Assembly: GCA_964373175.1 (NCBI GenBank)
Contig: CAYJTP010000002.1
Span: 40,402-104,401, forward strand
Source of the DNA: an uncultured Planctomycetales bacterium
GTDB taxonomy: Bacteria; Omnitrophota; Gorgyraeia; Aquiviventales; Aquiviventaceae
Length of the DNA: 64,000 nt
Direction of reading: 5' to 3'
In this document: piece by piece, positions 1 to 64,000 of the stretch
How positions within the stretch are numbered: the first letter of the stretch is position 1
Layout of the letters: each line of letters opens with the position of its first letter
The notes under the pieces: generated by a model
What the model was told of the DNA's origin: nothing
Databases searched by the model: none
What the model saw: only the letters and a program-made list of their open reading frames with translations
Program-made: the position numbers and the translations under genes

Positions 1-2
1 CG

Positions 3-3000
3 GAGTTCGGAACAGCATTTTTGAGCGTCTTCCGGTTCAGCGAGATTCGCGCCAACCTGAATCTCCAAACGAACTCGGCGTGGGCCGACTTTACTCGGTT
101 TGGCATCACGCTCAGCCAACTGGCCAACCCGAGGAAGTACGAGTTGGGCGTGTTGGTGGATGATCCGGACTACCGCCTGGAGAATGTCAAGCGGACGGTG
201 ATTCGCGACCACCAGCTCCTGAGTGCGCTGAACGCTGACGCGACATTCCGAGGAGCCTTCTTTGACGTCTTCAGCCTGGCGGATCCTGGTGGGAGCCTGA
301 GTCTCGATGTGGCCCAATCCTACGCGGATCTCGTGCGGTTCGGGATCAGTGTGAGCTACTTGGCGAACCCGAAGAAGCTCGATCGGGACTCAAGCCGAGA
401 AATCGATGTTGAGTATGACTTCAATGAGACCCGAGACGGGATCATCCACGTCCAGCAGGTTCTCCAGGCGCTGCGAACGGATGCTCGGCTTCTGCAGGAC
501 TTCAACGCGGTGTATGGCTTGCGCTTGATCGTTTCGCAACTCAACCTGGATGTCAGTAGCCCCAGCCGCGATCAAAAGGCGCTCGGCTGGATTTTGGCTG
601 GGATCGTCCACGCGAGGGATGAGTACGACCGGAAACTCCCGTTTGTGTTGGAGGCCTTCACGCATGCGTTGCCGATCGTGAAGCAGATCCTGGAATCCGA
701 CAAGGCCCGGGCGATGTTACAGCGGCTCTATGGGGTTGAGATTCCTCGCGTGTTGAACCCGTTTGATCCGTCACCTCAGGTTCGTTCGGTCCGGGAGACC
801 GCGAGTCGCCTCCTCTTTGGCATCGCCTGGAACTGGATTGGCGATCAACGGATGCTGATTTATGTCAATGGGTGGCAAGAGCCCCACTACCGCTTCCCAA
901 CGGTTGAGCGATACCTGGAGGCGGTGGAGAAGATCGTCACGCTCATTGAGCTTTCGGATGAATACACTGAGATTCGGAACATCTTCAATCACGGCCTGCC
1001 ATTGGAGCTGCGCCATGACCGCGATGCGCTGACCATTGAGCGTCTCTTCGACGCGGTGCGCCACATCGGCCTGAAGGGCGCCTCGAAAGAGCAGTGGTAT
1101 CTGGATGTCCTGGAGTACGCCAAGACCTTGGTGAGCGCTGAGCGATTCAAGCGGTGGGTCGAGGCCAACAGCGATCTCGTGCTGGATCTTGGGCTGGCGG
1201 TGGATGAAGCCTTCATTACGCGCAATGCGAAGTCGCTCGCTGAGCCAATTCGCTCAGGGGTCACTGAGACGTACCAGTTCTACAACCGGCAGTTTGGCAT
1301 GGACATCCCGGCCTTCAGCATCACGAAGATCGCGGGCACGAACCTAGTCATTGCGACGGCCAAGACGCTCAGCGCCAAGCTTGCAGTTGATTTGCAGACT
1401 CATGAGATCTTTGGCGGCGAGATCGAACAAGAACTGGTCACCATTCACCACCAGGGTCGAACAAGGCAAGCCACGAAGGCTTCGAAAGCTTCGGCACAAA
1501 CGCCCACGACCACCGAACCCCGCACAGGCCCAGAACCTCAACGACTGTTGAGACCTTCCAGATTCCTTCCAGGATGGTCGCTTGCAGCCACACACTATGT
1601 TGACCCCACGGTTCGCTTTGGCGGAAGTGAGTGGTACCTCTACGACATTCTTAGTCTGAGTGCCGAGCACAAGCCGTCGCGTCTCCGATTCGAGGCGTTG
1701 ATGGAAACCAGTCTGGTGGGCAAGCCCGATCGAGGCGTGTTCAAAGCCGTTGAGAGTCGGCTGATCGTACCACGGCTGAGCCTCCGGACGAATCTGTTGG
1801 AGGGGAAACGCGGTACCATCGACCTTGAGCTGAGCAAACCGTTCATTGGTGAAGCCTCTGGGCCATGGTTGGCTGGTCTCCTGACACAAGGCGGGGGAGA
1901 ACGATGGTCGGCTGGGATGGAACTGAGGGGTTCGCTGTGGACCTTGGGCAAGACCACGCGAGGTGCAGGATTAGTCACGTTCCCGGTGTCCCTCCAGATT
2001 CCTGCTCTCCGAGGATCCTTGAACTTGACACCCGGCTTCTTCATTGAAGAGGGATTCTTCATAGTTGATGAGCAGCTAAGTGCTGGGGTTGGGATTGGCG
2101 ATGTGACGCTCTTTGCAGAACACAACCTCACCCATCTGGACGTCGTTCCAGCGGGTTTCCTCACCCCCAACACCGGTGATCGCCTCGGCCTTGGTGTTGG
2201 GAATCAGACGATTGGTCCACTCTCATTGACTGGCACGCTCTACCTCTATTCGTTGAATCCGCTGTTTAACAAGTGGAGGATTGAGGGAGGTGGGCTCACA
2301 CTCGGCATCACCGCGACGAGAGAACCCCAAGAGGCGGAACCGGAAGCTCCTGTCATGTCATCAGAGGAATCGATCAGTCAGGAACCGCAGGACGACCTCG
2401 CGACTGATCAGGCGCGCTTGGATACCGCTGCACTCAGCATAGATACTGTGATGGAAGGGGCAGTCAACCGTCTCATCGAGCGCAGAACCGTGGCGGTCGC
2501 CACCGGCCAGTTCACGCGCAAGGAGTTCGGCCGCTACGTCATTGATGAAACGACGCAGGAGCGGCTCTGGGTTTCGAGTGGCTATACGGTTGTGCGCATC
2601 GATGACAGGTACAGCCGCCTTGACTTCAACGGGACGCCCGTCCTCTACTACCGCGACACGGGTGAAGCCGGTCAGGACGTTCAGACGGAGCACCTTGGGA
2701 CATTTAAGACGAAGCTCGTGGAAGTCATCGATGCCAAGACTGTTCCGGCGGACAAAGACGGCACCCTCCAGCTTGACAAAGGCACCGTCATCGAACGACA
2801 ACACGTCGTGGTCGGCGATCCGCTTGGCCGAGCGGTGAGCCGGCACCATGTGGGTGGCCTGCTGAACGGCTATGTCGCGCTCATCGATGGTCTCGATCCG
2901 TACCTGCTGAACGGGTCCTTTACCGCCGAGCGCAGCCGGTTGGTGGACCCGAAGGGCAACACCGTTCGCTCCTATGAGGTAGTCAACCTCCATGAGAACC

Positions 3001-6000
3001 CTGAGGAGCTTGAGGTTGCTGTCCGCGATGCGAGTGGCTTACTGCTCTATCACGAGTTCATCCCCAACGGCGACATCCTCGGTGAATGGGTGAAGCGGGT
3101 GAAGACGCACGCCGACATGCAGGCCGTCACCACGCGCCACGCCGATCCCAAGGATCCCCGCAAGGACGCTGGCTATGACGTGGTCGTGACGAACAAGGGC
3201 GTTCCCATTGAGCACCGCGAAGTCTCAGATATCTGGGAAGAACCCGACACAGGTTTGATCCACGCCCACGAGCGCACGCAGGAAACCGGACAAGAAAAAG
3301 TCAGCATCTACGGCGCACTGGATGACCTCCGGGCTGAATTTACCGTCGGGCTGTCCAACAACACCGTGACGTTGGTGGAGTACGACGCCGACGCCAACGA
3401 GGCTGCTCGAACCACCTATCGCCTCACCGAAAACACGCAGGTGGATCCCAAGACGACCAGCCTAAAGGCTCTTCAGGACGTGGTCCAGCAGCCTCAGAGC
3501 GCCCAGGTCAGCAACGGCGCCGGGCAGCCCACGCGGAATGAAGATGGCACGGTCACAGTCCGAACCTGGGAAATCGTCTTCAGCGACCAAGGCCAGCCGC
3601 TCGGGAAGAAGACCGCTGTCGAAGTCCGCAACGGCTTGGGACGTCTCCTGAGTCGCACGACAGGCCACCAACGGGTCGAGCATGATCCAACCAAGCCCTT
3701 GGAACCGCCGCTTCGCAAAGTCGATACGTCCACCAACCAGCTCGTTCAGGACTACACCACGACTTTCGTCACCGAGGACCAGCGCATCACAGCCTTACAG
3801 GTGAAGACGACGGACCACCGTCATCACACCCAGTGGACCGACGTCTACAGCGTGAAGGAGGGCTTCGTTGAGCATCTCGTCGAGGGAACCGAGAACGGCC
3901 AGTCTGCTCAAGAGGTCACCGTGCCGGAGCGCGATGAATTCGGGATTATCCGGCATCAAGACACGTACTGGAACGATCGCGCAGGGACGAAGATGTACGA
4001 GGATCGGCTCACCGGATTTGACGAGTCAACCGGTGACGTCACTGTCACCCGCACCGATGTCAGGAAACGCGTTGAGGAAATTCGTACGTTCAACCAGGAT
4101 GGTGACCTCATCACGATCAAAACCGAATCGCGCACCACCACCATTGATCCAGCGACCCAGACGAGCACGACCATCGACAACGCCACAGGCGAAGTCCTCG
4201 TTGAGTCGATTGAAGCGTTCGAGCACGGGAAGAGAACGCGGATAGACACCTACTGGTACGACAAACGGCTTGGCATTAAGGCCTATCAGGACACCTCAGC
4301 CCTGAATGTGTTTGGCAGAGCCGAGACGGTGGTCACGGAAGATGAAAGGGCTCGCGTCGCCTACCACGAGGGCTTGGAGGTCGGCAGGCAAGTCTGGTGG
4401 AAGGGTGAGCTGGCTCGCGTGTACCGTCACTACGGTTATGGCCATGGCATCACGACACGCGAGGTGGACAACCAGTTTACGCACGGCACGCACACGGAAC
4501 GTCTGGACCAAAACGGTCGAGTCGTGAGCGAGCGCCACGGGAATGTGGAACTGAAGGTCATGTATGATGGCGCGACACTCCGGAGGACCAAGGCGTCCCT
4601 CCATCGGAAGATGAGCGATGGGAAGCTCAGCGCCAAACCCCTCATGACGTGGAAATACGAGTGGATCTTGGCATACAGCCACATCCCATGGCTGAAGGAG
4701 CTGTCACCAGAGGACCGGGCCGCGCTCGGCCTGAAGGACGCCACCCAGCTCCAAGCGATCACCACGACGACCGACTGGGGGGAAACCTCAACGGACTACG
4801 TCTTGGCTGGTGATCGGTATGGCCGAGCCCTCGTGACGAAGCTGCCGACGGGTGAGAAGCGCATCGTGGATGCATGGCTCAAGAATACCAACATGGCGCT
4901 GCAGAGCCGAATCCTGAGCCAAGACAATCAGCTGCTGAAGCGCTACGAGGCCACGCCCAAGCGATTGAGCGACGTGCTGGCCACGACGCAGCAGGGTCCC
5001 AACGGCCGCACGCTCCTGAACGACGAACTGGCCGGTGCGACGGTGGCCGAGATCAAGGAGTTTGACAATCAGGGGGTGTTGAATAAGTCGTGGGTCAGCT
5101 TCTTTCAGGTCGTCCCCGTGGCCAACCTCAAGGCTGGGGCACTCGATGTGATCCGCTATGATCCGACCAAGACCTGGGTGAAAGACGGCCAGGACACGTA
5201 TGAGGTGATCGACCAGCAGATCGGCAAGAAAATCATTGAATCCTACCGTGATGGCGCATTCGATGTTACGGGGTTGCAAGAGTGGCTGAAGGCGGATGGC
5301 TACCCCGACGCTGCGAACGCGCTCGCCCAACACGAAACCTACGATATCTACGTGCTCGGGCTTGATGAGCACACGCGGATCAAGACCTGGAAGACCGTCT
5401 TGAAGGCCAACAGCGATGAAGAGGTCTTACAGTATAACGCCAACGCCAGGCGGCTCCGCCTCAATCTCTACGATCGCGCAGGGACGAAGATCGGTGGAGT
5501 CGATTTCGACTACGACGGGTCGATGCCGGCCAGTCAGAGCCTGGAATCCTTAGCAGTGTCGGTGCGGTTGTCGGATCCCCTCGTCAAGGCCTTGGGCTAT
5601 CTCTCGGACGGTGAGGAGAAACAGTTCGAGAGCTTCCTCGTCCTGGACATCAAGAACAAGCTGGCATTTATCGAAGTACGGGACAAGCAAGATGGCGCCA
5701 CGGACAGGGTGGTCGACGCCAGCCCGCAATCGCCTCTCACCGACCAGTTGATCGGCGACCTGCTCCAAAGCCTGAAAACCTCGAATCTGGCTGAGGCCAA
5801 CGGCAAGCTGCCCCAACCGCAGCAGATCGAGAAATGGAAAATTGTCTCGAAGACCGTGTATCACTATCGTGCCTTTCAGGACTTCAGCGCGGTCCACCTG
5901 CGCAGGATGGGGATCGCTGGTCAGGCAGAGGGGTTCCTGTTTGATCCCAACACCAGGACGTACGCAGACCAGGCGGCGAGTGAATCGATCCTTGGCAATC

Positions 6001-9000
6001 TCGTGATTGGCCCTGAAGCCATCCGCTTCCCTGAGGCGATTCGCATTGAGATCTTCAGGGAGGATCGGCTGGAGCGACACGGCGCCCATGAGCTCAAGCA
6101 CACCGTAGAAGTGAAGGATGGCCTCGGGAGGAACACCGAGACCCAGTTTGGCCCCGCGGCGTCCGGCGAAACCCTGGAGGAGAAATTCCGCAACTTCACA
6201 GCAGAGCGCAAACGCTACCAATTCTATTTCTTCGAAGGCGGGGAGGAGAATCTGGCCAAGTACGGCATCGCAGATAAGAGCTTGGTCACCGTCGTCCTCA
6301 ATGGCCAGGAGTACCTCGCGGCGTTGTCCAACGCCACAGTCCCTCTTGCCAACGGCGATATCGACTACCGGACGCAAAAGGGTGTGAGCATCGAGCCCTT
6401 AGACATCCAGACCTTGGGCAGCACCGAATGGTATGCCCAGTTACGGGCCTGGCTGATGGAACGGAAACTGCAGTTGGACGGAGTCGTCTTGTCCTACGGG
6501 GAGGTAAAGACCAATCGCGGCCATCTCAAGCTCATCCTCACGGGATTCACTAAGAGCCAACTGGATCCGACGACCCACTTTGCGAAGAAAGGCGAACTAC
6601 CCCGAGACGTGACCTTCCTGCGCTACAACGACGAGGCACTCTTGTTCTACCTGGGCATCCCAGAGGGCAGCGTGACCTACGCCTACGATCCAGAGAAGCA
6701 GTTTGACCGTGCCCAATACGGGGAGGCTGATGAGCTTGCCCGAGCCAACGGGTTCAGGATTCAAAACCACCTCATGGTGTATGACGTCCACTTCGCCAAC
6801 AAATCAGAAAACGAGGGGAAGAAGCATCTTCGAGAAATGGGCGTCCGGTTGGACGGGAGTCTCGCCTATCAGGTCGGTCGCGATCGGTTCGATCTGTGGG
6901 GTTTGGATTTCGCACGGCCTGGCCGGGAGTACGACGCGATCGTCTCCTACGACATCCGAGAACTCGCTGAGGTCACGGAGCCGCTTCCGGAAGAGACGAA
7001 CCGGATCACCGACTTAGCACACCTCCGTCTACCTGGCGCAACAGCGGGCCGGAAGATCCAGCACCTGAATATCGTGTTTAAGGATCATCCGGGCTATCTG
7101 ATCACAACCAACACGGTGGCCCAAGAAGATCGCGATTACCTCGATGCTTTCTCGGACCTCATCAACGGTCGGGAAGCCCATTACGACAAGGCCCGTCATC
7201 TCCTTGTCCTGACAGGCGAAGAGCCTACGGTGGTGCTGAACGCCAAAGCAGGCCGGGACGCCAAGCTGTTCTTCCAAGGCGAGGAAGTCATGACGAAACA
7301 AGATCAGTTCACCACCCATGTCCTGCGAGATGATGAAGGAAAGAAACTGAACTTCGTGAAGCGACTCTATGAGGAAAATGTCAAGCGCAACAGCCTCTTC
7401 TCGAAGATCGTCAAAGCGCTTCCCGTCATCGGGGCACTCACGTTCTTGACATCGTTGCAGATGTATGCTGGCGAGCCCGCTGTGCCTGGAGTGGGGGCAA
7501 GCCAACCCAACCTGTGGCTCTATAGCCTTGGGGTGATTGCCGCTTATGTGTTTGTGATCTTGCCAACGTTGATCGCCGGGTTGTATTTCCTCTCGAAGGT
7601 CAACGCCTTGTTCTTGAGACTGGTCGTGAATGTGAACAAACTGATCCAGAAACCGACCAACAGACCACTGGCTCCTGGGGTGAACCCGGCTGACTATCGG
7701 ACCCCTCGGTATCACGAGGTGAAGCGCAAGGTCGGAGCTGTGAGCATCATTCCAGAGCTGATCCTCTACCTGGTGAACAAGGGAGCTGCTGACACCGAGA
7801 TTGAGCTTCAACGAGACTTCTGGAGGGCGGTGATCGATTACCAGATGAATCGCAAGCTCGGGGGGTATCGCTCCAAGAACTCGCTGCTCACCGCTCGTCC
7901 GTATGTCTTGGATATCCATGAGATCTCCAGCTTCTTGAAGCGTGCTCGTCAACAGGGGATCGATCCGATGACAGATGTCCCAGTGAACGGTCAAACACTC
8001 CAAACCGTGATCGAGTCACGGGCATGGGACGAGGCAGTGATCGACCAGGTGACCCAGGCGATTCGAGCCTTCTTGAGGGCTGGGCGACAGCAAGAGAACG
8101 CCGAACGGAAAGCCGCCAGGCTCCGCGGGAAGTTGCTTGAGGAAACCCCCTATCCGGTTGGGGCTTGGAAGTTTTCCTTCAAGATCCTCCCTCGGATGTT
8201 GAACGTCATGTTCCGGACACCCTTCCGAGGGGAAAGGACGCCGAACCTCTGGCAGGCCTCCAAGTTTTTTGGACTCATCATTGCCGAGACGATCCTGTCC
8301 GCAGTCGGGTTAAGTGCGCTGATGTTTGTCTATACCGCTCCTGAAATCTCTGCCTTTCTGCCGATGCTCTTTGGCCTCATCCCATTTACCGCGGTCGTGC
8401 TGCTCAATTTCTGGACTGTGCTGTACCTGAACTATGCAAGCCTGTTTCGGATCGTTCGGGGTCGGTTGCATCTGGATAACGTCTCCACGTGGAGCAGCGC
8501 CCAGCGCGTGTTTCGGCAGCTTCGACGCCAGTTGAAGCCTCAACTGAGAGGAATCTTTGATGTGTTCTACCGGCATGAAATTGACAACCTGCGGTTTGCG
8601 AATGATCAGCCAGGGAGAGGGCCGCTCGTCAGTGAAGACGAGCACACCGCGTTGCTCCATGCCCTTGAGGGAGGCCGGTTAATCAAGCCCCAGACCTTCG
8701 AAGCGACAGAAACCCTCAAGCGATTCCTCAACAAATGGGCAAAGGTCCAGGCAGACTTTAATGCACACCCTGAAGAAATTGAAGCGATCCTGCAAGGCGT
8801 CGAAGATAACCGGGAAGACTACCGGCTCAATGTGATGCACTCAGGCTATGGGGAACTGGTGTGGGTGCATTTCGAGCAGCTGGATGTCTTGGCTGAAGAG
8901 CCTGGAAAAAGAGAGGTGGTCACAAAGTTCCGGAAGCTCATGATGGTGCACCCCGAGGAGTGGACCCTGTTCATTCACGACCGCGTTGGCAATCAGCTGA

Positions 9001-12000
9001 CCAGACAAGACGAACAATTCCTGTCACCTCGTCGCAGAAGCCTCACCGCTGAATCGGCCGCTGCGTATCTCGCCCAACGCTTAGGACAACCGCTCGATGA
9101 TATCAAGGAGCAAATCGAGAAATGGGCCAACTGGCGGTTGGAGAACGCTGGGAAGACTATCATCGCCACGATCTTTAGCCATCTGGAAACCTATAAGGCA
9201 TGGGCAGAGGTCCTAGGGATTCCTGAGACACAGAGGGAGGCGTGGGCACGAGCCAGGGTTAAGGTGGTGGTCAAATATGACGAGTATGGACAGAATCCAG
9301 GCCGAACCGCCGACTGGGATCATGTCAATCAACGCTTTGGCAACATCCTCACCACTGCAAACCAGACGTCCTATGAAGCCAGGGAGGCGGCCATATCGGC
9401 CTGGCATCACGATGATCAGCATGCGGCAATCCTTGTGGGAGCGCCACCTGCCGAGATGAGAGGACATGGAACTAAGGTCGGGGGGTGGGCGTTGGTCATT
9501 CCCTATTTGGATAGCGACCTTGTCTATTTCTTGGATATTGGCCATCGGTTGGCATTCGATAGTGTGATGTTCACGCCGTTCATTTCCCGACAATTTGAGA
9601 CCAATCAGTCCCTGGCCATGGTGTCGCCGGTCTACTACGCGTATGAGGAAAACTACACGTCAACGAGCCGGAGCATGAGCATTGGCCATGAGGTGTGGGA
9701 CCGGGATATCCGCTCTATCAAAGACGTCATCGATAGCGAAGACGACTGGGGCAAGAAGTATGCTCGTGTGAGCGCCTTCGAAGCCGTCAACGCGTTTCTG
9801 CCAGAGTACAACTCTGAGGATACCGCTGGCGGGGTGCGGATGCTCAAGCTTGGCTACGACATCCGCCACACGGAGCTTGTGGATGTTCCGCAGTCTGTGG
9901 AAAAAGTGCACTTCTTGGGACGCTCCTTTGTGCTGCGCTTTGGCTCAACGGTCCCAGAACTCCTGCTCGGCCGTCCAGTGTGGAAGTTTCTCGGGTCACC
10001 CTTTGTCCACTGGACCGCGAAGCTTGGCACATTCATCAGCTTTAGCCACTACCTGCGCATTGCCTTGACGGCGGTGACGATGGTGAGCTTTGTCGTGTTG
10101 AATATGTTCTTCCCCTGGTCCCTCTTTACGCTGCTCCCATTTGTTCCAGTGTTTCTGACGCTCAACTTCTTGGCGAACCAGGCGGTCAATGCTCAAACCG
10201 TGTATCGGTACGAGCAGCGCTATGGGCTCCTCAAGGGTCTGGTGATGTTCTACAAGGATTTCCCGAACCTCTTCATCGATTACGTGACCTACGAGGTCGG
10301 GAACTTCCGACAATTCCTTGAGGGCCTACGCGGGTTTGGAATGTTTACATTCAGTCCAAGGATTAGCAATCTCTACCGCCATACGTTCAAAGCCCTTTGG
10401 AATGAACCGACTGTACGGACAGGGGTCAAGCTGGCGGCATTCCTCACGCCATTTATCCTGCTCATGCCGCTGCATCCAGTGAAGCTCTTGCCCAACCTTG
10501 GCTTTGTCGTGGCGGTCGTCACGTGGTTGGTGGGGCCGTTTATTCGGAATGTCCGTACGCCGTTTTCCGTCAATCCCATTCAATGGGCTAGACAATTGGC
10601 GATGGATGTGTTGCTGGTGCCTTGGGCGTTGTTGCGTGTTTTTGTAGACATAGGAAAAGACCTGAAAGAGAAAGTAAAGAAATGGCACGCAGGCCAACAG
10701 CGGTTGAACGTCATGCTGAGCGTGGCTCCACTTCTTGCCTGGCCGATGCTTCACAGGGCTATGCAAACCTCAGGTGTGACGTGGGGCGATGTGGCGTATT
10801 ACTCGTTAATGGGTATCACAGCTCTGGCAGTGCTGGGATCGATTGCCTCCGCAATTTATGAGATGAGGTACCGAACAATCTATTTTCAGCACTATGGAGA
10901 ATACGAACTAGAATTGAAAGAGAGAGCGGACTCACATCCTCTAGTGAGAATCCTCGTGGGACTTGGTGTAGCTACAGCCGTTCCTCTTTTTATGGTTGCA
11001 GTTGATGGGGTTAACCTGTCGGTCGTCATGATGATCGGCATGATACTGGCTCTCATGTTTGGAATAAGGAACCTAGATACGTCACTGGGAGTGATCTGGC
11101 AAAGTCGTCCTCTCCAGGTTAAAGAGCTGTTCAAGACAACAATGCCATTTCTCTCCGCTGAGTTCAGCGATAAGTTGCTGGAACAGTTGTGGTATGTGAC
11201 GCGACCGTATCGTGACAACAAGGCAGCTCTAGATGCGATTGCAGAAATCATTAGTTCTATGACGGAGCCTGGACGGAAACTCAAACCTGACTACTTTAAA
11301 CGGGGTGGTAAGTACTACACGACTAAATGGTGGAGCCATGGATATGGGGCCTATGAAGAGTACGAGGAGGAAGTAAGTGAAGAGGAAGCCACTCTCCCTG
11401 AGGTAGTAACCATCCCTGATGTAGCTAAAATCACAGAACTACTTAGCCATCCTAATGAACTTAACCGATTAGTGGTGGAACGTCTCAAAACAGTACAACA
11501 GTTAACTTCCAATACAGATAGCTTGAGACATCGTGGTCGCGGTGAAGCGTCTCCTGGGGCGTCTGAGACCGGGAACACGAAGCACCCTGGGAAACGACAC
11601 CAGCGATATCCTGGCAAGGTTGAGCGGGTTGGCTCTGAGGACAAGACCCAGGACGTCCATGTGACTGCGACGGTCAGTCCTGATCGGAACATCGCCTTTG
11701 AGTATCCGCCTGACGCCACGGTGCTAACCCGCTTGACGCCCGAGGAAGAACAGATGGTCCGCCAGAGTCTCCAGAACTGGCTGGCGACGCTCGAGCATGC
11801 GCCGCCCTTGCAGGCGAGGCAGATTCCGCTGTTGGTCACCGACAATCTCGATGAGGTGGCCAGACATCAGGCCGGCAGAATCGAGATCAACGCCGCCATC
11901 CTTCGTGGGCCACCTCCTGGTGGTCCCGAAACCCCCCAAGACCGCCAACTCTTCCTGCACGGTGTGATCTATCACGAAGGCTATCACTTCCTCTCCCCGC

Positions 12001-15000
12001 GCGACTCAGAAGCCCAAGTCCAGCGAGCCACCCTTGACTACTTTAAGACCAGACGAGACATCCTCGTCGCGACGCGCCGGGTTCTCGATGCGAACAATCC
12101 AAACCTCATCACCGGACAGGAGTGGCTTTCCCAGCTCGACGAGCTCGAGCGAACGCTCCAGCTTCAGGATGGTGTCTTGGTCTTCAGCTTGGAGGGAGTC
12201 CTGGTGCCCTACACCCCGCAGCGCAAAGCTCGACTGGTTGACAGTCCTGTCTATCCAGAATTCATGGCGCTCCTCCGCAACGGGTTCCGGATCGTGGTCA
12301 ATGCGGGACACAGCCTTGAGAACGTGCTCCCTCAGATTCTGGATGGCCTGCCCGAGGCTGATAAACCGCTGCTGAGGAACCTGACCATCTATTTCAACCG
12401 CGGCACGGCGAAAGTGACGTTCAGGTCCTCTGGTGAACCAATCTTCGTTGAGTCCTATGCAAAGACGCTCTCGGATACCGACATCCCTAGGCTGCACAAT
12501 ATTCTCACAGAGCGCGTCAACGAGTATTGGAACTGGGTCCTGGAGGATCGTGATCGGTTCGAGCGGATGTTCCCGCGGTTCAGGCTCACCGATCCGCCGA
12601 GTCCGCCGAGGACTGAGTATCGTACATGGCAACCCTCTGCGTCGCAAGACCAAAACATGGGATTGTACAAAATGATGTTGTACCAATGGGGGTTGAAAGC
12701 AATGCCCTCTATTCCCCACGTGACACAAATCACGATTCTCCCATTCCCGTCCATAGAACTCGAAGGCGTTCCGGGAGCGACCGATTGGAGAAAAGCGTTC
12801 TTAACGCGTCTCCTCGAGGACCTCAAGGCTCAGGCTCCGGACTTATTGGAGCGTTACGATTTTATCCCTGGCGGGATCTATTCCATTGATATCGTCCGGA
12901 AAGGGGTGGGTAAAGATACACCGCTCAAAGAGGCCACGGCAGGTGTTGATCCTGGACATGTCCTGGTGGTCGCGAACACGGATCTGCATGGAGAAGGGGA
13001 AGGGGATTTGCCCTTGGGAACCCTTTCCTATCTCCAGCCCTACTCCGTGGGGGACATCAGCGATCTCCCGAAGGGATTCCGCACAGCTGGAATGGGGCTC
13101 TTTGCGACAAAACAGCTTATGCGCGAGGTCCTCAAAAACTATGACTATGCGAAGGCCCATCCGGAGCGTCCACCAACGAATGCGATCGGCACGGTGAAAG
13201 AATTCCTCCGCAAGCGACAACAGGCGATTTATGACATGTCGTGGTCCCCGACGATTGAAGGAGCGGTCCAGCAGTTCAACGCGTGGAGGAACCAACAGGC
13301 GACCCAAGGGAAGTCACCGAGCCGGGAGGACCAAGAAGACTATGTTCGGGGACTCTTTCAGACCTATCAACTCAATCGACTGAAGGGGTCGCCCTGGACG
13401 GACCTTTACGCACGAACACTTGCAGAACGCATGCACGCACAGACAGCCATCCGCACCCTCTTAAAAGAGCTCACCGCGGTCGATAAAGCGGAGCAATTCT
13501 ATGCACTGGTCGACGCAATTGACCAGCGCATGGGACTACGGAACGAACTGAGCAGCCAAGATTTCTGGGAGTACTACAAAGCAGTCGATCCCCGTGTGAT
13601 CCTAGCCCTCCGACGCCTCAAACAGATCACCGGATACGATGAGCATCGGCTTCGGGACGAGGTGATTCGCGAGGTCGCAGCATCTGAGAGGTCTCTGGGG
13701 CATGCGTTGAGTGTGCCACGGGTTTTGGTGAGCTACGCGGGTGATCGGATGGTCTTTCCGGCGATCAAAGCAAGCCCTCACAAGCCGCATGTATCTCCGA
13801 GCCAATACATGTATGTCGGTGGCGGGGGACCGGCGGCATCGTTCCTCATCCAAGGATGGATCCATCAAGCTCGCCAACGTGGAGAGCTGGCTCCAAACGA
13901 GCACGTGACAGATGTCACACTCGATCGCACCAAGCTGGGGCCTGCGGTCATGACGGTGGCCACGATCACGACCACCTTTGATGATGGGGGAGACTCGAGG
14001 AATTTCCTGCTTGGCTTTCTCGAAACCCCTCCCTATGAGACCTACTTCCTCCCGCCGGGAGACATCTCCGTCATGCTGGGCTTTGCGACGGATGATCCTG
14101 CGAAGCTCTGGTTTCTGCACTATGCCGACAAGAAAGAAGGACGGATCAGCGGTCGTGCAATTGCTCCGATCTGGCTCAAACGCCTCAAGATGATTCATGA
14201 AAAAATTGAGAATGGCCTATTGCCCCGTCCACCGGATTGGCTGGCCTTCGTCAACGCCGCGATGACGCTGGGTGATCTGTTGGATCGCGAGCTGGTGGAG
14301 CGGAACGTGGTGCATCCATCTCGATCGGAAGCGCCTCCAGCTCAAGCACGAGGGAGGGAGCTTCTGTTCAAAGACGGCAGCAGCCAGAATTTCTTCACGG
14401 AGGCTGCTGCGGGCTTAGACACCGGGGCGCTGATCCCTGGCGATGAACACCTGATCCGCGGGTTGTTCGATCCCTCGCGCTTGGATATCGACCATCTCAA
14501 GACTCTGCTGGGCATCCGCGATGCCCACGTCTACCCGGTGAGCCCCGATGAAGCTACGCTCGTGGCCCTTGATGAACAGGGCCACACGGTGGATCAAGAC
14601 ATGCACGTGACCCTTGGGGGCCGTATCTATCCAGTCCACCCTGCCGAGGAACAGACCGGCATTAGTGACAAGGCGCATGTTGGACGAATCCACCAGGTCA
14701 TCTTTCGAAAGCGGGTACCTAAAAAAGAGGAGAAAACGAACGTCATTTCTTATTCCTATCGCCAATTGAGACCTGAAGAGATACCAAAAGCGACCAAGGA
14801 GGAACTAGAGGGTATTGCGCGAGTTCTACAGGTGATTGTCTCCGGGCTGGGGAGTTCCTTCACGAGCATTCTTCCTGACCTGATGGTCCAAGGGGTGGTG
14901 GAGGCGATCATGGAGCGGCAAGACATCCCCCGCATCTATGTCGCCAAGATCAAGAAAGACCTCGAGACCTCCCAGCTTGATGTAATCGGGAAGACCTTGC

Positions 15001-18000
15001 GGGCGATCCCGCTCCGTGAGCAAATCGCCGTGATGGAACGATCCCTCGAAGGCGCACTGGGCAAGCCGGTCCGGTTTGAGCGGCTCTTCAGCCATGTAGT
15101 CCTTCCCCGTCTTTCGCAGAAAACCATTGACCGGCTGGCTGAGCTGGACAAGCTCACGGACCTTGAGGTCGAAAAGCTGCTCGAAGGGGGACCCCAGATC
15201 AGCAAGTATGTTCGAGGAGCCCAACTCATCAGCCAGGAAGACCTCGAGTTCCTCCAATCCCGCGGGATTCAAATTGTCTGGGTTGACGAATCGGACATTG
15301 AACTGCTCGGTGAGAAGAGGCGAGATGCGTGGTATCTGGGACTCGCCTTGAAGGCGTTACAGACAAAGACACCTCTCGAAAATGAGGATCAGCTGCTCTC
15401 CGTAGCCGACAAGACGAAAATTGTCGTTGAACACTCGACAGGTCAGGTCTTCGTGGATGGGAAAGAAGTGACCAAGGCACTTGGGGACCGAAAGGTTACC
15501 GAAGCAGCTCAGGTGGTTTCTCGCCACCCGAAGGTCCGTCACTACGTCAATCAACACTTGTTGGCTGAGGGAACGCTCACGGAGATTGAAGCGTTGGTCG
15601 ACCACATGGACCAGAAACCTCCCTACTATAAGACGCAGCCCCTCCTCAGGACGATCGATGAGATTGTCGCGTCGTACAGACCTTCCCAGCAGGCTGATAT
15701 CATCACGATTGACGGCCCTGCGGGAACCGGCAAGAGCACGGTAGCGCGCAAACTCGCTAAGCGCTTGGGTTGGCGCTACCTCGATAGCGGGGCGCTGTAT
15801 CGAGCGCTCACCCTCAAGGCGTTGGAGGAAAAGATTAAGTTGGATGATGAGATAGGGCTGTCCGACCTGGCCTGGGAAACCCAGATTGAACTCTCCGGAG
15901 ATCAGGTCTTGTTGGATGGAAAGGACGTGACAAAGGCGATTCGGAGTCAACAGGTGACCAGGGCCGTCTCGCTGGTTGCGCAACATCCAGGGGTCCGGCA
16001 ATACATCACCTGGCTGCAGCGCCGCCTGGCCAGGTCGGGAAAGACGATCTTAGAGGGCCGAGATACCGGAACCGTGGTGATGCCGGGAGCGATGCATAAG
16101 GTCTATCTCGATGCGCCGCTCAACGTACGTGCCGAGCGGCGTCAACAGGAACTCGCTTCCCGAAAGATCACGTCCAGGCTCGAGAAGGTCCGTCAGGGCA
16201 TCGAGAAGCGCGATCAGCGTGATCAGGGACGCGCGATCGCGCCACTGCGTCCTGCGCCAGGGGCCCACCTCATTGACACGGATCAGATGACCAGTGACCA
16301 GGTGGTTGACCAGATTCTCGCTGGAAAAGGAGCCGCCTACGGAGCCCTCCTGATCGATGCTGATGTGACCCTGCTACGCTCGGCCGATAAGACAGAGACG
16401 TTGAGCACCAGCCCGGCCCGAGACGCCTTGCTCAAGGTGCTTCAGCAGGGGGTGCGCGTGGCGATCATGACAGGCAACAGTGCGACACAAGCCCTGGCCC
16501 GCCTGATCGAGACCCCCGCACAGGGAGAGCAGCCAGCTCTCGTCCACATCCCACCGGAACTTCGTCACCTGGTCACTGTATACGCCAACGGGGGCTTACA
16601 GAAATTCACCTTTGACCAGGCTGGCGTTCCGCACGAAGAGGAAGCGTACCGGTCGGGGAAAGAGATTCCAGCGACCGATCGACAACGGATCCTTAAATCC
16701 ATCCAGCCGCTGCTAGACTGGTATCGCAACCGCGTTCAGAGTCTGGGTGGGCGGTTTATTAACGCACAACCCGACTTCCTCCTCCAAGGCAGAACCCTTA
16801 GGATTCCTGAGATCGTTCTCGAAGGAGAAACATCGGGTGAAGGGGTGCTGAAAATTGCCCTGATGTTCCTTTCCGCTCATCGGGCCATGGAGCTGAAAGA
16901 CTCCAAAGCCCCTGAGACCTTTCCGGATCTCCGGCAGGAGTTCCTTGAGAAGCTGTTGGCCATGCTGCCAGATGACCTGAAGGGCCGCTACAGCTTTAGC
17001 GAAGGTGGTCTCAGCAGCATCGATATCAAGCGCAAGGGGCTGGATAAATTGGTGGATGTCCGAGACTACTTGACCTCAACCAACCTTGCGCCTGAAGATG
17101 CCATCTACTTCGGAGATGAAGTCTATCCGGGAGGAAACGACTACCCTGTGACGACGATTCCAGGGCTGTTGGTGATTGGAGTCAATCCCGATCAGTCGAC
17201 CGTCGCAACTCCCGCCATCCCGGGTGGCGCAGGTGTCATGGGGACCACGTGGTGGTTAGAGAACCTTGATCAGTTGATTACCTTTCATCCCACGAGGAAG
17301 AAGTTGGTCAATCACCCGATCGCGCCCACGCCGATTCAACACCTACGTCTCCAAGCACAAGGACCGTGGCGGGAGCGAGAGACGTCGGCAGGCGTCGCCC
17401 GCGAACTCCTCACCTCTGTGGATGGGGGTCGTCTCATCGCCACGACCTATTCGCTCACTGAGCACTCAGCGCGCGATCAGGAGGCGCCTCAAGTCGCAAA
17501 AGGCCCCAACCAACTTGCGAGAAATGTGCTGGTGGATGGGGTCGTATTTCCCCTGGTCAATGACCAAGGCTGGACTCTTGATACCGCGTTAGCCCAGGAC
17601 CTGACCTCAGAGCAGCAGCCGCTCCTCCATCCAGCTGAGGCGGCCAAGGGTGCTCCCGGGACACGCTTCATCCTCAATCTCCTTTACTACCTCACGGTGC
17701 GGCTGTATGAACGGTATAACCAACTCCGGAAAGATCGACCGGCCGAGCAGCTGACTCGCCAAAACTTCTATCTCGATCACTACAAACCCTTGCACGGTGA
17801 GGAACGGTTCCCCTTGTACAACAAGGGCTATGTTGGCATCGGTAAGGACGGTAAGCTCATCTTCGGCCAGCGAACGCTCCTTGGAGGCAAGCTCTGGTTC
17901 GGTTCGCGGGAGCTGTCCTGGACCGAGCGAGATATCAACCCCACTGCTTGGAGCTTAGCCGGTCATCCGGTCATCGTTTACACGCCGAGTTACGCCGATG

Positions 18001-21000
18001 CCGCTTCGTCTTTCACTTCGCAGGTCACCGGCAAGCCCGGTGATCCCAATTTCAGCGTCACTGTCGGGCGAGCACGGTACAACCTCCTCGTCATCGATAA
18101 CCGCATCGAAGCGGTGATCCACGGGGAGGTATTCCTGCCCTATGTGGGGGTGGTGCTCTCGGTTGATCAAGCGACCTTCGATCGGGTGTTCCGTGATCAG
18201 GTGGAGCAGGTGGATGTTCAAGGGGAACGCCGCGAGGTCTACCGCCCACGCGTCAGCTATCGCTTCCAGCTCGATCCGCCGAAAGCGTTTGAAGGTGATT
18301 GGAGCCACGTGCAGTGGCTGATGGGAGGCGGGTACCTGTTGGTCGCGCACGGCGAGAACCTCGTGGCCACACCAGAAAAGACGCAGGAGAGCCTGAGAGC
18401 TCAGGGCTGGCTCAACCCACTGTCACGCCAGTCACTGGAAACGCCACTGGACGTGCGTGGTCCTGAGCAACGAGATCCTACCGTGGTGATCGGCCAGACG
18501 AAAGATGGGCAACTGTTCGTGGTCACCTTCAGCGGACGGACCATCCACAGCAGCGGCGTGACCTTCCCTGAGGCCGTGCGCATTCTTGAGGAAGAGTTTG
18601 GCGCTGGGAATCTCGAGTGGGTCTTGAATCTCGATAGCGGATCCTCAGTGTCCTTGGGTGCGGTGGATGAAGAGGGTCGCTACCATCTCCTGAATTATCC
18701 TGGACCAGGTCCTGATACCTTGGCGGGAGAGGTGAGGCCGGTCAATAGTCTCGGGTTCATCACGACCCGCCAAGTTCCCAGACGTCTTGGGCAACTTCAG
18801 ACACTCGCCCATACCGCCGCGCCCTTCCAGCCCATTACGGAATGGAACCAGACATTTGAGAAGTTCAGGCCTGGCGATCCCGGGACCGACACAGTCACCG
18901 TCGGGCTTGATCTGGGTTCAGGGAGAGGCCGACACCTCTTCCAGATCACGGTGCCGAGAACCGACGATCCTCCCGTCCAAGCCGCGATCATCCGCTACCT
19001 GGCGATCCAGATCTATAACCGCTTGGGAACGTTTGGTCCTGAGCGGGTGTTGATCGATGCGCCTGAGGCGCTCTACAACCAACTTGTCGCCTTCTTAGCG
19101 CAAGGCGGCTCAGCGACCTCGTTTGGACGCATCCAGGCGTATCTAGCCCTAGTGAACCAGAAGCCGTTTACCATCCTGCCAGCCGATCGCACGACCATCG
19201 AGGCGCTCCCGGCTGAGCCTGTCGGTCTGGCTGTGCCGGATATCAATCCGCGCCGAGGCCAGGTCGTAGCGATTGACATCGGAGGGACCGATGTCAAAGT
19301 GGTCGCCATGCAGGACGGTGTAGTGGTCTATCAGCACACAGCAAACTGGGTTCCCGAGCAGTTCACCGACCCTGAGCAACACGTTGAACTCCTTGAGCGT
19401 TTGATCCGACAGGCCCAAGCAGAGGGCAAGCTCCCAGCATTGGATGCCATTGGCATCAGCTGGAACTCAGCTGTGCGCGACGGCCGCATTGCGGCTTCCA
19501 CCAAGGCGACCAAGGGATTGACCGAGGAGCAGTTCCGCAACGTGATCAGTCCGATCCGCGAGCGCTTTGAACGCGACTTCAAGATTCCTGTGGCTATCGC
19601 GAATGACGGGGATGCTGGGGCGCTGTGGGCAGCGGTAGAGCTTGGCGTGAACAATGCGCTGGCCCTCAGCATGGGAACCAACCTCGCCTCTGGCTATGTG
19701 GACCCCCAGGGGGACCTTGCTCCCTACTTGACCGAGATGACCAACGTCATCATCGACCTTGGGACAGAAGCCGCTCCCCATTCCTTTACGAAGGTCCCAG
19801 GGGTCTCGCAGCAATACCTGTCTCAACAACCTGCGTTCCGCTTGGCGCGTCAAGCTGGCATCAGCCTCGATGCGATGGCGCATGACGCGGCTCGGTTAGA
19901 GTACGTGCAATCGCTCCTTGACCAGAACGACCCACAGGCCGTTTCGATTTTCAAACAGATCGGTCGATACTTAGCGACGCACATCGCAGAGACCCAGCAG
20001 TACCTTGGAATGACCAACGTCATCCTCTTTGGTCGTGTGGTGCGCGGTCGTGCTGGTAACCTGATTGTGGAGGAAGCCCAACGCGTCCTGCGGGACATGG
20101 ACCCGGTCCTGGCTGATGCGGTGACCATCCGCCTTGCGACCGAGGTCCACTATGGGCAGGCGATCGGGGCAGGGTATCTGGCCAGTCGCCATTTCCAGCA
20201 GCTTAATTCCACTGATGAAGTCGAGATTGCCCGTCGGCGATTCGATGAACGGTGGGTAGCAGCTCAACAAAAACAGGCGCGTGGATTTACAGCCGAGGAT
20301 GTGCACAACGCCTACTACGATGCGCAAAGCAAGCAGTGGAAGTCAATCTACGGAATCAGCCCCGTCGTCTGGATAGACCCAGGCCTTATGAAACAAGTCC
20401 AGAGCGCGTTGAAGGCTAAACTCTCACCAGCGCTTCAATCAAAGCTTGTCTGGTTCACTCCATCCACGAGCCACGTCACCATCGCTTACCTTGGGCTTTG
20501 GAGAACGACGCCCCTCGATAAGGAAACAGTTCAAACGTATCAAGCGCTGTCCGACCAAATCATTCCAAAACTCATTCGGAGACCCCTCAGCTTTTCAGCA
20601 GAAGGCGTTGGTATGATGCTAAACGGCGCCCTGTTTGTTCCCATGATTCCCACTGAGGGATCGCTCGCGATCCTCGACCAGGTGGACGCACGCTATCTTG
20701 AAGAGGTTCCTGGTCTCGAACATTTCCCGAGCGTCGTTCCCCATGTAACGCTTGCGTATCTTGTTAGCGAATTAACCCCAGAAGAGATGCAACAGCTACT
20801 CAAGGCCATCGAAGAGCTTCGGGGAATCCAATGGGGAGCCTATCGGGCTGACGAGATCGTGCTCTATGCTTACGATGACTTGTCGCTTGAACGTGGGCGC
20901 GTGTTGAACCGGTACGATCTGACGGCGCCCGCGAGCCAAGCCAAATCCCCAGCGCCGATGGCGATCCTGACGGGTCTCTTGGCTGGACTGTGGCTGGGCC

Positions 21001-24000
21001 TAACTCAGGGCGCTGGGACTGATCTTCCAGCCTGGGCCGACGTAGTCCTGGGTGGCGGTGCCGCGTTCTTCGGACTCTGGACCCTCATAGAGATCGGGAG
21101 ATACATTCGCGGCAAGATCAAGGCTAGCAAGCTAACCGACGAGCAGCTTGAAGCCAACTTCAGGGCATTGGTGGAAACGACCCTCAGCGAAGACTGGGTC
21201 AAGGCGCTTTGCGATAACTGTCTGAAGTCTGCGACCGACCTTCCGGCTCGCCAGAAACTCAAGCCCCTCCAGTCCGCCAAACGGATTGGGACGAACGTCT
21301 ATCTTGATCTGCGACTTGCGGCTTCACCAAAAGAATTCTCTCGGGTAGTCCGCCACGAGTTGACGCATCTCAAGAGCCATCCGGCTCACGCTCCCCCACG
21401 TCTCCTTGGGACCGTCTGGTACTACAGCGTTGGGTACCTCCTCCGAGAGCTCAAAGCCCACCTGGCCGAATTCCGCTGGCCCCATCCTGCCAAGCCTCCT
21501 CAATCAAATCCTCGTACTCTCAGAGCCACTGAGCAATATGCTCGCCTGCCCCAAGAAGATTTTATTAGCCCAAACGAGAAAGCGCTTCCTCACATCGCGG
21601 ATGGCAATGCCCTTGAGCGGTTCGAGCAAGCCCTGAATGCGCCCGGGGCTTTTGAGCGTTTAGGAGTTCCACTTGGTCTCGCCTCGGCCATTGCTCACCG
21701 ACTCCTCACCCGAAGCGAGCAACGCTTGCGCTGGCTATTGGGACAATGGGCGTCATTACCACCGGCCAGGATTTATGAAGTGTTCAAAGACGATCTGCTG
21801 CGGGGTGAGGAAGGGTTGCGGACGTGGATGGATGACCCGGATCCAACCACCGTGGTTGGGGTTGAACGAATCATCCAGAACGTTCTGGAAAGTCAGCCCG
21901 AGGTGATGCGGCGAGGTTTCTTCCTCAAATATAGCACGGCTGAGCGACTCATCCGGCAACACCCGCCAGTTCGGATGATTCAAGAGGTGCTGCAGGACCT
22001 TTCGCCTGAGGCACGGACTGTGGATGAGCTCCTGCGTCGAGTAGATTCCTTGACCGTCAGTAGCGCGGCGCGGTTTAGCGAAGAGCAAGCCTGGCGCGAG
22101 CGCTTTGCGACATTGCTGAACGAGCTGGCGCCTGACGATTTTGAGCACCGCGGTCTGCGGGTTGTCGTTCTTGATCCAAAGGTGTGGGGGAAGGTGGCCG
22201 ACCATCTTCGAGAAGACAAAGCCTACATTCACTACGGCAAACTGGTGGGGATCCTCTTGGGCACTCCTCTGCAGGAGCGTCATCCGTATGCCATTCTTCG
22301 AGGTGTGTTGAAGGTGCTCAGCTACATCAAAGAGGTTGAGCTGTTCAACCGGATGTGGGAAGTCGCGAGCGAGCAGAGCCGCCACGCCCCTGGTTCATTT
22401 GGGCCTCGCATTCGGAAGGCGTTCGCCGGGTATCCGTTATCGGATCAGCCGACGCTCGGACTTGTACTGGAAGGCGCCACACAGCGCTACGTTCACCAGC
22501 AATTGTGGAAACTGGCGCAAGAGATTCCCGCCTTGACCGCCTTGGCCCAAACGTATGACACCTTGCATATGGCGAACCAGGAAGCCGTTAGCCTGAACGC
22601 CTGGACCCATGTCTCTCAAGCCGTCCGAGGACTGCAGCAACCGTTGCTGCGAGAAGCCCGGCAGATCGTCCTCTACAACTTTTTCGCGAAATTCTTAGGT
22701 TCTGATCACCAGCTCGATCAGTGGATTGTCGAGCACACGGGGGTTGATGAGACGCTGCCGACCACCACGACCGTGAAGGCAGTTCCCAACTACCCCTTGA
22801 CCGCCTCGACTGTGAGCGGCTGGCAAATGCCTCTTGTTCACCCCTCGCGCCAGGGGGCGATGACCATTGATCTTGACCCTGATGTCCCGGTTCCTGATGC
22901 CGGAACGCAACTACTGATCCAAGCGGTTGATACGTGGCTGCGACGGCAGGGGCCGAAGGCCAAAGACGCCTCGCTGCTTGGGATCGCGGCCATGGCTGGG
23001 ACGGTCCCCAAACTGTTTGCCGACGACGTCTCGCGAGTCGTCGTGATCGCACGCAACCCCTACGCCATGGCGCTGACCCGAAAGAACTCGGCTGACAAAC
23101 CTAACGTGACCGTTCTGGTTGGAAACCTCTTTGAGGCGCTGAGAAGCGTTGACCCCGCGACTCGACAGGAGCGGCGAGAGCAGTTCGACTTGATCGTCGG
23201 GCAGGTCCCTACTGTTCCGACGCCTGTTGATATCCCCATCGATCCCAGCGATCCTGCAGTCCTGTCCTACGAAGGGGGAGGGAAAGGCCGGGAGGTGTTG
23301 GACCGGCTGATCCAGGAAGCCTCCCAGTATCTCAAGCCGGGTGGAACGCTCTTGCTTGTCCAGCCCGAGTACGTCGATGCGGGAAAAGGAGAACACGCTA
23401 TCGAGTTGCTCAAGCAACAGGGTTTCTCCGCCCGCGTCATCCAGAGGGTAGGTACAGAGATTGTTGAGGGATCGTTGCTCTCCAGCCGCCTGGAATGGAT
23501 TCAGCAAGAGTTGGCTTATACGTTTGAGCGAGTCCGACAACCATGGTGGCGAAACGTGCTGTCTCGCTTTCTAGGTGGCCCTCGACCTCACGCGCCGTAC
23601 CTCAATCGCCTCATAGTGATTGAGGCCACCAAACCTTCCCAAGCTGGGTCTCTCACAGATAGGGCAGGGGGATTGCCCATCTTTATGCAATCTGGGTCAT
23701 ACCCACCGTTGCTCCTTGGTGCTGGAAGCATCGGGGGCATTGGGGCGTCAGGTTTCTTCCACGAACCTGTCCTTGCGCTCCTCGGTCTTGGCTTAGACCT
23801 GTTGGGTGGGTTGGTGGCGCTTTTCTGGCCGATCCTCTTTGCGATGACCCTACGAGACGAGAAGACTGAGCAGTTACCCGAGGCCGCGCGGGCGGCTTTT
23901 GCAGAAGCGCTGGACGCGATCGATGTCACGTCCGGCTTGGGCTTGGAGCGGCTGGCGTCGAAGATCCAGACCGAACCGCTGGATGAGATGCTGCGGCGCC

Positions 24001-27000
24001 ACATCGAGCGGCTGATCGCGTTGGCTCCGCGAGACCGGGCGAACGTCCTGCGGCGGTACCAGCGCGTCATCGAGCTCAACCAACAGTCAAAGAAGATATC
24101 GCTGCGGGCTGGGAACGAGTTGCTGAAGCGCTTAGAGGCGATCACCTCGCGGACCGTCCGAGATGCCCTCATTGCAGAAGCGAAGGCCGCGAATGACCGG
24201 TCGAGTCGGCGTCCATCAGAAGCACTGTACCAGGATGGGGCGTTCGACGTGAAGCTCCTGGAACAACTCCTCCAGCAGGCTGCCCAACAGGCTGAAGGAG
24301 AACTTCGAACCGCCCACCAGGACAACACCATACATCTCGAGGCTAAGATCGGCGGCAGTACACGCTATCTCCACTCGGGCTCTCGAGGTGATATCGATGT
24401 CATGCTGCTCCATCAAGGATCCGTGACCCGTGAAGCGGCGACAGATGCCTTCCTCGCGGCATTCAAACCACTGGCGGAGGCGTTCAAGAATGTCTCGATT
24501 GATCGGCGTGGTCCAGCACGAAGCCCCGTCTTGATTGCCTCCTCTGCTGCTGGAACGCGTGAAGTCAACCTCGATCTCTACCCGATCACCTCGTGGGGGG
24601 AGGCGAGAGACTGGATCATCGAGTTCCTCCAGGAAGGCTTTAGCACCCTCGCCAGTCCCCACCGAGCGGTCGAGGATGCCGTGGCCGTGGCCTATTACCT
24701 TCGAGAAGATGCGTTGTACCGCAAGATGCTGGACCGGTTCCTGGCCATCCGCAGAGGGACCGCCTTCGAAGCCGAGGATCTCCACGCATTTCTGACTCAA
24801 TTCGCCGATGACCTGAAACGCTTCGGCATGCTCGTCTACCAGAACCCCGCTGCCTTAGATATCCTCGGCCGTCTGAACGAGTCTGCGGCGTTGACGGAGT
24901 CCGAATTGGCTAAGGAGCAGCAAGCTAAAGCGACCACGTCCAAGAGTCAAAAGCCAAGGAAGGGAAGCCCGTCAGGCTCGCCCCTATCGTGGGTAGGGAT
25001 CCTCCTCGGGCCGATTGGCCTGCTTGCGACTCTCGTCGTCTGGGGGGCGGCGCTCTTCCGCCCGCAGCTTCGGGCATCATGGCAAGCGTTGAAACGGCGG
25101 CGGCTGATTCACCGGACGTTTGGCGGGCTCATCGACACGATTGGCGTCATGCTCGATGAACTCGGAGAGGTGCCGACCGGGCATGAGGCACAGGCGGCCT
25201 TTATGCGCACGCTTCAACCAATCGTGGAGGCCTGGTATCAGGAGAACCGCAAGCGGATTGAGCAGTTGCAGCCGTTGTTGGTCCAACCGACCGGGCGCGA
25301 GGGGTACCACAGTAACCTGATCTACAAAGATCGCAAGGGGCGCTTCTTTATTCTGGGCCATCGCTTTGCCCCGAACGGTGGGGGAACCCCAATTCACTTC
25401 CGTGGCGATGCAGATCACGGCTACAAGTCGGGCATCCTGGTGACGCTCGATGAGGGAATTAAAGAGACGCGGTTTCGTGTTGAGTCCCGCAACGGCCCGT
25501 GGGTTCGCCTCACTCCTCTTGAGACTGCTACACTTCCTGCCGGCGGCATAAGCGTTTCGACCGAACAAATCGGTACCCCGCACATGGTGACGAATCGTAG
25601 AGACACGCCGGTCGGCGTCATTGGGCTCTACCTGGGCTTGTTCACTAAGGCTGAGCGGGCTACACCAAAAGCTGACGATCCGACCCTCTACTTTGTGCAA
25701 AAGGTGAATCCGAGCGAGCTGCGCTTTACCTGGAAAGACCTCGTCAAGGAGCAAGGCTGGGAAGCCCTGTATACCTTTGCGGCGCGCGAGGCCCTGAAGG
25801 ACGCCAAAGAGAAGAGCCAGATCGTCTACCACATCGATGGGACCGTCATGAATCCAGATGAAGTCTTGAGCATCGAGCCATTTAACCTGTCATCCGAGTC
25901 GATCATCTACCACGATCAACAGACCGGCCGCTTGCTCTTTTCGCCTCGCTCGCCTCCACCGAGCAGCGACAACCTTGCGCCACTGCCCACACCGACCCGC
26001 GACCTCCAGCAATCGGCCGAGGCCCAGCCTGAGCCGACCTCTTTTGTTTCGCCTGCTGAGCAAGCGCTTCCTCAAGAACCCCTCGTTCAAGCTCAAGGTC
26101 AGACCCTGCCAAGTGCGTTTCCCTTGACCTTCAAGTTCGGCATCATCAGCGACCTTATGTCAGGTGATCCTGCTAGGGCCATTGCTGCTGCTCGAAAAGC
26201 CTCTGAGCTCGGCTATCGGTATGGAATGCTGGAAGCGATTCGTAGCTTACCAGGACCGGTGGAACAGATTGTGGCTTTTATGATTTACTTCTTCGACGGC
26301 AACATCCTCGATGAGCAGTTTCCATCCACGTTTGGCATTACTGATCCAGCACGAGTAGCCACGGCCATCCAGTACCTTCAAGGTGAAGGCATCATCACCT
26401 CCAATGGACTTCGGTGGCGTTTCCATCCGATGCAAGCCCCATTACCAAAGGGCGTCTTTAGGTCGCTGAATGCCAGGCAACAATTCATGTTGAACGACCA
26501 GCGCTATCTTACGCTGAACAAGGACCGATTATCTCCAGTCCAGCGTCAGCGGCTGACGGACCACATCCAGTTCCGCCAAGGCGTGCTTGATCAAGTTGTG
26601 GCTCAAAGCCCGTTTGGTCAGTTATGCCTTAGTTGCATCCGCGCCCGGCCAACCGCGTACAGTTTGTTCCACTTACAACACTTTCAAGCAATTTGGAACC
26701 AAGTAGGCCAACGCCTCAATCCTGATGGACAATCCCTGGACCTCGCTGCCCAACTCAACCTCCTTGCGCAAGATCCTACCGGGGAGGGGCAGCGGCTTGT
26801 GCGTGAAGCGATCTTCGAACCACGCCATGCCACGTATCCAAGACGACTCGTCATTGAGGACTCCCAACTTGAGCGCCTCATGCGCCTCAAAGGTGAGGAT
26901 CCAACGCAGAGCGTGGTCTTGGATCAGGGAAGCAGCACCATGGTCACGTCACAGGAACTCCAACGTCGGCTTGGAGGGACTGTGATCGCGACGGACATTG

Positions 27001-30000
27001 CGAGCTTAGAGGAGATTCGATCCCGCCCAGGAGGTCTTTTGGTGCGCGTGGAGAATGAACCGCTTGATGAACAGGTGGTGCTAACCGACCGTTTGCAATT
27101 CCGCCAGGGGGACATGGCAAGGGACTTGTACACCGACCTAGCGGGTCGTGTGAACGTTATCCGGCATGCGAATGTATTGCATTATCTCAGCGAGGAGGCG
27201 TTCCAGCACACGATCGAAAACGTGTTTCGCTACGCTCAAGCTCGGCCCCAGGGACTGTTGTACCATGTCGGGAAAGCAGACATCAGTGATCCCGGCTTCC
27301 TTGATCAACTGATCTTTGATATCGGTGGGCAGTCGGCACGTGATTGGAGGTTAGTGTACGCTGGCTACCTCGGCTCAGGCTCAGCAAAGGAGCACAGCCC
27401 AGAATTTGCGCCAGAGCAGCTCATTGCCAAAGAGGAGGCCATTTCGAAACGGGTGCTCGCGATCCATCAAAAAGCCCTTGAACTTTCGGCGCATCTGCAT
27501 GGTGGGCAACTTGACGAGGCACTCGATCGCTTTGGCCGACTGCGCCAAGAGGCGCAAGACCAGCTCATGCAGTTCCTGTTTTCAGCGCATCCCCGAACCA
27601 TTTCTGAAGAGCTGACGCGTACAATCCTCCAGGACATCTTGCTGATCAGCCCATGGACACGGCATAGTGAATACACTGGCAGTTATTACCGTGATCAACG
27701 GGTCATGGTTCCACACGAGCTGGGGTGGCGGTTTGTGGAGTTACCACGAGACCTCAACGACCTCCTCGACGAACTTCTTCAGCTATTAACCACTCGTGCC
27801 TTTCAAACTCAGGGTCAGACCCCCGACAGTCACAGGACGGAACTGCAACACGCGCTCTTCAACGCCCTCACCGACATTGAGCTTAAGGCACAACCTGTCG
27901 AACCTCGCCAGGCTCCAGTCTATCGAGTGCCTGTTGGTAAGCTCAGCGTCCAACGGCTCCACGAAGCCGCAGCTTCGGTGCGCGCGCAGGTCACCGAAAA
28001 AGAACCGGTGGGGTTTGTTGAGCTACGGCCTGAGCACCTGGCCGACCTTGAGACAGCGCTGGCCAATTCTGACCTCACGCAGGCGCTTGAGGAACTTCGC
28101 GATGATCAACAGGTGAGGGTGCTGCTGGTTGCCAGCGCACAGGACCTTCACACTGACCCGCTTCACCGGTTGCACCGGCGCTTGGGTGAGCTGGGTATCC
28201 AGATTGCGCCCCCCATTGCTGACATCGAGCGGTTCGCGGATGACTGGCCGCCGGAGTGGACGCCGGAAGGACTTTCCCCTGAAGACTTGGCCGATGGCGA
28301 GGCGTACCACCGCGCGCTGTATCACGATGGGGATGTCAACCGACCAGTGAGCTGGCATGAGGAAGAAAGTCGCAAGCTCATCGAGCGGGCCTTCCGCTAC
28401 ATCAAGGATGGTGACGTCGTGGTGGACTACGGCACCGGAACTGGCGGCTCAGCCATCGAACTCCTCAAGGCGCTGGATGAGCGTGGGATCAGGGTTACGT
28501 TGGTCTGTGTGGATCCGCTGGCCTCGTGGTTTAGCAAGGCCTGGCAGTTACTCCACCATCGCGCCGATGTCCAGTTCTACTCCCTGTGGGATCCAACGAC
28601 GCGCAAGATGCGTCCACTCACTGAAATCCTGGGTTCCCACAAAGCCAACGTGATCGTCTCGGGCAGTACCTTCCACCTCATCCCCCAGAAAGCCTTTGGC
28701 CGAGCAATGCAAGACCTTGCGGATTCGCTGGTGGATGGCGGCGCGCTCCTTTGGAACAGCGGAGACATCGCCCTTGAGGGGGGCAAGCGTCCAGAGGACG
28801 CGGTACTCCTTCACGATCCCTATCGATCCATGCGGAAGGTGGCGATAGAACGGGTGAACACCGAGGGGGAATTCGCGACGCTGCGAGCCTCGCTCACGGA
28901 GGATGAACGCAAGGCCGCTGAAACGCGTGCCAATCGGATCTTTCCTCCGCAACCTCTGACAATCGATCAGATCCGGCAAGCCTTGACCGCAGCCGGGTTT
29001 GTCGACGGACGAATCACCCATGAACGGATCGAGGTGCTGGATGAGGATTCGGTTCAGTTCATCTCAACGGTCCCTCGGCTCCTGGACTTCCTTAGCGAGG
29101 TCCAAGATCCCAGTGTTCGTCAGGGGGTTATCAAGCACGTCATGCGCGAACAGGTGCTGCCCGAATTTCACAAGCAGCCAGCCGGCACCATCGAGGGGAT
29201 TCAGACATTCTGGACGTTCGGGGAGTTCATCAAGCCCGTTCTTGCGCCAACCAAACCTGAAACCGGTTCACCCGATCGGTTTGCCAAGGGGCAACCGGTA
29301 CCAAGTACCGAGGGGTCAGGTTCCGCCGCGCCGCCAACTGAGACAGCCACCATCGACTGGACCAATTCTCCGGTGCTCACTCAGCAGGAGCTGGCTGACC
29401 GCCTGAATGAGCCGGTCCACAACGTCCTGAACCTGCCAGGCTTCGCAGGCACGTTCAGGGTGGGAGACTTGTTGGTTCGTTCCCCGCAGGAGCGGGAGGG
29501 TTTTGAGATTGTTCAGCTCGCCAGCGGCAAACTCGTGCTGCGCTACAACCAGACGATCGTCGGGGGCAAGGCGGCTGAGCCGTCCGACATCGACGCGTTG
29601 TGGGAGGCACTTCGGGCCAAGGATCATAAGCGGACGCAGGCACTCATCAAGCAGCTTCACAAGCAACCGGAGACCTGGGTGTGGAAGGTGCACAAGCGCA
29701 CGGTGACCAAGATATCCGAGCGCATTGGCAAGCTGGGCCAGGAGCTTGGTCTTGACGAGCAGCACGCCGATGCGTTGGTTGTGACTGCTTCAGAGCTTAT
29801 GAATAACATCGCGCGTCACGCTGAGAAAGGGGTCGTGGTACTGCGTAAGGTCACGGTTGACGGGAGGGTGGGTGTTGAGGTGTTGGCGCTCGACCGAGGC
29901 CGAGGATTGCCTGAAGCGAGGAAGTTGGAAATTCTCAAAGGGAGGTTGCCGCTTGATTGGCAACGTCAAACAGGTCGAGGGTACGCGATCATCACGAATT

Positions 30001-33000
30001 ACAAGAACGTCCAGCACCTCATCGACGACTTGCAGGTCGACTCTCGGCCAGGCGAAGGTGTGAAGGTCACTCTCCGAACCCGGCTGCCTGTTGACACCAC
30101 AAGCAGGGCAGAACAGCAGTTCTCCGAATATCCACTGCAGGGAGGCGCCACCCTGCGGACGCGTCTTGCCGTGGAAGAGGTGAAACGCTTGCGCACCGGG
30201 CACGTGGTGGTCGCCGATGCCGCGAATCAGTTGAGGCTGGTGATTGAGTTGCCTAGCCTGCTTGGGAGCGTGGGGACATCCCTCGCACTCGCCAATGAGC
30301 TCCTTGGGACAGATCTTGTTCAAGAGATCGCTGACCGAGCAGCCAGGGATCCCAATCGAATCGTGACGGTTGTGGACTGGGGTTGTGGCAATGGGAGTAC
30401 GTTGAGGGAGCTTGCCACAGCCCTGCACCAACGCGGGATCACCAACGTCAGGCTGGTGGGATTTGCCAATATGTACTTTGATGAGTGGCAGGAGGCCCCC
30501 TCGAACGTCACATTCGTGCTCGATACGGCTGATCATCTTCTCAACTATTTCTCAGAGGGAGAAGTCGATCTGATCTACAGTCTCAGTGGACTGAAATACT
30601 TAGCCTGGCGAGCCTATCTCAAGCATCTGAAACAGCTTCGCTCCAGCCTCCAGCCAGACGGTGTCATCCTCGATGCTCCTAGGAGGCTCATGCTCTTCTA
30701 TCAATTCGGCCTTCCCATGTTCAAGGTGAGTAAGGTTGGTGTTGGTCGTCTTGGTGCTCGACTGACTCCAAAACCCACCTCTGTCTTCAAGGAAGGCGTG
30801 TTCAGTGATGGCCCACTGTCAAATCCTCCGCTGCGGAGATCTTTTGAGGGCACCTATTCCAGACCGGATCAGCCGCTGACCTTCGGCGCAGACTTCGGGT
30901 TTGGCCAGTTTGTTGAGCGCCTCAGGGACTTGTGGCGGCGGCTCATGCCGCGGCTGGCCAGGCGAACGACCCCAACCCAGCTGACGTGGCAGGCCCTGCA
31001 GCCGTTTGAGCGGATCTTGCTGGTCGATGATCGAGCGATGGTCTTGGCTTCGCTGTTGGCGTTCCTCAGAGCGCGCATGCCGACTGCCTCGTTTGACGTG
31101 GCCCGCGACCGGATGGAAGCGATCGCAACACTCACCGCTTCTCAACAAGCTGGCACACCCTTCGACCTGGTGGTCACGGACTTGAAGATGGGAGACGATC
31201 TGCTCACGATGCCTGTTGAACAGAAGCAGGGCGGCAAGCTCATCGCAGACATCCGGAGGAGCGCGTCGCTCGGTCGTCAGCCACGCATCGTCGTCTTGGC
31301 GGCTGGTGCGGCGAGCGAGGCGACGACGTTGCAACGCCTTGGAGCCGATGCGGTCGTGGATAAGCTTAGCGATGGATTCCTGGATCAGCTGTGGGAAACG
31401 ATCACCCACCTGCCCGATGAGGCCCTGGCGCGGGACACGGAGGAATGGCTGCGTCAGCATGCGACGGACAAACGCATCGACCCAGAACTCATCCGGCTGC
31501 AACGGGAGTTCCTGGAGCGCCTTCGCATCTTGCGAGAAATCAACAAGGAGAGGCAGCAGCCTGGAAGCGGCAACATCCACAAGATCGCCCTCGTGAGCAA
31601 ATTGCAAGGCCAGGCGAAGAAAGGGGCTGCGCTGTTGAGAATGGCCCAGCACGAGGGGATCGACTTCATGTACGCGCTTGGCGATGTGATTGGTCGTGGC
31701 GAGAAAGCCCACCTGCTGTTACGGACGATCCGGGCCTGGATGCAGCAACACAGGCCTCCTCACCTCGAGCTCCTCATCGGGGCGAATGAAGCGAAATTCA
31801 TGGCAGCGATGATGGGCCATCCGAAGTTTTCATCCCGCTTCCTCGACCCCATCGGGGGCGGACGAGCCCTGCTTAAAGAGGTGGGGGCCACGGAAGAGAC
31901 CTTCCGGTTCAATCGACAGCTCGTGGAGGATCTTCGCTTCATCCAAGACCATTTCCTGCTCTTTGACTATGACCTCGTGCATGGGGTGGGCATGGGATTT
32001 AGCTATCCGATCAATGACGACGGTCAACTGGCCGTGAACTTCTTCGGAGAAACAGGACCGCAAGCCCTGGCGAAGATCGAGGCGAGTATCCGGGCTTCGA
32101 GCAGTCTCAAAGGGTCTGTCCTGAACCACCTGCTGGCACTCCTGTTTGCCTTGGAAGAGAAACAGGCCGCTTCGCTGCCGGTGAAAGCCAAGGAACTGAT
32201 CGACGGGAAGCACACGACGATCGACGAGCTGCTTGAACACTTCAAAGTGCTCGGTCAAGGACATGAGCTGCTGCGATTTGTCCTGACAGAACCGAAAGAA
32301 GGAACACATCTTGCGCTCTTTGGGGATCGGGTCATCGGCATCATGGATGGAGCAGCTCATGAAGCGGACAGCGTCTTAGTGCTGGGGGGCGAAGGGATCC
32401 GTTGGTGGACGTGGAACGCCAAGCACGGGCGGTACGACCCGGGCAACGAGGTGCTTGAGGGCGCGACCTACCTCAACCAATTGGAAGGCCTGCACAAGGG
32501 CTGGATTGAGACCCATCGAACAGAAATCGCGTGGCGAAAGGAAGCCGCTGAGCTAGCTCAGAGCTCGGGGTGGGTCGATGAGCTGATCCGAAGGGTCAGG
32601 GACTTCCTCTCAGACCGCCTGCGCGCCTTCCGCTATGACCGGCGCAGCGACTACTATGTGAGCCGATTCATGAACCGGATGTATCAGGAAGGCTGGTACA
32701 TCGGGCGGGATGGCATCCTGCAACAAGGCATATCCAAGCATGAGCCGTCTGAGGCGTACCGGCAGCTCTTCAAAGCCGCGGAAATCCAAGCCCTTCATGG
32801 GAATATCATCCTGAATCGCAAGACGGGTGAGGCCGCCTTCCTCTTTGCGGATGAGAAAACAAATCCAGGACAACCGGATCTGTCCTATGTGACCTATCTG
32901 CTCCTGAAGAAGAACCCCGACCTCGTCTTGGTGGCTGATGACATCGCCCGGGCGTTTACACTGGGAGGGAAACTCTACGGAGGAACGCTGCCCTTAGTGC

Positions 33001-36000
33001 ATATCGGACAGGACCTGGTGGCGCTCGACTACAAGGATGACACAGGATTGCTGGTCGAACCGATGCTGGATGGCAAGCCGATTGTCCCGCAAGAAGGATT
33101 TGTCCCGATGACGAAAGTCATTTGGCTGAACTATGGCCGTGAGCCAGCCATGTCTCGCCAAGACATCATCCGGCGCATCTTGCGATCCCAAAAAGACCGG
33201 CACCATGTGTTAAGTCGTCGCTTCCTCAGAGGAGCCGTGGGACTGGAGGTTGAAGAGGTTCGGGTACCGCAATACAAGGTGTTTGAAAATGCCGCGAAAA
33301 TCGTGGCTAGAGATCTCCAAGGACTCTTTGATGAACACCACCCCCACCCGTTCTTGGGTCTTCGGCGGTGGGCGAAGATCGTAGCGCGGATCTTCAACCA
33401 GCCCCAGCCGTACCAGAAGTGGGAAGCCAAGGTCCTGAGGGAGAAGACCGCAACGCACATCCCGTTGATCCAGTTCCTTCGATCCTGGCTGAAAGTCGTC
33501 TTGTGGGTCGGCGTGGGCCCCTTTGCGAGTGTCACGCTCGCTATGCTCACCGGGATGGGAGGACGGGATGCAAAGCAGCCAGAGCCGCCGACCCAGCCGA
33601 GACGCCTCCTTGTGGTTGATGACAATGCCGCTGTGTTGGAGAAGGTCAAAGCCGCGCTGACGGCCCAAGGCTACGAGGTGGAGACGGCGCAAGGGGGCGA
33701 TGATGCACTTGCGCTCTACCAAGAGGCTCGAGACGCCGGCTGGCCGTTTGCCGCGGTCGTGACGGATCTGGCGATGCCGCCGCAGATGGATGGGATTCAG
33801 TTGCTCTCGGCGCTTCGACGACTCGATCCGACGTTGCCCATTGTGTTGCAGACATCAGAGACGACTGACGTCATTTTCCAGAAGCTCAAAGTGACAGATG
33901 GGGCGGACAGCGCAGACCAAACCAAGGGCCTCATCATTATGAAGAAGGCGGATGAGCATCTTGACAAGCTCGTGGGATTGCTGGCTCAGCTCCTCGGACC
34001 GACGACACTCCAAAATCCGCAGCCTTCCGCTGGCCAGGTATCTAGGTCTGTAGTTGATCAGTATTTGTCAGCAGAGGAACTTCAGCGATTCCAGGCGATC
34101 CGGGAGCTTCGGGAACGCAACCGAGGTGCGCTGTTCCACAAGGTCTTTGGACAACCCGATGCGCCGCCTGTGGCGTGGGGCGATCTCTCGCCAGAAGACG
34201 AGGTGCGCTTTGCGATCTGGGACTCAAGGATCTTGGATTCCCACAAACGGATGCATCGCGAAGAGCGCCAAGCCCTCATCGACATCTTGGCGAAGCGCGG
34301 GAACCTTTCTGACCATCTGCTGACCCTGTTGGACTCACAGTCCCGGCAAGTGAGCCGGCGTGCTCTCTTGGCGTTGATGGATCCCACCTTGCCAGTCAGC
34401 CGTAAGCGAAGGCTGATCCAGGCGCTGGAGCGCTTGTTCCATCGCTATGAGTCCTCTCCGCTTGAGCCGTTCTTCATCATCAAGGCGATGGAAGGTCAGG
34501 GGGCGGTGGGAGCGCTCAAGCGGATTGTCAAGGAGAGTCCTTCATGGCGAGCGGATGCGCAAGCGGCCCTCGAGCACATTCGCGCCTGGGAACAACCCCG
34601 TCGATTGGATGGCCGATTTGACAAGAAGCCGGGCGGAGACTGGCAACATGTGCTCACCGCCATGCTGTGGCACCCCGATCTGCTGGTGTCGGCTGAGACG
34701 GGCAAGCTGACGATTGCGAAATACCGAGCAGTGGACAGCACCGTGGAGGAATCCACAACCCGGAGAGATTTTGCCGACCTGGTACGGCTTGGCTACCTCA
34801 TCCCCGATGCTTCGACCAAGCCCTACACCTATCGCCTGGATTTTGTGCGGCTCCAAGACTATGACCCTGAAGCCCGGCAACGAGCCCAGACCATTCAGCT
34901 TGAGAAAGACATAGTCTCAATGCTGGTTGACGCGCTGACTGACCAGCTTGAGCAGCCCCTCGGCAATCTGGAGGGTCGCGTGCTCCTCGTTGGATCCCGG
35001 TACAGTCATGCCCAGCTTGCCGAACTCGCCCGGACGTTCCACAACGCCACTGTGGTTGGGATCGGGCAGCATCAGGGGCGGCTGGACATGATCAAGAAAA
35101 TCCTCAAGGCGTGGTATCCAGACCTCTGGCCTCGGATTGACCTGCGGCACGCCCCTGCCCACGATCTCCACGGCGTGATTCCGGATCGGTCGATGAAGCT
35201 GGTGATCGTGCCGACGGCGCGTGAACTCTTCGACGAGGCTGGCAACCCGCCAAGGCTGCGGCGCCTGCTGTCCGAGGCGGTCCGGGTGCTTGAGCCAAAC
35301 GGGGTTCTCCTGGCCGGATTGGGGCACCTGAGTCTCTCGCGGCAGATCCTGACAGACGAACTGGGGATGGAGGACCTTGATTCGGCCCGGCACCATCCCC
35401 TGGTGCTGCTCTTCAGGAAACCCGCTGCGAACACAACCACATCAGGTGCGCACACAGGATTTGTCCGCCGCGTGATTCTGCTTGTTGTGGTGGCCCTCAT
35501 GGTCCTCGTCGGCGCGCCAAAGGCCTTCACGCAGACTCTGGTCCTGGATCGGACAGAGCAGATCGCCCAGGGTCAGACCCCTAGGGCAATCACCAAATTG
35601 CAAGTTCCAAATAAGTTCCAAGCTCCAATCACCAATCACCAAACGCGGGACACGGTTTCAGAGACCACCACGCCCGCGGCTCAAGACACCGCGATCGTCA
35701 ACGAACTGGTACGGCGCGGGTTCACCGAAGATGAAGCGAAGATGGTGATTGAGGAGCAGCGGCTTCTTGTGCAACGCGTAGCCCCGCATCTGTCTGAGGA
35801 AGAACTCCAACAACTCCATTGGCACACCTATCCGAAGAGCGCGGGGACGCTGCTTCAGCGGTCACTCAGGACAGTGATTGAGTTGGGTGTCCTGGCTGGG
35901 CTGTGGGTCTGGTATCTTGTCTGGTCGTGGAGATCCATCAAGCGAGACCGAGGGAAGTCGCTACCCCCAGGGCTCATTTTTGGAATCGGCCTGTTGATGC

Positions 36001-39000
36001 TCACCTCAACAATGATAGATCCAGTGACCAAGCCAGGTGGGTTTTCCGACACCTTGAACAAGCGCATCTTTGTCACAAGCGGTTGGGCTTCTTCGAAGCT
36101 CTTCCGGGCCTTAGCGACTCATGAGACAGCCCACCAGCTCTATCCTGTGGTCCTCACTGGGATCAACCACGATGTCATCTTCGCATTGGGGAACCTGCGG
36201 CTCTTTGAACTTGGCGCACGGGAGCTCGCAGGCTCACCCTTCTTGCCGACGAAAGGTGCGTCCGCTACGAGAGCCTGGGAACTGGGTCAGCAGACGAACA
36301 ATCCTGGCAACGCCTGGCTCTACCTGCGCCTGATCGCGGAAGGCAAGACGCCTGAGGAGGCCGAGGCGATCGTGCGCTCAGGTCGGCCGTCTTCGCAGGG
36401 TATTCAGGGTTCGGCAGCGCAAGCTCAGGGTCAGACCCCCAGCACAAAATTTGGCGATTTTCCCGCACAGGGTCTGACCCCAAGCCTCCCTCAAGCGAAG
36501 CCGAGGAAGCTGACGGAGGCCGATAGTTTGTTCATCGATGCGGAGGCGTGGGTGAATGGCATCCACACGTTCAAGGTCGCGGGTGCTTACCTGCAGGCGG
36601 CAGCGCGTGCATCCCTGCGCGGCTTTCTCCTCAATATCAGAGAAGCTGTGGCAGATCAAATGGCCATTGACACGAGCTTGAGCCAAGTCTATTCCGACGT
36701 GGCCAAGGACGTTGAAGAAGCCCTCGACACAACTGAGCAGTGGGTCAATGCCCCACGAACCGTTCGAGCCATCCGTGCGTGGGTGAAGGAACTCCGTACG
36801 CTTGCTGACCAACCTGACATGGCAGGACCTGTTCCGGATAGCCTCAAAGTCCAGTTGCTTGAACAACTTCAGGGGCAGCTCCGCAGACTTGCAGATCAGG
36901 TTCCGATTCGGCCGTTGCCGAAAGCGCTGCGACCCCTCCGGCCTGAACGACCTAATCCAGACCCGTGGTGGCTTGATGCGCCAGAGCTGAAGCAACCAGA
37001 GCGCCCCGAGGAATTCAAACATCGCCAACCGCAGCCGGATTCAAGCCGCCAGGTTGAGCCGAATCGCAAAGACTCTGGCCGTGATCTCCTCCTGCCGTTG
37101 TTCCTGGGTCTTGGCCTTATGTGGATGGGAGTAAGAGGAAAACACTCATACCCAGGCGACGAAGTGATCAAAGAGTGGATCACGCGATATCAGGCCAACG
37201 CCTCTGCGATCGCTAAGGGTGAGAAGAAACATCGGACCACAATCAGGCGCTGGATCAAGCGTTTTATCCAGAGCGACCCAGCGCAACGTGAGCAACGTCA
37301 ACAATGGGTTGACGCACTTCGAGAACAAAGGGATGATCCAAGGGATAAGTACCCTGGTGATGTTCAGATGAAGGAACTGATCCAGACGTACCAGGCTAAC
37401 ACCTATGCTCTTGCCAAAGCCAAGCACGTCAGTCAGTCCACTGCGTCTGAGTGGATCAACCGTTATATTCGGGGAGAGCCTAGCCAAAGCGGCAAGCGTC
37501 TTGCTTGGGTCAATACGCTTCGGAGACAAAGAGGCGCCCTATACGACCTGTACCCAGGCGATCGTAAGATGGAAAACTTACTCCGCACATACCGGGCGAA
37601 CAGCCGCTTTCTCGCTGAGGTTCTGAATGTCAGTCCCACCACTGTTTGGAGATGGATCAGGCGGTATGTTCAGGCCGATCCTCGCCAACGCGACAAGCGT
37701 TCTACCTGGGTCGAGGCGCTTCGAAGACAAAGGCGTCACGAGCAGAGGGATGAGTACCCTGGCAATCGTGAGATGGAAACATTGATCCGCACACACCAGG
37801 CTAATAGCGCTGCGATTGCTAGGGCTGTGCACGTCCATCGCACCACTGTTTGGAGATGGATCAAGCGTTTTATCCAGAGCGACCCAGCCCGACAGGAAGA
37901 ACGTCAGCAGTGGGTCGAGACACTTCGAAGACAAGTGAGTTACCCAGGTGACTCGAAGTTTGAGCGGTGGGTTTACGAATACGAGGCAAACGGGTTGGCT
38001 ATTGCCAAAGCCACCAGGGCTCATCCTGCAACCATTCACGGTTGGCTCAAGCGGTATATCCAAAGCGACCCGGAACATCGCGCAGCGCTGGTGGACCGTG
38101 TCAGAGCTCTTCGGCCAATCCTTCGCAGATGGAGGCGGTGGTTTACACGCAACTATCAAGGGCTCGGAGAGGAAGCCTACTACCAGCGCACGATCCCCGC
38201 GCTGATCCAACATTGGGGAGAAGACGCTAAACGGCTAGACCAAGCGTTAGGAGTCATTCTCACGAAGGGCCTTGAGGCTCCCCACAACCAGATCGATGGC
38301 TACTTTGCTGAACCCATCCCCGCGCTTCTTGAGGCTCACGCAAAGCAAGACCTCTCAACATTCGAGCGCGGTGTGGATGACGCTGTTGCTAAGCTGCGCG
38401 CAAACCGGACCACAATAAAACGCACGGCACATCTTCAACCAGTCACCCGTCGCGGATCCGGCACCCTCTTTTTTGAGGCGGGCAGCGCGGTGCTGGTGGG
38501 CTCGACGGCGATCGCACTGCTTGCGCTGGTGGTGCCGAATTGGGTTGTCCTTGCTCTTCTTGGCGTGTTCGGGGTGGCGGCTGCGCTCTATACAAAGTGG
38601 GTGATCTGGTTGGCGAAACAAGGGTTCGGACTCTTCACCAACGAGCAGCGTCTTGGCCGTGTGGATTATCCAAGGATTGTGGGCGCTGCTGCTGTCATCA
38701 CGATGGTGACGGCTGGGACACTCAGCATGCCGACGGCTGTGGCGGTTGTGTGGATGGTGCTGCTCTTGAGTGTGCTGTCAGCCCTTTCAGCACATACACT
38801 CCGCAATCTAGTAGAGACAGTCCTGGAAGACCATCTCCCCACCGTTGAGTGGGAATCGCTATCACGGAAGTGGAAACACGACGAGCAGACTATTGATACC
38901 ATTTCCTACGCTGGAAGTTTGATTGGACTGTTCGGCGGGGCTTATCTTTACTCCTCCTTCTTCTTCTTGTGGCTTTTCTATATGATGAGTGGCTTCTATG

Positions 39001-42000
39001 CAGCCAAGGCAGTCTCCAGTGTTATCCTCACGCGGTCCTTCCTTCGTGAGGCGGCGCAACGGTATGGCATGCCTCAGGGTGTCTTCTGGAAATCGATGTT
39101 GACATTCAGCCGCAACAAGGAGGTCGGTCTTCCGACTCTGCAGAAACCGGCTTCGCAAAAACTTCTGCCCCCCCACAATGACGGATCCGGCACCCTCTTT
39201 TTTGAGGCGGGCAGCGCGGTGCTGGTCGGTGGGGCTGCGATCGCGGTGCTGATGCTGTCATTGGGGCAACTGTTTGGCCTGACGGTGTTGGCCGGCTTGA
39301 TGGCGTTAGTCGCTTATCTTAGCAGTCTCACGGTGCATCAACGATACTTCGAGGGCCAATCCGAAGATCATCATCACCTGTGGCAGAACTTCTTGGTCAA
39401 CCGACGTTGGTTTGCGGGTGGGATGAGCCTCGTCTCAGCTAATCTGCCTGTGTTTGTGCTCCGGCAATTTGATGCGCCAGTGGAGTGGCTCAATATGTTG
39501 CCCTATGGGCTCGCGGGGATCTTCGTTGGCTACATGCTGTTTAGTCTGCTCCTGATCCCGCTTGTCCAAAGAGCCAAGCAGCTTGGGTTGACCGAGCGGT
39601 TTGCGGTGACGCTGCAAGATAAGCGCGGGATGCATGTCTTTCCGAACATCAAGATCTCTCAGCTTGTTAATCGCATGCTTCAAGAAACCCCATCCCTTGA
39701 GCGCATCGAGGTCGGCTTTGTGGGGTATCAAAAGACGCTTCGTGTTACGCGAGATGCCCCGTTGAAAGAAAATGACCTGACCATCTTGGCAAGCGAACTC
39801 CCCCAGGATACCCCGCAGAATGTCGTGCGATTCACCGTGGTGGGACACAGTCGTCGTAATCTTGAGCGTGTGAAGCGCCTTATCAAAGGTGGCTTCCAGC
39901 ACATCAACGAGCTGAGCCAGCCAAAGCCCTCTCCTGAAGTCCTCGATCCTGAGCGAACCTGGCAGCAACTCGTGGCGCAAGTGGAACACCTCACCCCAGC
40001 GCAGCGGCCTCAATTCATCGACACGCTCTACCAGGAGCTCATCCTGAATCGGCCCAGACACGCTGTGTCGTCCAAGACCCTTGCACTGGCGCGTCGCAAC
40101 GATACGCTCTTGAAGCGACTGCGAGAGACCGACAACCCTGCGCTTTGGACCGTGTACCAAGGCCTCGAGGACCGTTACGTCGAGCGCGTGAGGGCGTTTT
40201 TCACGCAACGGGTGCGGCCGCTGTCAGCGCAGCTTGATGCGTGGCGCGATTGGCCATCTGGGCCTGTGGCACGGCCGATGAAGGACTCGACCGATCCTGA
40301 GGTTCAAGAGATGTATGGGCGGTTGGTTGAGCTCTTCAAGGGTATTCACGAGACGAGCGTCATCCCACTTGACTTGCATCTGGAGCTGGCCAGGCAGGGA
40401 CTCCTCGGCCCTCAATATCCGCAGGAGTTTGGAGGACTGGGATTGTCAGAGCATGCCTGGGTGCGGCTGGCCGCCGAGAGCGCCAGACACAGCTCCGGGG
40501 TGACGGTCTCGCAGATCAACGTGAACACCGGGATTGTGCTTGACATTCTGAAGGATCAACCCGAGGAGATCAAGCGACAGCGGATGCCTCGCATCTTGAG
40601 AGGGAAAGTCTTCGGGGCGTTCCTCCTGAGTGAGAAAGACGCCGGCTCTCACAACGCCAATCTCAAGAGCCACGCCGAAGACGGCAAGGCGACTGGCGAC
40701 AACGTCTTCATCACCAACGGCATTGTGCTGCCGCCGAATTTCAAAGAGCTCTTGGAACTTGAGGAGGAGATTCTCCGCAAGGAACGAGAGGTCTGGCGTG
40801 GTGAGAAACCGGAGCTTGCCGAGTTGAAGGCGTACCTCGGACAAGTCCGCCGGACGTTTGGGGTCTATCGGGCCATGGAACATCTCGGGATCAAAGCGGC
40901 TTGGACGGTGCCGCGTGGGACGCAGCCTGCAGACGAAGGCATTTCTGCCCTGCTCATCATCCTGAAGGAGCCAGGCACGGTTCCCATCCGCCCAGGTGGA
41001 GGGGGCGACCACCTGCAGCTTGCAGAAGGCGTATTGGTGAAGGGTGAGGATACCGTTGGGCAGAAGGGCTCAGGGACAGCCAGCATGTTCTTCAAGGACG
41101 TTCCGGTCCGAACCGTGATCGGACGATTGGGTGAGTTCCTGAAGGCTCTCCAGAGCGGCCGAGGGACCGTGGGCGCCCACGCGCTTGGGCTCTCCGAAGA
41201 TGTGGAGGGTCTGCTCCGAGAAGCGATAGAGGCTGTCCGCACAGGCAAGCAGCAGGGCGTTGAACCGGATGTCCTGGCACAAGCCGAAGCGTTGTTGGAC
41301 GAGCTGCATTGGCAAAACCGTCTGATGCGGCGCTTCATTGAGGAGACGGCCCTGGCGAAGGACCACGGGGAGAATGTTGTGGTTCGGGCGGCATTGGCCA
41401 AGCTGTTTGCCTCGGAGATGGCTACACGGGCCGCAAGCGAGGCCTACCAGATGGCGCACAGTCTGAACGCCGATTCAGCGCTCATCAACCGACTGGACAT
41501 GCGCTTTCGCGATGCGAAGGTGATGGAGATCTACGAGGGCACGAATGAGATTCAACGGCTCTTCGTCATCACGCCATCGCTCTTGGAGAACACAGACCAG
41601 CAATATCAACACATCCTGGCCATGCTGCGGGAAGACCAGAAGCCAATCACATTCTTCCCGAAGGCACTCAAGGGACTCATCCATCTGCGCAACCAACTCC
41701 TCGACGCCTTTCGCCAAGATCTCCAGCATATCCTTCCTACCTGGGTCATGGCGCGCAGCCCTGAGGACACCGCCCCGACAGTGACGGTGAAGCAACTTGC
41801 GCCCTTTGTGTTGCCCGATGTCGAGATGCGCCTCCTGACACTCGTTGAGGCGTACCATGCCTACCGGGCTGCTACGAAAGACGAGGTTCCGCTCTGGGAA
41901 CGTCACCTCCGCTACCTCATCGAAGAGTTTCTCGGTTTCTTCGGAACAACATTCGCGAACCTTCCGCATGACGCGCAAACGCAACTTGAGGACAAGCTCC

Positions 42001-45000
42001 AAGCGGTGAAAGACACCATCCGGACTTGGCATGTCCAAGAGATCGCCCGATTGATCACGGCGTTCGATGAACCCAAGCGGCCGATGGTGCTGGTGATCGG
42101 TGGAGACGAGCTGTTGACCAGCCGATCAATCGCTGAGCACAAGCCACTGGTGATGCACCAACCAGTCCTTCAGCAGGTCATCCAACGGATGAAGAAAGGC
42201 GATACCATCCTGGTGGGCGGCTACGCGGCCAGCGGCTTCCAGACGGCGCTCGATCTTGGTACGCCGCAGTCCGATGAGTCGGTGGACGAATTCCTGGTGC
42301 GCAAAGAGCGCGAGCTTGCCCCTGGGTTTACTACAAGCGACCTCGGCAAGCTCAACCAGGCTCAATTTGAAGAGGCGAAGGTCGCCTATCGGTTGCTTGA
42401 TCTCGCCCGGCAGCGAGGGGTCGAGGTACGGGTGGCGCAGATCAGCTACACCGAACCAGGGACAGGGCGCTTCAAGTATCATCCGGACCTGCTGGTGGAC
42501 GATCAAGAGCGCTTCATTCACAAGCTCCGGCATGCAAAGACCATCCTCTGGATCGGCCAAGCATTGGGTCTCACAGAGACCGCGACCACGACTGAGATCA
42601 AGCGCATCGCAATGGAACAGGTTGAGAAACGACAGACCGCCATCTACGTCAACGAGAATCCTGACCACCTCGAGGCGGCCCTGCACTTCCTGAACAGCGG
42701 CGGGTCGTTGCCTGAACGCTACCAGGCCCTTGAGCCAGAGGTGCTCAAACTCCTCCGCGGAGAGCCTGCTCAAACCAGAGAAGCGCCTGACACTTCAAAG
42801 ATAGCTCAACTGGCGGTGCTTGGACAGGTTCCAGCCGTTGATCATGCCAGTCGGGATACCTCACAACTAGCGGAATGGGTGCGCAAACATCGAGTTGGCC
42901 GTGTGACCATCAACCCGAACTGGGTTCGAGACGCCATTGTCAGTGGGTCCTACGACGACCTGATCCAGGATGGTCTTGCCAAGGACTATTCGGCACAACA
43001 GATCTACCGGGAAATCGTGGCTAATCTCGTGACTCGTACAGCTAATGTCCTCAGAGAACAGCATAAGGAAAGTCAGGGCCGGGATGGCATGGTGAGCATC
43101 CAGGTGAGCCCTGAAGCCTATCGTTCGGCTGAAGAGATCCTTGAAGAAGCACGGTGGATTTATGAACACACGCCAGAAAATGTGGACATCAAAATCCCTG
43201 CGACCCCCGAAGGCCTCAAGGCCATTGAGCAGGCTGTGGCTGAAGGCATTCGGGTGAATGTGACAAATCTGTTTCCAGATGTGACCTATGACACTGACCG
43301 TGATAAATTCCACGCCGAACAGTATGAGGCTGTGGTTGAAGCGTACCTGAAAGGGTTGGAGCGGTACGTTGAGCGCGTCCGGAGCCAGATGGCTCCTAAG
43401 CAGTTGCAAAGGCATCTTAGCCGGTTAGGTTCAGTCATCAGTATTTGGCTTCGCATGATTGACGACCTTGCGGATTCTCATCTTCCCGTCGAGTGGCGTG
43501 GAAAATTGAGCATCGCACAGGCGAAGGTGCTCTATGAACTTCATGAACGGCTCTTTCAGTCGGAGCGATTTCAACGCCTGGCGGTCCTCGGCGCAAGACC
43601 ACCCCGTCTCTTATGGGCCAATACCCGTGTCAAACCCGAGGTTCATTTTGTCCGATGGCACGGCCAAACTGGCTTTGATGAAACCCGAGAGTACTTCCAC
43701 TACATCGAACCACTCATCGGTCCAGACACGTTATCGACCATGCTTCCTGACACCCTTGAGCGCTACGCTCTCAACGGAGATCCGCAACCGCGGCTACGGC
43801 TTGGGGTAAATGAGGCAAAGCGCGCTGTCAAGGCCATTGCGCAACTCCTAGAGCGTGCAGGGACGAGTGCGCGAGAGATCCATGAGCGTGCAGTGCAAGA
43901 GAGCTTGGTAGCCTTTGGACATGCCGCGCAGCAATCTGTTGAGTATATTCAGCTCTATGAGTTAAGGCCAGCCATCAAAGATGTGATACTCGCGATTGAT
44001 CATCGGCTCAGTGACCAGGGTGGATTGGTGGCGATTGATGGGCCGTCTGCGGGCAGGAAAAACACGTTGGCGAAAGGGGTAGAAGGTCAGTATGAGAAAA
44101 CCCATCCTGGCCGCAGGATCGTTGTGCTAGACCTCGATGAATTGTATGTGTCGCGAGAGCGAAGACAAGCCATTATCAAACGGCTCATAGGAGACCAACT
44201 GACAGAAGCGGAGGAACAGCTGCTCACGGAGCACGACCGTGCGACGATGGAGCCAGGCAAAGACTACCTGCACGAAGAAGAGGTCGTTTGGAAGAACGAT
44301 ACGATCCTCGAGGTGTTGCAGCGGATTCACGCCTTTCTCAAGGCGGGCCATCCAGAAAACGCGGAGCTTTCTTTCAACATTGATGCGTACGATCACAGCA
44401 TTCGACAAACTCACCCGAAGCCTTACACGATCAAACGCGGGGACATCGTGTTGGTCATAGGGAAGTTCGCCAGCCGCGAGCCGCTTGCCCAGTTGTATGA
44501 TCTCAAGGTTCGAGTGCTTGATCATCTCAAGAGCGCCAGGCAGCGCTATGAAGCTCGAGAACGGCAACGGAGAACGTCCGAGGAAGCCGATCGCCTGATG
44601 AAGTTTTACGACTCAGCCCTTGTGCCGAGCTGGGAAGCCTACGACACACGGACCCGGAACCTCATTGACCTCGTTGTTGATCTCGGTAACGCCACAACCG
44701 CCTGGAAAGGCCCGACCAGTCCTCGAGCGCCTCCTGGAGCCCAGTCTTTCGCGAGCCTCTTGAGTGTCCTCGCAAACCCGCTCGTCTTTCTCACCACCTC
44801 ACTGGCGCTGGTCGTGGCGGCATGCACAAAGCCGACGGTGAAAGACTCCCTGGCGAGCCGAGCGCCTCTGGTCCTGACGGCTAGCGACTCTGCTCGCATC
44901 GCGCAGTTGATTGGGCAGTCCCGCGCCACCTATCTGTCTAGAGATTTCAAGGCCGCCTTGAAATTGTTCGAGCAATTGCAATTGCTCGCGCCGAATTTTG

Positions 45001-48000
45001 ACATGTACTACAACACGGGCCTGACCAGATTTCTGCTCGGCCAGCTTGAGCAGGACTCAGGTCGAGCCAAGCCCGCCCACGAGTACTACGAACGCTCCAT
45101 CGCGGATTTTGACACCTCGATTGCCCTCAAGCCAACCTTGGAAGCGTATTACCATCGGGGCCTGGCGTTCTACAACGTGCAGCAGGAAGAGAACGCCATT
45201 GAGGATTTCAAGCAGGCCCTGGCCTTTGAGGAGGCCTCCAGGCTTCCTCCGGGATCGCAGGCAGAGCTCCTGCGTGCCTTAAGCGCCGCGTACGTGGCTC
45301 ATCGCGACTACCAGGCGGCCCTCCTCTACAGCCACCAGTCGCTTGCCCTCAAGCCAACGTTGGAGGGTTATTACTACCGAGGGCTGGCGTTCTACGGTCT
45401 TGGCCAAGAAAGCGATGCACGGGCTGACGAGGCTGTCGATTCGGTTGAGCAAGACGCGGCGTTGCAGGAGGCCTATCAGTCTTATCTGGATGCTGCCGTG
45501 GATCTTGAGGAGGCGCTGGCCTCGGAGGAATTCTCGTTGTTAAGCCCGCGCACGCAAGCTGAGCTGCATCGAGCCCTTGGCGCGACCTCTTTTGCGCTTG
45601 CCGAGTATGGTGAGGCGATCAAGCAGTATGACGAAGCGCTTCGTCTTGATCCTGACAACGCTGAGCTGTACATCAGACGTGCTGAGAGTTATGCCCTTTC
45701 CGGATCGACGTGGTTTGCCATCCAGGATTTCAAGGAAGCGATTAAGCGAGGCGCAGAGCAAGCGGTCAAGGCCTCCCTCGCTAAACTCCGCAGGCTCGGG
45801 ATCGAGATTATCATCCCGATGATCCTCGCGCCGGTGGTCGGCCTCCTCGCCTGGGCGGCGCACCTGTTTGGGCTTGGTGGCGCGGAGCAGACGGCAGGGT
45901 TTGTGCTCAGCATGGCGATACCGATGAGCGTGCCAATCGCGAACGCGATTCGCGCAAGGTGGATCGATGTGCTTCCCGATCATGTGCGTTTTGGCAAGGG
46001 ACCGATTATTGACCAAGCCATTCGCGCGGCGTTCGCTCATGCGATCCAAAATCCTGAGCAAGATGCCGAAGGCGCCATTGTTGACACTGCACAAGCGCTC
46101 GCGGAGGACTTATTACCACCAGGCGCACAGGACAGCTACACCGCGCTCATCCAGCGCGCGCAACACCTGACAAGCGATCCAAGGAAGCTCGTGGTTCTCC
46201 TGCGACAGCCGCTTCTTGAGGCACAAGAGCTTAAGCTCCAGTTCACAAATGGCCGCGATCAGTCCATGCGCTTTTTTTATCGCTTTGATCTCAAAGAGCT
46301 AATTGGACAGCGGAGGAATGGAGATCGGCATCCCCAGAAGAAGCCGATGGGACCAGCAGCCACGGCCAAAGCGGAGCAAATCGCCGTCGCGCTCTGGGAA
46401 CTTCGCGATGAGGTCAAAGCTGGTTTGCTGGATTTTCCACGGTTTAGAAAGTACTTGGTCGTGCATGAACTGCGCAAACGCAAAGGCCAGCAGTTTCTCT
46501 CTCCTTGGACATTAAGTGTTTATCCCCGGCACTCCCAAGCCGTCCAAGAGGCCTTACGAGAGCTGAAGCGTGCGATCGAGGAGCGCCAGGAGCAAAAACG
46601 CCAAGCGGGGCAACTCGTCTACGACTACGTCCACGCGGAGCGGGCTGCCAAAGTGATTGATGAACAGCTCACGCAACTTGAGCAACAACTCGATCGTGGA
46701 GAAAAGCCACGCTACAAAGTCTCAGAGGAAACATTCTCCGGACACATCGATCTCTCCCGCCAAACGCTGGCCAAGCACCTCACGTGGAATCCGGTGTTTC
46801 GTACAAGGTTTGAGTCTTTGCAAGAGAAGACAAAGGATTTCCGCGATTACCTCTCGAAGGTCCTTCAGCGTCTCGCTTCGGAATATCCCGGCCGCTGGTG
46901 GACAGTCAAGAAAATCCGCCAACACGCCCAGATGACTGAGGTCGCTCACGATAAGACGTATCATGATTTGGAGCAGCTTGCCAAAGATCCGTCCTCAGGT
47001 GTGAAAAAGGAACCCAGAGCGAGCCGCAGTCCCTATAAACCCAATCGCTATCGCTTCGTCTCTCAAGGCACAGTCGTCCTTGCGATCCTCCTGCCGCTCC
47101 TCGGCGGCCTGGCCTATCCTCTGCACCTGATTGCGGGGGCAGGCGATGCGTTGCTCAGTGCGGTGTTGCTTGGTGGATTTGCTGGTTTTCTCGGTGTGAC
47201 TGTCTCACTCAAGCAACTGTCGGCGATTTTGCGAGACACCCTGAGAGAAGGATCAGACAAGCTCGTCACCCTCTACTGGTTAGCGAAAACTGAACTGGCC
47301 CTGGGCCATCTCGAGGAAGCCTATACCCGGTCCGCCTCCGGATTGGCCCAGGCCGTTGTCGCCCAGCAAACACTCAAGCTCACTGGTCGGGAACGCGAGG
47401 GTGAGCTGGCAGAGCTGGACAGACAGATCGCTGATCTGGTCGATCTCCACGCCAAGGTCCTCTTGAAACGAAGACACCACGACGATGTGGATCGCGCGAT
47501 CGCCATCTTATCCCAGGCGGTGAAGGACCACCCCGAGGCCTTCTTCCTCCGGATCACCCTCGCGAAGGCCTACGAAACCAAGACCAACACCCCAGGTCTC
47601 CACGAGAGCGACCGCCGCTTTGCCTTGAAGCAAGCGGAGGCGACAATCCGCAAGGCCGTTAAGGACCTCTCGACGTCCCCACAGTATTCCAGGATCGCTG
47701 AATCTTACGCGAACCTCCCCGCCTGGCAGGACCGAATTGATGAGGCGATTCACGTGCTGAGTGCCGGTGGGCGCCATGTGAAACGGCAGTTTCGAGGAAA
47801 TCGGTTGATCCAGCAATTGTTCTCTCACCTCGTCAGGCTTCGGGATGGCACACGGCGTTCGGGTAAGGCCGAGACAATCCTCAAGCTTGCCGTCGGATTC
47901 CTCAGCCTCAGACTCCTTGATTTGACCGTGCAAGCCCTCAGCCACGGTGCCTCTAAGAACATGGTATCTGATACCATTTCCCAGGCGACTCTCTTCAGGC

Positions 48001-51000
48001 TTGACACCCCTGACATCAACCTGACGCTTCTTGGGCTTCTCCTCACCGGGGCCGTGGTCCTCTGGTCGCTCTATCATTGGCTTGCCACGCGCTTCCATGC
48101 GCCGCCAGAAGCCGCTCCATTGAGTCGCTGGAGCGTCCCCGCCTCTGATCGATTTGCCCTCCTTAGTGGTGTGGTCAGCTTGCCGATGATGGCCACATTG
48201 CTGCCCTCCAAAGATCCTGACAGCAAGTTGGCTCGGGATGCAGAGGATTTACGTGAACAAGGCTGGACGGCTGAGCTCGTTCGGAGCGATCTGACCACGC
48301 AGCAGCTTCAGCACACCATGGACGCCATCTTGGATGGATTAGTGTTTTCCCCACATGATCGGCCGCTCGGCCTTCCGGCCTGGCTTGGTGAACAAGGGAT
48401 CGCCGACTCCTCGAGCCGCTTACCTCGAGCATGGGTCGAGATGGTCATTGGCGAGTTGCTCTGGAATTGGCAGAGGCAGCCTGCCAGTAGTCCGTCCTCA
48501 GGCGTCGCCAGACCTCTCTTGGTCGCCTACCGACGAGGCCACATCGTGAGCGAAGAGACCATCGAGCTCATCGCGCGAAACCTTGTGGAGGAGATCCCGA
48601 ACATCCGCGAGGCGGTGAGGCCTACTGAGGCTCAGCCTGTGACGGAACGCGGCCAATGGCTTCAGCGCATGATCGCCATCGTGGTGGGGATGTTGGATGG
48701 GGAGGTGGTCATTCGATCGCATGGCAAAAAGTCTCACTTCTTCCTGCCGCAAGGAGGCGTGGGCAGTTACACCCAGCTGCTCGAGGCGAGCACGTCCTTT
48801 GACTCCTATGTGACCAAGGGCACCTCCATCTCCATCAGAATCCCGACCGCCGCGTGGTCGGCAGATGCATCGGGGCGAGCGCTCAGACAGGGCAAGCGGC
48901 TCATGAGGAAGCGACGGTTTGCCGAGGCTGCCGCGGTCTTTGCCAACGTCCTGAACCGAACGCCAACGCACCTGGGTGCACTCCACTGGTTGGCGAAAGC
49001 CGAACTCATGCAAGGGCATCTTATAGCGGCTTTGGCGCGGCCGCTGTACGGAATCGCCCAGGCCATGATGAGCCGCTCGACCCTGCACACAGAAGATCAT
49101 GTGCACGAGCTTGCGAAGCTGGATGCCCAGACTGCTGATCTGGTGGATACCTACGCTCGTGTGCTCATGGCGCGACGGCATCCTGGCGAGGTGGATCGCG
49201 CTATCGCCGTCTTAACGGCGGCGGTCCAGGAGCAGCCGCACGCGTTCTTCCTGCGGATTACCCTGGCCAAGGCCTACGAAGCCAAAGCCGTCATCCCCGA
49301 CCTCCATGAAAACGAGCGACGCTTTGCCTTGAAGCAAGCCGTCGCCATCACCCAGCAAGCGCTTGCGGACTTCTCCGCGCATCCGAAAGTCCGCCTGATC
49401 GCAGCGTACGACGCCGGGCTGTTGTCCCGCCAGGGCCGCATCGAGGAGGCCATCCGCGTGCTCAGCGATGATGAGGGACGCCACGTGAAGCGGGAGTTCC
49501 ACGAGGATCAAGTCATCCGTCGGCTCTTGGACAAACTGGCGGCAAGCCGCTTGGCTGTTGGGGTGACACCGTGGGCGCTCTCGCAAGCCCCGGCGGAGCT
49601 CTTCTGGTCGGTGGTAGCACTCGGGGCGATCGGGCGCGTGGTGTTCTCGCTGCGGCGGTGGCTCGCGGAACGCTTCCACCGCGCACCGCAACCCGATACC
49701 GAGGCGCAGAAGTTGCTTGAGGAGGCGCGATCACGACATCAGAAGAGAGACTTTGCCGGCGCCGCCCACGGGTATCGGGAGTTTGGTCATCACCTCAAAG
49801 TGCGGGACGGTCTGGCGAAGACGGAACTTGAACGCGGTCATGACTTGGATGCGATCGCGCTCGCCAGAGAGACCCTCGCGTTGGAGCAGCGACTTCTCGA
49901 GACGGAGCACTATCTCGAGCGGGTGTTAGCGGCTGAGCAGATGCCGTTCACCCTGGAGGTCTTGATCGATGCGCTCATCGCGCAGAGGAACCATGCCGAA
50001 GCGCTCACGGTCGCTTCCAACGGCATTCGCGATTTTCCGGACAACCCGCGTCTTCGCGTGAAGCAGGTGAAGGTGTACTACAGTGCCAACGACTACGAGC
50101 TGGGAATCGCCATCGCGCGCGAGGCCCTTCAAGACCCCACGTTCGAGGAGAATCCGCATCTTCACGAAGTGCTCGCGGCTGGGCTGCGGCACCTCAAGCG
50201 GGCGAAGGAAGCCAAGCACGTCATGAGTTTTGATGGCCGCACCCTCAAACCGTGGCTGCGTGGCCATAAATCCGTCTATCCCACCTTTGCTGCCATCCTG
50301 GGCGCCGATGGCCACCCGTGGGAGGGGATTGACCAGTTGATGATCAATCGGCAGGTCATCAAGCGCGAGCTTCGCGACCACCCGGCTGTCTACCCGACCC
50401 TGGCAACCCTGTGGGGTCGCGTGGGTCAGTTTGACACGGGGATTGCGCTGCTGAGCCCGGATGGTGGCCGCACAGTCCAACCAAAACTCAGCGACCATCC
50501 GGCTTCGTGGACCGCACTCGTGGAGTTACTGGAGCATAGCGGGCGGCACGCTGACGCCCTGACCCTTGCGCGCGAAGCCAAGAAGAAGTTTCCAAGAAAT
50601 CCCGTTGTCCGTCGCACGCTGCAGCACATCGAGGCCTCCTTTTACCGCCCGGGTGGTCGGGGAAGACCAGACCTCCCGATCATCAGCGCCTGGCTGGTTG
50701 TCCTAGGGCTTGGATGGTTCCTGGACCGATTCCTGGATGTGGGGACCTCATTCTCAGAAGCTGCGGTGTTTGGAGATCTCTTCTGGCCAGCGCTGGTTCT
50801 CCTCGGGGTAGTCGCAGCGGCGTACCAGCATCGAGCGCTCAGTCCTCGAACCGCTCGTCGGCTCCGTGAGGCCATCGCCTATTTCAATCAGCAAATCAGA
50901 AACAAAGTCTTACGACTAAGACAACTCACCGAAGCGGATGTTGCCGGAAAGGCCGATGTGAGCCATACGACCATCTATTGGGCCCTCAAGATCACTGACC

Positions 51001-54000
51001 CGTCGCAACAAGACATCAAGCGAGGGCTCATCCGACTGTTGAAGTCGGAACGCGCGACCATACCTCCATCCTGGCCGGGATCCCCTGAGACCCGCAGGGA
51101 GCAACTGGTCGGGCAGATCCTGAGCGCCATCCAGGATCTCACGCGACTTGCCGGTGAAGGAAAGATTCAGCGTTACTCGACGGCTGAACTCGTGGCAGCT
51201 CATGTCAGGAAGATGACCGGTGATCAGACAATTTCCGACCATGAAGTCCGGCAATTGATCGCGCATCGCAAGAACCTCCAAGATGCCATGGGGGTCTTGC
51301 GGAAGAGCACGGAGTCCTTCCACTTCCAGCCAAAGCCGCGTCCGAAGAAGACACCCGGATCGAATCCGCTCAGGGTATTCGCCGCCCCGCTGCTCGTGGC
51401 CATCGGCCTGTGGGTCGGTGGGCTCGAAGGGCACTTGCTGGCCGGGCTGGGCGTTGTGCTCAGCGTGATCGGGTTTGGCGGGCTGCTGCTGGCAATGCGA
51501 CCGGTCAGACAAGAAACAGAATCAGAACTCAAGCCAGGCGAGATTGCGGGAGGCGTCCAGCAGGAGCTTGGCGCGGTCCAAGCATCCAGCCCATCCAAGA
51601 ATCAAGGGGACCTGGTCAGTCTTGACCAACATCGCCCACAGCGGCAGGGGTGGCGAGGTATGCTTGGCATCCAGCAGTTTTCCAGTCACCTTCGCCAAGA
51701 CCGCGTCAATCTCGGCGTCTTTCCCTGGGACGAGGCCACGCAGCGGCAGTTCGCCCAGTCGTTCAGCACGCAACGCGGGCCACAACGAGATGGGGATCAC
51801 CGAGTAGGGAGCGCCCGTATCGATGATGGCCAGATGGTCATCACTCCACCCAACAGACTGTCTGAACTGGACTCGACCCAAGAGTCGAGACAGGAAGAGT
51901 CGACGACGACGGCGGCTGGCCTCGAGGTCCCGCACGCGCTGGACCTCAAGGGCGACGCGCATATACGTGGATTCCGGCCTCGAGGAACAAATGCGGGATA
52001 TGCGGCCAGTCAAGCTGCTGGCGAGCTTTCGCGAGCACCCGGATTAGATGCGGACCAACAGCCAACACTCGCCGGTGCGCAAAGGCGACCCATTGATTCG
52101 GGTAGCGTGTGGCCAATTCGGCATAGTGCGCAAAGGCCCAATCGTACTCCCGCTGAAGAGCCTCTGGAAAGAGCGCTGTTTGAACCGACATCAGTTTCAC
52201 CGACCTCCACCTCGACTATAACCGACGATGAAGAGGCTGTCAAGCCAGACCGCTTCTCCGACCTTATCGGTGGGCTCGAAGGGCACTTGCTGGCAGGGCT
52301 GGGGTTTGTGCTGAGCCTCGTCGGGTTTGGCGGACTGCTGGCGATGCGGAAGATTGGCGGAAAGGAACAGCTAACAGGCAAGGCAAGAAGCGCGAATAGG
52401 CAGAAGACAAGCCGTCAAGGAATGCCGAGTTTTTCTTCCACAACTTTCAAGCGGGCGTCGAAAGTCTTCATCTCGGATCTGATCGCACGGATTTCAACAA
52501 GGATCAGGTCGGCGTCTTTCCGAAGGTTGCCGACGTCTTTCGACAAATTATCCACCTTTGTGCGAAGGTCAACGAGCCCTTCAGCGACGAGGCGGATCTC
52601 ATGGCGAAGCGACTCGATGAGCGCGCCGACTTCGGTCACCGTGAAGGCGTCTTTGGAAGGCCGTTTGGATGGAGGCATGAACGCCATTCTACGCAGGACA
52701 GGAGCACCAGTCAAGGAACATCGGGATGACTCGGTTGCGCCAGGTGGCCTCCTGACCCCGATGGGGGGATTCGTGCTCATAGGGATCGGGCTCCTGGCCA
52801 AGCATCTGATGGGGCTTGCGCTCTTCGGGACGGTGGCGGAAGTGGTGGGCGTTGGGCTGACCGCGCTGTGGGCAGGTTGGAATACGACTCTTCATTCAGC
52901 GTCTCAGGTACTGTCGTGGAGGGTGAGAGCGCTACCGAAAGATCTCATAGCCATCACTGCGCAGCACGAGGACTTTTCCACGCAACCACCGCTCAGGTCT
53001 GATCTTCAACAAGTTCCTGACAGCCTGGGTGATCGTTTCAGCCATGGGTGGGTGGATGCGGATCACGACAATTCCGGACAGCTTCGAGGGCAGGAAATTC
53101 AGGAAGTCCCGGTCACGCGTGAACAGGATCGCGCCTTCCCGTTCGGCAAGCGCAGCGATGGTCGCGTCGGTCGCACGGGGGGACGGACGGATGACGTGAT
53201 GCCCCACCCGGCGCAGGAAGGCTTCCGTCTGTCCAGGGATATGTTCGTCAAGCAGCACACGCACAGCGAGCTACGCCTTGAAGGCCACGAATTCCCGGTG
53301 CTTGAATTGCTCAGCGGCGTACTGCAGGGCGGCGCGAATGTGCTGCGGGGTCAGCTGGGGAAAATATTTCTTGGACGTGATCTCGGTGCTCGAAACCCCG
53401 GCTCCAAGCAGCTCAAGGACATCCGAAACCAGGATGCGAGTCCGCCCAAAGCAGGGTTGGCCATGACAGATGGCTGGGTCCACGTCGATCAGCTTCTCAA
53501 GGGAGTTTTTCATCGCCACCTTCACACTCCTCCTAAGAAGGATAGCATCCTCGCTCCTCGTCGTCAAGGCACGTCTTCTGGAGTACTCAACGTGGGGTTC
53601 AGCGCAGAGACCCTTGCCGGGCGGTGGCCGGAGGGTTCGCCCATCTGGATCGCGCCGGTGGTGGGGCTGCTCGGGTGGGAGTTCCTCGTGGCGGGGTTGA
53701 AGATGGGCGGCCTAGAGGGGGTGGCGCTCGCGGGCTTTGGATTGGCACTTGGCCTCTTCGGGTTTGGCGGGCTGCTGCTGGCGACGCAACGCGGTGGGAG
53801 AGTAAAGGGGAGGGAAGCACGGCTTAGAAGCTACCGGGTTCCCAAAGAGGTGGCCGAGCGTTATGTCACTCCGGAGATCCTGACACTCTTCGAAGTGGCT
53901 GAACAACTTGGACTCAAGATCAAAGCAACCGGCGGGACCGCGCGGGATTTTGCCGTGTCTGTCATGACACAACACCCGCTTCGACTCCCTCGCATCACCA

Positions 54001-57000
54001 ATTTTGATGTGGCGATCCCACTGGCTCCCCATCAGAAGCCCTCAGAATTGTTCAACGAATCAGCCTACCAGAGGTTTGCGCAAGCCTTCGAACAGGCCCT
54101 TCGAGCCCGTGGCGTGCTCAAGCCAAACCAAAAGATGCCTGAGGTGGATTTCATGCCAGGCGTGTATGTGGAAGGAGCCGGCTACATTTACCAGATTAAC
54201 ATGAACATCCGACCCACAAAGGAGCGGCCTGAGATTGGCGAGGCATTTTCGATCAGCAAACTGGCGGTCAAGAAAGAAGGCGACGGGTTTGTGATTGAAG
54301 ATCACGTGGGCGCTATGGCCGACATCAAGGCTAAGCGCCTTCGGATTATCGCCACACCCGGACGGTTACTCACCGAAGGGATGCTGGGGAAGATGTTGGG
54401 TCGATGGGCGGATTACCGGAAGCTGGGATTTGACTTTGACCGGCCATCGAGGCAGCTGATCCAGCAGTCGGTGAACGCGCTCCGGCATACCACACCAGCA
54501 GACCAAAGCACCTTTGTGAGCTTGCTCCTCGACAACAGCCAAACGCAGCAGGATCTTCTCTTCGTGATTGACCAGTATCGATTAGACGAGGTCTTGGGGG
54601 TACGGCGAGCCTCCCTGGCAAGACGATTCAAACGGCATGAGCGCGCGTCGACGGCTTCCTCCGCGGCTCCTGATCCAGTCAAAGCCTTCGTCACACAGTA
54701 CCTGCAAGCCAACTACGGCCAGTTCAACCTGTGGGCCAACACCGAGGCCGTTGTGGATGCGGTGGTGAACCGCCTGTATCCGTCGCGGGATCCAGCAGCG
54801 ATTGAGCAAGCGCGAGAGCAGTCGGGGATTGGCGTTGCGGGAAGTGACTTTACGAGGCGCTATGATGACTATCAACACGATCAGAAACTGGAGCTGACCT
54901 ATGAGCTCATTCGAGAATTTCTTACAGGCGGAGTGGTCGTGGATGTGGGGGCTGGGAAGAATCTGTTGGCGCGGAAGCTGGCTGAAGAAATCCCAGGGAT
55001 CAAGGTGATCGGGACGGATGTCTTGGATTGGCATGAGGAATCGTCCGATCCGAGAGTCGAGTATCGAAAACAACTCACCCCTGAGCGAGTCCCTGTTGAG
55101 GATGAGAGCGCCGACGTCGTGATACTCCAAAGCGTCCTCCACCACATCACGGATGAGCATCTTGACAGTCTCTTGAAGGAGGTCCACCGAATCCTGAAGC
55201 CGGGTGGGAAGGTGCTCGTGTTAGAGAACACCTTCCCGGAGACACCCGAGGTGCTCCAGACCGTGAGGGACCAGGAAGGCTTGTCGGAGTTGAGCAAAGC
55301 CTTCCTGAGCTTAAACCCAGCGCAACAGCAAGCCTTCTTCGAATTTATGGATTGGTATGGCAACGTCTTTGTGAAGCAGCAGTCTGACATGCCCTTGTCC
55401 TTCAATTACAAGTCGATCGAAGCCTGGAAAGCACTGTTTGACCAGCATGGATTGGTGACGCGCACGGATCGGTTCATCGGCTTTACCCCGGGCCGCTTCC
55501 ACTGGCTGGCCACCGGCCTCTTCGTGTTTGAAAAAGTGTCCAGCGAGCCTCCTATCTCATCCATCCTGAAGCGCCATCCGTACTTGAATGAAACGCAACT
55601 GAAGCGTTTCGCGCAAGGCGAAGCCGGGTTTGCGGTCACCCGGAGACTGAGATGGACTTTGGAGAAGCTGGATCAGTTTCTGACCGGTTTGGAGCAGGTG
55701 AGCGGGATCCCCTTGGACAAGGCAGTACAACTCGTTGTGGAACCCGCTGAGATGTATCTGATCAAGCAGGTTCGCGATGAGCGGGCAGGCCAATATCTGA
55801 TCAACCTTGGCAATTCCATGTATCCTCCAGATGTTGTCATCCAAGCGGCTGGGTACGTAGGGACTCATGAAGGCCATCACTACCTTGACGAGCTTAATAT
55901 GGTTGACGCTTCTGGTCTTGCAGAAATGGGGGGTTCTGGTGGCACGACTCGCCGAGGCTCAATCTTGGAGCAGTTTGATCGGATGGTAAGCGACGCGGCT
56001 CGAATGAATCCGATGATGCGTGGGCTAGCAGGTCGTCCAGATCTATTGTGGATGGTGGAAGAGCTCAGCGTTGATAGTGATACGGCTAACACACTCGGTG
56101 CTCGCGTCGTCAAGAACTATCTCCCCCTTGCGGAAGCTCGATTGGCTTATCAGGAACGTCAAGCAGAGAGTCCTCGCGGAGTTGTTCCTGGTCTTGCGGA
56201 GCTCGTCCGGTATGAAACCGTCGCACGGGAATATGCATGGATCGAAGGGGTCGATGGGGCATCCCGCGAACGTCTCAAGCGCGTGGAGGAGGGGTACGCC
56301 AAGTTAGCCAAGAAGGCCAAAGACTACTCGGAGGCCAAATACAAGTTCTTCCTCGGTGTGTTCACAAGCATCTACCGGATGACGAGTTTGCTCAAACCAC
56401 GTGGTGGGCGGTGGCCGAAGCGGCAGCCGTGGTATGACCGCCTGGAAGCGCGCTACGGGTGGTTCGTGGGACAGGTGCTGGCGCCAGCGCTCAGAGAGTC
56501 CGGATTCTTTGTCGGTGGCGGGAGCTTGCTACTCAGTTGGGCCTTTGGGATTCCGCTTGAGCTGAGGCCTCCAACCGTGGCACTGCTAGCTGGATTCCAA
56601 ATCCTGTGGCACCTCCGCCATCTACCGGGTGCCGAAGGCAAGACCTTGGCTCAGAAACTCGCCGCGGCGTTCTCCGCTGAGAAACTCCTCATCACCGGCC
56701 TGACGGTCGCGCTTCCCAGCCTCCTGCTGCTAGATCCCAGCAGCCCATTCCATCCGATCGGCGTCGGCTTCGTGGCACTCATCCTCGGCGTTGCGTCCTT
56801 ACCTCACGCCTTCATCAACCTCGTCACACCTATCCAAGATGGTCGTGTGGTAGGTGTCCGCGACGCGGGATCTGATACCGTCGGCAGGCAGGCGGATGGG
56901 TCTGGTCGCACTTCGCAGGACTCACCGTTGACCATCGTGGAGATGGTGTACGCTGACCTAACCAACACAGGAGGCTTGGAAAGCTACTTGCGGGAGCTTC

Positions 57001-60000
57001 ATCGCGAGCTCCTCACCCACCCAGGGATTCGAATCCATGCGCTGTATCCGGTGCAGGCCGCGCCAAGGACGTTTGAGGAACGCGCTGACAATGGGAGCAC
57101 GCTCGTTCATCACCAGTTTGTGAGACAACGTCCTTGGGTGAAGGTTTCGTGGCGCTCACCGTGGGGCTCCCTTCAGCAGAGTGCGGAGATCTTCCGCAAC
57201 CTCCGTCAGATCATTCGGCAAGAGCAGGTTGGCGTCCTGCATCTCCATACGCCGTTCTATTTCCCCGCGCATCTGGCGTTTTGGTTGGCGGGCGTGTGGT
57301 ATCGCATCCCCCGTGTGGTGACCTCGCACCAGACACACGCAGGGGGCTCGAGATGGTTCTTGCGCACCATCCACCAGCTTGGTGCCAAGGTGCTTCCTCT
57401 TGGCGCGGCGGAAGTCACCGGGGTGAGCGACGCGGCGGCCCGCAGCCTGAAGCGCAAGGCCTCTATCATCGGCAGCGGGATTGACACGCACTTCTTCACC
57501 CCGCAACACGGCCGGGGCGATGCGTTTCGGCAGCGTGAGGGGCTCTCAGCAGAGGTGCCACTGATCGTTTATCCGGCTCGGATCGATCCTGAAAAGGGCC
57601 AGCGGGATCTTTTGGATCTGGCCGAGGCGCTTCGGGCCAACGGCCTCAAGGCTCAGGTCGTCATGATGGGACCAGTCGCTGATCCCTCCTACGTTCAGCT
57701 GCTCAGCGACGACATCATCGCGCGGGACCTGTCAGAGATCGTCCACATCTTGCCCGCTGGGACTCCTGAAGAGGTGCGCGACGGCTACGCGGCTGCCACC
57801 GCGGTGGTGTTTCCTACCTATTCGGAGGCGTTGGGCCTTGTGGCGTTGGAAGCCAGCGCGATGGAAAAACCGGTTGTGGCCTACGCGACAGAAGGCGCGC
57901 GGGAAGCGGTGAAGGATGGCGAGACCGGCTACCTGGTCCCGACCGGCGATGTCGAGGCGCTTAGCCGTCACGTGATTCAACTCTTACAGGATGAGCCACT
58001 TCGTCAACAGGTGGGTCGTGCGGGTCGGGCTTTTGTGGAAGCCCGCTATTCGCTTGAGCAGTTAGCCAATCGACATCTTGCGCTGTACCGACGTGTGGCC
58101 GGCCGCGACGCGGACGCGGTATCTGATACCGTTACTGAACTGACGTCGCAAGCGATTCGCGCGGGTCTTGAGCGGCTCATTCGGGAAGGGAAGGGACTAC
58201 TTGTTGCCAAACCTCAGAAGGGCCCAATTACACAGTGCTACCTGGACTGGGGAGGGACGTTGAGCAATCTGACGCCGGAAGAACGGCGCGCGGCGCTTGA
58301 GCTGTTTCGCGCGCGCGGGATTGAGGTCAACATTCTCACCACGGCCAGCCCCGAGGCGATCGCCAGGCAGCTTGAAGCGGAAGGCAACCTGCCCTTCTTG
58401 CGCTCCATCATTCACGCCATGGGCAGCTCCTCAGGGAAGGTCCACGTCGCCCGCTATCAGGACTCAACCGGCCAAGACACTCCCATCGTCCTGGTCCACT
58501 CGCCTACGACCAAGGCCGGCTACTTGAATTCGCTCCCTGGACAGGGCCGCGTCCTGTTTGTCGATGATCAGGCGACGCATTTTTACATCACCTCAGGACA
58601 GGTCATCCGCGTCGGCGTGATCGGCAAGGGCGTCACGAGGTTAAATGACCTGCTCGGCGAGGACACGGAGTTGGCGGAGTATTACCTGGCGTCCCTCAGC
58701 GACCGTTCCTCCCTTGATGAGTTGCTCACCGCGGTATCTGATGCCGTATTGAGACCAGAGACCAGCCCGCCCCCCCGGCCCGACGCCGGCGACAGCCGGG
58801 GCGGGCGGCGGATGCTTTCGGCGGGCCGGGGAGACCAGCCCGCCCCGGCGGATGCTTTCGGCGGGCCGGGGAGACCAGAGACTCGAGTGGGCATGACTGA
58901 CAACGAGGTCATGAACGGATCGGTGAGTTACTCCGACAATCGCTTGCACAGGGCTCTTGAGCGGCGGGCCGACAAGCTCGCGCGGCTCTTTGGCAATCTC
59001 GAGTACCAGCTCATCGAAGACCTCAACCCAATCACGATGGATCATCGGCTGCCGCGCGAGTTTGCGCGGGTGAAGCTGCCGCTCTTGGCGATGCTCGTGG
59101 CCGACCACCTCATACCGAGCCACCGGACGTCACCGAAAGAGACGCTGCGTGGAGAACTGCGCGAATTCATGATGCCCGATGGGGTGACGCTGCGCGGCCA
59201 GTGGTTCAAAGTTGAAGGAGATGGCCCTGCCCCCGTGGTCGTGTTCATCCCGCCCTGGGGGATGTCGAGCAGCCAGTACGAGTCGCTCGTCGACACCTAT
59301 CGCCAAGAGGCCAACGTCCATGTGCTGCTGCTCAACCTGCGCGGGCAGGGCTTGAGTGAGGGGGAACTCACGACGCATGGCGCGGAGGACGTCGATGACG
59401 TGCAGCGCGTGCTGCAGATGCTGCGCGCCAGCCAGGAAGTCAGCACCCAGCCGATCCTCCTCCATGGCACGTCGCTTGGCGCGCTCGTCTCTCTGCGGCT
59501 TAAGACCCTGTTTCCTGAGCTCATCCAAGGCGTCTTGGCTGAATCGTGCCCGCCCATCCAGGCGCACGCCATTCAGCGGTTCTTGCAAACACAACTGCAA
59601 GACCGCTACGGCAAGGTCTTGCAACAGCTCTATCCCGAGGTCGCACGCCAGGATCCTGATTTCTCGAACTTGGCGAGCGAGACCGTACCGCTCCTTGAGC
59701 GGGTGTTAAGCCATCGCCTCGGGCGCTCCATTCACCTCATGCGGCCCATCGATGACCTCAAGACGGCGCAGGGGCCGATCACCTTCCTGTACGGTCGCGG
59801 TGATCACGTGATCCCGGCGAATGAGCAGTTGGACATAGCTCGTGCGGTGAAAGAGCGCCTCGATGCTGGTGAGGGCATCCAACTCTATCGGCTCGACGGC
59901 GGCCACCTGGCGATGAGCAACGATCCGCAGTACGCCACGGTGATCTCATCCGTTGTCCGTGAGGTCATGGTTCAGGCTTCGTCCAATGTCTTCGAGCAGA

Positions 60001-63000
60001 GGAGCTGGGGAAGGTTGCGCAGCGTGAGGAGGACCTTGCTCGGGGCCGGCATGATCCTCACAGGGATCGGCAAGTTGATGGGACACCGACCGCTTCTCGC
60101 AGTCGGGTTATCGCTCGCTAGTCTTGCCGTCAGTCTGCTCGCGTTGAAGGTCTTCCCGCAGACCTACCGGAGTATTGAACAAGCGGTCACGCGGATCAGT
60201 CAGGCAAAGCCTCTGCCGACCATTGTGCTCATGGGCAGTTGGCTCATCGCGCTGGTGTCGTTGATGGCCGTGTGGAGCGTGGGGCTGTTGATTGGAGGGC
60301 GGATTCTTGAATGGGTGACTGCCGGCTTCTCTCTGCAGGGAATCGACACGTCGTTCTTGAGTCCGGTGCCGTGGGTCGCGTTGCTTGCGGGCGGGGTGTT
60401 CCTGGTTAAGGCGACCCTCCTGTTTGGCTCAGACAATGGGGTGCCATTCGAGCGCTCATCCCAGGTGCGCCCAGCCTTGAGGACGAACCTACTCTTCTAC
60501 GGAACGCTCCTGTTGGCCAATCTCCTGATGGCGTTGGGGTTGTCGTCCCATATCGGCACGCTGATCTTCCTCTATCAAAAACCCATGCCGTTACACCACG
60601 GGGATGGGGTCATCGCGCTGGCTGGCATGGCGGCGCTGTGGGGGATCGTGACTGGCAGAACCGCCTCGGTGCTGTGGCGAGAGGTGGGCCAGCGGCTTTC
60701 GGCGTGGTGGGCGCGCCACCGCCACTTCTTCGTGCCGTTTGGCCTGATGGCGACGATGAACGGGCAGACGACTCCGTCCTACTACGAGGCGGTGCAGCGA
60801 GTCTTGCCACCTCACATGGCTGGTCGTCGTAAGGTAGCCCACTATATCGTGGAGCGGTTTGGGAGCCGATGGGACGAAGCGCTCTCCATGATGGGTGGCC
60901 ATCTCCTTAACCGCACCCGTTGGCCCTTCATCGACCGAGCGCTCAAGGCTGGGCTTTCGATCACGGCTATTGCAGATTTGCTGCATTACTCCCACACCGT
61001 GGATGAGCAGAAGACGGGGGTCAAGACATTGCTAACGATAGAAGATTTCCCTCCCGAGTTTCAGGAGCTCGTCCTGACCCATAGTCAAAGCCGCCGAGGA
61101 TTTCATCGCGGGTCGATCAATTTACTGTGGACGCTCTATGAGGTTCTGAGACCTACTGGAAGTCCTGCGCCATCGGCCATCGAGTTTCCCGCATGGCTTA
61201 AGTTTGGATCGAGTGCGTCCCAGGCTGAGCGAGCGCTTCTCGAAACTCTTGAACGACGCGGCACGGCGGTGACTGATGAAGAACTCGTGCAAACGGCACG
61301 GAAGATTTTTGAGCTTCAAAAAGCCCAACGTCGTCGCTTGATTCCTCTCTATGCGTCTGACGGTGGTCCCTTGAGTGAACAAGACGTTCCAGTCCAGTTC
61401 CTCTCACCCGACTCCCCCCTCAAGTTTACCGTCCGGCAACGTGTGTTCTACGAGTTTCCTTCGCAGCCAACGAGCCATCCATCGCTTGATGCCTGGTTGA
61501 CCGATGAGTCACTGTATCAGTCGTTACGGCCGTTTCTCGCCAATCAACCTGAGGTATCATTCCCGCTGCTGTTGGCGAGTGTTGCCTTTGAGCCTGAGCG
61601 CGCCGATCGCATCGACACTGTTGAAGAGCGGTTCCTGCAAGTGTGGTTGCATCTGAGCAACCAGCTCCCAACAACTGTTCGGCAGCGGTTGCAAGGTCTC
61701 GAATCAACCATGGAGCAGGCATTTCGCCTCTTTGCTGCCCAACAGGGATTTGTACGTGTCAGAGCACCAACTGGAAGTCGATGGTTCAGCCACACCGCTC
61801 ATCTGTTGCACCGCAACACGATTGAGCGGTTGAACAGCCTGTACCGCGACGCAGGGTATCGGTTGGTGTTTGAGGATAGCCAGTTCTGGTGGGAACGAAA
61901 CCTCGCGACGGTGCCGAAGACAAACGGCTCTGTTTCACCCTTTGGAGTTGGCTTGGGCCAGCTCTTCACCCCTGAGGTCTGGCGGGATCTTGCCCAGCGG
62001 CTTTCGGCGTGGTGGGCGCGCGGGGTCTTAGGCGTGAACGGGAAGGTTAATATTCACGAGAAAAAGGGTACGAAAAAGGGTACCGGTTCTCATTTCTCGA
62101 CGCCGGACACGACCCCCATTACCTTCGGAGCCGATGCGGGTTTTGGGGAGCTGCTGAGGCGGCTTGGACAGGTGCCTCGAGCCTTCCAACAGTTGTTGCG
62201 CCGCGCCGTGCTGCCCATCACCACGCTCCAACCCGGCCCCTCGGTACCTGGTACCGGAGCCACAAGACCCAAGGCTCAAGGGAACGGATCAATCCTGCGC
62301 AGGCTCAACGAGCGGTTGCCGAGGAGCTACTGGTTCAATGGGGTGGCGATCGGGACCTTAGGCTTAGCCGCCTATTGGCTCGGGCTGATTCCGCACAGCG
62401 GGGAAAACTGGTTGCAAGTCCTCGCCAAAACTGTCGGCGGCTTCGTGGTCTTCTGGACGGTATCTGATACGCTCGCCAAGCGCAGCACCAGCGAGCCCAT
62501 CACCGGCAAGGGGCTGCGCGGTGCCGCCAGCGCCGGGTTGATTAACGGCCTGTACACGCTGGGCTTCTTTGCGCTCATCGCGCTGATCCCTGAGCCGATC
62601 GGTGCGCCGGCGCGTGTGTTCTTGGTGACGTTCCTCTTGATTGCGTCACGAAATTGGATTTATTCGAAGCTGTTCCACAGCCACGCCAAGGAGGCGCAGG
62701 ATGCGTGGCTAGTCAACCGGAGAAAAGAGGCCTACTGGTTTAGCCGTCCCGCCTCCATTCTGAAGAATACGATCATCCAGGCGCTCCTGCCGCTTCCGGT
62801 GCGGGGGCCGGTCGAGGCGATCATGACCCAGTGGTTCCAGCAGTACTACGCCTGGGCGTTCCATGTGCGCCGTCCATCACTGATCAGCCGGCCGCAGCGG
62901 GTTTCGGCGATCCAGCGGATGGTCTTTCCGTGGCATCGGGGTCCGGCGCTGATGGTCTACGGCCTGGTCGCGCCGGTGGTAAACGCTTGGGGAGGTGTGC

Positions 63001-63065: not shown

Positions 63066-63114
63066 AGACATGAGGCACAGGAGACCAGACACAACAAATG
63101 GGTAGTAAAAAGAG

Positions 63115-63167
63115 GGGTCAGACCCTGTGCGGGAATTTTGTCAGTTTTCGTGCGAAGGGTCTGACCC
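63115..63167. terminator. Palindromic hairpin element (copy 2) 50 nt after the giant-ORF stop. It is a possible terminator or REP-like element, but it has no U-tract.
   Basis: The arms gggtcagaccc (63115-63125) and gggtctgaccc (63157-63167) form 11 Watson-Crick base pairs, plus one more pair t26:a56. The loop is 29-31 nt. The stem is the same as in the in-ORF element at 36428-36480, and the loops are related (about 68% identity) in inverted orientation. The downstream sequence gagcacgctcac is not T-rich. Confidence 0.4.
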
Positions 63168-63253
63168 TGAGCACGCTCACGGCAGGGGAACAGGGAAAGA
63201 GGGGACTGTCAAGAGTCTTCCAGGGCTCTCTTAGTACAAGATAAAAAAAGCAC

Positions 63254-63282
63254 TTGACAAGCTTTTTGAAAGATATTATTAT
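63254..63282 (+). promoter_or_regulatory. Sigma70-like promoter (TTGACA - 17 nt - TATTAT) in an AT-rich intergenic island, with an upstream A-tract
   Basis: In gcacTTGACAagctttttgaaagatatTATTATatgg the -35 hexamer is at 63254-63259 and the -10 is at 63277-63282. The A-run aaaaaaag at 63243-63250 is UP-element-like. The downstream gene starts at 63361. Confidence 0.5.
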
Positions 63283-63360
63283 ATGGCATCCTTTTCCTAT
63301 GTCTCGCTTGTGTCTAGGCTAACCACGGTGAGAGCTGATGGCTGTAAGAGGCCTGAAGTG

Positions 63361-64000
63361 ATGGGGAAGTCGAAGACAGGACGGCTTGGCATCTGGGCTG
63401 TCGTGTTCTTCTGCAGCGTGTTCCAGATCAGCCTAGCGGGTTCTAAAGTCGAGGCGGCTCAGACGTCCCAGGGTCTTCTGGACGCTTCCGATCTCGCCAT
63501 CCCCGAAGATCTTGGTTACGTGGTCGAAACTCATCGGCCAACCCCTTCCACCTCGTCCCATCCTGCCCTTGTTATCCACATCCAAGAAGCGCACACCAAC
63601 TACGAAGGCCAGCAGCACCTCGCGGGGATTCTCGAGCATCTCATCAAGCAGTACGGGCTTCGACTGATCCTCGTGGAAGGGGGGCAGGGGGATGTGGGCC
63701 TGTCCTACCTGCGCAGCTACGGTCCCCCAGAGACTCGCAAACAGGTCGCTGGCAAATACCTGAAAGCCGGCATCCTGAGCGGGGAGGAGTACTTGGATAT
63801 GGTCTCCGACTATCCGCTCATTCTCTGGGGGGTGGAGCAGCAGGATCTCTACCAGCAAAACGTCGAGGCGTTCCTGAAAGCCGAGGAAGTCCGGGATTCC
63901 CTGAAGCCCCTAGTCGCTTCGGTGAGGGAGGCGATCGAGCTCGTCAAACCCAAGGTGCAGGACCCCGCCCTGCAGGAGCTGGACACCAAGGGCCAGGCGT
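63361..64000 (+). CDS. Hypothetical secreted protein with an N-terminal signal peptide, 3'-partial (runs off the window)
   Basis: An RBS-like aagagg lies about 10 nt upstream of the ATG at 63361. The product begins MGKSKTGRLGIWAVVFFCSVFQISLAGSKVEAAQTS, a signal peptide. The frame has no stop to 64000. The overlapping minus ORF 63433..63858 looks like antisense junk. Confidence 0.5.
   Translation, partial: MGKSKTGRLGIWAVVFFCSVFQISLAGSKVEAAQTSQGLLDASDLAIPEDLGYVVETHRPTPSTSSHPALVIHIQEAHTNYEGQQHLAGILEHLIKQYGLRLILVEGGQGDVGLSYLRSYGPPETRKQVAGKYLKAGILSGEEYLDMVSDYPLILWGVEQQDLYQQNVEAFLKAEEVRDSLKPLVASVREAIELVKPKVQDPALQELDTKGQA

What the first reader, a model, noticed from the sequence alone, without database searches (positions are those of the whole stretch)
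3..63065. A 5'-truncated giant ORF of more than 63 kb encoding a mosaic of housekeeping-type enzyme folds, signalling domains, TM clusters and repeats
A single frame carries sense-oriented domains that are normally separate genes, with no stop codon between any of them and TM clusters interspersed. Twenty-one thousand stop-free codons cannot occur by chance. Independent genes would not all share one frame.

The architecture combines an RHS-like N-terminal region, a multi-pass membrane region and many catalytic modules. That suggests a giant surface or membrane-anchored multifunctional protein. Its length and composition are far outside ordinary bacterial proteins.
Basis: partly seen in the sequence, partly recalled or inferred. 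Interest (0 to 1): 0.8.

Follow-up and report, generated by a model that had tools for sequence, protein, structure and literature searches.

The report
Giant membrane-threaded multi-enzyme gene
The window is almost entirely one real gene of at least 21,020 codons for a membrane-threaded chain of enzymes and signalling modules; this kind of giant protein is already described in Omnitrophota-type ultrasmall bacteria, but this copy is sequence-unique and almost free of cysteine.

Summary
Frame +3 is open from nt 3 to the TAG at 63063-63065 (21,020 codons; about 483 stops expected by chance). Coding periodicity is uniform throughout. Profile searches confirm the mosaic: an equivalog-grade (d)CMP kinase, transaldolase, acyl-CoA dehydrogenase, GT4 glycosyltransferase, ROK, CofD/YvcK-like, HAD, NAGPA, four methyltransferases, an RsbW-like ATPase, two receivers, HTHs, TPRs and an alpha/beta-hydrolase, plus about 44 hydrophobic helices. 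Catalytic motifs are intact. The "RHS-like" N-terminus has no support, and the first 4,800 aa are dark. Repeats are few.

This is a new, sequence-unique member of a known kind: the giant "multi-enzyme / Archaeovorin-type" proteins of Omnitrophota. The downstream neighbour is a signal-peptide, Tiki/ChaN-like protein with homologues in 59 loci, mostly Omnitrophota MAGs. There it again follows an unbroken giant ORF or forms the N-terminus of one.

New here: extreme cysteine exclusion (9 Cys; 0.04% against about 1.2% in ordinary neighbouring ORFs), shared with related giants and with signal-peptide proteins. Also new are tight TM hairpins whose K/R-free loops imply that their flanks are cytoplasmic. 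These two signals disagree on sidedness, which stays unresolved.

The parts
3..63065 (+). Giant ORF, 5'-truncated by the window edge; 21,020 codons plus TAG stop
3..7526 (+). aa 1-2508: soluble region before the first TM helix. It is domain-dark, and aa ~500-1500 are beta/NSTG-rich and acidic. Only two short modules (aa 216-476 and 1051-1200) have any relatives.
   Evidence: AF2 unusable
7527..11066 (+). aa 2509-3688: first TM cluster (about 10 hydrophobic helices, including tight hairpins 2758/2782, 3353/3374 and 3647/3670)
14487..14984 (+). CofD/YvcK-like module (aa 4829-4994), partial match
   Evidence: Pfam CofD 49.8 bits; NCBIfam TIGR01826 43 bits, below cut-off
15702..16319 (+). (d)CMP kinase module (aa 5234-5439), P-loop GPAGTGKST; a partial CMK-like repeat lies at aa 5109-5183
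   Evidence: Pfam 260 bits; NCBIfam equivalog TIGR00017 242.3 vs cut-off 135.55; PDB CMKs E 6e-44
16902..17183 (+). HAD-type hydrolase module (aa 5634-5727); a paralogous stretch lies at aa 4072-4344
18291..18710 (+). NAGPA phosphodiester glycosidase-like module (aa 6097-6236)
   Evidence: Pfam 36.3 bits
19266..20186 (+). ROK-family (sugar kinase/regulator fold) module (aa 6422-6728); divergent and contains no Cys
   Evidence: Pfam 34.4 bits; no PDB phmmer hit; Cys positions
22860..23453 (+). HemK/PrmC-like methyltransferase module (aa 7620-7817)
   Evidence: NCBIfam 63.8 bits, below cut-off
23769..25055 (+). Two isolated TM helices (aa 7923-7941 and 8333-8351) bracketing a ~390-aa helix-rich segment; a candidate extracytoplasmic loop
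   Evidence: AF2 low confidence
28362..30668 (+). Methyltransferase (aa 9454-9583), RsbW-like HATPase_c_2 (aa 9900-10028), methyltransferase (aa 10123-10222)
31002..33884 (+). Two response-regulator receiver modules (aa ~10334-10440 and 11203-11294) with the DD pair and phospho-acceptor Asp retained
   Evidence: Pfam 75.9 bits, 2 stretches
37188..37934 (+). Two to three helix-turn-helix modules (aa 12396-12644)
   Evidence: HTH_23 44 bits; internal repeat
38466..39566 (+). TM cluster 2 (aa 12822-13188; 5-6 helices, two paralogous hairpins)
40344..41567 (+). Acyl-CoA dehydrogenase module (aa 13448-13855) with the catalytic IYEGTNEIQ motif
42798..43937 (+). Transaldolase/FSA-fold module (aa 14266-14645). 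The Schiff-base Lys motif IKIPAT is retained, and Gln replaces the Glu aligned in solved transaldolases.
   Evidence: Pfam 110 bits; NCBIfam 180 bits, below cut-off 367; PDB alignment
44766..44825 (+). Hydrophobic helix ending in the only lipobox-like motif (LALVVAAC, Cys14941)
45135..45707 (+). TPR array (aa 15045-15235)
45795..53777 (+). Zone of TM hairpins alternating with TPR-like helical modules (aa 15265-17925). It includes paralogues 15739-15946 and 16309-16515 (dN/dS ~0.30) and a thrice-repeated helix LLAGLGxVLSxxGFGGLL.
54891..55262 (+). SAM methyltransferase module (aa 18297-18420)
56382..56825 (+). Module with TM hairpin (aa 18794-18941) shared with the giant ORF tails of L024, L027 and L004
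56970..58073 (+). GT4 glycosyltransferase module (aa 18990-19357) with EX7E motif
   Evidence: Glycos_transf_1 115.7 bits
59214..59855 (+). Alpha/beta-hydrolase (S33-like) module (aa 19738-19951) with GTSLG nucleophile elbow
60090..63002 (+). C-terminal membrane region (TM helices at aa 20030-20181 and 20844-20862). Its modules aa 20491-20633 and 20762-21000 are shared with the giant ORF tails of L031, L026 and L028.
63114..63168 (+). Long stem-loop about 50 nt after the stop codon (dG -35 to -38 kcal/mol, z -3.8), with no U-tract
63254..63282 (+). Sigma-70-like promoter match TTGACA-17-TATTAT (11/12) in front of the partner gene
63361..64000 (+). Conserved partner gene (runs off the window). 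It has a signal-peptide-like N-terminus, invariant HIQ[DE]AHxNYExQ and VEGGxGD motifs, and weak Tiki/ChaN-superfamily similarity; homologues are ~480-600 aa.

Best explanation
This is a single protein-coding gene of at least 63 kb, with its start lying upstream of the window, from a PVC-superphylum bacterium of the Omnitrophota type. It encodes a polytopic, membrane-threaded 'enzymes-on-a-string' protein of the kind already described as Archaeovorin-type or multi-enzyme giant proteins.

Shown: the frame is real, coding and under purifying selection. It carries about 20 recognisable modules: nucleotide, sugar-phosphate and acyl-CoA enzymes, four SAM methyltransferases, a GT4 glycosyltransferase, an alpha/beta-hydrolase, an RsbW-like ATPase, two receivers, HTHs and TPRs. 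Catalytic motifs are intact. About 44 hydrophobic helices separate the modules, many arranged as tight hairpins.

Inferred mechanism: the hairpins staple a long chain of active soluble modules to the membrane. This co-localises sugar and nucleotide metabolism, methylation, glycosyl transfer and phosphorelay/HTH regulation at the cell envelope of a host-dependent cell. My preferred topology (about 55%) is that an N-terminal dark region of about 2,500 aa and a few loops face outward, while the cofactor-dependent modules stay on the cytoplasmic face. The gene works with a conserved, separately promoted, signal-peptide-bearing Tiki/ChaN-like partner. Its near-total lack of cysteine is a family trait whose cause is not settled.
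For: The open frame and coding signal are. Domain calls are; CMK passes NCBI's equivalog cut-off. Catalytic motifs are retained in CMK, TAL, ACAD, GT4, the hydrolase and both receivers. There are 44 hydrophobic helices. Ten tight hairpins have 1 K/R in 62 loop residues against 43 in 300 flank residues (P = 0.004), which by the positive-inside rule puts both flanks in the cytoplasm. TM counts between most cofactor-dependent modules are even. The partner gene has 21 homologous loci in GTDB genomes, of which 13 are titled Omnitrophota/Omnitrophica, 4 Planctomycetales/Planctomycetia (including the 3 closest) and 4 untyped, plus 38 metagenome loci. In all 8 high-GC loci with a full flank, the 10 kb upstream is one unbroken ORF ending 150 nt or less before the partner. 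In many low-GC Omnitrophota loci the partner domain is the N-terminus of ORFs of more than 2,300-3,600 aa. Short modules of the window ORF recur in those giant tails and in 'partial' Omnitrophica proteins that fill whole contigs. The relatives' tails carry the same themes of methyltransferases, HTH/sigma-like modules and a pentose-phosphate enzyme. The repertoire and TM density match the published descriptions. Sense-strand promoter-like sites are depleted inside the ORF (2 against about 8.5 expected), and a strong match appears only after the stop.
Against: The source genome was not found in any collection, so the phylum is inferred from a neighbouring gene, and the three closest loci are titled Planctomycetales. 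The N-terminus is missing, so the SecA-DEAD/C39 hallmarks and a signal peptide cannot be checked. TM helices and topology rest on a home-made hydropathy and K/R analysis, not on a trained predictor. One interval (HTH to ACAD) and helix 14922 do not fit simple parity.

Cysteine exclusion argues against cytoplasmic residence. The window ORF has 0.043% Cys. In related loci, signal-peptide ORFs have 0.37%, ORFs with no SP and no TM have 1.20%, and small polytopic proteins have 1.10%. Neighbouring Cys-free long proteins with PEPCK and FBPase domains in relatives carry classical signal peptides.

There is no expression, proteomic or processing evidence for this gene. All enzyme modules except CMK score below curated family cut-offs.
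Confidence: 0.7

Rival explanations
1. This is the same gene, but most of the polypeptide, including the metabolic modules, is extracytoplasmic. It would form a cell-surface 'coat' or an exported enzyme array that works in the periplasm, at the contact zone, or in the contents of an attacked host cell, where host ATP, SAM and sugar nucleotides would be available.
For: Cysteine exclusion is at the level of signal-peptide proteins and about 10-30 times below cytoplasmic-type and small polytopic ORFs in related loci. Cysteine exclusion is a known mark of exported proteins in bacteria lacking oxidative folding systems (PMC2823432). In relatives, adjacent Cys-free long proteins with PEPCK and FBP aldolase/phosphatase domains start with classical signal peptides. 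The partner domain with its signal peptide is fused to the N-terminus of giants in other lineages. [quoted passage not shown]
Against: The modules need ATP, SAM, FAD/acyl-CoA, NDP-sugars, a phosphodonor or DNA (HTH). The tight-hairpin K/R pattern and TM parity favour cytoplasmic flanks. Exporting more than 10,000 residues in blocks of thousands is unprecedented. HTH and sigma-like modules recur in related giants and make little sense outside a cell.
Confidence: 0.3
2. This is a polyprotein. The ORF is translated as one chain but cut into separate enzymes and membrane proteins, for example by the embedded hydrolase, by the Tiki/TraB-like partner, or by signal peptidase II at the internal lipobox-like site. 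In effect the giant gene would be an operon without stops.
For: The modules are individually intact and are normally stand-alone enzymes. One of only 9 Cys sits in a lipobox-like motif directly after a hydrophobic helix. The partner belongs weakly to a superfamily that includes metalloproteases. Published work raises cleavage by N-terminal C39/S8 domains as a possibility.
Against: No protease domain apart from one alpha/beta-hydrolase was found. There are no recurring linker or cleavage motifs, and no inteins. No Rfam family matched in the window, and published work found no catalytic RNA in such ORFs. The Tiki assignment is below the Pfam threshold. Proteomic evidence in the literature is too thin to tell.
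Confidence: 0.12
3. This is an artefact or a non-functional frame: an assembly chimera, a decayed gene array, or an untranslated open frame.
For: The source contig could not be found in any public collection, so the assembly cannot be cross-checked.
Against: The chance probability is about 10^-210. Codon periodicity and Cys exclusion are uniform over all 63 kb. dN/dS is about 0.3 in a dark region. Catalytic motifs are intact. The arrangement of giant ORF followed by partner is the same in 8 of 8 related loci, and one related 3,284-aa tail is 100% identical in two independent metagenome assemblies (L030 and L032).
Confidence: 0.02
4. This is an RHS/YD-repeat toxin or a repeat-built giant adhesin (RTX/Bap-like) with accessory domains.
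For: aa ~820-1500 are beta-former-rich with YD-flavoured strings, and DSSP on a low-confidence model shows a run of beta-hairpins.
Against: No RHS_repeat, Ig-like, cadherin or RTX profile hit appears even at relaxed E-values. No YD consensus motif is present. Self-similarity is almost absent. The model has pLDDT 34.7.
Confidence: 0.04

Closest known systems
Archaeovorin-type giant proteins of Omnitrophota (type: the 39,678-aa protein of Velamenicoccus archaeovorus LiM; West-Roberts et al. 2023, bioRxiv 10.1101/2023.11.21.568195)
   Same: Both are a single ORF of tens of kilobases with dozens of TM helices. Both have a long N-terminal region without recognisable domains and a mix of glycosyltransferases, SAM methyltransferases, TPRs and divergent sugar-phosphate enzymes. 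Sequence conservation is poor in both.
   Different: No NUDIX, glycoside hydrolase, HEAT, SecA-DEAD or C39/S8 domain was found in the 21,020 aa available, though the N-terminus is missing. This copy carries an equivalog-grade CMK, an acyl-CoA dehydrogenase, a transaldolase-fold module, receivers and HTHs. GC is 58%. Direct sequence comparison with the type protein was not possible with these tools.
'Multi-enzyme metabolic cluster' class of long Omnitrophota proteins (Nielsen & Lui 2026, bioRxiv 10.64898/2026.06.07.730766)
   Same: Many distinct Pfam families tile the chain with none dominating. The recurring families listed there are all present here: methyltransferase PF08241, HATPase, HAD, GT group 1 PF00534, receiver PF00072 and ROK PF00480. 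The chain is membrane-anchored, and the sequence is unique as in about 80% of that catalogue.
   Different: Membership of that collection or lineage is not shown. The TM density found here (about 1 per 480 aa by a crude method) is somewhat higher than their mean. Neither cysteine exclusion nor the Tiki-like partner appears in that paper by text search for 'cysteine'.
Fused housekeeping enzymes such as bifunctional PanC/CMK, AroA/CMK and CMK/Der (NCBIfam NF010004, NF008816, NF007071) and eukaryotic multi-enzyme chains (AROM, CAD; from general knowledge)
   Same: An intact CMK and other pathway enzymes are embedded in a longer polypeptide. The plausible benefits are co-localisation and stoichiometric expression.
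   Different: Those fusions join 2-5 enzymes of one pathway in soluble proteins of under 2,500 aa. Here about 20 unrelated modules are threaded through the membrane in a chain of more than 21,000 aa.
Giant adhesin ORFs of symbionts (e.g. Chlorobium chlorochromatii; cited in PMC10066038)
   Same: Extreme length in a small-genome, partner-dependent bacterium.
   Different: Those are built from tandem adhesion repeats. This ORF is essentially non-repetitive and rich in enzymes.

Membership tests
Omnitrophota giant multi-enzyme / Archaeovorin-type proteins | Single uninterrupted ORF of more than 10,000 aa | tested here: met
   At least 21,020 codons, open to the window edge
Omnitrophota giant multi-enzyme / Archaeovorin-type proteins | Numerous TM helices spread along the chain (roughly one per few hundred residues) | tested here: met
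   44 hydropathy-defined helices in clusters and hairpins. A crude predictor was used; DeepTMHMM was not available.
Omnitrophota giant multi-enzyme / Archaeovorin-type proteins | Mosaic of many different Pfam families: glycosyltransferases, methyltransferases, HAD, ROK, receiver, HATPase, TPR, sugar-phosphate enzymes | tested here: met
   the lists to compare against are
Omnitrophota giant multi-enzyme / Archaeovorin-type proteins | NUDIX hydrolase, glycoside hydrolase and peptidase domains listed as consistent Archaeovorin content | tested here: inconclusive
   No NUDIX or GH was found in the 21,020 aa available, only one S33-like alpha/beta-hydrolase. The 5' part of the gene is missing.
Omnitrophota giant multi-enzyme / Archaeovorin-type proteins | Divergent SecA-DEAD domain and/or N-terminal C39/S8 peptidase with signal peptide | tested here: inconclusive
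   Absent from the window part. These lie near the N-terminus, which is outside the window.
Omnitrophota giant multi-enzyme / Archaeovorin-type proteins | Encoded in an Omnitrophota genome | tested here: inconclusive
   The source contig was not found. Homologues of the partner gene are in 13 Omnitrophota-titled, 4 Planctomycetales/Planctomycetia-titled (the 3 closest among them) and 4 untyped MAGs. The rare module hits are Omnitrophica 'partial' proteins.
Omnitrophota giant multi-enzyme / Archaeovorin-type proteins | Detectable sequence relation to other giant ORFs | tested here: met
   The relation is patchy. Modules aa 18794-18941, 20491-20633 and 20762-21000 match the syntenic giant tails of L024, L027, L004, L031, L026 and L028. 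Modules aa 216-476 and 1051-1200 match long partial Omnitrophica/JGI proteins. Comparison with the V. archaeovorus type protein was not possible.
Omnitrophota giant multi-enzyme / Archaeovorin-type proteins | Type II secretion / type IV pilus and glycoside hydrolase genes nearby | not testable with these tools
   Only 935 nt of flank lie in the window, and the source contig is unavailable.
   No profile hit at E<=0.01 over aa 1-5000, nor at E<=10 over aa 801-2500. No YD consensus motif. The structure model is unusable (pLDDT 34.7).
(d)CMP kinase (module level) | Score above the curated equivalog cut-off, with an intact P-loop | tested here: met
   TIGR00017 scores 242.3 against 135.55. GPAGTGKST is present and the module aligns end to end with solved CMKs. 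Enzyme activity was not tested.
Transaldolase (module level) | Curated family cut-off and the catalytic Lys/Glu/Asp set | tested here: inconclusive
   The score is below cut-off (180 vs 367). The Lys motif IKIPAT is retained, but the Glu aligned in solved transaldolases (LEVSPE) is Gln here (IQVSPE). Reading this as FSA-like rests on my recollection of residue roles.
Classical two-component system | HisKA plus HATPase_c histidine kinase paired with a receiver that has the acceptor Asp | tested here: not met
   The receivers carry DD and the acceptor Asp, but no HisKA was found. The ATPase matches the RsbW/SpoIIAB-type HATPase_c_2 model at 28.5 bits.
NRPS/PKS megasynthases and repeat adhesins (other giant bacterial proteins) | Condensation/KS/AT/carrier domains, or tandem Ig/cadherin/RTX repeats | tested here: not met
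   None appear among the Pfam or NCBIfam hits, and internal repetition is almost absent.

The most novel reading that the evidence does not exclude
Cysteine exclusion marks a whole gene neighbourhood of 'exported metabolism'. Under this reading the giant protein and its signal-peptide-bearing neighbours in relatives (long proteins carrying PEPCK and FBP aldolase/phosphatase) mature and act outside the producer's cytoplasm. They would work at the contact zone or inside the breached host cell, using host nucleotides and cofactors to process host metabolites: CMP, sugars, sugar phosphates and acyl-CoAs. The giant gene would then be a delivered, membrane-inserting metabolic effector array and not a tethered cytoplasmic scaffold.
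Probability: 0.2. Interest if true: 0.85.

Novelty: new member of a known kind. Interest (0 to 1): 0.55.

Why it matters
Giant ORFs take up a sizeable share of the very small genomes of Omnitrophota-type bacteria, yet no mechanism is established for them. This copy is unusually informative because many modules are readable and look catalytically intact, including a (d)CMP kinase that passes a curated equivalog threshold.

Three observations make the open question of which side of the membrane these proteins work on directly testable:

- Family-wide cysteine exclusion at the level of secreted proteins.
- Tight TM hairpins whose charge pattern argues that their flanks are cytoplasmic.
- A conserved signal-peptide, Tiki/ChaN-like partner that is a separate gene in some lineages and the N-terminus of the giant in others.

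If the exported reading were right, it would mean central-metabolism enzymes operating outside the cell that makes them. If the tethered reading is right, these proteins are membrane-stapled metabolons of unmatched size, and the cysteine avoidance needs a different explanation, for example protection of a very long, slowly made polypeptide.

Tried and rejected
- **Word-indexed homology searches.** Searches with aa 1-1500 and aa 4801-6800 gave nothing, or only a weak CMK hit.
- **Collection scans with the giant's N-terminus.** Scans of GTDB genomes and JGI metagenome contigs with aa 1-1000 gave no relatives, so the source contig could not be recovered or extended upstream.
- **Exhaustive HMMER of aa 1-1200.** Against 1.84 billion representatives it found only 7 weak module hits, too few for an alignment.
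- **AlphaFold2, single sequence.** aa 801-1600 gave pLDDT 34.7 and aa 7900-8380 gave 44.9. Both are unusable, so no fold searches were run.
- **PDB sequence searches.** The dark regions (aa 1-4800, aa 6901-9500) and the ROK module gave nothing.
- **Relaxed Pfam scans** of three dark stretches gave nothing credible and no RHS hit.
- **tRNA and Rfam scans** of the window gave nothing.
- **Self-BLASTP** found no repeats; tile-wise phmmer found only a few paralogous modules.
- **Colinear orthology rejected.** BLASTP and phmmer against syntenic giant tails show only three short shared modules at shifted positions.
- **Segment-wise amino-acid composition** did not separate 'inside' from 'outside' segments.
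- **General sulphur sparing rejected.** Met is only slightly lower in long ORFs.
- **Avoidance of near-stop codons rejected** as a cause of low Cys, because Trp and Tyr are at ordinary levels.
- **L001**, the closest partner homologue, has too short a flank to show a giant ORF terminus.


Full report
**1. The observation**

Frame +3 of the + strand has no stop codon from nt 3, where it runs off the window, to a TAG at 63063-63065. That is 21,020 sense codons. The other five frames hold 305-921 stops each. With the ORF's own position-specific base composition, about 483 in-frame stops are expected, so the chance probability is about 10^-210.

The frame is also coding in character. Codon-position GC is 0.646/0.423/0.674, and GC2 is the lowest position in each of 21 consecutive 3-kb windows. 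Two internal paralogous modules lying in a region without any Pfam enzyme domain (aa 15739-15946 and 16309-16515, 50% identical) give dN/dS of about 0.30, with saturated dS.

**2. The domain mosaic**

Pfam and NCBIfam confirm these modules, in order (aa positions, with aa 1 at nt 3):

- CofD/YvcK-like, 4829-4994
- (d)CMP kinase, 5234-5439: Pfam 260 bits; NCBIfam equivalog TIGR00017 scores 242 against a cut-off of 135.55
- HAD hydrolase, 5634-5727
- NAGPA, 6097-6236
- ROK, 6422-6728
- HemK/PrmC-like methyltransferase, 7620-7817
- Methyltransferase, 9454-9583
- RsbW-type HATPase_c_2, 9900-10028
- Methyltransferase, 10123-10222
- Two receiver domains, about 10334-10440 and 11203-11294
- Two to three HTHs, 12396-12644
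- Acyl-CoA dehydrogenase, 13448-13855
- Transaldolase fold, 14266-14645
- TPRs, 15045-15235
- Methyltransferase, 18297-18420
- GT4 glycosyltransferase, 18990-19357
- Alpha/beta-hydrolase, 19738-19951

Apart from CMK, the enzyme modules score below the curated family cut-offs, so they are divergent.

Catalytic signatures are nevertheless retained:

- CMK: P-loop GPAGTGKST
- ACAD: IYEGTNEIQ
- GT4: EX7E
- Hydrolase: GTSLG
- Both receivers: the DD pair and the acceptor Asp
- Transaldolase-fold module: the Schiff-base Lys motif IKIPAT

In the transaldolase-fold module, the Glu aligned in solved transaldolases is Gln. I recall that as the state in fructose-6-phosphate aldolases; that is memory, not a test.

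The first 4,800 aa match nothing in Pfam, NCBIfam or PDB sequences. The 'RHS-like' label has no support from profiles or motifs, and the single-sequence structure model is unusable. Internal repetition is minimal.

**3. Membrane segments**

A Kyte-Doolittle scan gives 44 candidate TM helices. Ten of them pair into tight hairpins with connecting loops of 14 aa or less. Those loops contain 1 K/R in 62 residues. The 15-residue outer flanks contain 43 in 300, and the protein-wide frequency is 11.9% (binomial P = 0.004). Under the positive-inside rule this places both flanks of each hairpin, and hence the adjacent large soluble modules, on the cytoplasmic side.

TM counts between successive cofactor-dependent modules are mostly even. 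The first helix (aa 2509) reads N-out/C-in, so the dark N-terminal region of about 2,500 aa could face outward. This analysis is crude, and helix 14922 does not fit.

**4. Where it comes from**

Neither the giant's N-terminus nor a multi-domain segment has real homologues among 5.8 billion protein clusters. The source contig is absent from the GTDB representatives and the JGI metagenome contigs. An exhaustive HMMER search of aa 1-1200 against 1.84 billion representatives gives 7 weak hits to two short modules. The named hits are 'partial' hypothetical proteins filling entire short contigs of Candidatus Omnitrophica MAGs, with one labelled Elusimicrobia; an unnamed 6,058-aa JGI protein also hit.

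The only other sequence in the window is the 5' part of a downstream gene (ATG at 63361). It has its own strong sigma-70-like promoter match (63254-63282, 11/12) and follows a stable stem-loop (63114-63168).

An alignment of this partner protein with its one database relative retrieved 21 loci in GTDB genomes: 13 titled Omnitrophota/Omnitrophica, 4 Planctomycetales/Planctomycetia (including the three closest, at 51-53% identity) and 4 untyped. It also retrieved 38 metagenome loci at up to 59% identity.

In all eight high-GC loci that have a full flank, the entire 10 kb upstream is one open frame ending 150 nt or less before the partner. In many low-GC Omnitrophota loci the partner domain is itself the N-terminus of an ORF of more than 2,300-3,600 aa that runs off the locus. 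So the gene pair is conserved and in some lineages fused.

The syntenic giant tails are not colinear with the window's C-terminal 3,000 aa. Only three short modules are shared, at shifted positions. Their domain themes are the same: methyltransferases, HTH and sigma-like modules, and a 6-phosphogluconolactonase-type domain. One related tail is 100% identical in two independent assemblies (L030 and L032).

**5. Comparison with the literature**

- Giant ORFs above 20 kb are common in all Omnitrophota classes. [quoted passage not shown]
- West-Roberts et al. describe Archaeovorin-type giants with glycosyltransferases, methyltransferases, TPRs, divergent glycolytic-type enzymes, dark N-terminal regions, and SecA-DEAD and C39/S8 domains.
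- Nielsen & Lui describe a 'multi-enzyme metabolic cluster' class. The same Pfam families recur there (PF08241, PF02518, HAD, PF00534, PF00072, PF00480), 94% of the proteins are membrane-targeted, and about 80% are sequence singletons.

The window's ORF fits this kind by length, TM content, repertoire, poor conservation and neighbourhood relatives. The N-terminal hallmarks and the phylum cannot be verified. I therefore file it as a new, sequence-unique member of a known kind.

**6. What seems new**

*Cysteine exclusion.* The ORF has 9 Cys in 21,020 residues (0.043%) against about 278 expected from base composition. Four of them form two CxxC pairs, and one lies in a lipobox-like motif after a hydrophobic helix. 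Related giant tails have 0.03-0.11%. P0004 has none in 6,058 aa. Cys is the only residue with a large shift between long and short ORFs of the same loci. In the first 21 related loci the Cys content by ORF length is as follows:

| ORF length | Cys content |
|---|---|
| 150-500 aa | 1.24% |
| 500-1,000 aa | 0.57% |
| over 1,000 aa | about 0.14% |

With a simple signal-peptide heuristic over 55 loci, partner genes excluded, the classes are as follows:

| ORF class | Cys content | Share with no Cys |
|---|---|---|
| Signal peptide only, under 1,000 aa | 0.37% | 59% |
| No signal peptide, no TM, under 1,000 aa | 1.20% | 2.5% |
| Polytopic, under 1,000 aa | 1.10% | 12.5% |
| Long ORFs, 1,000 aa or more | 0.11% | 39.5% |

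[quoted passage not shown] Neither giant-gene preprint contains the word 'cysteine'.

*Exported-looking metabolic enzymes next door.* In relatives, the long Cys-free proteins that follow the partner gene carry PEPCK and FBP aldolase/phosphatase domains. They begin with classical signal peptides and have few or no other hydrophobic segments.

*The partner family.* Its invariant motifs are HIQ[DE]AHxNYExQ, VEGGxGD and GGFH. Nine of 21 members give sub-threshold hits to the Tiki/ChaN superfamily model PF04187.

**7. Mechanism and its uncertainty**

The core reading is one gene for a membrane-stapled chain of active enzyme and regulatory modules, working with a secreted partner. I hold this at about 0.7.

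Sidedness is unresolved because two independent signals disagree. Cofactor needs, HTH and receiver content, hairpin charge pattern and TM parity point to cytoplasmic modules. Cysteine exclusion, at the level of secreted proteins (a recognised export signature, PMC2823432), and the signal-peptide-bearing enzyme proteins next door point to extracytoplasmic exposure. I prefer the tethered-cytoplasmic topology with an outward N-terminal region (about 55%) over a mainly exported array (about 30%). Post-translational processing into pieces is possible under either (about 12%).

Sense-strand promoter-like sites are depleted inside the ORF: 2 weak sites against about 8.5 expected. That fits a single transcription unit, but it is weak evidence.

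**8. Verdict**

This is a real and striking gene that was correctly spotted. Its kind is already described, so it is not categorically new. Its value lies in the readable, intact modules and in the cysteine, hairpin and partner observations, which turn the localisation question into concrete tests.

Noticed in passing
window 63361-64000 (+); homologues in L003-L061: The gene after the giant ORF encodes a signal-peptide protein of a conserved family of about 480-600 aa, with invariant HIQ[DE]AHxNYExQ, VEGGxGD and GGFH motifs. Nine of 21 members give sub-threshold hits to the Tiki/ChaN superfamily (PF04187). In many low-GC Omnitrophota loci the same domain is the N-terminus of an ORF of more than 2,300-3,600 aa, which is a gene-fusion link to giant proteins.
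   Followed up: partly
window 63114-63168 and 63254-63282 (+): A very stable stem-loop (dG about -35 to -38 kcal/mol, z -3.8, no U-tract) lies about 50 nt after the giant ORF's stop. An 11/12 sigma-70-like promoter match (TTGACA-17-TATTAT) follows it, ahead of the partner gene.
   Followed up: partly
window 44802-44825 (+), aa 14934-14941: One of only nine cysteines sits in the ORF's single lipobox-like motif (LALVVAAC|TKPT), directly after a hydrophobic helix. This could be an internal lipoprotein-type processing or acylation site, or chance.
   Followed up: no
window 21210-21221 and 26625-26636 (+), aa 7070-7073 and 8875-8878: Four of the nine cysteines form two CxxC pairs (CDNC and CLSC) in domain-dark regions. 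They may be metal or redox sites that were kept despite the general Cys exclusion.
   Followed up: no
window ~43098-43106 (+), within the transaldolase-fold module: The Glu aligned in solved transaldolases (LEVSPE) is Gln here (IQVSPE), while the Schiff-base Lys motif is kept. As far as I recall this resembles fructose-6-phosphate aldolases. The module also has two insertions relative to solved transaldolases.
   Followed up: partly
window 19266-20186 (+), ROK module: The ROK-family module contains no cysteine at all. As I recall, canonical ROK kinases and repressors use a Cys-containing zinc motif, so the module may be a zinc-free variant or not a kinase.
   Followed up: no
L003 11550-16499 and 16532-20152; L006 11539-19779; L004 10799-14395; L014 2808-7379: In relatives, the partner gene is followed by further long (1,200-2,750 aa), nearly Cys-free proteins that start with classical signal peptides. 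Two of them embed an FBP aldolase/phosphatase domain and a GTP-type PEPCK domain, so gluconeogenic enzymes are predicted to be exported.
   Followed up: partly
window 44141-54875, - strand (e.g. 52243-52215): Six of the eight antisense promoter-like matches within the ORF fall between about 44 and 55 kb. They include an 11/12 match (TTGACA-17-TATAGT) at 52243-52215. Overall the antisense count is at shuffle expectation, while the sense strand is depleted (2 against about 8.5).
   Followed up: partly
L030 1-9855 and L032 1-9855: Two contigs from different metagenome records (309 kb and 216 kb) carry 100% identical 3,284-aa giant-ORF tails. This shows that such open frames assemble reproducibly.
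   Followed up: no
L002 10001-15016 (P0001): An Omnitrophica MAG encodes a 1,671-aa protein annotated '(d)CMP kinase' with the CMK domain embedded in the middle. So CMK embedded in over-long proteins is not unique to the window.
   Followed up: no

Follow-up and report, generated by a model that had tools for sequence, protein, structure and literature searches.

A short palindrome stands twice in this stretch of Candidatus Omnitrophota DNA (64,000 nucleotides, hereafter the window), once translated within a giant gene and once as a hairpin just past that gene's stop codon, and the question raised by this locus is what kind of element it is and how one copy came to be read as protein. The host gene occupies nearly the whole window as a single forward-strand open reading frame, spanning positions 3 to 63065, open at the window start and encoding at least 21,014 amino acids.

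Two homologous 59-nt elements are present in opposite orientations (Table 1). Both carry perfect 11-bp arms, GGGTCAGACCC/GGGTCTGACCC, that are 100% identical between copies and lie at 36428-36438 and 36470-36480 in copy 1 and at 63115-63125 and 63157-63167 in copy 2. An earlier note, made from the letters alone, had reported an 11-bp perfect stem with a loop of about 30 nt at 36428-36480 and a second copy at 63115-63167, 50 nt past the stop, with loops about 68% identical and sharing ttcccgcaca, and all of this was borne out by measurement. Each loop is 31 nt long, the first arm of copy 2 begins 49 nt after the stop, and the reverse-complemented loop of copy 2 matches that of copy 1 at 21/31 positions (68%), TTCCCGCACA included. 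This identity was reached by 0 of 200,000 shuffles (p<5e-6) and by 2 of the 127,938 31-mers of the window, namely the loop itself and that of copy 2. Outside the 17-mers described below, the spacer is homologous at 15/25 positions (counted by eye from the alignment), with an inner-left segment, TGTGCGGGAA, and an inner-right segment, TTTT(C)GTGC, common to both copies. In frame, the hairpin bounded by the 11-bp arms of copy 1 translates to AQGQTPSTKFGDFPAQGLTPSL and the whole of copy 1 to AQGQTPSTKFGDFPAQGLTP.

Table 1. Features of the window that bear on the palindromic element and its surroundings.
Feature	Position	Strand	Description
Solo 17-mer (putative REP singlet)	26091..26107	+	GCTCAAGGTCAGACCCT; 2 mismatches; in frame AQGQTL
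Solo 17-mer	27807..27823	+	ACTCAGGGTCAGACCCC; 1 mismatch; in frame TQGQTP
Solo 17-mer	35565..35581	+	GCCCAGGGTCAGACCCC; 1 mismatch; in frame AQGQTP
Module A	35661..36383	+	aa 11881-12121; transmembrane segment and HExxH domain; ends ...EEAEAIVRSG
Linker between modules A and B	36384..36506	+	~41 aa, with copy 1 inside
Copy 1	36423..36481	+	REPIN-like doublet, in frame inside the giant ORF
Copy 1, first 17-mer	36423-36439		GCTCAGGGTCAGACCCC; followed by a 25-nt spacer
Copy 1, second 17-mer	36465-36481		GCACAGGGTCTGACCCC
Module B	36507..36920	+	aa 12163-12300; homologous to P0009 and P0010
Two in-frame Shine-Dalgarno-like sites with start codons	36515..36554	+	GGAGG-N8-TTG (start 36528), GGAGG-N5-GTG (start 36552)
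Stop codon of the giant ORF	63063-63065	+	
Copy 2	63114..63172	-	Orientation opposite to copy 1
Sigma-70-like promoter of the next gene	63254..63282	+	TTGACA-17-TATTAT

Three features of the element had gone unremarked in the earlier note: homology in the flanks, direct repetition of the arms and a strand asymmetry in folding. The homology between copies runs on past the arms, as GCTCA at one end and C at the other, and the arms, themselves 10/11 direct repeats, double as direct repeats of the 17-mer GC(T/A)CAGGGTC(A/T)GACCCC, 42 nt (14 codons) apart, a spacing that is exact in both copies. RNA folding, which had been proposed as a check of the hairpins, gave z-scores of -4.0 to -6.1. Copy 1 folds at -29.3 kcal/mol in the sense orientation and at -40 to -45 kcal/mol in the antisense, and copy 2 forms a 24-pair hairpin of -35 to -38 kcal/mol (z -5.1) on the + (mRNA) strand; the G/T-rich strand, which folds about 10 kcal/mol more strongly, is the sense strand of copy 2 and the antisense strand of copy 1. 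The outer stem of the doublet is 11-13 bp, and both copies retain an inner stem beneath an apical loop that varies. A full copy may be described as two inverted core units, 42 nt apart from start to start, that pair with each other to form the outer stem.

What recurs at this locus is DNA and not peptide. The giant ORF contains QGQT four times vs 0.24 expected, every occurrence is encoded by GGT-CAG-ACC (a coincidence of ~3e-6 by codon usage), and QGQT without the nucleotide motif, the check that the earlier note had asked for, was never found. The half-sites CAGGGTCAGACCCC at 27810 and 35568 and CAAGGTCAGACCCT at 26093 translate, as had been stated, to QGQTP, QGQTP and QGQTL, respectively. 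In the window as a whole, GGGTCAGACCC with at most one mismatch has 14 strand matches vs 1.7 expected, and the 17-mer GCTCAGGGTCAGACCCC with at most three mismatches has 9 vs 0.3. The competing explanation, in which the sites resemble each other by chance or the giant protein merely repeats a peptide motif (AQGQTP) and there is no element at the DNA level, would account for all five in-ORF units lying in the same codon phase. That explanation is effectively refuted by the codon identity, the motif counts well above shuffles and the loop identity, and it is also contradicted by copy 2, which is non-coding and lies outside the ORF.

Three solo 17-mers match one arm and its flank. The possibility that they are degraded full copies was rejected, as the similarity to the element stops at the 17-mer. 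These sites may instead be REP singlets, either independent units or remnants left by a 42-nt (14-codon) deletion between the arms. Together with copy 1 they make four in-ORF sites that cluster inside 10.3 kb of the 63-kb ORF (p = 0.015). The solo site at 35565 follows a transmembrane helix by 13 aa and precedes module A by 79 nt (26 aa). This singlet and the doublet at 36423 bracket module A, and a 572-aa segment is bracketed by the two singlets at 26091 and 27807.

The arms are part of a 13-mer palindrome, GGGGTC(A/T)GACCCC, a core that also occurs in other genomes. A scan of genome contigs for the pattern arm-N25-35-arm, which is unspecific in hindsight, yielded at least 120 loci in many phyla. 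Among the matches listed, none contains our loop, the arms elsewhere are 13-mer self-palindromes, and their outermost pair is never C-G but G-C in 110 of 136 cases, a bias that is not the product of hairpin pairing alone. Six of these listed loci contain a gene resembling those of REP-associated tyrosine transposases (RAYTs), in Marinobacter, a gammaproteobacterium, Acidobacteriota, Halomonas, Bacteroidales and Opitutae, far above the 0.2 expected in 0.9 Mb by a rough estimate that assumes about one such gene per genome. For all six, the top NCBIfam match is NF047646, REP-associated tyrosine transposase, at scores below the curated cut-off. Units of the core flank the RAYT-like gene on both sides in five loci and adjoin it on the downstream side in Opitutae (L053). 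A RAYT clade specific to this core was not seen, pairwise identities being 20-43%, and GTAG is absent from the units adjoining these genes as it is from ours.

Two other Omnitrophota MAGs contain, among the matches listed, 2-3 such hairpins each, placed in the short interval that separates one gene's stop codon from the start of the next and followed there by a ribosome-binding site. The similarity of loops within each genome is like that seen here, and in one MAG the loops are also 31 nt long. A RAYT/REP system stands beside giant genes in a further Omnitrophota locus (L133), and its RAYT, the only one seen in the phylum, uses a different REP. The bare stem by itself may not be exceptional in its occurrence: in viral contigs, four control stems were found at 0, 0, 3 and 0 loci vs 4 for the target stem. 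A DNA-pattern scan of viral contigs for the element family gave 0 matches, blastn against plasmids gave none, and a metagenome scan with CCCGCACAGGGTCTGACCC gave one chance match in which the second arm is absent.

Because the core flanks RAYT genes in six lineages and forms multi-copy intergenic hairpins in two Omnitrophota genomes, the element is probably a REP/REPIN-type repeat, that is, a small, non-autonomous, hairpin-forming unit with the core GGGGTC(A/T)GACCCC. On this reading another part of the genome would encode a RAYT, an HUH/Y1 transposase whose substrates are single-stranded hairpins, and this enzyme would have spread the element. Several observations count against the reading: the window contains no RAYT gene, the visible copies amount to two doublets and three singlets in 64 kb, and the conserved flank is GCTCA/TGAGC, with neither a GTAG nor a CGTC head. 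The sub-threshold scores and divergence of the RAYT-like genes, the counts for the control stems and the different REP of the RAYT in L133 also weigh against it. Of the two options raised in the earlier note, a REP/MITE-like palindrome tolerated in frame is upheld in its REP part, which is the best-supported reading, and MITE features were not found. The other, in which a structural site serves again as a 3' hairpin, may hold for copy 2. REPs themselves often have such a role, so that one option does not preclude the other.

Copy 2 would occupy a normal REP position, right after a stop codon and ahead of the next gene's promoter. A gap of 48 nt separates it from the stop of the giant ORF and one of 82 nt from the promoter-like site of the next gene, which has its ATG at 63361 and a product with a signal peptide. 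In the giant mRNA, copy 2 is predicted to form a strong hairpin of about -35 kcal/mol that most likely blocks 3' exonucleases and/or helps to end transcription. An intrinsic (Rho-independent) terminator was considered and rejected: the GC-rich hairpin is present but the downstream sequence, TGAGCACGCTCA, contains no T-run, and a terminator scan did not call copy 2. Synteny could be followed through the downstream gene to one 57%-identical match on a 1-kb contig, where a canonical hairpin and T-run terminator, and no element, stands at the equivalent place upstream.

The position of copy 2 between a stop codon and the next promoter would also suit sites that are functional in place and not mobile. 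The 17-mers might be operators for a dimeric DNA-binding protein, with the palindrome GGGTC-N-GACCC in pairs of sites spaced by 42 bp (four helical turns), and the exact 42-bp spacing in both copies fits such an arrangement. Alternatively they might be RNA hairpins selected where they stand: copy 2 would terminate or stabilise the transcript, and copy 1 would be a place within the gene at which the 63-kb mRNA is paused or processed. The conservation of the stems beneath a varying apical loop agrees with this, as do G.U pairs that favour the fold of one strand. However, the spacer is homologous between copies, which operators do not require, and copy 1 lies on the mRNA in its weaker-folding orientation. 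The U-tract and any Rfam family are also absent (no matches in the window at the gathering threshold and none relevant in 18 motif-bearing loci), and the same core is elsewhere a genomic repeat flanking RAYT genes. We consider functional, non-mobile sites improbable.

Copy 1 is the same element as copy 2, in the other orientation and inside the ORF. Under the REP/REPIN reading it may have persisted there because its reading frame is open, because it encodes no cysteine in that orientation and phase, and because it lies in an apparently flexible linker of about 40 aa between two folded modules. Modules A and B are conserved in distant Omnitrophota homologues found by HMMER search, and copy 1 maps between them. 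The full HMMER search returned distant Omnitrophota homologues only, none of which contains the A-B junction, and a word-indexed protein search with aa 11940-12499 gave no match. Close relatives of the host were found neither in genome contigs (among the matches listed) nor in the metagenome contigs and protein databases searched.

The homologues bear on another origin of the coding copy, as the fossil of an intergenic REP. Copy 1 would once have stood a few tens of nucleotides past the stop codon of a gene that ended in module A, as copy 2 stands past a stop today. With the loss of that stop the gene would have become fused in frame with its neighbour, and the former spacer, comprising REP, ribosome-binding site and start, would now be translated as the linker. 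The element would still be a REP, and the giant gene would have grown by read-through fusion. In two related Omnitrophota proteins, module A is the natural C-terminus: P0014 (L133) terminates as ...EEAERIVRG-TAA, and P0007 (L135) terminates 19 aa past the IVRSS equivalent. Measured from the aligned stop position, copy 1 begins 40 nt downstream, as against the 48 nt that separate copy 2 from the real stop, and in other Omnitrophota hairpins of this type come in the order stop, hairpin, ribosome-binding site, start. Two of the 13 in-frame GGAGG-N4-10-start sites in 63 kb lie 34-72 nt 3' of copy 1, for which the Poisson probability of at least two in 150 nt is about 5e-4 to 1e-3 in a test that is post hoc. 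This pair could be fossil or internal initiation signals, a post hoc and weak assignment. The clustering of the four in-ORF sites also agrees with a fusion, as does the richness of the linker in glutamine codons (CAG/CAA), since a single transition turns these into TAG/TAA. Against this, module A is internal in a third homologue, P0003, the Shine-Dalgarno-plus-start signal is absent after the three solo sites, such in-frame sites are not enriched across the ORF (13 vs 18.8 in codon shuffles), and no promoter-like site was found near copy 1. Fusion is a possible but unlikely origin of the coding copy.

A broader form of the idea takes all in-frame REP units as fossils of former gene boundaries, with the ORF grown by stop loss and read-through of REP-carrying spacers in at least the region from 26 to 36.5 kb, and this we hold to be doubtful. 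In a variant, coding modules flanked by REPs would have been moved as cassettes by a RAYT. How genes of at least 60 kb originate is an open question, and if the fossil-boundary reading is true, translated REPs at module junctions would be datable fusion scars that can be searched for in many newly completed Omnitrophota genomes.

By itself, the element is a small repeat of a known kind in an unusual location. Its significance is that Omnitrophota have REP-type elements and that the giant genes of this phylum can carry them in translated form. Linked to the fossil-boundary reading is the possibility that GGGGTC(A/T)GACCCC is a REP core shared by six or more phyla or classes whose RAYTs diverge widely; a literature search found no description of it and no bacterial match. 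A 13-nt palindrome that flanks divergent RAYTs from Proteobacteria to Bacteroidales and Acidobacteriota bears on substrate recognition by RAYTs and on the age of REP-RAYT partnerships.

Finally, the element was compared with known systems. An integron attC site was rejected, as the AAC...GTT boxes (attC R'' RYYYAAC, R' GTTRRRY) are absent from both copies and both strands, and a Tn3 inverted repeat was rejected on its defining features. Copy 2 resembles a Rho-independent terminator or 3' stabilising hairpin in being a strong GC-rich hairpin between a stop codon and the next promoter, and differs from the former in the missing U-tract. Bacterial MITEs such as Correia/NEMIS, Nezha and RUP, usually 70-300 bp, share with it the terminal inverted repeats, the lack of coding capacity, the hairpin in the transcript and the ability to occupy the 3' ends of genes, whereas the element here is shorter and has no known parent IS. 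A MITE was rejected, as no target-site duplication is common to both copies; CAAGC, which is repeated around copy 1 at a distance of 61 nt and so out of frame, belongs to the extended palindrome and is absent at copy 2.

Rickettsia palindromic elements (RPEs), which Ogata and colleagues reportedly described in 2000 as palindromic repeats inserted in frame in protein-coding genes, are 100-150 bp long, restricted to Rickettsia and tagged with CGTC. As in RPEs, a palindromic repeat is translated here in frame as a short extra peptide of a presumably functional protein, with copies that are also non-coding. The present element differs in its length of 59 nt, its unrelated sequence, its host and its single full coding copy.

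The closest comparison is with REP/REPIN elements, from which the present one differs in the missing GTAG or CGTC head, in a unit palindrome of only 13 nt with a single central base, and in that no RAYT gene lies within the 64-kb window. The likeness lies in the short GC-rich palindromic unit, arranged as inverted hairpin doublets and singlets, in the typical REP position of copy 2 just 3' of a stop codon, matched by the hairpins between stop and next start in Omnitrophota relatives, and in the 13-mer core that flanks RAYT genes in six lineages. REP/REPIN elements are mobilised by RAYTs (Nunvar 2010, PMC2817692; Bertels & Rainey 2011, PMC3116915; Di Nocera 2013, PMC3733652). REPs downstream of ORFs, REPs within genes in flexible linkers and in-frame RPEs have all been documented, the intragenic REPs as a minority situation (PMC3733652).

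Two copies of a 59-nt palindromic repeat were examined, one residing inside the giant ORF and the other following its stop codon in the opposite orientation (see table). The 11-bp arms and loop of ~30 nt that the earlier note had described are present in the sequence at both copies. Alignment of copy 1 (+) with copy 2 (-) shows that homology runs past the arms into the flanks (GCTCA at one end, C at the opposite end). Loop identity is 21 of 31 positions, TTCCCGCACA included, a level that none of 200,000 shuffles reached; in the whole window, loop 1 is matched that well by the element itself and copy 2 only. Conservation between the copies covers the outer arms and both strands of the inner stem, TGTGCGGGAA (inner left) and TTTT(C)GTGC (inner right), but not the apical 9-10 nt of the hairpin. 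With at most one mismatch, the motif yields 14 strand hits in the window compared to 1.7 expected. Both arms are direct repeats, 42 nt (14 codons) apart, of the 17-mer GC(T/A)CAGGGTC(A/T)GACCCC, for which nine strand hits were obtained at up to three mismatches versus 0.3 expected. The half-sites reported at 26093/26096, 27810 and 35568 proved real and have a left flank, (G/A)C(T/C)CA, in common; sequence comparison found no likeness to the element outside the 17-mer at these three solo sites. A further arm-like match with one mismatch, GGGTCATACCC at 23694-23704, is without any flanking motif and is probably due to chance.

Coordinates of the element copies, neighboring features and related loci
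Feature	Position	Strand	Remark
Copy 1 arms	GGGTCAGACCC 36428-36438, GGGTCTGACCC 36470-36480	+	31-nt loop between
Copy 2 arms	63115-63125 and 63157-63167	-	arms identical to copy 1
Copy 1, full 59 nt	36423-36481	+	17-mer + 25-nt spacer + 17-mer
Copy 2, full 59 nt	63114-63172	-	17-mer + 25-nt spacer + 17-mer
Two in-frame GGAGG-plus-start-codon sites	36515-36554		directly after copy 1, start of module B
Promoter-like site TTGACA-17-TATTAT	63254-63282		next gene start 63361
Module A	aa 11881-12121		upstream of linker
Module B	aa 12163-12300		downstream of linker
RAYT-like gene loci	L025, L053, L059, L062, L073, L109		Marinobacter, Opitutae, Halomonas, Bacteroidales, gammaproteobacterium, Acidobacteriota
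L133 Y1_Tnp gene / REP region and further copies	16650-17547, 25482-25510, 9833-9869

The peptide QGQT occurs four times versus 0.24 expected and, as a check raised in the earlier note, was never found without the nucleotide motif, with GGT-CAG-ACC used in all four cases. As GGT accounts for 18% of the codons for Gly and ACC for 39% of those for Thr, identical coding in four of four has a chance probability of ~3e-6. Because one copy also lies outside the ORF, an explanation at the peptide level is excluded. Four of the six frames of copy 1 are open; in the ORF orientation, neither stops nor cysteines occur in phases 0 and 2, whereas the opposite orientation has a stop or cysteines in every phase. 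With only 9 Cys in 21,014 residues of the giant protein, cysteine scarcity and open frames may explain the single orientation of all in-ORF units.

RNA folding predicted hairpins at both copies on either strand (-25.9 to -40.2 kcal/mol). The G/T-rich strand folds at -35.2 kcal/mol (copy 2, +) and -40.2 kcal/mol (copy 1, -) and the opposite strand more weakly, at -25.9 and -29.3 kcal/mol, respectively, because the inner stem uses G.U pairs. Copy 2 sits between the ORF stop and the promoter-like site; no T-run was found 3' of it, and no Rfam family matched. For the downstream gene, the sole relative shows 57% identity; upstream of it (L129, 200-290) lie a canonical terminator of hairpin plus T-run and a TTGACA promoter, and the equivalent place in the window holds copy 2, without a T-run.

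A single ORF fills the window from base 3 to 63065 (stop codon 63063-63065) and is open at the 5' edge, so that the protein is at least 21,014 aa long. Pfam places CofD, cytidylate kinase, NAGPA, ROK and HAD domains on it, along with several methyltransferases, response-regulator receivers, five HTH modules, TPR repeats, acyl-CoA dehydrogenase, transaldolase, GT4 glycosyltransferase and alpha/beta hydrolase, and it has many transmembrane segments. A full HMMER search with aa 11940-12499 gave 13 distant hits; eight were looked up, and all named ones came from Candidatus Omnitrophota. The ORF agrees with the giant genes reported for Omnitrophota (bioRxiv 10.1101/2023.11.21.568195, 10.64898/2026.06.07.730766), in reports that make no mention of palindromes or hairpins. 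The five helix-turn-helix modules stand in tandem at ~37130-38150 (aa ~12371-12710; ~65 aa each, pattern YPGD...WI.R(F/Y)I...), an array also seen in giant proteins from elsewhere in the Omnitrophota (L132, L134). At 58751-58882, an in-frame GC-rich 120-nt (40-codon) block with perfect 12-nt direct repeats GAGACCAGAGAC at its ends holds a perfect 33-nt repeat at 40-nt spacing and 34-nt inverted arms. It has the look of another small repeat inserted into a linker, or of a duplication there through slippage.

Copy 1 lies within the ~41-aa linker that joins module A (a transmembrane segment and HExxH domain) to module B, the next conserved segment. Two related Omnitrophota proteins naturally end with module A, P0014 at IVRG-TAA and P0007 19 residues past IVRSS, but the module is internal in a third homologue. 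Copy 1 starts 40 nt past the aligned stop position, much as copy 2 starts 48 nt past the real stop; 2 of the 13 in-frame GGAGG-N4-10-start sites in the ORF fall 34-72 nt after copy 1, and a stretch of 10.3 kb takes in all four in-ORF sites (p = 0.015 for such clustering). Together, these observations fit a former intergenic spacer absorbed through loss of a stop codon. However, the solo sites are without such start signals, SD-plus-start sites show no overall enrichment in the ORF, and the fit was noticed post hoc; we consider this origin unlikely. Translation may start, or may once have started, internally at the GGAGG-plus-start sites after copy 1.

Scanning one genome per species for the arm-N25-35-arm pattern returned at least 120 loci spread over many phyla, with no loop resembling that of the window element among the matches listed. 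The bare stem count alone is not clearly exceptional, as viral contigs gave four loci for the target stem versus 0, 0, 3 and 0 for four control stems. Nearly all arms among the matches listed have the form of a self-palindromic 13-mer, GGGGTC(A/T)GACCCC. Just outside the 11-mer, the pair is G-C in 110/136 and C-G in 0/136, and 98 have C-G as the inner pair; pairing within a hairpin would not by itself create such an asymmetry. The 13-mer clusters in many matched loci, low-GC Bacillaceae among them. Hairpins of this type, two or three per genome, lie between stop and next start in two other Omnitrophota MAGs, and in one of these MAGs they have a 31-nt loop and a conserved box beside one arm, like the window element.

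In a tblastn search of the pattern-selected loci with the Y1 transposase of L133, an Omnitrophota MAG (GCA_964364715.1), RAYT-like ORFs were detected in 6 of 120 loci among the matches listed. The best NCBIfam match for all six is NF047646 (REP-associated tyrosine transposase; E 1e-9 to 1e-21, all below the curated cut-off), and their mutual identity is only 20-43%. In L133 itself, the Y1_Tnp/RAYT gene adjoins giant genes and is bracketed by a different REP, ACCCACCCCGGAGATGTCCCCGGGGTGGG, in inverted copies, with more copies in intergenic positions and close to where a giant gene ends. On an IMG/VR contig classed as viral (L126, 108-707 and 1554-1602), a hairpin of control pattern GGGACAGTCCC lies ~850 nt from a RAYT-like ORF, a hint that the REPs also include other palindromic hairpins of G3/C3 type.

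On comparative evidence, the element is probably a repeat of the REP/REPIN type, in the class with the GGGGTC(A/T)GACCCC core. Of the REP- or MITE-like mobile palindrome proposed earlier, the REP-like part gains comparative support from the shared 13-mer core around RAYT-like genes and the Omnitrophota stop-to-start hairpins. Copy 2 would occupy the standard REP 3' position and is probably a transcript-end hairpin, while an open frame, the lack of cysteine and the position in a linker may explain why copy 1 is tolerated. The solo 17-mers would be REP singlets; the arms are direct repeats at 10 of 11 positions, and therefore slippage from one arm to the other would remove exactly 42 nt, leaving an in-frame singlet. 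Spread within this genome would have been by a RAYT, although no RAYT gene was found in the window. Two parts are worth following: copy 1 as a possible fusion scar, and the REP core shared across phyla, a core for which a literature search found no description. Classical REPs have a GTAG head, whereas the window element is without one. GGGGTC(A/T)GACCCC units lie on both sides of five of the six RAYT-like genes (downstream only in Opitutae L053), and REP-RAYT systems are characterized by a RAYT gene with its own repeats around it (PMC5581495, PMC3733652).

Follow-up and report, generated by a model that had tools for sequence, protein, structure and literature searches.

Promoter-bearing antisense gene cassettes within a stop-free 63-kb open reading frame of an uncultured Planctomycetales bacterium

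The region at 51.5-53.6 kb of the window, the 64,000-nucleotide stretch of DNA from an uncultured Planctomycetales bacterium that was analysed here (GCA_964373175.1, CAYJTP010000002.1:40402-104401), is an island of three autonomous minus-strand gene cassettes lying within a plus-strand open reading frame (ORF) of 63 kb. The cassettes consist of a promoter with a DUF5678 gene and a gene for a retropepsin-like protease, a promoter with a gene for a coiled-coil protein, and a promoter with a DUF433 and DUF5615/PIN gene pair; two of the three are toxin-antitoxin-like pairs. The cargo genes are intact and selected in their own frames, and the giant frame across them specifies no conserved or recognisable protein, yet is free of stop codons. 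An earlier sequence-only reading had interpreted the locus as nested bidirectional coding, with the host frame kept open and the cargo DNA retained as translated linker. This core interpretation is supported, albeit without expression data, by the identity of the cargo, codon usage, the pattern of substitutions, the avoidance of stops, an independently assembled contig and recurrence at about 30 other loci in total.

The giant ORF has no stop codon over its whole length; the other five frames contain 305-921 stops each, and the longest stop-free run in any of them within the window is 328 codons. The encoded protein is a domain mosaic, tiled by some 20 unrelated domain families in Pfam searches, and a length criterion of >10,000 aa is satisfied. 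Domains of the CofD, cytidylate kinase, ROK, HAD, methyltransferase, response regulator, acyl-CoA dehydrogenase, transaldolase, TPR, GT4/GT1 and alpha/beta hydrolase types alternate with many hydrophobic segments, R1-R3 included, which were located with a Kyte-Doolittle window only and not with a dedicated topology predictor. Only nine Cys residues are present in the entire protein. Modules of the ORF are shared with an ORF of an Omnitrophica MAG at 36-61% identity; the window itself contains no marker gene. No orthologue of the giant gene was found: a scan of genome contigs with the module after R3 was empty, a protein search with it recovered nothing beyond a Logan fragment of the source organism itself, and the N-terminal 900 aa had no homologue. 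Because of this, the search for an empty-site allele that the sequence-only reading had proposed yielded none, and direct evidence is lacking on the mode and timing of cassette acquisition. The window gave no matches in Rfam or tRNA scans. Codon usage is that of plus-strand coding on both sides of the island, where an HTH before R1 and a nucleotidyltransferase head after R3 had been proposed; neither identity was confirmed (no Pfam match at E<=0.01), and the claim of plus-strand coding is supported.

The minus strand carries five intact genes at 51.4-53.8 kb of the window, in three cassettes that each have their own sigma70-like promoter (Table 1). None of the five is truncated: each has its start and stop codon and the residues invariant in its family. 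G5 is assigned to DUF433 (E 1.6e-18, 66.7 bits, cut-off 23.6). This protein retains every residue that is invariant in the family, and may start at a GTG at 53519, with an AGGAGG motif 9 nt upstream, or at an ATG at 53513. G4 follows after a gap of 6 nt (53265-53270), an arrangement with the DUF433 gene first that is common to most related loci, and matches both DUF5615 (E 1.5e-13, 51 bits, cut-off 23.8) and PIN (24.8 bits, cut-off 23.6). An NCBIfam search of the cargo gave weak VapC/PIN hints for G4 and nothing else, and exact-sequence look-ups of G4 and G5 returned no record. The DUF5678 match of G2 lies above the Pfam cut-off (E 7e-6), and the end of this gene is overlapped by G1 over 17 nt. 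No family match above threshold was obtained for G3 in Pfam or NCBIfam; its likely start is the second ATG (52678), adjoining the promoter, and its homologue in locus L085 occupies the same relative position.

G1, taken by itself, scores below every Pfam threshold (RVP 16.5 bits, cut-off 20.7, E 0.01; Asp_protease_2 14.1 bits, cut-off 24.3). It nevertheless belongs, over its full length, to a family that has 227 representatives and in which D-T-G is invariant. In 57 aligned members D48-T49-G50 is invariant or nearly so, and 11 of these 57 reach Pfam at E<=0.01. A PDB sequence search with G1 gave nothing meaningful. The structural model (pLDDT 95.4) matches FIV protease (TM 0.58/0.73), HIV-1 protease and Rickettsia APRc in Foldseek with probability 1.0. 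G1 thus represents a distant, unnamed family with this modelled retropepsin fold, for which protease activity is inferred. The cargo described in the sequence-only reading largely held: the DUF5678, DUF433 and DUF5615 identities are confirmed above Pfam cut-offs, as are the 6-nt gap and the three codon registers (G1, G4 and G5 are codon-aligned with the giant frame, and G2 and G3 occupy the remaining two); the retropepsin-like (IDTGA) claim rests on the fold model and family membership and not on a Pfam score, and the ~90-aa coiled-coil ORF is present without a family match.

Table 1. Features of the giant ORF and its antisense island (window coordinates).
Feature	Position	Strand	Description
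Giant ORF	21..63065	+	21,014 aa
R1 direct repeat	51415..51488	+	giant frame encodes GGLEGHLLAGLGVVLSVIGFGGLLLA
G1	51522..51962	-	retropepsin-fold aspartic protease (D-T-G), predicted; 146 aa; codon-aligned antisense to giant frame
G2	51946..52191	-	DUF5678 protein; 81 aa; first gene of G2-G1 cassette
Promoter upstream of G2	52215..52243	-	sigma70-like, TTGACA-17-TATAGT (11/12)
R2 direct repeat	52267..52340	+	89% identical to R1
G3	52415..52687	-	coiled-coil protein; 87-90 aa
Promoter upstream of G3	52686..52714	-	sigma70-like, TTGACT-17-TAGAAT (10/12)
R2b	52743..52880	+	Gly-rich hydrophobic segment of giant frame, between G3 and G4-G5 cassettes
G4	52932..53264	-	DUF5615/PIN-like protein, putative toxin; 110 aa; codon-aligned antisense to giant frame
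G5	53271..53519	-	DUF433 (COG2442) protein, putative antitoxin; 80-82 aa
Promoter upstream of G5	53539..53567	-	sigma70-like, TTGACG-17-TATCCT, extended -10 TG
R3 direct repeat	53704..53777	+	66% identical to R1 overall; last 38 nt 89%

Four sigma70-like sites were found where 1.0 +/- 0.8 are expected; three are on the minus strand, one exactly upstream of each unit. The hexamers upstream of G2 are identical before the homologous cassette in L085 and L094, and those of G5 are identical in the same two loci. The equivalent of the G3 promoter in L085 is TTGACA-17-TAGAGT, and the cassette promoter hexamers of the window also occur in L002. This conservation extends across loci with only ~70% DNA identity.

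Over the 737 codons in which it traverses antisense or non-genic DNA, the giant frame has no stop, where ~12 are expected (P ~3e-6). Within the five genes, 6.7 stops are expected under host codon usage (P0 = 0.001), and P0 is only 0.085 when the cargo's own codon pool is used; the 557 nt of non-genic, non-R DNA contribute another 5.55 expected stops (P0 = 0.003). The codon-aligned antisense frame of one small high-GC gene is often open by chance, as found in 25 of 65 non-nested DUF433 loci; L003 and L004, close relatives that are free-standing, are among the 25. For this reason, and given the within-gene value of 0.085, the statistics from the window alone lean largely on the non-genic segments and on total length. 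A codon-usage scan across the 63-kb ORF shows the minus frame outscoring the plus frame at 51.6-53.6 kb only, with no further antisense coding found elsewhere in the ORF. The plus-frame translation of 51495-53705 has no Pfam match even at E<=10; R, S, T, Q and G are abundant in it, and Y and C nearly absent. The sequence-only reading was therefore correct in describing a plus frame that stays open for ~2.3 kb across three registers with a low-complexity, R/S/T/Q-rich translation.

Substitution patterns show that purifying selection acts on the cargo frame, and that the giant frame is merely kept stop-free. Between the DUF433 genes of the window and L002 there are 12, 11 and 45 differences at cargo codon positions 1, 2 and 3, and amino-acid identity is 75% in the cargo frame versus 39% in the host frame. 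The same concentration at cargo third positions is seen among nested homologues, as it is when nested and free-standing homologues are compared. Across the cargo, host-frame identity is 25-45% as opposed to 44-75% for the cargo frame, and these low values are about what the constraint on the cargo alone would impose. The per-strand comparison that had been suggested as a check thus favours the cargo strand within the island, both in codon usage and in selection.

The arrangement is recurrent. DUF433 loci are nested in opposite-strand stop-free frames of 4-12 kb in 18 of 83 cases, some of them at GC 0.36-0.38; in L008, L074 and L009, at this GC, the frame is continuous over 12 kb and the other frames contain 200-437 stops. 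The 18 nested loci contain 30 intact cargo ORFs, all with a start and a stop codon, for which 82.5 host-frame stops are expected and 0 are observed; the DUF5615 partner is only 63 aa in L078 and is truncated in L008. For the G2-G1 pair, related loci were searched with a 4-sequence alignment as query, and close relatives are nested (11/11) whereas distant relatives are free-standing (12/12). The hosts of the nested loci are Omnitrophota, Elusimicrobia and Planctomycetota MAGs, and different cassettes co-occur in L085, L090, L092 and L094. The flanks of related loci are not homologous to those of the window, and DNA similarity extends no further than the stop codon of G1 on one side and the -35 hexamer on the other. 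In the host frame these flanks are genuine sense coding sequence, with matches to HEAT, HATPase_c, NUDIX, Sigma70_r4 and Beta-Casp; in L002 the NCBI annotation begins a 2663-aa gene after the cargo. At four loci (L017, L021, L038 and L055) the two halves of an Intein_splicing domain (E 1e-12 to 1e-23) lie on either side of the antisense pair, which speaks for translation of the host frame through the cargo. Cys1 and the HN/T junction are intact in L017 and L021, the HN/T junction is present in L055, whose N side is cut by the contig end, and L038 lacks a clean C-terminal motif. Unlike these loci, the window has no Intein_splicing or Hint match at 45021-60020 or 50421-54920.

The cassettes are bracketed by the direct repeats R1-R3, of ~74 nt each, whose product in the giant frame is a Gly-rich hydrophobic segment. 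R1 and R2 are identical over their first 26 nt, and R1 and R3 have 25 nt in common at their 3' ends; the DNA of R2b resembles R3 only weakly (20 nt, 80%). R1 and R2 differ 3, 0 and 5 times at codon positions 1, 2 and 3 of the giant frame; the 25 differences between R1 and R3 are distributed 7/3/15 with the peptide pattern kept. On the basis of these codon positions, the R units evolve like giant-frame coding sequence. They contain no inverted repeat and no conserved hairpin, attC-like or terminator-like structure (consensus fold -2.4 kcal/mol, 8 pairs). The sequence-only reading of three imperfect direct repeats held, with slightly shifted coordinates, the peptides as described and the 26-nt identity of R1 and R2; its proposal that the insertion was site-specific, with a repeat-encoding sequence as target, has not been demonstrated. 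The relatives of the cassettes occupy non-orthologous sites, and none carries the R sequence of the window. Some sit in inteins, others lack any hydrophobic flank, and a bracket of hydrophobic segments or repeats is not shared by all related loci. In the giant protein (21,014 aa), R occurs at this island only, and flanking direct repeats of 60-70 nt that encode hydrophobic segments are also present in L006, L009 and L014; a duplication of the flank linked to insertion consequently remains plausible. In such a scenario R1-R3 would be copies of one hydrophobic-segment unit duplicated alongside cassette gain, perhaps through integration of a circle carrying one R copy by a single crossover.

That the region is a chimeric assembly, or has a repeat collapsed at the R units, is all but excluded. 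Three similar 74-nt repeats are the sort of sequence at which assemblers are prone to mis-joins; however, Logan contig ERR4904392_32146, from an independent short-read assembly, is 100% identical to window positions 51576-55278 over 3703 nt and covers R2, R3 and all cargo between them, ending in Illumina adapter. It begins at 51576 and therefore leaves the R1 junction without independent cover, so that the contiguity check, and with it the contradiction of the chimera considered in the sequence-only reading, applies to R2 and R3. Moreover, G3, G2, G1 and the DUF433 pair lie in one antisense frame in unrelated contigs as well (L085, L092 and L094), and a mis-join would not keep a 63-kb frame. 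Also very unlikely is an ordinary intergenic gene cluster between separate plus-strand genes, the open frame being untranslated and incidental to high GC. Gene callers do split such loci, as in L002 with its 2663-aa gene and in the Logan contig, where G1-G3 were called on the minus strand, and a single high-GC gene often has an open aligned antisense frame. Against this, none of the ~12 stops expected over the island is present, the 737 codons crossed compare with a longest chance run of 328 in the window, continuity over 12 kb is maintained at GC 0.36-0.38 in three loci, the 82.5 stops expected in nested cargo ORFs are all absent, intein halves flank the cargo at four loci, and R2, which lies between two cassettes, retains its peptide. 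The alternative of an intervening region without translation, raised in the sequence-only reading, is at odds with the selection that keeps the frame open.

It is likewise improbable that the minus-strand genes are decaying, non-functional relics overprinted by a growing giant ORF. The truncated DUF5615 partner of L008 and the absence of expression data would fit such decay, but the five window genes are full length with their family-invariant residues, start and stop codons are present in 30/30 nested cargo ORFs, differences pile up at cargo third positions, and the promoter hexamers are conserved at ~70% DNA identity. True dual coding, in which the polypeptide made from the host frame across the cargo would have its own sequence-dependent function, is unlikely. 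The open frame is conserved, and some hydrophobic stretches of the host frame recur antisense to DUF5615 in L014 and L074. However, the host frame is the less conserved one (25-45% versus 44-75%), matches nothing in Pfam at E<=10, has a composition dominated by R, S, T, Q and G and nearly lacking Y and C, and in the intein class would be excised. A similar judgement applies to an integron-like cassette array with R1-R3 as attC-like sites for a site-specific recombinase. The cassettes are co-oriented, TA-like in content and equipped with their own promoters, and imperfect direct repeats of ~75 nt separate them, as in the TA cassettes of chromosomal integrons. Contrary to this proposal, R has no conserved hairpin (-2.4 kcal/mol) or inverted repeat and is absent from all related cassette loci, its differences track host-frame codon positions, and the Pfam searches of the window, which included no specific integrase model, returned no integrase or recombinase family.

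The interpretation that we prefer, and consider likely, is that these are addiction-type autonomous cassettes adapted to antisense life in giant ORFs and translated by the host as spacer, although expression data are lacking for both the giant frame and the cargo. Antisense would be the sole orientation in which a gene with its own stop can sit inside another ORF without truncating it. Seen from the other strand, TAA, TAG and TGA read TTA, CTA and TCA; in the codon-aligned register of G1, G4 and G5, host stops would come solely from these three cargo codons, and since they can be avoided synonymously, an open host frame would cost the cargo protein nothing in this register. The host ribosome would read through the island and produce ~660 residues of hydrophilic spacer, looped by R1, R2, R2b and R3, with the cassettes being transcribed convergently from their own promoters. 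In some lineages the cassettes would take the position of the intein endonuclease, and the spacer would be spliced out. Given that both non-orthologous giant-ORF sites and intein endonuclease positions are occupied, the cassettes appear to behave as mobile residents of long ORFs.

The least certain elements of this model concern the DUF433-PIN pair. Its nature as a type II toxin-antitoxin-like addiction module is inferred, with no data on toxicity or neutralisation, and it is with the same reservation that the giant gene may be viewed as a large tolerated landing site for the module, or the module as a penalty on deletions in a recombination-prone giant gene. For the DUF5678-protease pair and the coiled-coil gene, a function has yet to be established. 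A bolder reading, which we narrowly favour, is that specialised clades of TA-like cassettes, each equipped with its own promoter, represent an unrecognised class of ORF-resident elements. This class would comprise DUF433-PIN, DUF5678-retropepsin and the coiled-coil gene, in giant genes and inteins of Omnitrophota, Elusimicrobia, Planctomycetota and others, recoded with the host frame open.

If this is true, conserved bacterial genes with promoters of their own can be housed entirely within another, translated gene on its opposite strand, in an arrangement that is recurrent and selected across phyla rather than a one-off. It would constitute a new lifestyle for selfish modules of the toxin-antitoxin type, and a third logic of gene occupancy, antisense residence with stop avoidance, beside RNA splicing and protein splicing. 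Possible roles of the cassettes are the protection of giant genes from deletion or their tuning via convergent transcription; intact promoters facing a 63-kb gene raise the question of transcription collision and of how giant genes are maintained. The cassettes are, in addition, natural experiments on the constraints of antisense dual coding. For annotation, gene callers either split giant ORFs at the islands or swallow the cargo, and as a result giant-gene lengths and TA censuses in candidate phyla are both biased.

Literature on giant genes, DUF433 and DUF5615, nested, overlapping or antisense genes, toxin-antitoxin systems, inteins and homing endonucleases was searched and no description of this arrangement was found; within that literature, recurrent antisense cassettes in giant genes are apparently undescribed. 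The host ORF itself resembles the giant 'multi-enzyme' membrane-anchored proteins of Omnitrophota (bioRxiv 10.1101/2023.11.21.568195; 10.64898/2026.06.07.730766) in exceeding 20,000 aa, in its many distinct Pfam domains, of which methyltransferase, HAD, GT1, response regulator, HATPase and TPR fit the class, and in its many hydrophobic segments. It matches class 1 of the 2026 preprint (10.64898/2026.06.07.730766). By contrast, neither paper contains the words 'antisense', 'nested' or 'opposite strand', and the window ORF has nested antisense genes. Inteins with homing endonucleases are similar in that a selfish element lies inside a host ORF without destroying its product, and in four loci (L017, L021, L038, L055) the antisense pair occupies the place where the intein endonuclease domain normally sits. 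The window differs from them in having no Hint or intein motif, a resident that is on the other strand and contributes nothing to the host polypeptide's functional sequence, and no known removal of the spacer.

TA cassettes with their own promoters stabilise superintegrons. Like those of integrons, the cassettes of the window are small TA-like units in a row, described as two-gene although the coiled-coil gene stands alone, with their own promoters, separated by repeats and plausibly penalising DNA loss; unlike integron arrays, they come with no detected integrase and no attC structure, and lie in an open host ORF, the translation of which is inferred, recoded to keep the frame open. DUF433(COG2442)-PIN pairs are predicted type II toxin-antitoxin systems (Makarova et al. 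2009, PMC2701414), and G5-G4 conforms to them as an 80-aa DUF433 gene located a few nt upstream of a PIN-like gene. The pairs in that study are free-standing, whereas here a subset of DUF433 lives antisense inside giant ORFs. Finally, embedded antisense overlapping genes are known in bacteria (E. coli candidates, bioRxiv 10.1101/2020.11.18.388249; review, PMC7457138), and share with the island a complete opposite-strand ORF inside a longer 'mother' ORF, both frames being open. The known examples are short and young, belong to no family and arise by overprinting of an old gene. Membership of this overprinting type was rejected for the window, given that its embedded genes belong to old, widespread families and that the host frame is the unconserved one. 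In the window it is the embedded genes that are old, conserved, selected and promoter-bearing, within a host frame that is unconstrained, and the arrangement recurs across phyla at different sites.

Pfam searches show that the giant product is a mosaic of unrelated domains with hydrophobic segments between them. The domains include CofD, cytidylate kinase (260 bits), ROK, HAD, several methyltransferases, a response regulator, acyl-CoA dehydrogenase, transaldolase, TPR, GT4/GT1 and alpha/beta hydrolase; membrane segments were judged by hydropathy alone. The other five frames of the window contain 305–921 stops each, and their longest open run is 328 codons. The product fits the 'multi-enzyme, membrane-anchored' class of Omnitrophota giant proteins (bioRxiv 10.64898/2026.06.07.730766), and several of its modules are 36–61% identical to an ORF of an Omnitrophica MAG (locus L002). 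The host is a gene of a known kind, an Omnitrophota-type giant gene. Neither an orthologue nor an empty site was found in searches with the module that follows repeat R3 and with the N-terminus.

The 21,014-residue product has only nine cysteines (0.04%), four of which form two CxxC pairs (residues 7064/7067 and 8869/8872), and a content below 0.2% is also seen in most other giant host frames fetched. Direct repeats other than R1–R3, some short and others the size of a module, are located at 38453–38521/39182–39250, 60675–60716/61980–62021, 47403–47635/49107–49339 and 37191–37934; in one of them the repeated unit is a hydrophobic head, GSGTLFFEAGSAVLVG, with 88% identity over 69 nt, and tandem HTH-like modules lie at ~37.2–37.9 kb. 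A codon-usage scan detected no antisense coding at these repeats. A 59-nt inverted match (83%) relates 36423–36481 (+), inside the ORF, to 63114–63172 (−), just past its stop codon, and has no Rfam or tRNA match.

Features of the giant ORF, its antisense island and the intein-bearing loci
Feature	Position	Strand	Remarks
Giant ORF	21–63065	+	21,014 aa; no stop across the span
R1	51415–51488	+	direct repeat
G1	51522–51962	−	146 aa; retropepsin fold (predicted)
G2	51946–52191	−	DUF5678, E 7e-6
Promoter of G2	52215–52243	−	TTGACA-17-TATAGT
R2	52267–52340	+	direct repeat; 89% identical to R1
G3	52415–52687	−	coiled coil; no family match
Promoter of G3		−	TTGACT-17-TAGAAT
G4	52932–53264	−	DUF5615, E 1.5e-13, plus PIN match
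G5	53271–53519	−	DUF433, E 1.6e-18
Promoter of G5		−	TTGACG-17-TATCCT, extended −10 TG
R3	53704–53777	+	direct repeat; 66% identical overall to R1, last 38 nt 89%
Intein, L017	835–3375	−	locus coordinates
Intein, L021	5011–7437	−	locus coordinates
Intein, L038	677–2791	−	locus coordinates
Intein, L055	3468–5363	−	locus coordinates

The sequence-only reading had claimed three direct repeats with minus-strand genes between them, and both claims held, with five genes found in three cassettes (G2-G1, G3 and G5-G4 in transcription order). Its claim of sense coding on both flanks also held, as the codon usage there is that of the plus strand; the 'HTH' and 'nucleotidyltransferase' labels given to these flanks have no Pfam support. 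Three of the genes (G1, G4 and G5) run antisense in codon alignment with the giant frame; the two remaining registers are taken by G2 and G3. G1 falls under every Pfam threshold. It is a full-length member of a family of 227 representatives with an invariant D-T-G, of which RVP is weakly matched by 11 of 57 relatives, and its structural model (pLDDT 95.4) lies closest to the FIV and HIV proteases and the Rickettsia retropepsin-like APRc; a distant retropepsin-fold family is predicted. G5 retains every family-invariant residue. DUF433–PIN pairs have been predicted to form type II toxin-antitoxin systems (PMC2701414), and G5-G4 belongs to this predicted family, with G4 the putative toxin and G5 the putative antitoxin.

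A consensus scan of 50.5–54.8 kb revealed four sigma70-like sites against 1.0 ± 0.8 expected, three of which are on the minus strand, one immediately upstream of each cassette. The same hexamers precede homologous cassettes in the unrelated contigs L085 and L094, and L002 has a similar site. The cassette DNA of the window is ~70% identical to that of L085 and L094, and the identity stops at the G1 stop codon and the −35 box. In the plus frame, the promoter of G2 reads as a conserved peptide, '(S)TI(A/T)...(A/P)VK', present at the same place in L087–L089, three related loci, which illustrates how a regulatory element fits inside an ORF.

A codon-usage log-likelihood scan of the 63-kb ORF gives a minus frame a score at least as high as that of the plus frame only at 51.6–53.6 kb, and the winning minus frame changes with the register of each gene. 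Among nested homologues, which lie inside a long stop-free frame of the opposite strand, substitutions are concentrated at cargo third positions, and the same pattern appears when nested and free-standing copies are compared. The DUF433 genes of the window and L002 show 12, 11 and 45 differences at cargo codon positions 1, 2 and 3. Cargo identity is 75%, against 39% for the host-frame reading of this DNA. The cargo genes are intact, have promoters of their own and are under selection; there is no expression evidence on either strand.

The host frame across the cargo is free in sequence, yet without stops. Its translation has no Pfam match, even with the cut-off relaxed to E ≤ 10; it is hydrophilic, with abundant R, S, T, Q and G and almost no Y or C. 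When the synonymous codons of the five genes were resampled from host codon usage, 6.7 plus-frame stops were expected and none is seen (probability of zero stops, P0, 0.001). The conservative test, with the cargo's own codon pool, gives a P0 of 0.085, so the within-gene statistics are modest on that assumption. Shuffling the 557 nt outside genes and R units predicts 5.55 stops (P0 = 0.003). The combined P is ~3e-6, or ~2.5e-4 with the conservative figure. The free-standing high-GC relatives L003 and L004 are likewise open in the aligned frame across the pair.

The repeats encode the peptide GGLEG(H/V)(L/A)LAG(L/F)G...GFGGLL(L)A in the giant frame, and a profile built from the three peptides found no further copy in the protein. 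R1 and R2 differ at 3, 0 and 5 giant-frame codon positions 1, 2 and 3, and R1 and R3 at 7, 3 and 15; in the latter pair, 10 of the codon changes are synonymous and 8 conservative. This is the pattern that protein-level constraint in the plus frame would predict. R occurs only at the island, with copies that are 66–89% identical. The copies probably arose together with cassette gain. A simple route, possible but without direct evidence, would be single-crossover integration, at a chromosomal R, of a circle that bears a cassette and one copy of R, yielding R-cassette-R. The R spacings, 852 and 1437 nt, are both multiples of three, and the reverse crossover would therefore leave one R with the frame intact.

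The same arrangement is found again at non-orthologous sites. A DUF433 alignment scan with one genome per species yielded 80 loci, to which exact look-ups added three, and a G1-family scan of metagenomes yielded 23. Both sets were picked by likeness to the window's cargo, and the fractions 18/83 and 11/23 are not population frequencies. DUF433 is nested in 18 of the 83 loci, in an opposite-strand stop-free frame of 4–12 kb that is often the whole fetched locus. N runs are absent from all seven wholly open loci, and only L007 and L014 among the 18 have ~100 N each. One frame of L008 (GC 0.36) has no stops over 12,228 nt, the other frames having 209–437, and L074 (GC 0.37) is alike over its whole 12.2-kb locus; the stop-free run of L009 (GC 0.38) spans 10.6 kb rather than the whole locus, with 33 stops elsewhere in the same frame. 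The host MAGs carry the labels Omnitrophota, Elusimicrobia and Planctomycetia/-ales, with one Parcubacteria, one Pacearchaeota and one unclassified in addition. Most nested loci also contain the DUF5615 partner. Start and stop codons are present in 30 of 30 cargo ORFs, the DUF5615 partner of L078 being only 63 aa; with their codons resampled from host usage, these ORFs would be expected to contain 82.5 host-frame stops, and none is observed. Sense domains beside the cargo in the host frames include HEAT (E 6e-38), HATPase_c, NUDIX, Sigma70_r4 and Beta-Casp.

All 11 G1 relatives at ≥45% identity belong to a DUF5678–protease pair in an antisense frame without stops along the entire contig. The frame spans 8–12 kb in four cases (L085, L086, L092 and L094), and seven of the contigs are merely 1–2.5 kb long. 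The other 12, more distantly related, are free-standing and have 1–12 stops in the aligned frame. Both cassette types occur together in one giant frame in L085, L090, L092 and L094, and L085 has a G3 homologue at the same relative position (BLASTP E 1e-11). The codon-aligned register is found for DUF433 in 16 of 18 nested loci and for G1 in 11 of 11. Host-frame likeness to the window is limited to the cargo, and orthology of the sites is thereby ruled out. When 90 DUF433 copies were ordered by neighbour joining, the 24 nested copies grouped together but were interspersed with free-standing ones, L003 and L004 (72% identical to the window) among them, a pattern that suggests movement between the two states.

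The sequence context differs among the nested loci. In L017, L021, L038 and L055, and probably L090, a host-frame intein surrounds the antisense pair: Pfam Intein_splicing (E 1e-12 to 1e-23) is split by DUF433–DUF5615, and the blocks C(V)xGDT..., TTxNHP... and ...YDIEVEGTHNFIGNGIFAHN|T are recognisable. Pfam results for these segments include no endonuclease family, and the cargo occupies the usual endonuclease place. The antisense-encoded spacer would, by inference, be spliced out of the protein. Ribosome read-through, inferred without expression data, has its strongest indirect evidence in the conserved C-terminal splicing block past the cargo. In a second context, flanking direct repeats encode hydrophobic host-frame segments, as in the window, L006 (68 nt, 96%), L009 (62 nt, 97%) and L014 (60 nt, 85%, three copies). 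Flanks are hydrophobic and non-repeated in L002, L074, L085 and L094. The hydrophobic bracket is frequent, but not obligatory, because the flanks of L087, L088, L091 and L093 are hydrophilic.

Other elements were observed at individual loci. In the giant ORF of L008, a low-GC Omnitrophota MAG, three copies of the palindromic repeat GTGACAGGCACC-N36-GGTGCCTGTCAC (5507–5555, 6479–6565 and 7661–7748) bracket DUF433 with a truncated DUF5615 partner. L005 has two DUF433 cassettes (2228–2815 and 4451–4636) in one giant frame, each preceded by a 66-nt repeat (85% identical) that resembles a duplicated cassette leader/promoter region. In L091 and L093, the DUF5678–protease cassette has the short host-frame peptide motif 'RRAEVR' on either side. 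Gene callers are inconsistent at L002 (NCBI GCA_016206685.1, 1889–11434) and at the Logan contig L001 (1–3726): in the former, the large gene starts downstream of the cargo though the frame is open through it to the contig end, and in the latter G1–G3 are called on one strand with a plus-strand ORF over G4–G5. Such calling likely hides antisense-in-giant-ORF loci in annotations.

An assembly chimera, one of the alternatives raised in the sequence-only reading, is contradicted at R2 and R3. The sole database relative of the post-R3 module is a fragment in the Logan assembly of run ERR4904392; the 3726-nt Logan contig matches window 51576–55278 at 100% over 3703 nt and then continues into Illumina adapter. 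It covers R2, R3 and all between; the R1 junction has no independent cover.

A gene with its own stop codon would fit inside an ORF solely in the antisense orientation, where the host would read the cargo stop codons as Leu or Ser. In the codon-aligned register, host stops would come only from cargo TTA, CTA and TCA, all of which have synonyms. Translation of the island by the host would give ~660 residues, in hydrophilic loops separated by R1, R2, the hydrophobic segment 52743–52880 and R3. The open frame may serve a covalently continuous protein; alternatively, it may just maintain the coupling of translation to transcription, which would keep the 3' 9 kb expressed. The data do not separate these two explanations. 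The most economical reading of the cassettes, inferred from sequence alone and the least certain part of the explanation, is that they are addiction-type selfish elements using giant genes as large neutral targets. Such selfish cassettes may, as a side-effect, penalise deletions in repeat-rich giant genes, and cassette transcription running convergently into the giant gene could have a regulatory role; neither has been demonstrated.

No description of the arrangement was found in the literature searched, and two Omnitrophota giant-gene papers (bioRxiv 10.1101/2023.11.21.568195; 10.64898/2026.06.07.730766) do not mention antisense, nested or opposite-strand genes. In the embedded antisense genes reported for E. 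coli the embedded frame is the novel one, unlike the cargo of the window. Unlike integron toxin-antitoxin cassettes, the window has no attC and no integrase or recombinase family among its Pfam results, and its cassettes lie inside a translated ORF. The resident of an intein belongs to the host polypeptide, whereas the cargo here is antisense.

Follow-up and report, generated by a model that had tools for sequence, protein, structure and literature searches.

How does a complete toxin–antitoxin (TA) pair come to lie on the opposite strand of a giant gene without breaking its reading frame? We addressed this question in a 64,000-nt stretch of bacterial DNA, hereafter the window, and in the loci of homologous pairs (designated by L numbers). 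The original prediction was that an intact DUF433/DUF5615 pair in canonical operon order is encoded antisense inside the giant gene, that it is a typical passenger of mobile DNA, and that it could stabilise the inserted segment.

The toxin–antitoxin pair and its promoter

The DUF433 (COG2442) antitoxin gene occupies 53271..53513 on the minus strand (80 aa, ATG at 53513, TAG at 53273-53271), and the gene for the DUF5615 toxin, a PIN-like (Mut7-C-like) protein, occupies 52932..53264 on the same strand (110 aa, GTG start at 53264). Both family assignments were borne out by Pfam profile searches. The antitoxin ORF matched PF04255 (DUF433) over its full length (1-56 of 56) with 66.7 bits against a cut-off of 23.6; the toxin ORF matched PF18480 (DUF5615) with 51.0 bits (cut-off 23.8) and PF01850 (PIN) with 24.8 bits (cut-off 23.6), and NCBIfam VapC models matched it below their cut-offs only. 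Both ORFs were found where they had been placed, but the DUF433 start had been set 54 nt too far upstream. The antitoxin ORF as listed, which was the one searched with Pfam, covers 53271-53567 and begins at a TTG at 53567 that falls on the −35 hexamer of what looks like a promoter. As the homologous antitoxins begin MK(N/R)..LEKLI, and the N-terminus MKNSLEKLI in the window aligns with those starts, the true start is most likely the ATG at 53513. The predicted order, antitoxin before toxin, also held: 6 nt separate the antitoxin stop from the toxin start, both genes are in one frame, and co-oriented genes in the same order were observed at all homologue loci that include the upstream region.

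The pair was found to be intact, as had been claimed, with no frameshift or internal stop seen in the window sequence. The antitoxin retains the family-conserved residues. The toxin residues shared by no fewer than 93% of 91 family members are all intact (D6, D33, T49-R50-D51-R52-D53-F54, G64 and P72), and the acidic residues D6, D33, D51 and D53 correspond to columns that are 93–100% conserved across this set. At position 8, where 80% of the family have Asp, most of the copies nested in giant frames have Asn and the window toxin has His, a difference that could affect its activity. Homologues of the toxin are 59–67% identical, and exact-sequence look-ups of both window proteins returned no match on record. 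The AlphaFold model of the toxin (pLDDT 74, pTM 0.67) has alternating strands and helices. When this model was searched against the PDB with Foldseek, nothing matched at E<=1e-3 and the hits were generic alpha/beta folds; sequence matches in the PDB were weak (2ga1, DUF433, E=0.1; 5af3, VapBC49, E=0.44).

We considered whether the Pfam matches could be a by-product of antisense translation. The 150 longest stop-to-stop ORFs on the minus strand of the window, each of at least 83 aa, gave Pfam matches at E<=1e-4 for the TA pair and a neighbouring DUF5678 ORF alone. As 3 of 150 long minus-strand ORFs match any family, this explanation was rejected.

The region upstream of the pair, which had been proposed as the place to look for a promoter, contains a sigma-70-type site at 53567..53539 on the minus strand. 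It consists of a −35 hexamer TTGACG (53567-53562), a 17-nt spacer and a TG-extended −10 hexamer TATCCT (53544-53539), and is followed by AGGAGG at 53534-53529. The promoter scan yielded three sites where 0.4 were expected in shuffles. The pattern cTTGAC[AGC]-N17/18-TAnnCT is also present upstream of DUF433 in L002, L004, L006, L084, L085 and L086, and the promoter is thereby conserved in seven loci. Conservation of the DNA sets in at the −35 hexamer, continues through to the toxin stop and then falls.

PIN-COG2442 pairs have been predicted to be TA systems, and TA pairs are commonly mobile (PMC2701414). The TA function of such a pair has been shown only for VapBC10 of Synechocystis (ssr2962/slr1767), where the toxin arrests growth via RNA cleavage and the antitoxin neutralises the toxin, binds the promoter and regulates it (PMC3834315). 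The pair in the window resembles these VapBC-like systems in that a DUF433 gene stands directly upstream of a co-oriented PIN-like gene, has its own promoter, and is accompanied by a toxin that retains the TRDRDF motif along with the acidic residues conserved in the family.

The giant frame, its repeats and the neighbouring genes

The pair lies antisense and wholly within the giant plus-strand ORF, as had been stated, with 52932-53567 falling inside 21..63065. This ORF encodes at least 21,014 aa, and as no stop precedes position 21, it extends upstream of the window. Its product is mosaic in structure, with hydrophobic helices standing between divergent enzyme domains. The in-frame Pfam domains include CofD, cytidylate kinase (260 bits), NAGPA, ROK, methyltransferases, response regulator, acyl-CoA dehydrogenase, transaldolase, TPR, HTH, GT4/GT1 and alpha/beta hydrolase, and a Kyte-Doolittle scan gave 45 hydrophobic segments. 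The giant-ORF read-through of the module (52932..53567, plus strand; aa 17638-17849) is codon-aligned and stop-free, and is without amino-acid conservation. Two hydrophobic helices at 52740..52874 (aa 17574-17618) end 20 aa before this block, and two more at 53643..53768 (aa 17875-17916) start 25 aa past it, 6 aa beyond the wider scored interval 17638-17869.

The products of giant Omnitrophota genes have been described as rich in transmembrane helices and in divergent metabolic domains, and most include a divergent SecA DEAD helicase domain (10.1101/2023.11.21.568195). The giant ORF resembles these 'Archaeovorin'-type genes (10.1101/2023.11.21.568195; 10.64898/2026.06.07.730766) in its length of more than 20,000 aa, in its many hydrophobic helices and in its mosaic of divergent metabolic and carbohydrate-enzyme domains. 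It differs from them in that the visible 21,014 aa are without a SecA DEAD domain at E<=1e-5 (1e-3 from nt 36021 on). The giant-protein flank encoded by 53790-55400 had no relatives in GTDB genomes or JGI metagenomes. The words 'antisense', 'opposite strand' and 'nested' are absent from the main texts of both reports, and a literature search, thin on subscription journals, returned no prior description either of DUF433 with DUF5615 or of genes that lie antisense or nested within the giant genes of Omnitrophota.

The module had been placed next to a direct repeat, and this copy (copy c) was located at 53704..53788 on the plus strand. It is about 85 nt long, is 66% identical to copy a at 51415..51499 (plus strand), and encodes GGLEGVALAGFGLALGLFGFGGLLLA in the giant frame; the second of the two helices at 53643..53768 is encoded by this copy. 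Copy b (52267..52351, plus strand) is 89% identical to copy a. The 18-mer core of the repeat occurs at three sites, with no other occurrence in the window even when one mismatch is allowed (0.10 expected). The three copies bracket two blocks of minus-strand genes.

The neighbours of the TA pair on the minus strand are a second nested pair, in which a DUF5678 gene (51946-52200; Pfam 26.2 bits) overlaps a retropepsin-like gene bearing a DTGA motif (51522-52013), and a small coiled-coil ORF (52415..52714; likely start ATG 52678, 87 aa). The second pair resembles the TA pair in its behaviour: the retropepsin-like gene has 35 homologues with 55–74% identity, and five of six homologue contexts were nested antisense in a long open frame. 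A promoter-like site of the coiled-coil ORF (TTGACT, 17 nt, TAGAAT; 52714..52686, minus strand) ends 8 nt before its ATG, which suggests that the transcript may be leaderless. By eye, L084 and L039 also have ORFs similar to the coiled-coil ORF beside their TA modules. A tblastn search of the TA-bearing loci gave no relatives of the coiled-coil, DUF5678 and retropepsin-like ORFs of the window, which indicates that the modules travel separately. Short phase-locked motifs tightly bracket the TA module in L039 (GCCTCGCCGCTG) and in L084 (CCGCGCCGAGGTGCGG). As such tight direct-repeat bracketing is absent from the window and from the five other loci tested, it was rejected as a general rule.

Nesting, selection and stop avoidance in homologous loci

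All nine distinct homologues with at least 51% identity (51–73%) were antisense in frames of up to 17 kb that contain no stop, either along the entire contig or for more than 12 kb, as compared with 1 of 81 homologues with 38% identity or less (Fisher p=1.4e-11). Several of the supporting contigs are below 1 kb, and there nesting means only that the frame is open across the whole contig. The stop-free frame extends over 17,068 nt in L006 (GC 0.44), 12,660 nt in L004, 12,093 nt in L084 and 5,050 nt in L086. As judged from the in-frame Pfam domains that they carry, the giant frames are real genes. The TA block is the sole homology shared by the giant ORFs, and its position within them is not conserved. 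The records of L085 and L091 are named Candidatus Omnitrophota/Omnitrophica and that of L086 'uncultured Planctomycetia'; the window itself contains no host marker gene.

The nested clade also differs from the free-standing PIN-COG2442 pairs in its layout. In free-standing pairs the two genes are in different frames, usually with a 4-nt overlap (71/74), and the codons TTA, CTA and TCA are used freely. The nested pairs, in contrast, are spaced and occur in giant ORFs only, and their two genes share one frame that is codon-aligned to the giant frame (9/9, versus 3/74 free-standing pairs in a single frame; p=6.7e-10). The strand opposite to them is stop-free, which is the case for only 4 of the 74 free-standing pairs. 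Therefore, the layout, which had been called canonical, is not that of the free-standing family. L039 is at most 35% identical to the nested clade and at most 41% identical to free-standing pairs, and is nested with the same layout. As it is no nearer to the nested clade, the layout must have arisen or been selected at least twice. In L006, the toxin is without its N-terminal 44 codons, and so it is dispensable in at least one lineage.

The two overlapping frames were found to evolve differently. Values of dN/dS were 0.10–0.38 for the TA frame and 0.7–1.45 for the giant frame, and the identity across homologues was 51–78% and 26–42%, respectively. TTA, CTA and TCA, the reverse complements of which would be stops in the giant frame, do not occur in any nested copy. 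The probability of their absence under the codon usage of each host was between 0.1 and 5.6e-8 for a single copy, and these values multiply to 6e-23; in the low-GC hosts, it was 2e-4, 9e-4 and 6e-8. For the window copy alone, a stop-free aligned antisense frame has a probability of ∼0.08 and is mildly unlikely, and the stop-avoidance argument relies on the comparison with other loci. The same is true for the constraint on the TA frame versus the giant frame, which is settled solely by this comparison: codon-usage scores within the window (+0.30/+0.22 for the TA frame, +0.20/+0.21 for the giant frame) do not separate the strands, and GC by codon position is ambiguous because the two frames are codon-aligned. 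At the level of sequence, these comparisons show that the TA proteins are under purifying selection and that the giant frame is held open by selection. Both overlapping frames are thus selected, the TA frame by amino acid and the giant frame by exclusion of stops, without amino-acid constraint.

As the block is the only part common to the giant ORFs, it might be argued that what is conserved here is a giant-protein domain, the TA similarity of the minus strand being incidental. This is refuted by the distribution of substitutions over the TA codon positions (1299, 856 and 2325), with a concentration at third positions, and by the giant-frame dN/dS of ∼1. Two independent Pfam families well above their cut-offs and the conserved upstream promoter also speak against it, and we assign it practically no probability.

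Genes embedded completely within a longer opposite-strand gene have been reported in E. coli O157:H7 and Pseudomonas aeruginosa (PMC9927249, PMC8850804). The nested pair resembles them in this arrangement, in the evident selection and in belonging to a class of genes that gene callers routinely discard. However, those embedded genes are described as evolutionarily novel ORFs inside annotated genes, whereas the pair in the window belongs to an old and widespread family; its origin does not correspond to the de novo overprinting of embedded genes, as both families are widespread and have 74 free-standing relatives in the loci examined. It also differs from the E. coli and Pseudomonas cases in that the mother gene is the unconstrained partner here, and is only kept free of stops.

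Possible explanations for the nested module

Based on these comparisons, we consider it probable that the pair is a VapBC-like operon that is autonomous and whose clade has become adapted to life inside the giant genes of Omnitrophota-type bacteria. DUF433 would be the DNA-binding antitoxin and DUF5615 the PIN-like RNase toxin of a promoter-driven type II TA operon, lying antisense within a giant mosaic gene whose product is studded with hydrophobic helices, and the clade would have been shaped by that location. Ribosomes on the giant mRNA would read through the module as an unconstrained loop of ∼210 aa, set between hydrophobic helices in the window. Such read-through would be possible because the pair is in a single frame, the giant frame is codon-opposite to it, and TTA, CTA and TCA are never used. 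From what is known of the family, the toxin would arrest growth by RNA cleavage, and the antitoxin would neutralise the toxin and regulate the promoter. TA cassettes are typical of chromosomal integrons, and a role in stabilising these large, dispensable arrays against deletion is ascribed to them. By analogy with them, the module may resist deletion of itself and of the surrounding giant-gene DNA, because loss of this DNA would free the toxin. The original proposal that the TA pair could stabilise the segment is a reasonable one.

The pair could instead act chiefly as a regulator of the giant gene, by head-on antisense transcription or by cutting the giant mRNA with the PIN RNase, with addiction being secondary. 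The conserved promoter directed against the giant gene and the exclusive association of the clade with giant ORFs are consistent with this proposal, and cleavage of giant-gene products has been raised at the protein level only (10.1101/2023.11.21.568195). However, a second copy of the pair is absent from the window, which amounts to one module per ∼63 kb, its position in the giant ORFs is variable, unrelated small genes are nested likewise, and there is no link between the RNase and the host transcript; regulation as the main role is unlikely. We are even more reserved about a casual passenger, that is, a TA pair on a recently inserted mobile segment that left the giant ORF unbroken by luck and by GC-rich codon usage. 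The three ∼85-nt direct repeats around the minus-strand gene blocks, with copies a and b nearly alike, would suit such an insertion, as would the known mobility of TA pairs (PMC2701414) and the ∼0.08 chance of a stop-free frame for the window copy alone. Against it stand the nesting of every close homologue over GC contents of 0.44–0.65, with module GC matching host GC in every genome from 0.46 to 0.65, the specialised same-frame layout, and a purifying selection that has lasted through 30–50% protein divergence. Moreover, the window yielded neither a transposase, an integrase nor terminal inverted repeats, and no Pfam match to an IntI tyrosine recombinase on either strand. The description of the pair as a typical passenger of a recently inserted segment is therefore not supported as it stood, as the module shares the GC of its hosts and every known clade member is nested antisense.

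The repeats also invite comparison with an integron-like cassette array inside the giant gene, where they would serve as recombination sites and the TA pair would be one cassette. As in the Vibrio superintegron, a sedentary chromosomal integron where TA cassettes are found, a promoter-bearing pair stands among small co-oriented genes separated by direct repeats (spaced by 0.85–1.4 kb), and the phase-locked motifs around the modules of L084 and L039 fit such an array. Unlike the superintegron, the window has neither an integrase nor attC-like hairpins; the 85-nt repeats were rejected as such hairpins on their folding z values of −1.3 to +1.6 on either strand. The array is also part of a translated ORF, whereas integron cassettes are not translated through, and tight bracketing is missing in six of eight loci. 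We therefore regard an integron-like array as very improbable. It is scarcely credible that the giant ORF does not correspond to a single translated gene here and that the TA cluster occupies a spacer between two giant genes, the open frame being meaningless. The NCBI annotation of L091 does give two giant genes (18,166 and 6,471 aa) flanking small genes, and the plus-frame translation of 50421-54620 in the window had no homologue at E<=1e-3 in a search of 5.8 billion proteins. However, the frame in L091 is open from 11890 through the small genes, and the giant frame in the window stays free of stops over four antisense genes, of which two are out of register; for this the stop densities of control regions give a rough chance of ∼1e-7. 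The avoidance of TTA, CTA and TCA in the low-GC hosts would also be left without another explanation.

The favoured reading of an adapted, autonomous operon can be widened, although we do so only tentatively and with more doubt than conviction. Giant genes of Omnitrophota-type bacteria might host a dedicated set of backward cassettes that are captured in frame, with TA operons anchoring them against deletion. The cassettes would comprise the PIN–DUF433 pair, the DUF5678/retropepsin-like pair and the coiled-coil genes, all promoter-bearing and in a stop-free register. They would lie between lineage-specific, phase-locked junction repeats, and their capture in either orientation would enlarge the giant genes. 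The nested TA operons would then help to keep a gene of 60–400 kb intact in a small genome.

The locus is perhaps the clearest case so far of long bacterial antisense nesting in which comparative data allow both partners to be read. It points to a selfish or addictive module that would have reshaped its own frame, spacing and codon choice to fit its host gene, a strategy akin to that of inteins and introns but achieved by translation straight across the insert. The avoidance of stops also provides indirect evidence for end-to-end translation of enormous ORFs. Close database homologues came only from contigs too short for a giant ORF to win the gene call. As annotation pipelines suppress nested genes, those in giant ORFs are probably undercounted, and if the tentative cassette reading is true, the discarded cassettes would constitute a hidden layer of genes missed by standard gene callers. 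If TA pairs guard against deletion, this would help to explain how small genomes keep genes of at least 60 kb.

The toxin–antitoxin pair and its host frame

One plus-strand ORF (21..63065; 21,014 aa) fills most of the window. Its listed start is a TTG at position 21, and inspection of positions 1-23 revealed no stop before it; the giant ORF therefore extends past the 5′ end of the window, and its full length exceeds 21,014 aa. In this frame we observed domains of CofD, cytidylate kinase (260 bits), NAGPA, ROK and several methyltransferases, a response-regulator receiver, acyl-CoA dehydrogenase, transaldolase, TPR and HTH repeats, a GT4/GT1 glycosyltransferase and an alpha/beta hydrolase; judged by these in-frame domains, the giant ORF is a genuine gene. 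A hydropathy scan placed 45 hydrophobic segments between the domains, and the ORF matches the 'Archaeovorin'-type giant genes of Omnitrophota (10.1101/2023.11.21.568195; 10.64898/2026.06.07.730766). About five tandem HTH units of ~60 aa each (window ~37,600-38,400, plus strand) follow the pattern YPGD...QAN..AIAK...T..RWIKR(F/Y)IQSDP and match Pfam HTH_23 and HTH_29.

The DUF433 antitoxin ORF (listed at 53271-53567; Pfam DUF433, 66.7 bits) lies on the minus strand and is followed after 6 nt by the toxin ORF (52932-53264; DUF5615, 51 bits; PIN, 24.8 bits). All three scores exceed the curated Pfam cut-offs, and the coordinates and profile scores thus confirmed the original prediction of a DUF433/DUF5615 pair lying antisense in the giant ORF. 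Among the 150 longest minus-strand ORFs of the window, only these two and the adjoining DUF5678 ORF match Pfam, so the matches are not a by-product of antisense translation. The toxin retains the near-invariant residues D6, D33, TRDRDF (49-54), G64 and P72, as seen from a comparison of 91 family members; its structure model (pLDDT 74) found no PDB match at E≤1e-3. By all the sequence criteria that could be applied, the pair belongs to the PIN-COG2442 toxin–antitoxin (TA) family.

The upstream region, singled out in the original prediction as a place to look for a promoter, contains a promoter-like site at 53567..53539 on the minus strand (TTGACG, 17 nt, TG-extended TATCCT). The TTG at 53567, the listed DUF433 start, coincides with its −35 hexamer, and the N-termini of homologues correspond to the ATG at 53513.

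Nesting, layout and selection among the homologues

Among 5.8 billion proteins, a word-indexed search returned only three close toxin homologues (59-67% identity), all on contigs of <1 kb and all with DUF433 6-9 nt 5′ of the toxin. Each of these contigs has one antisense frame that is stop-free throughout, against 3-13 stops in every other frame. Further loci were obtained by a toxin-alignment scan of metagenome and GTDB genome contigs. At ≥51% identity, all nine distinct loci, the window included, lie antisense in a frame that is stop-free over >12 kb or over the whole contig, 'open' meaning the entire contig on the several short ones. The open lengths reach 17,068 nt in L006 (GC 0.44), 12,660 nt in L004, 12,093 nt in L084 and 5,050 nt in L086. 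Among the 81 loci of ≤38% identity, the antisense open spans were 78-996 nt, with L039 (18,750 nt, GC 0.41) as the sole exception (close versus distant homologues, Fisher p=1.4e-11). Most of the longer giant frames have domains of their own (signal peptidase II, HATPase, NUDIX, Rce1-like, TPR, GNAT, amino-acid kinase); in that of L084, Pfam profiles found nothing at 1e-5. One host, that of L085, is recorded as Candidatus Omnitrophota.

The protein-collection entries for close homologues of this and the second nested module (P0001-P0038) come almost only from 0.5-3 kb contigs, and the TA genes of the long contigs L004 (46 kb) and L006 (162 kb) were recovered via the DNA scan only. This scarcity on long contigs is consistent with gene callers dropping genes nested in a giant ORF.

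The nested pairs also differ in layout. Free-standing pairs at the scanned loci occupy different frames in 71 of 74 cases, usually with a 4-nt overlap, and the same frame in 3, whereas nested pairs are in one frame in 9/9 cases, 1-16 nt apart and aligned with the frame of the giant ORF (p=6.7e-10). The L039 toxin, at ≤35% identity to the nested clade and ≤41% to free-standing toxins, is no nearer the nested clade, yet its layout is of the nested type; nesting and its layout thus have more than one origin or were filtered for repeatedly. An aligned register would be the cheapest to hold open, synonymous changes alone sufficing to avoid stops.

We then compared selection on the two frames. Giant-frame similarity among the loci, the window included, was limited to the TA block (giant residues 17638-17849), with none over thousands of flanking giant-frame residues. 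Within the block, identity was 26-42% in the giant frame versus 51-78% in the TA frame. With seven distinct copies aligned by codon, dN/dS (Nei-Gojobori) was 0.10-0.38 for the TA frame and 0.7-1.45 for the giant frame, and differences at TA codon positions 1/2/3 numbered 1299/856/2325. Hence the TA proteins are under purifying selection and the giant protein sequence is free to drift in this block.

Because the frames are codon-aligned, giant-frame stops would appear as TTA, CTA or TCA codons in the TA genes. No nested TA copy has a single one, while only 4 of 74 free-standing pairs lack them. Given host codon usage, the probability of zero such codons is 0.08 for the window, 9e-4 for L086, 2e-4 for L006 and 6e-8 for L039; multiplied over nine copies, it is 6e-23. 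At the level of codon content, selection is shown to shield the giant frame from stops.

Unit limits, the second nested module and the surroundings

In the window and in six other loci (L002, L004, L006, L084, L085, L086) a cTTGAC[AGC]-N17/18-TAnnCT promoter site lies 11-45 nt 5′ of the DUF433 start. In an alignment of eight loci the DNA is conserved between the −35 hexamer and the stop codon of the toxin gene but not beyond, which delimits a unit of ~640-700 bp comprising promoter, antitoxin gene and toxin gene. As the GC of the unit tracks that of its host (0.46-0.65), long residence rather than recent arrival is argued for. In L006 (9992-10201) the first 44 toxin codons, including the LLDEN motif, are deleted in frame, with DUF433 intact and the giant frame still open; here the toxin seems to be decaying while the antitoxin is kept. 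L086 (4366-4636) and L005 (280-468) each contain a second, more diverged DUF433 gene within the same giant ORF, and so a single giant gene can carry several such modules. L086 also has its promoter region duplicated 2.2 kb off (77 nt, 81% identical).

The adjoining module comprises a DUF5678 gene (51946-52200, minus strand, 84 aa) and an overlapping retropepsin-like ORF (51522-52013, minus strand) with a DTGA motif. The latter has 35 homologues at 55-74% identity, on which no precomputed Pfam domains were found. This module is antisense in a long open frame in five of the six contexts examined (L091-L096); in L096 the frame is open for 915 nt only. In L091 (JACPAY010000003.1, 7465-11890; Candidatus Omnitrophica GCA_016180575.1), the NCBI annotation divides the giant ORF around this module, giving two giant genes (18,166 and 6,471 aa) with four small opposite-strand genes between them. 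From 11890 on, the downstream giant frame has no stop across all four, and for ~311 nt it and the upstream giant ORF overlap in different frames, an indication of either a frameshift or a pair of giant genes that abut.

Three direct repeats of ~85 nt (plus strand; a, 51415-51499; b, 52267-52351; c, 53704-53788) bracket these minus-strand genes, the DUF5678/retropepsin-like pair lying between a and b. Their giant-frame translation is a hydrophobic helix, GGLEGxLLAGLGxVLSxxGFGGLLLA. Repeat a is 89% identical to b and 66% to c; the former value points to a recent duplication linked with the cassettes. Between b and c are a coiled-coil ORF, two giant-frame helices and the TA module, whose read-through loop has helices on both sides, 20 aa before and 25 aa after the block. 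By hydropathy, L002, L004, L006, L085 and L086 have a helix ≤60 aa from the module on one or both sides, and L084 and L039 have none within 60 aa. The small coiled-coil ORF (52415-52714, minus strand; basic N-terminus, 'FTVTEV' motif) had no Pfam or NCBIfam match. It is preceded by a strong promoter-like site (TTGACT, 17 nt, TAGAAT) whose end is 8 nt 5′ of the ATG at 52678, a spacing that suggests a leaderless transcript. Similar ORFs were seen by eye beside the TA module in L084 (9995-10411) and L039 (8361-8780).

Along giant ORFs, short GC-rich, lineage-specific motifs recur in constant codon phase throughout L039, in L084 (1-9916) and in L091 (7475-10525). The L039 motif, GCCTCGCCGCT(G), encodes ASPL and has 19 copies in 18.7 kb (GC 0.41) versus 0.17 expected; that of L084, CCGCGCCGAGGTGCGG, encodes RAEVR and has 5. 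Two motif copies tightly flank the TA module in both L084 and L039. These phase-locked motifs could be junction or recombination sites.

Proposed function and comparison with known systems

The above comparisons show, as far as sequence can, an intact operon under selection, equipped with a predicted promoter and nested antisense in a frame held open. That selection keeps the giant frame open implies that ribosomes traverse the region. On the precedent of its PIN-COG2442 family (PMC2701414; PMC3834315), DUF5615 would be an RNase toxin, and DUF433 its labile partner, binding toxin and promoter. By analogy, such a module would penalise its own loss and hence also deletions spanning it, and might serve as an anchor within a gene that is very large and prone to deletion; its persistence there would be possible only because the layout leaves the host protein untruncated. 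A less probable reading is that the pair has a part in regulation, either by transcription that meets the giant gene head-on or with the toxin as an RNase that processes the giant mRNA.

The array-like setting recalls the TA cassettes of chromosomal integrons, but the ~85-nt repeats do not fold like attC and an integrase is absent from the window. The nesting itself is like that described for antisense genes embedded in genes of E. coli and Pseudomonas (PMC9927249; PMC8850804), but the roles are reversed here, because the embedded gene is the old, constrained partner. The papers on giant Omnitrophota genes (10.1101/2023.11.21.568195; 10.64898/2026.06.07.730766) make no mention of antisense, opposite-strand or nested genes, and the literature searched gave no prior description of such nesting. 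The gene identities of the original prediction stood, whereas the status it gave them, a TA-type passenger of mobile DNA, was too modest: on the present comparisons, the pair belongs to a TA clade that has specialised in living within giant ORFs, a new form of known kinds.
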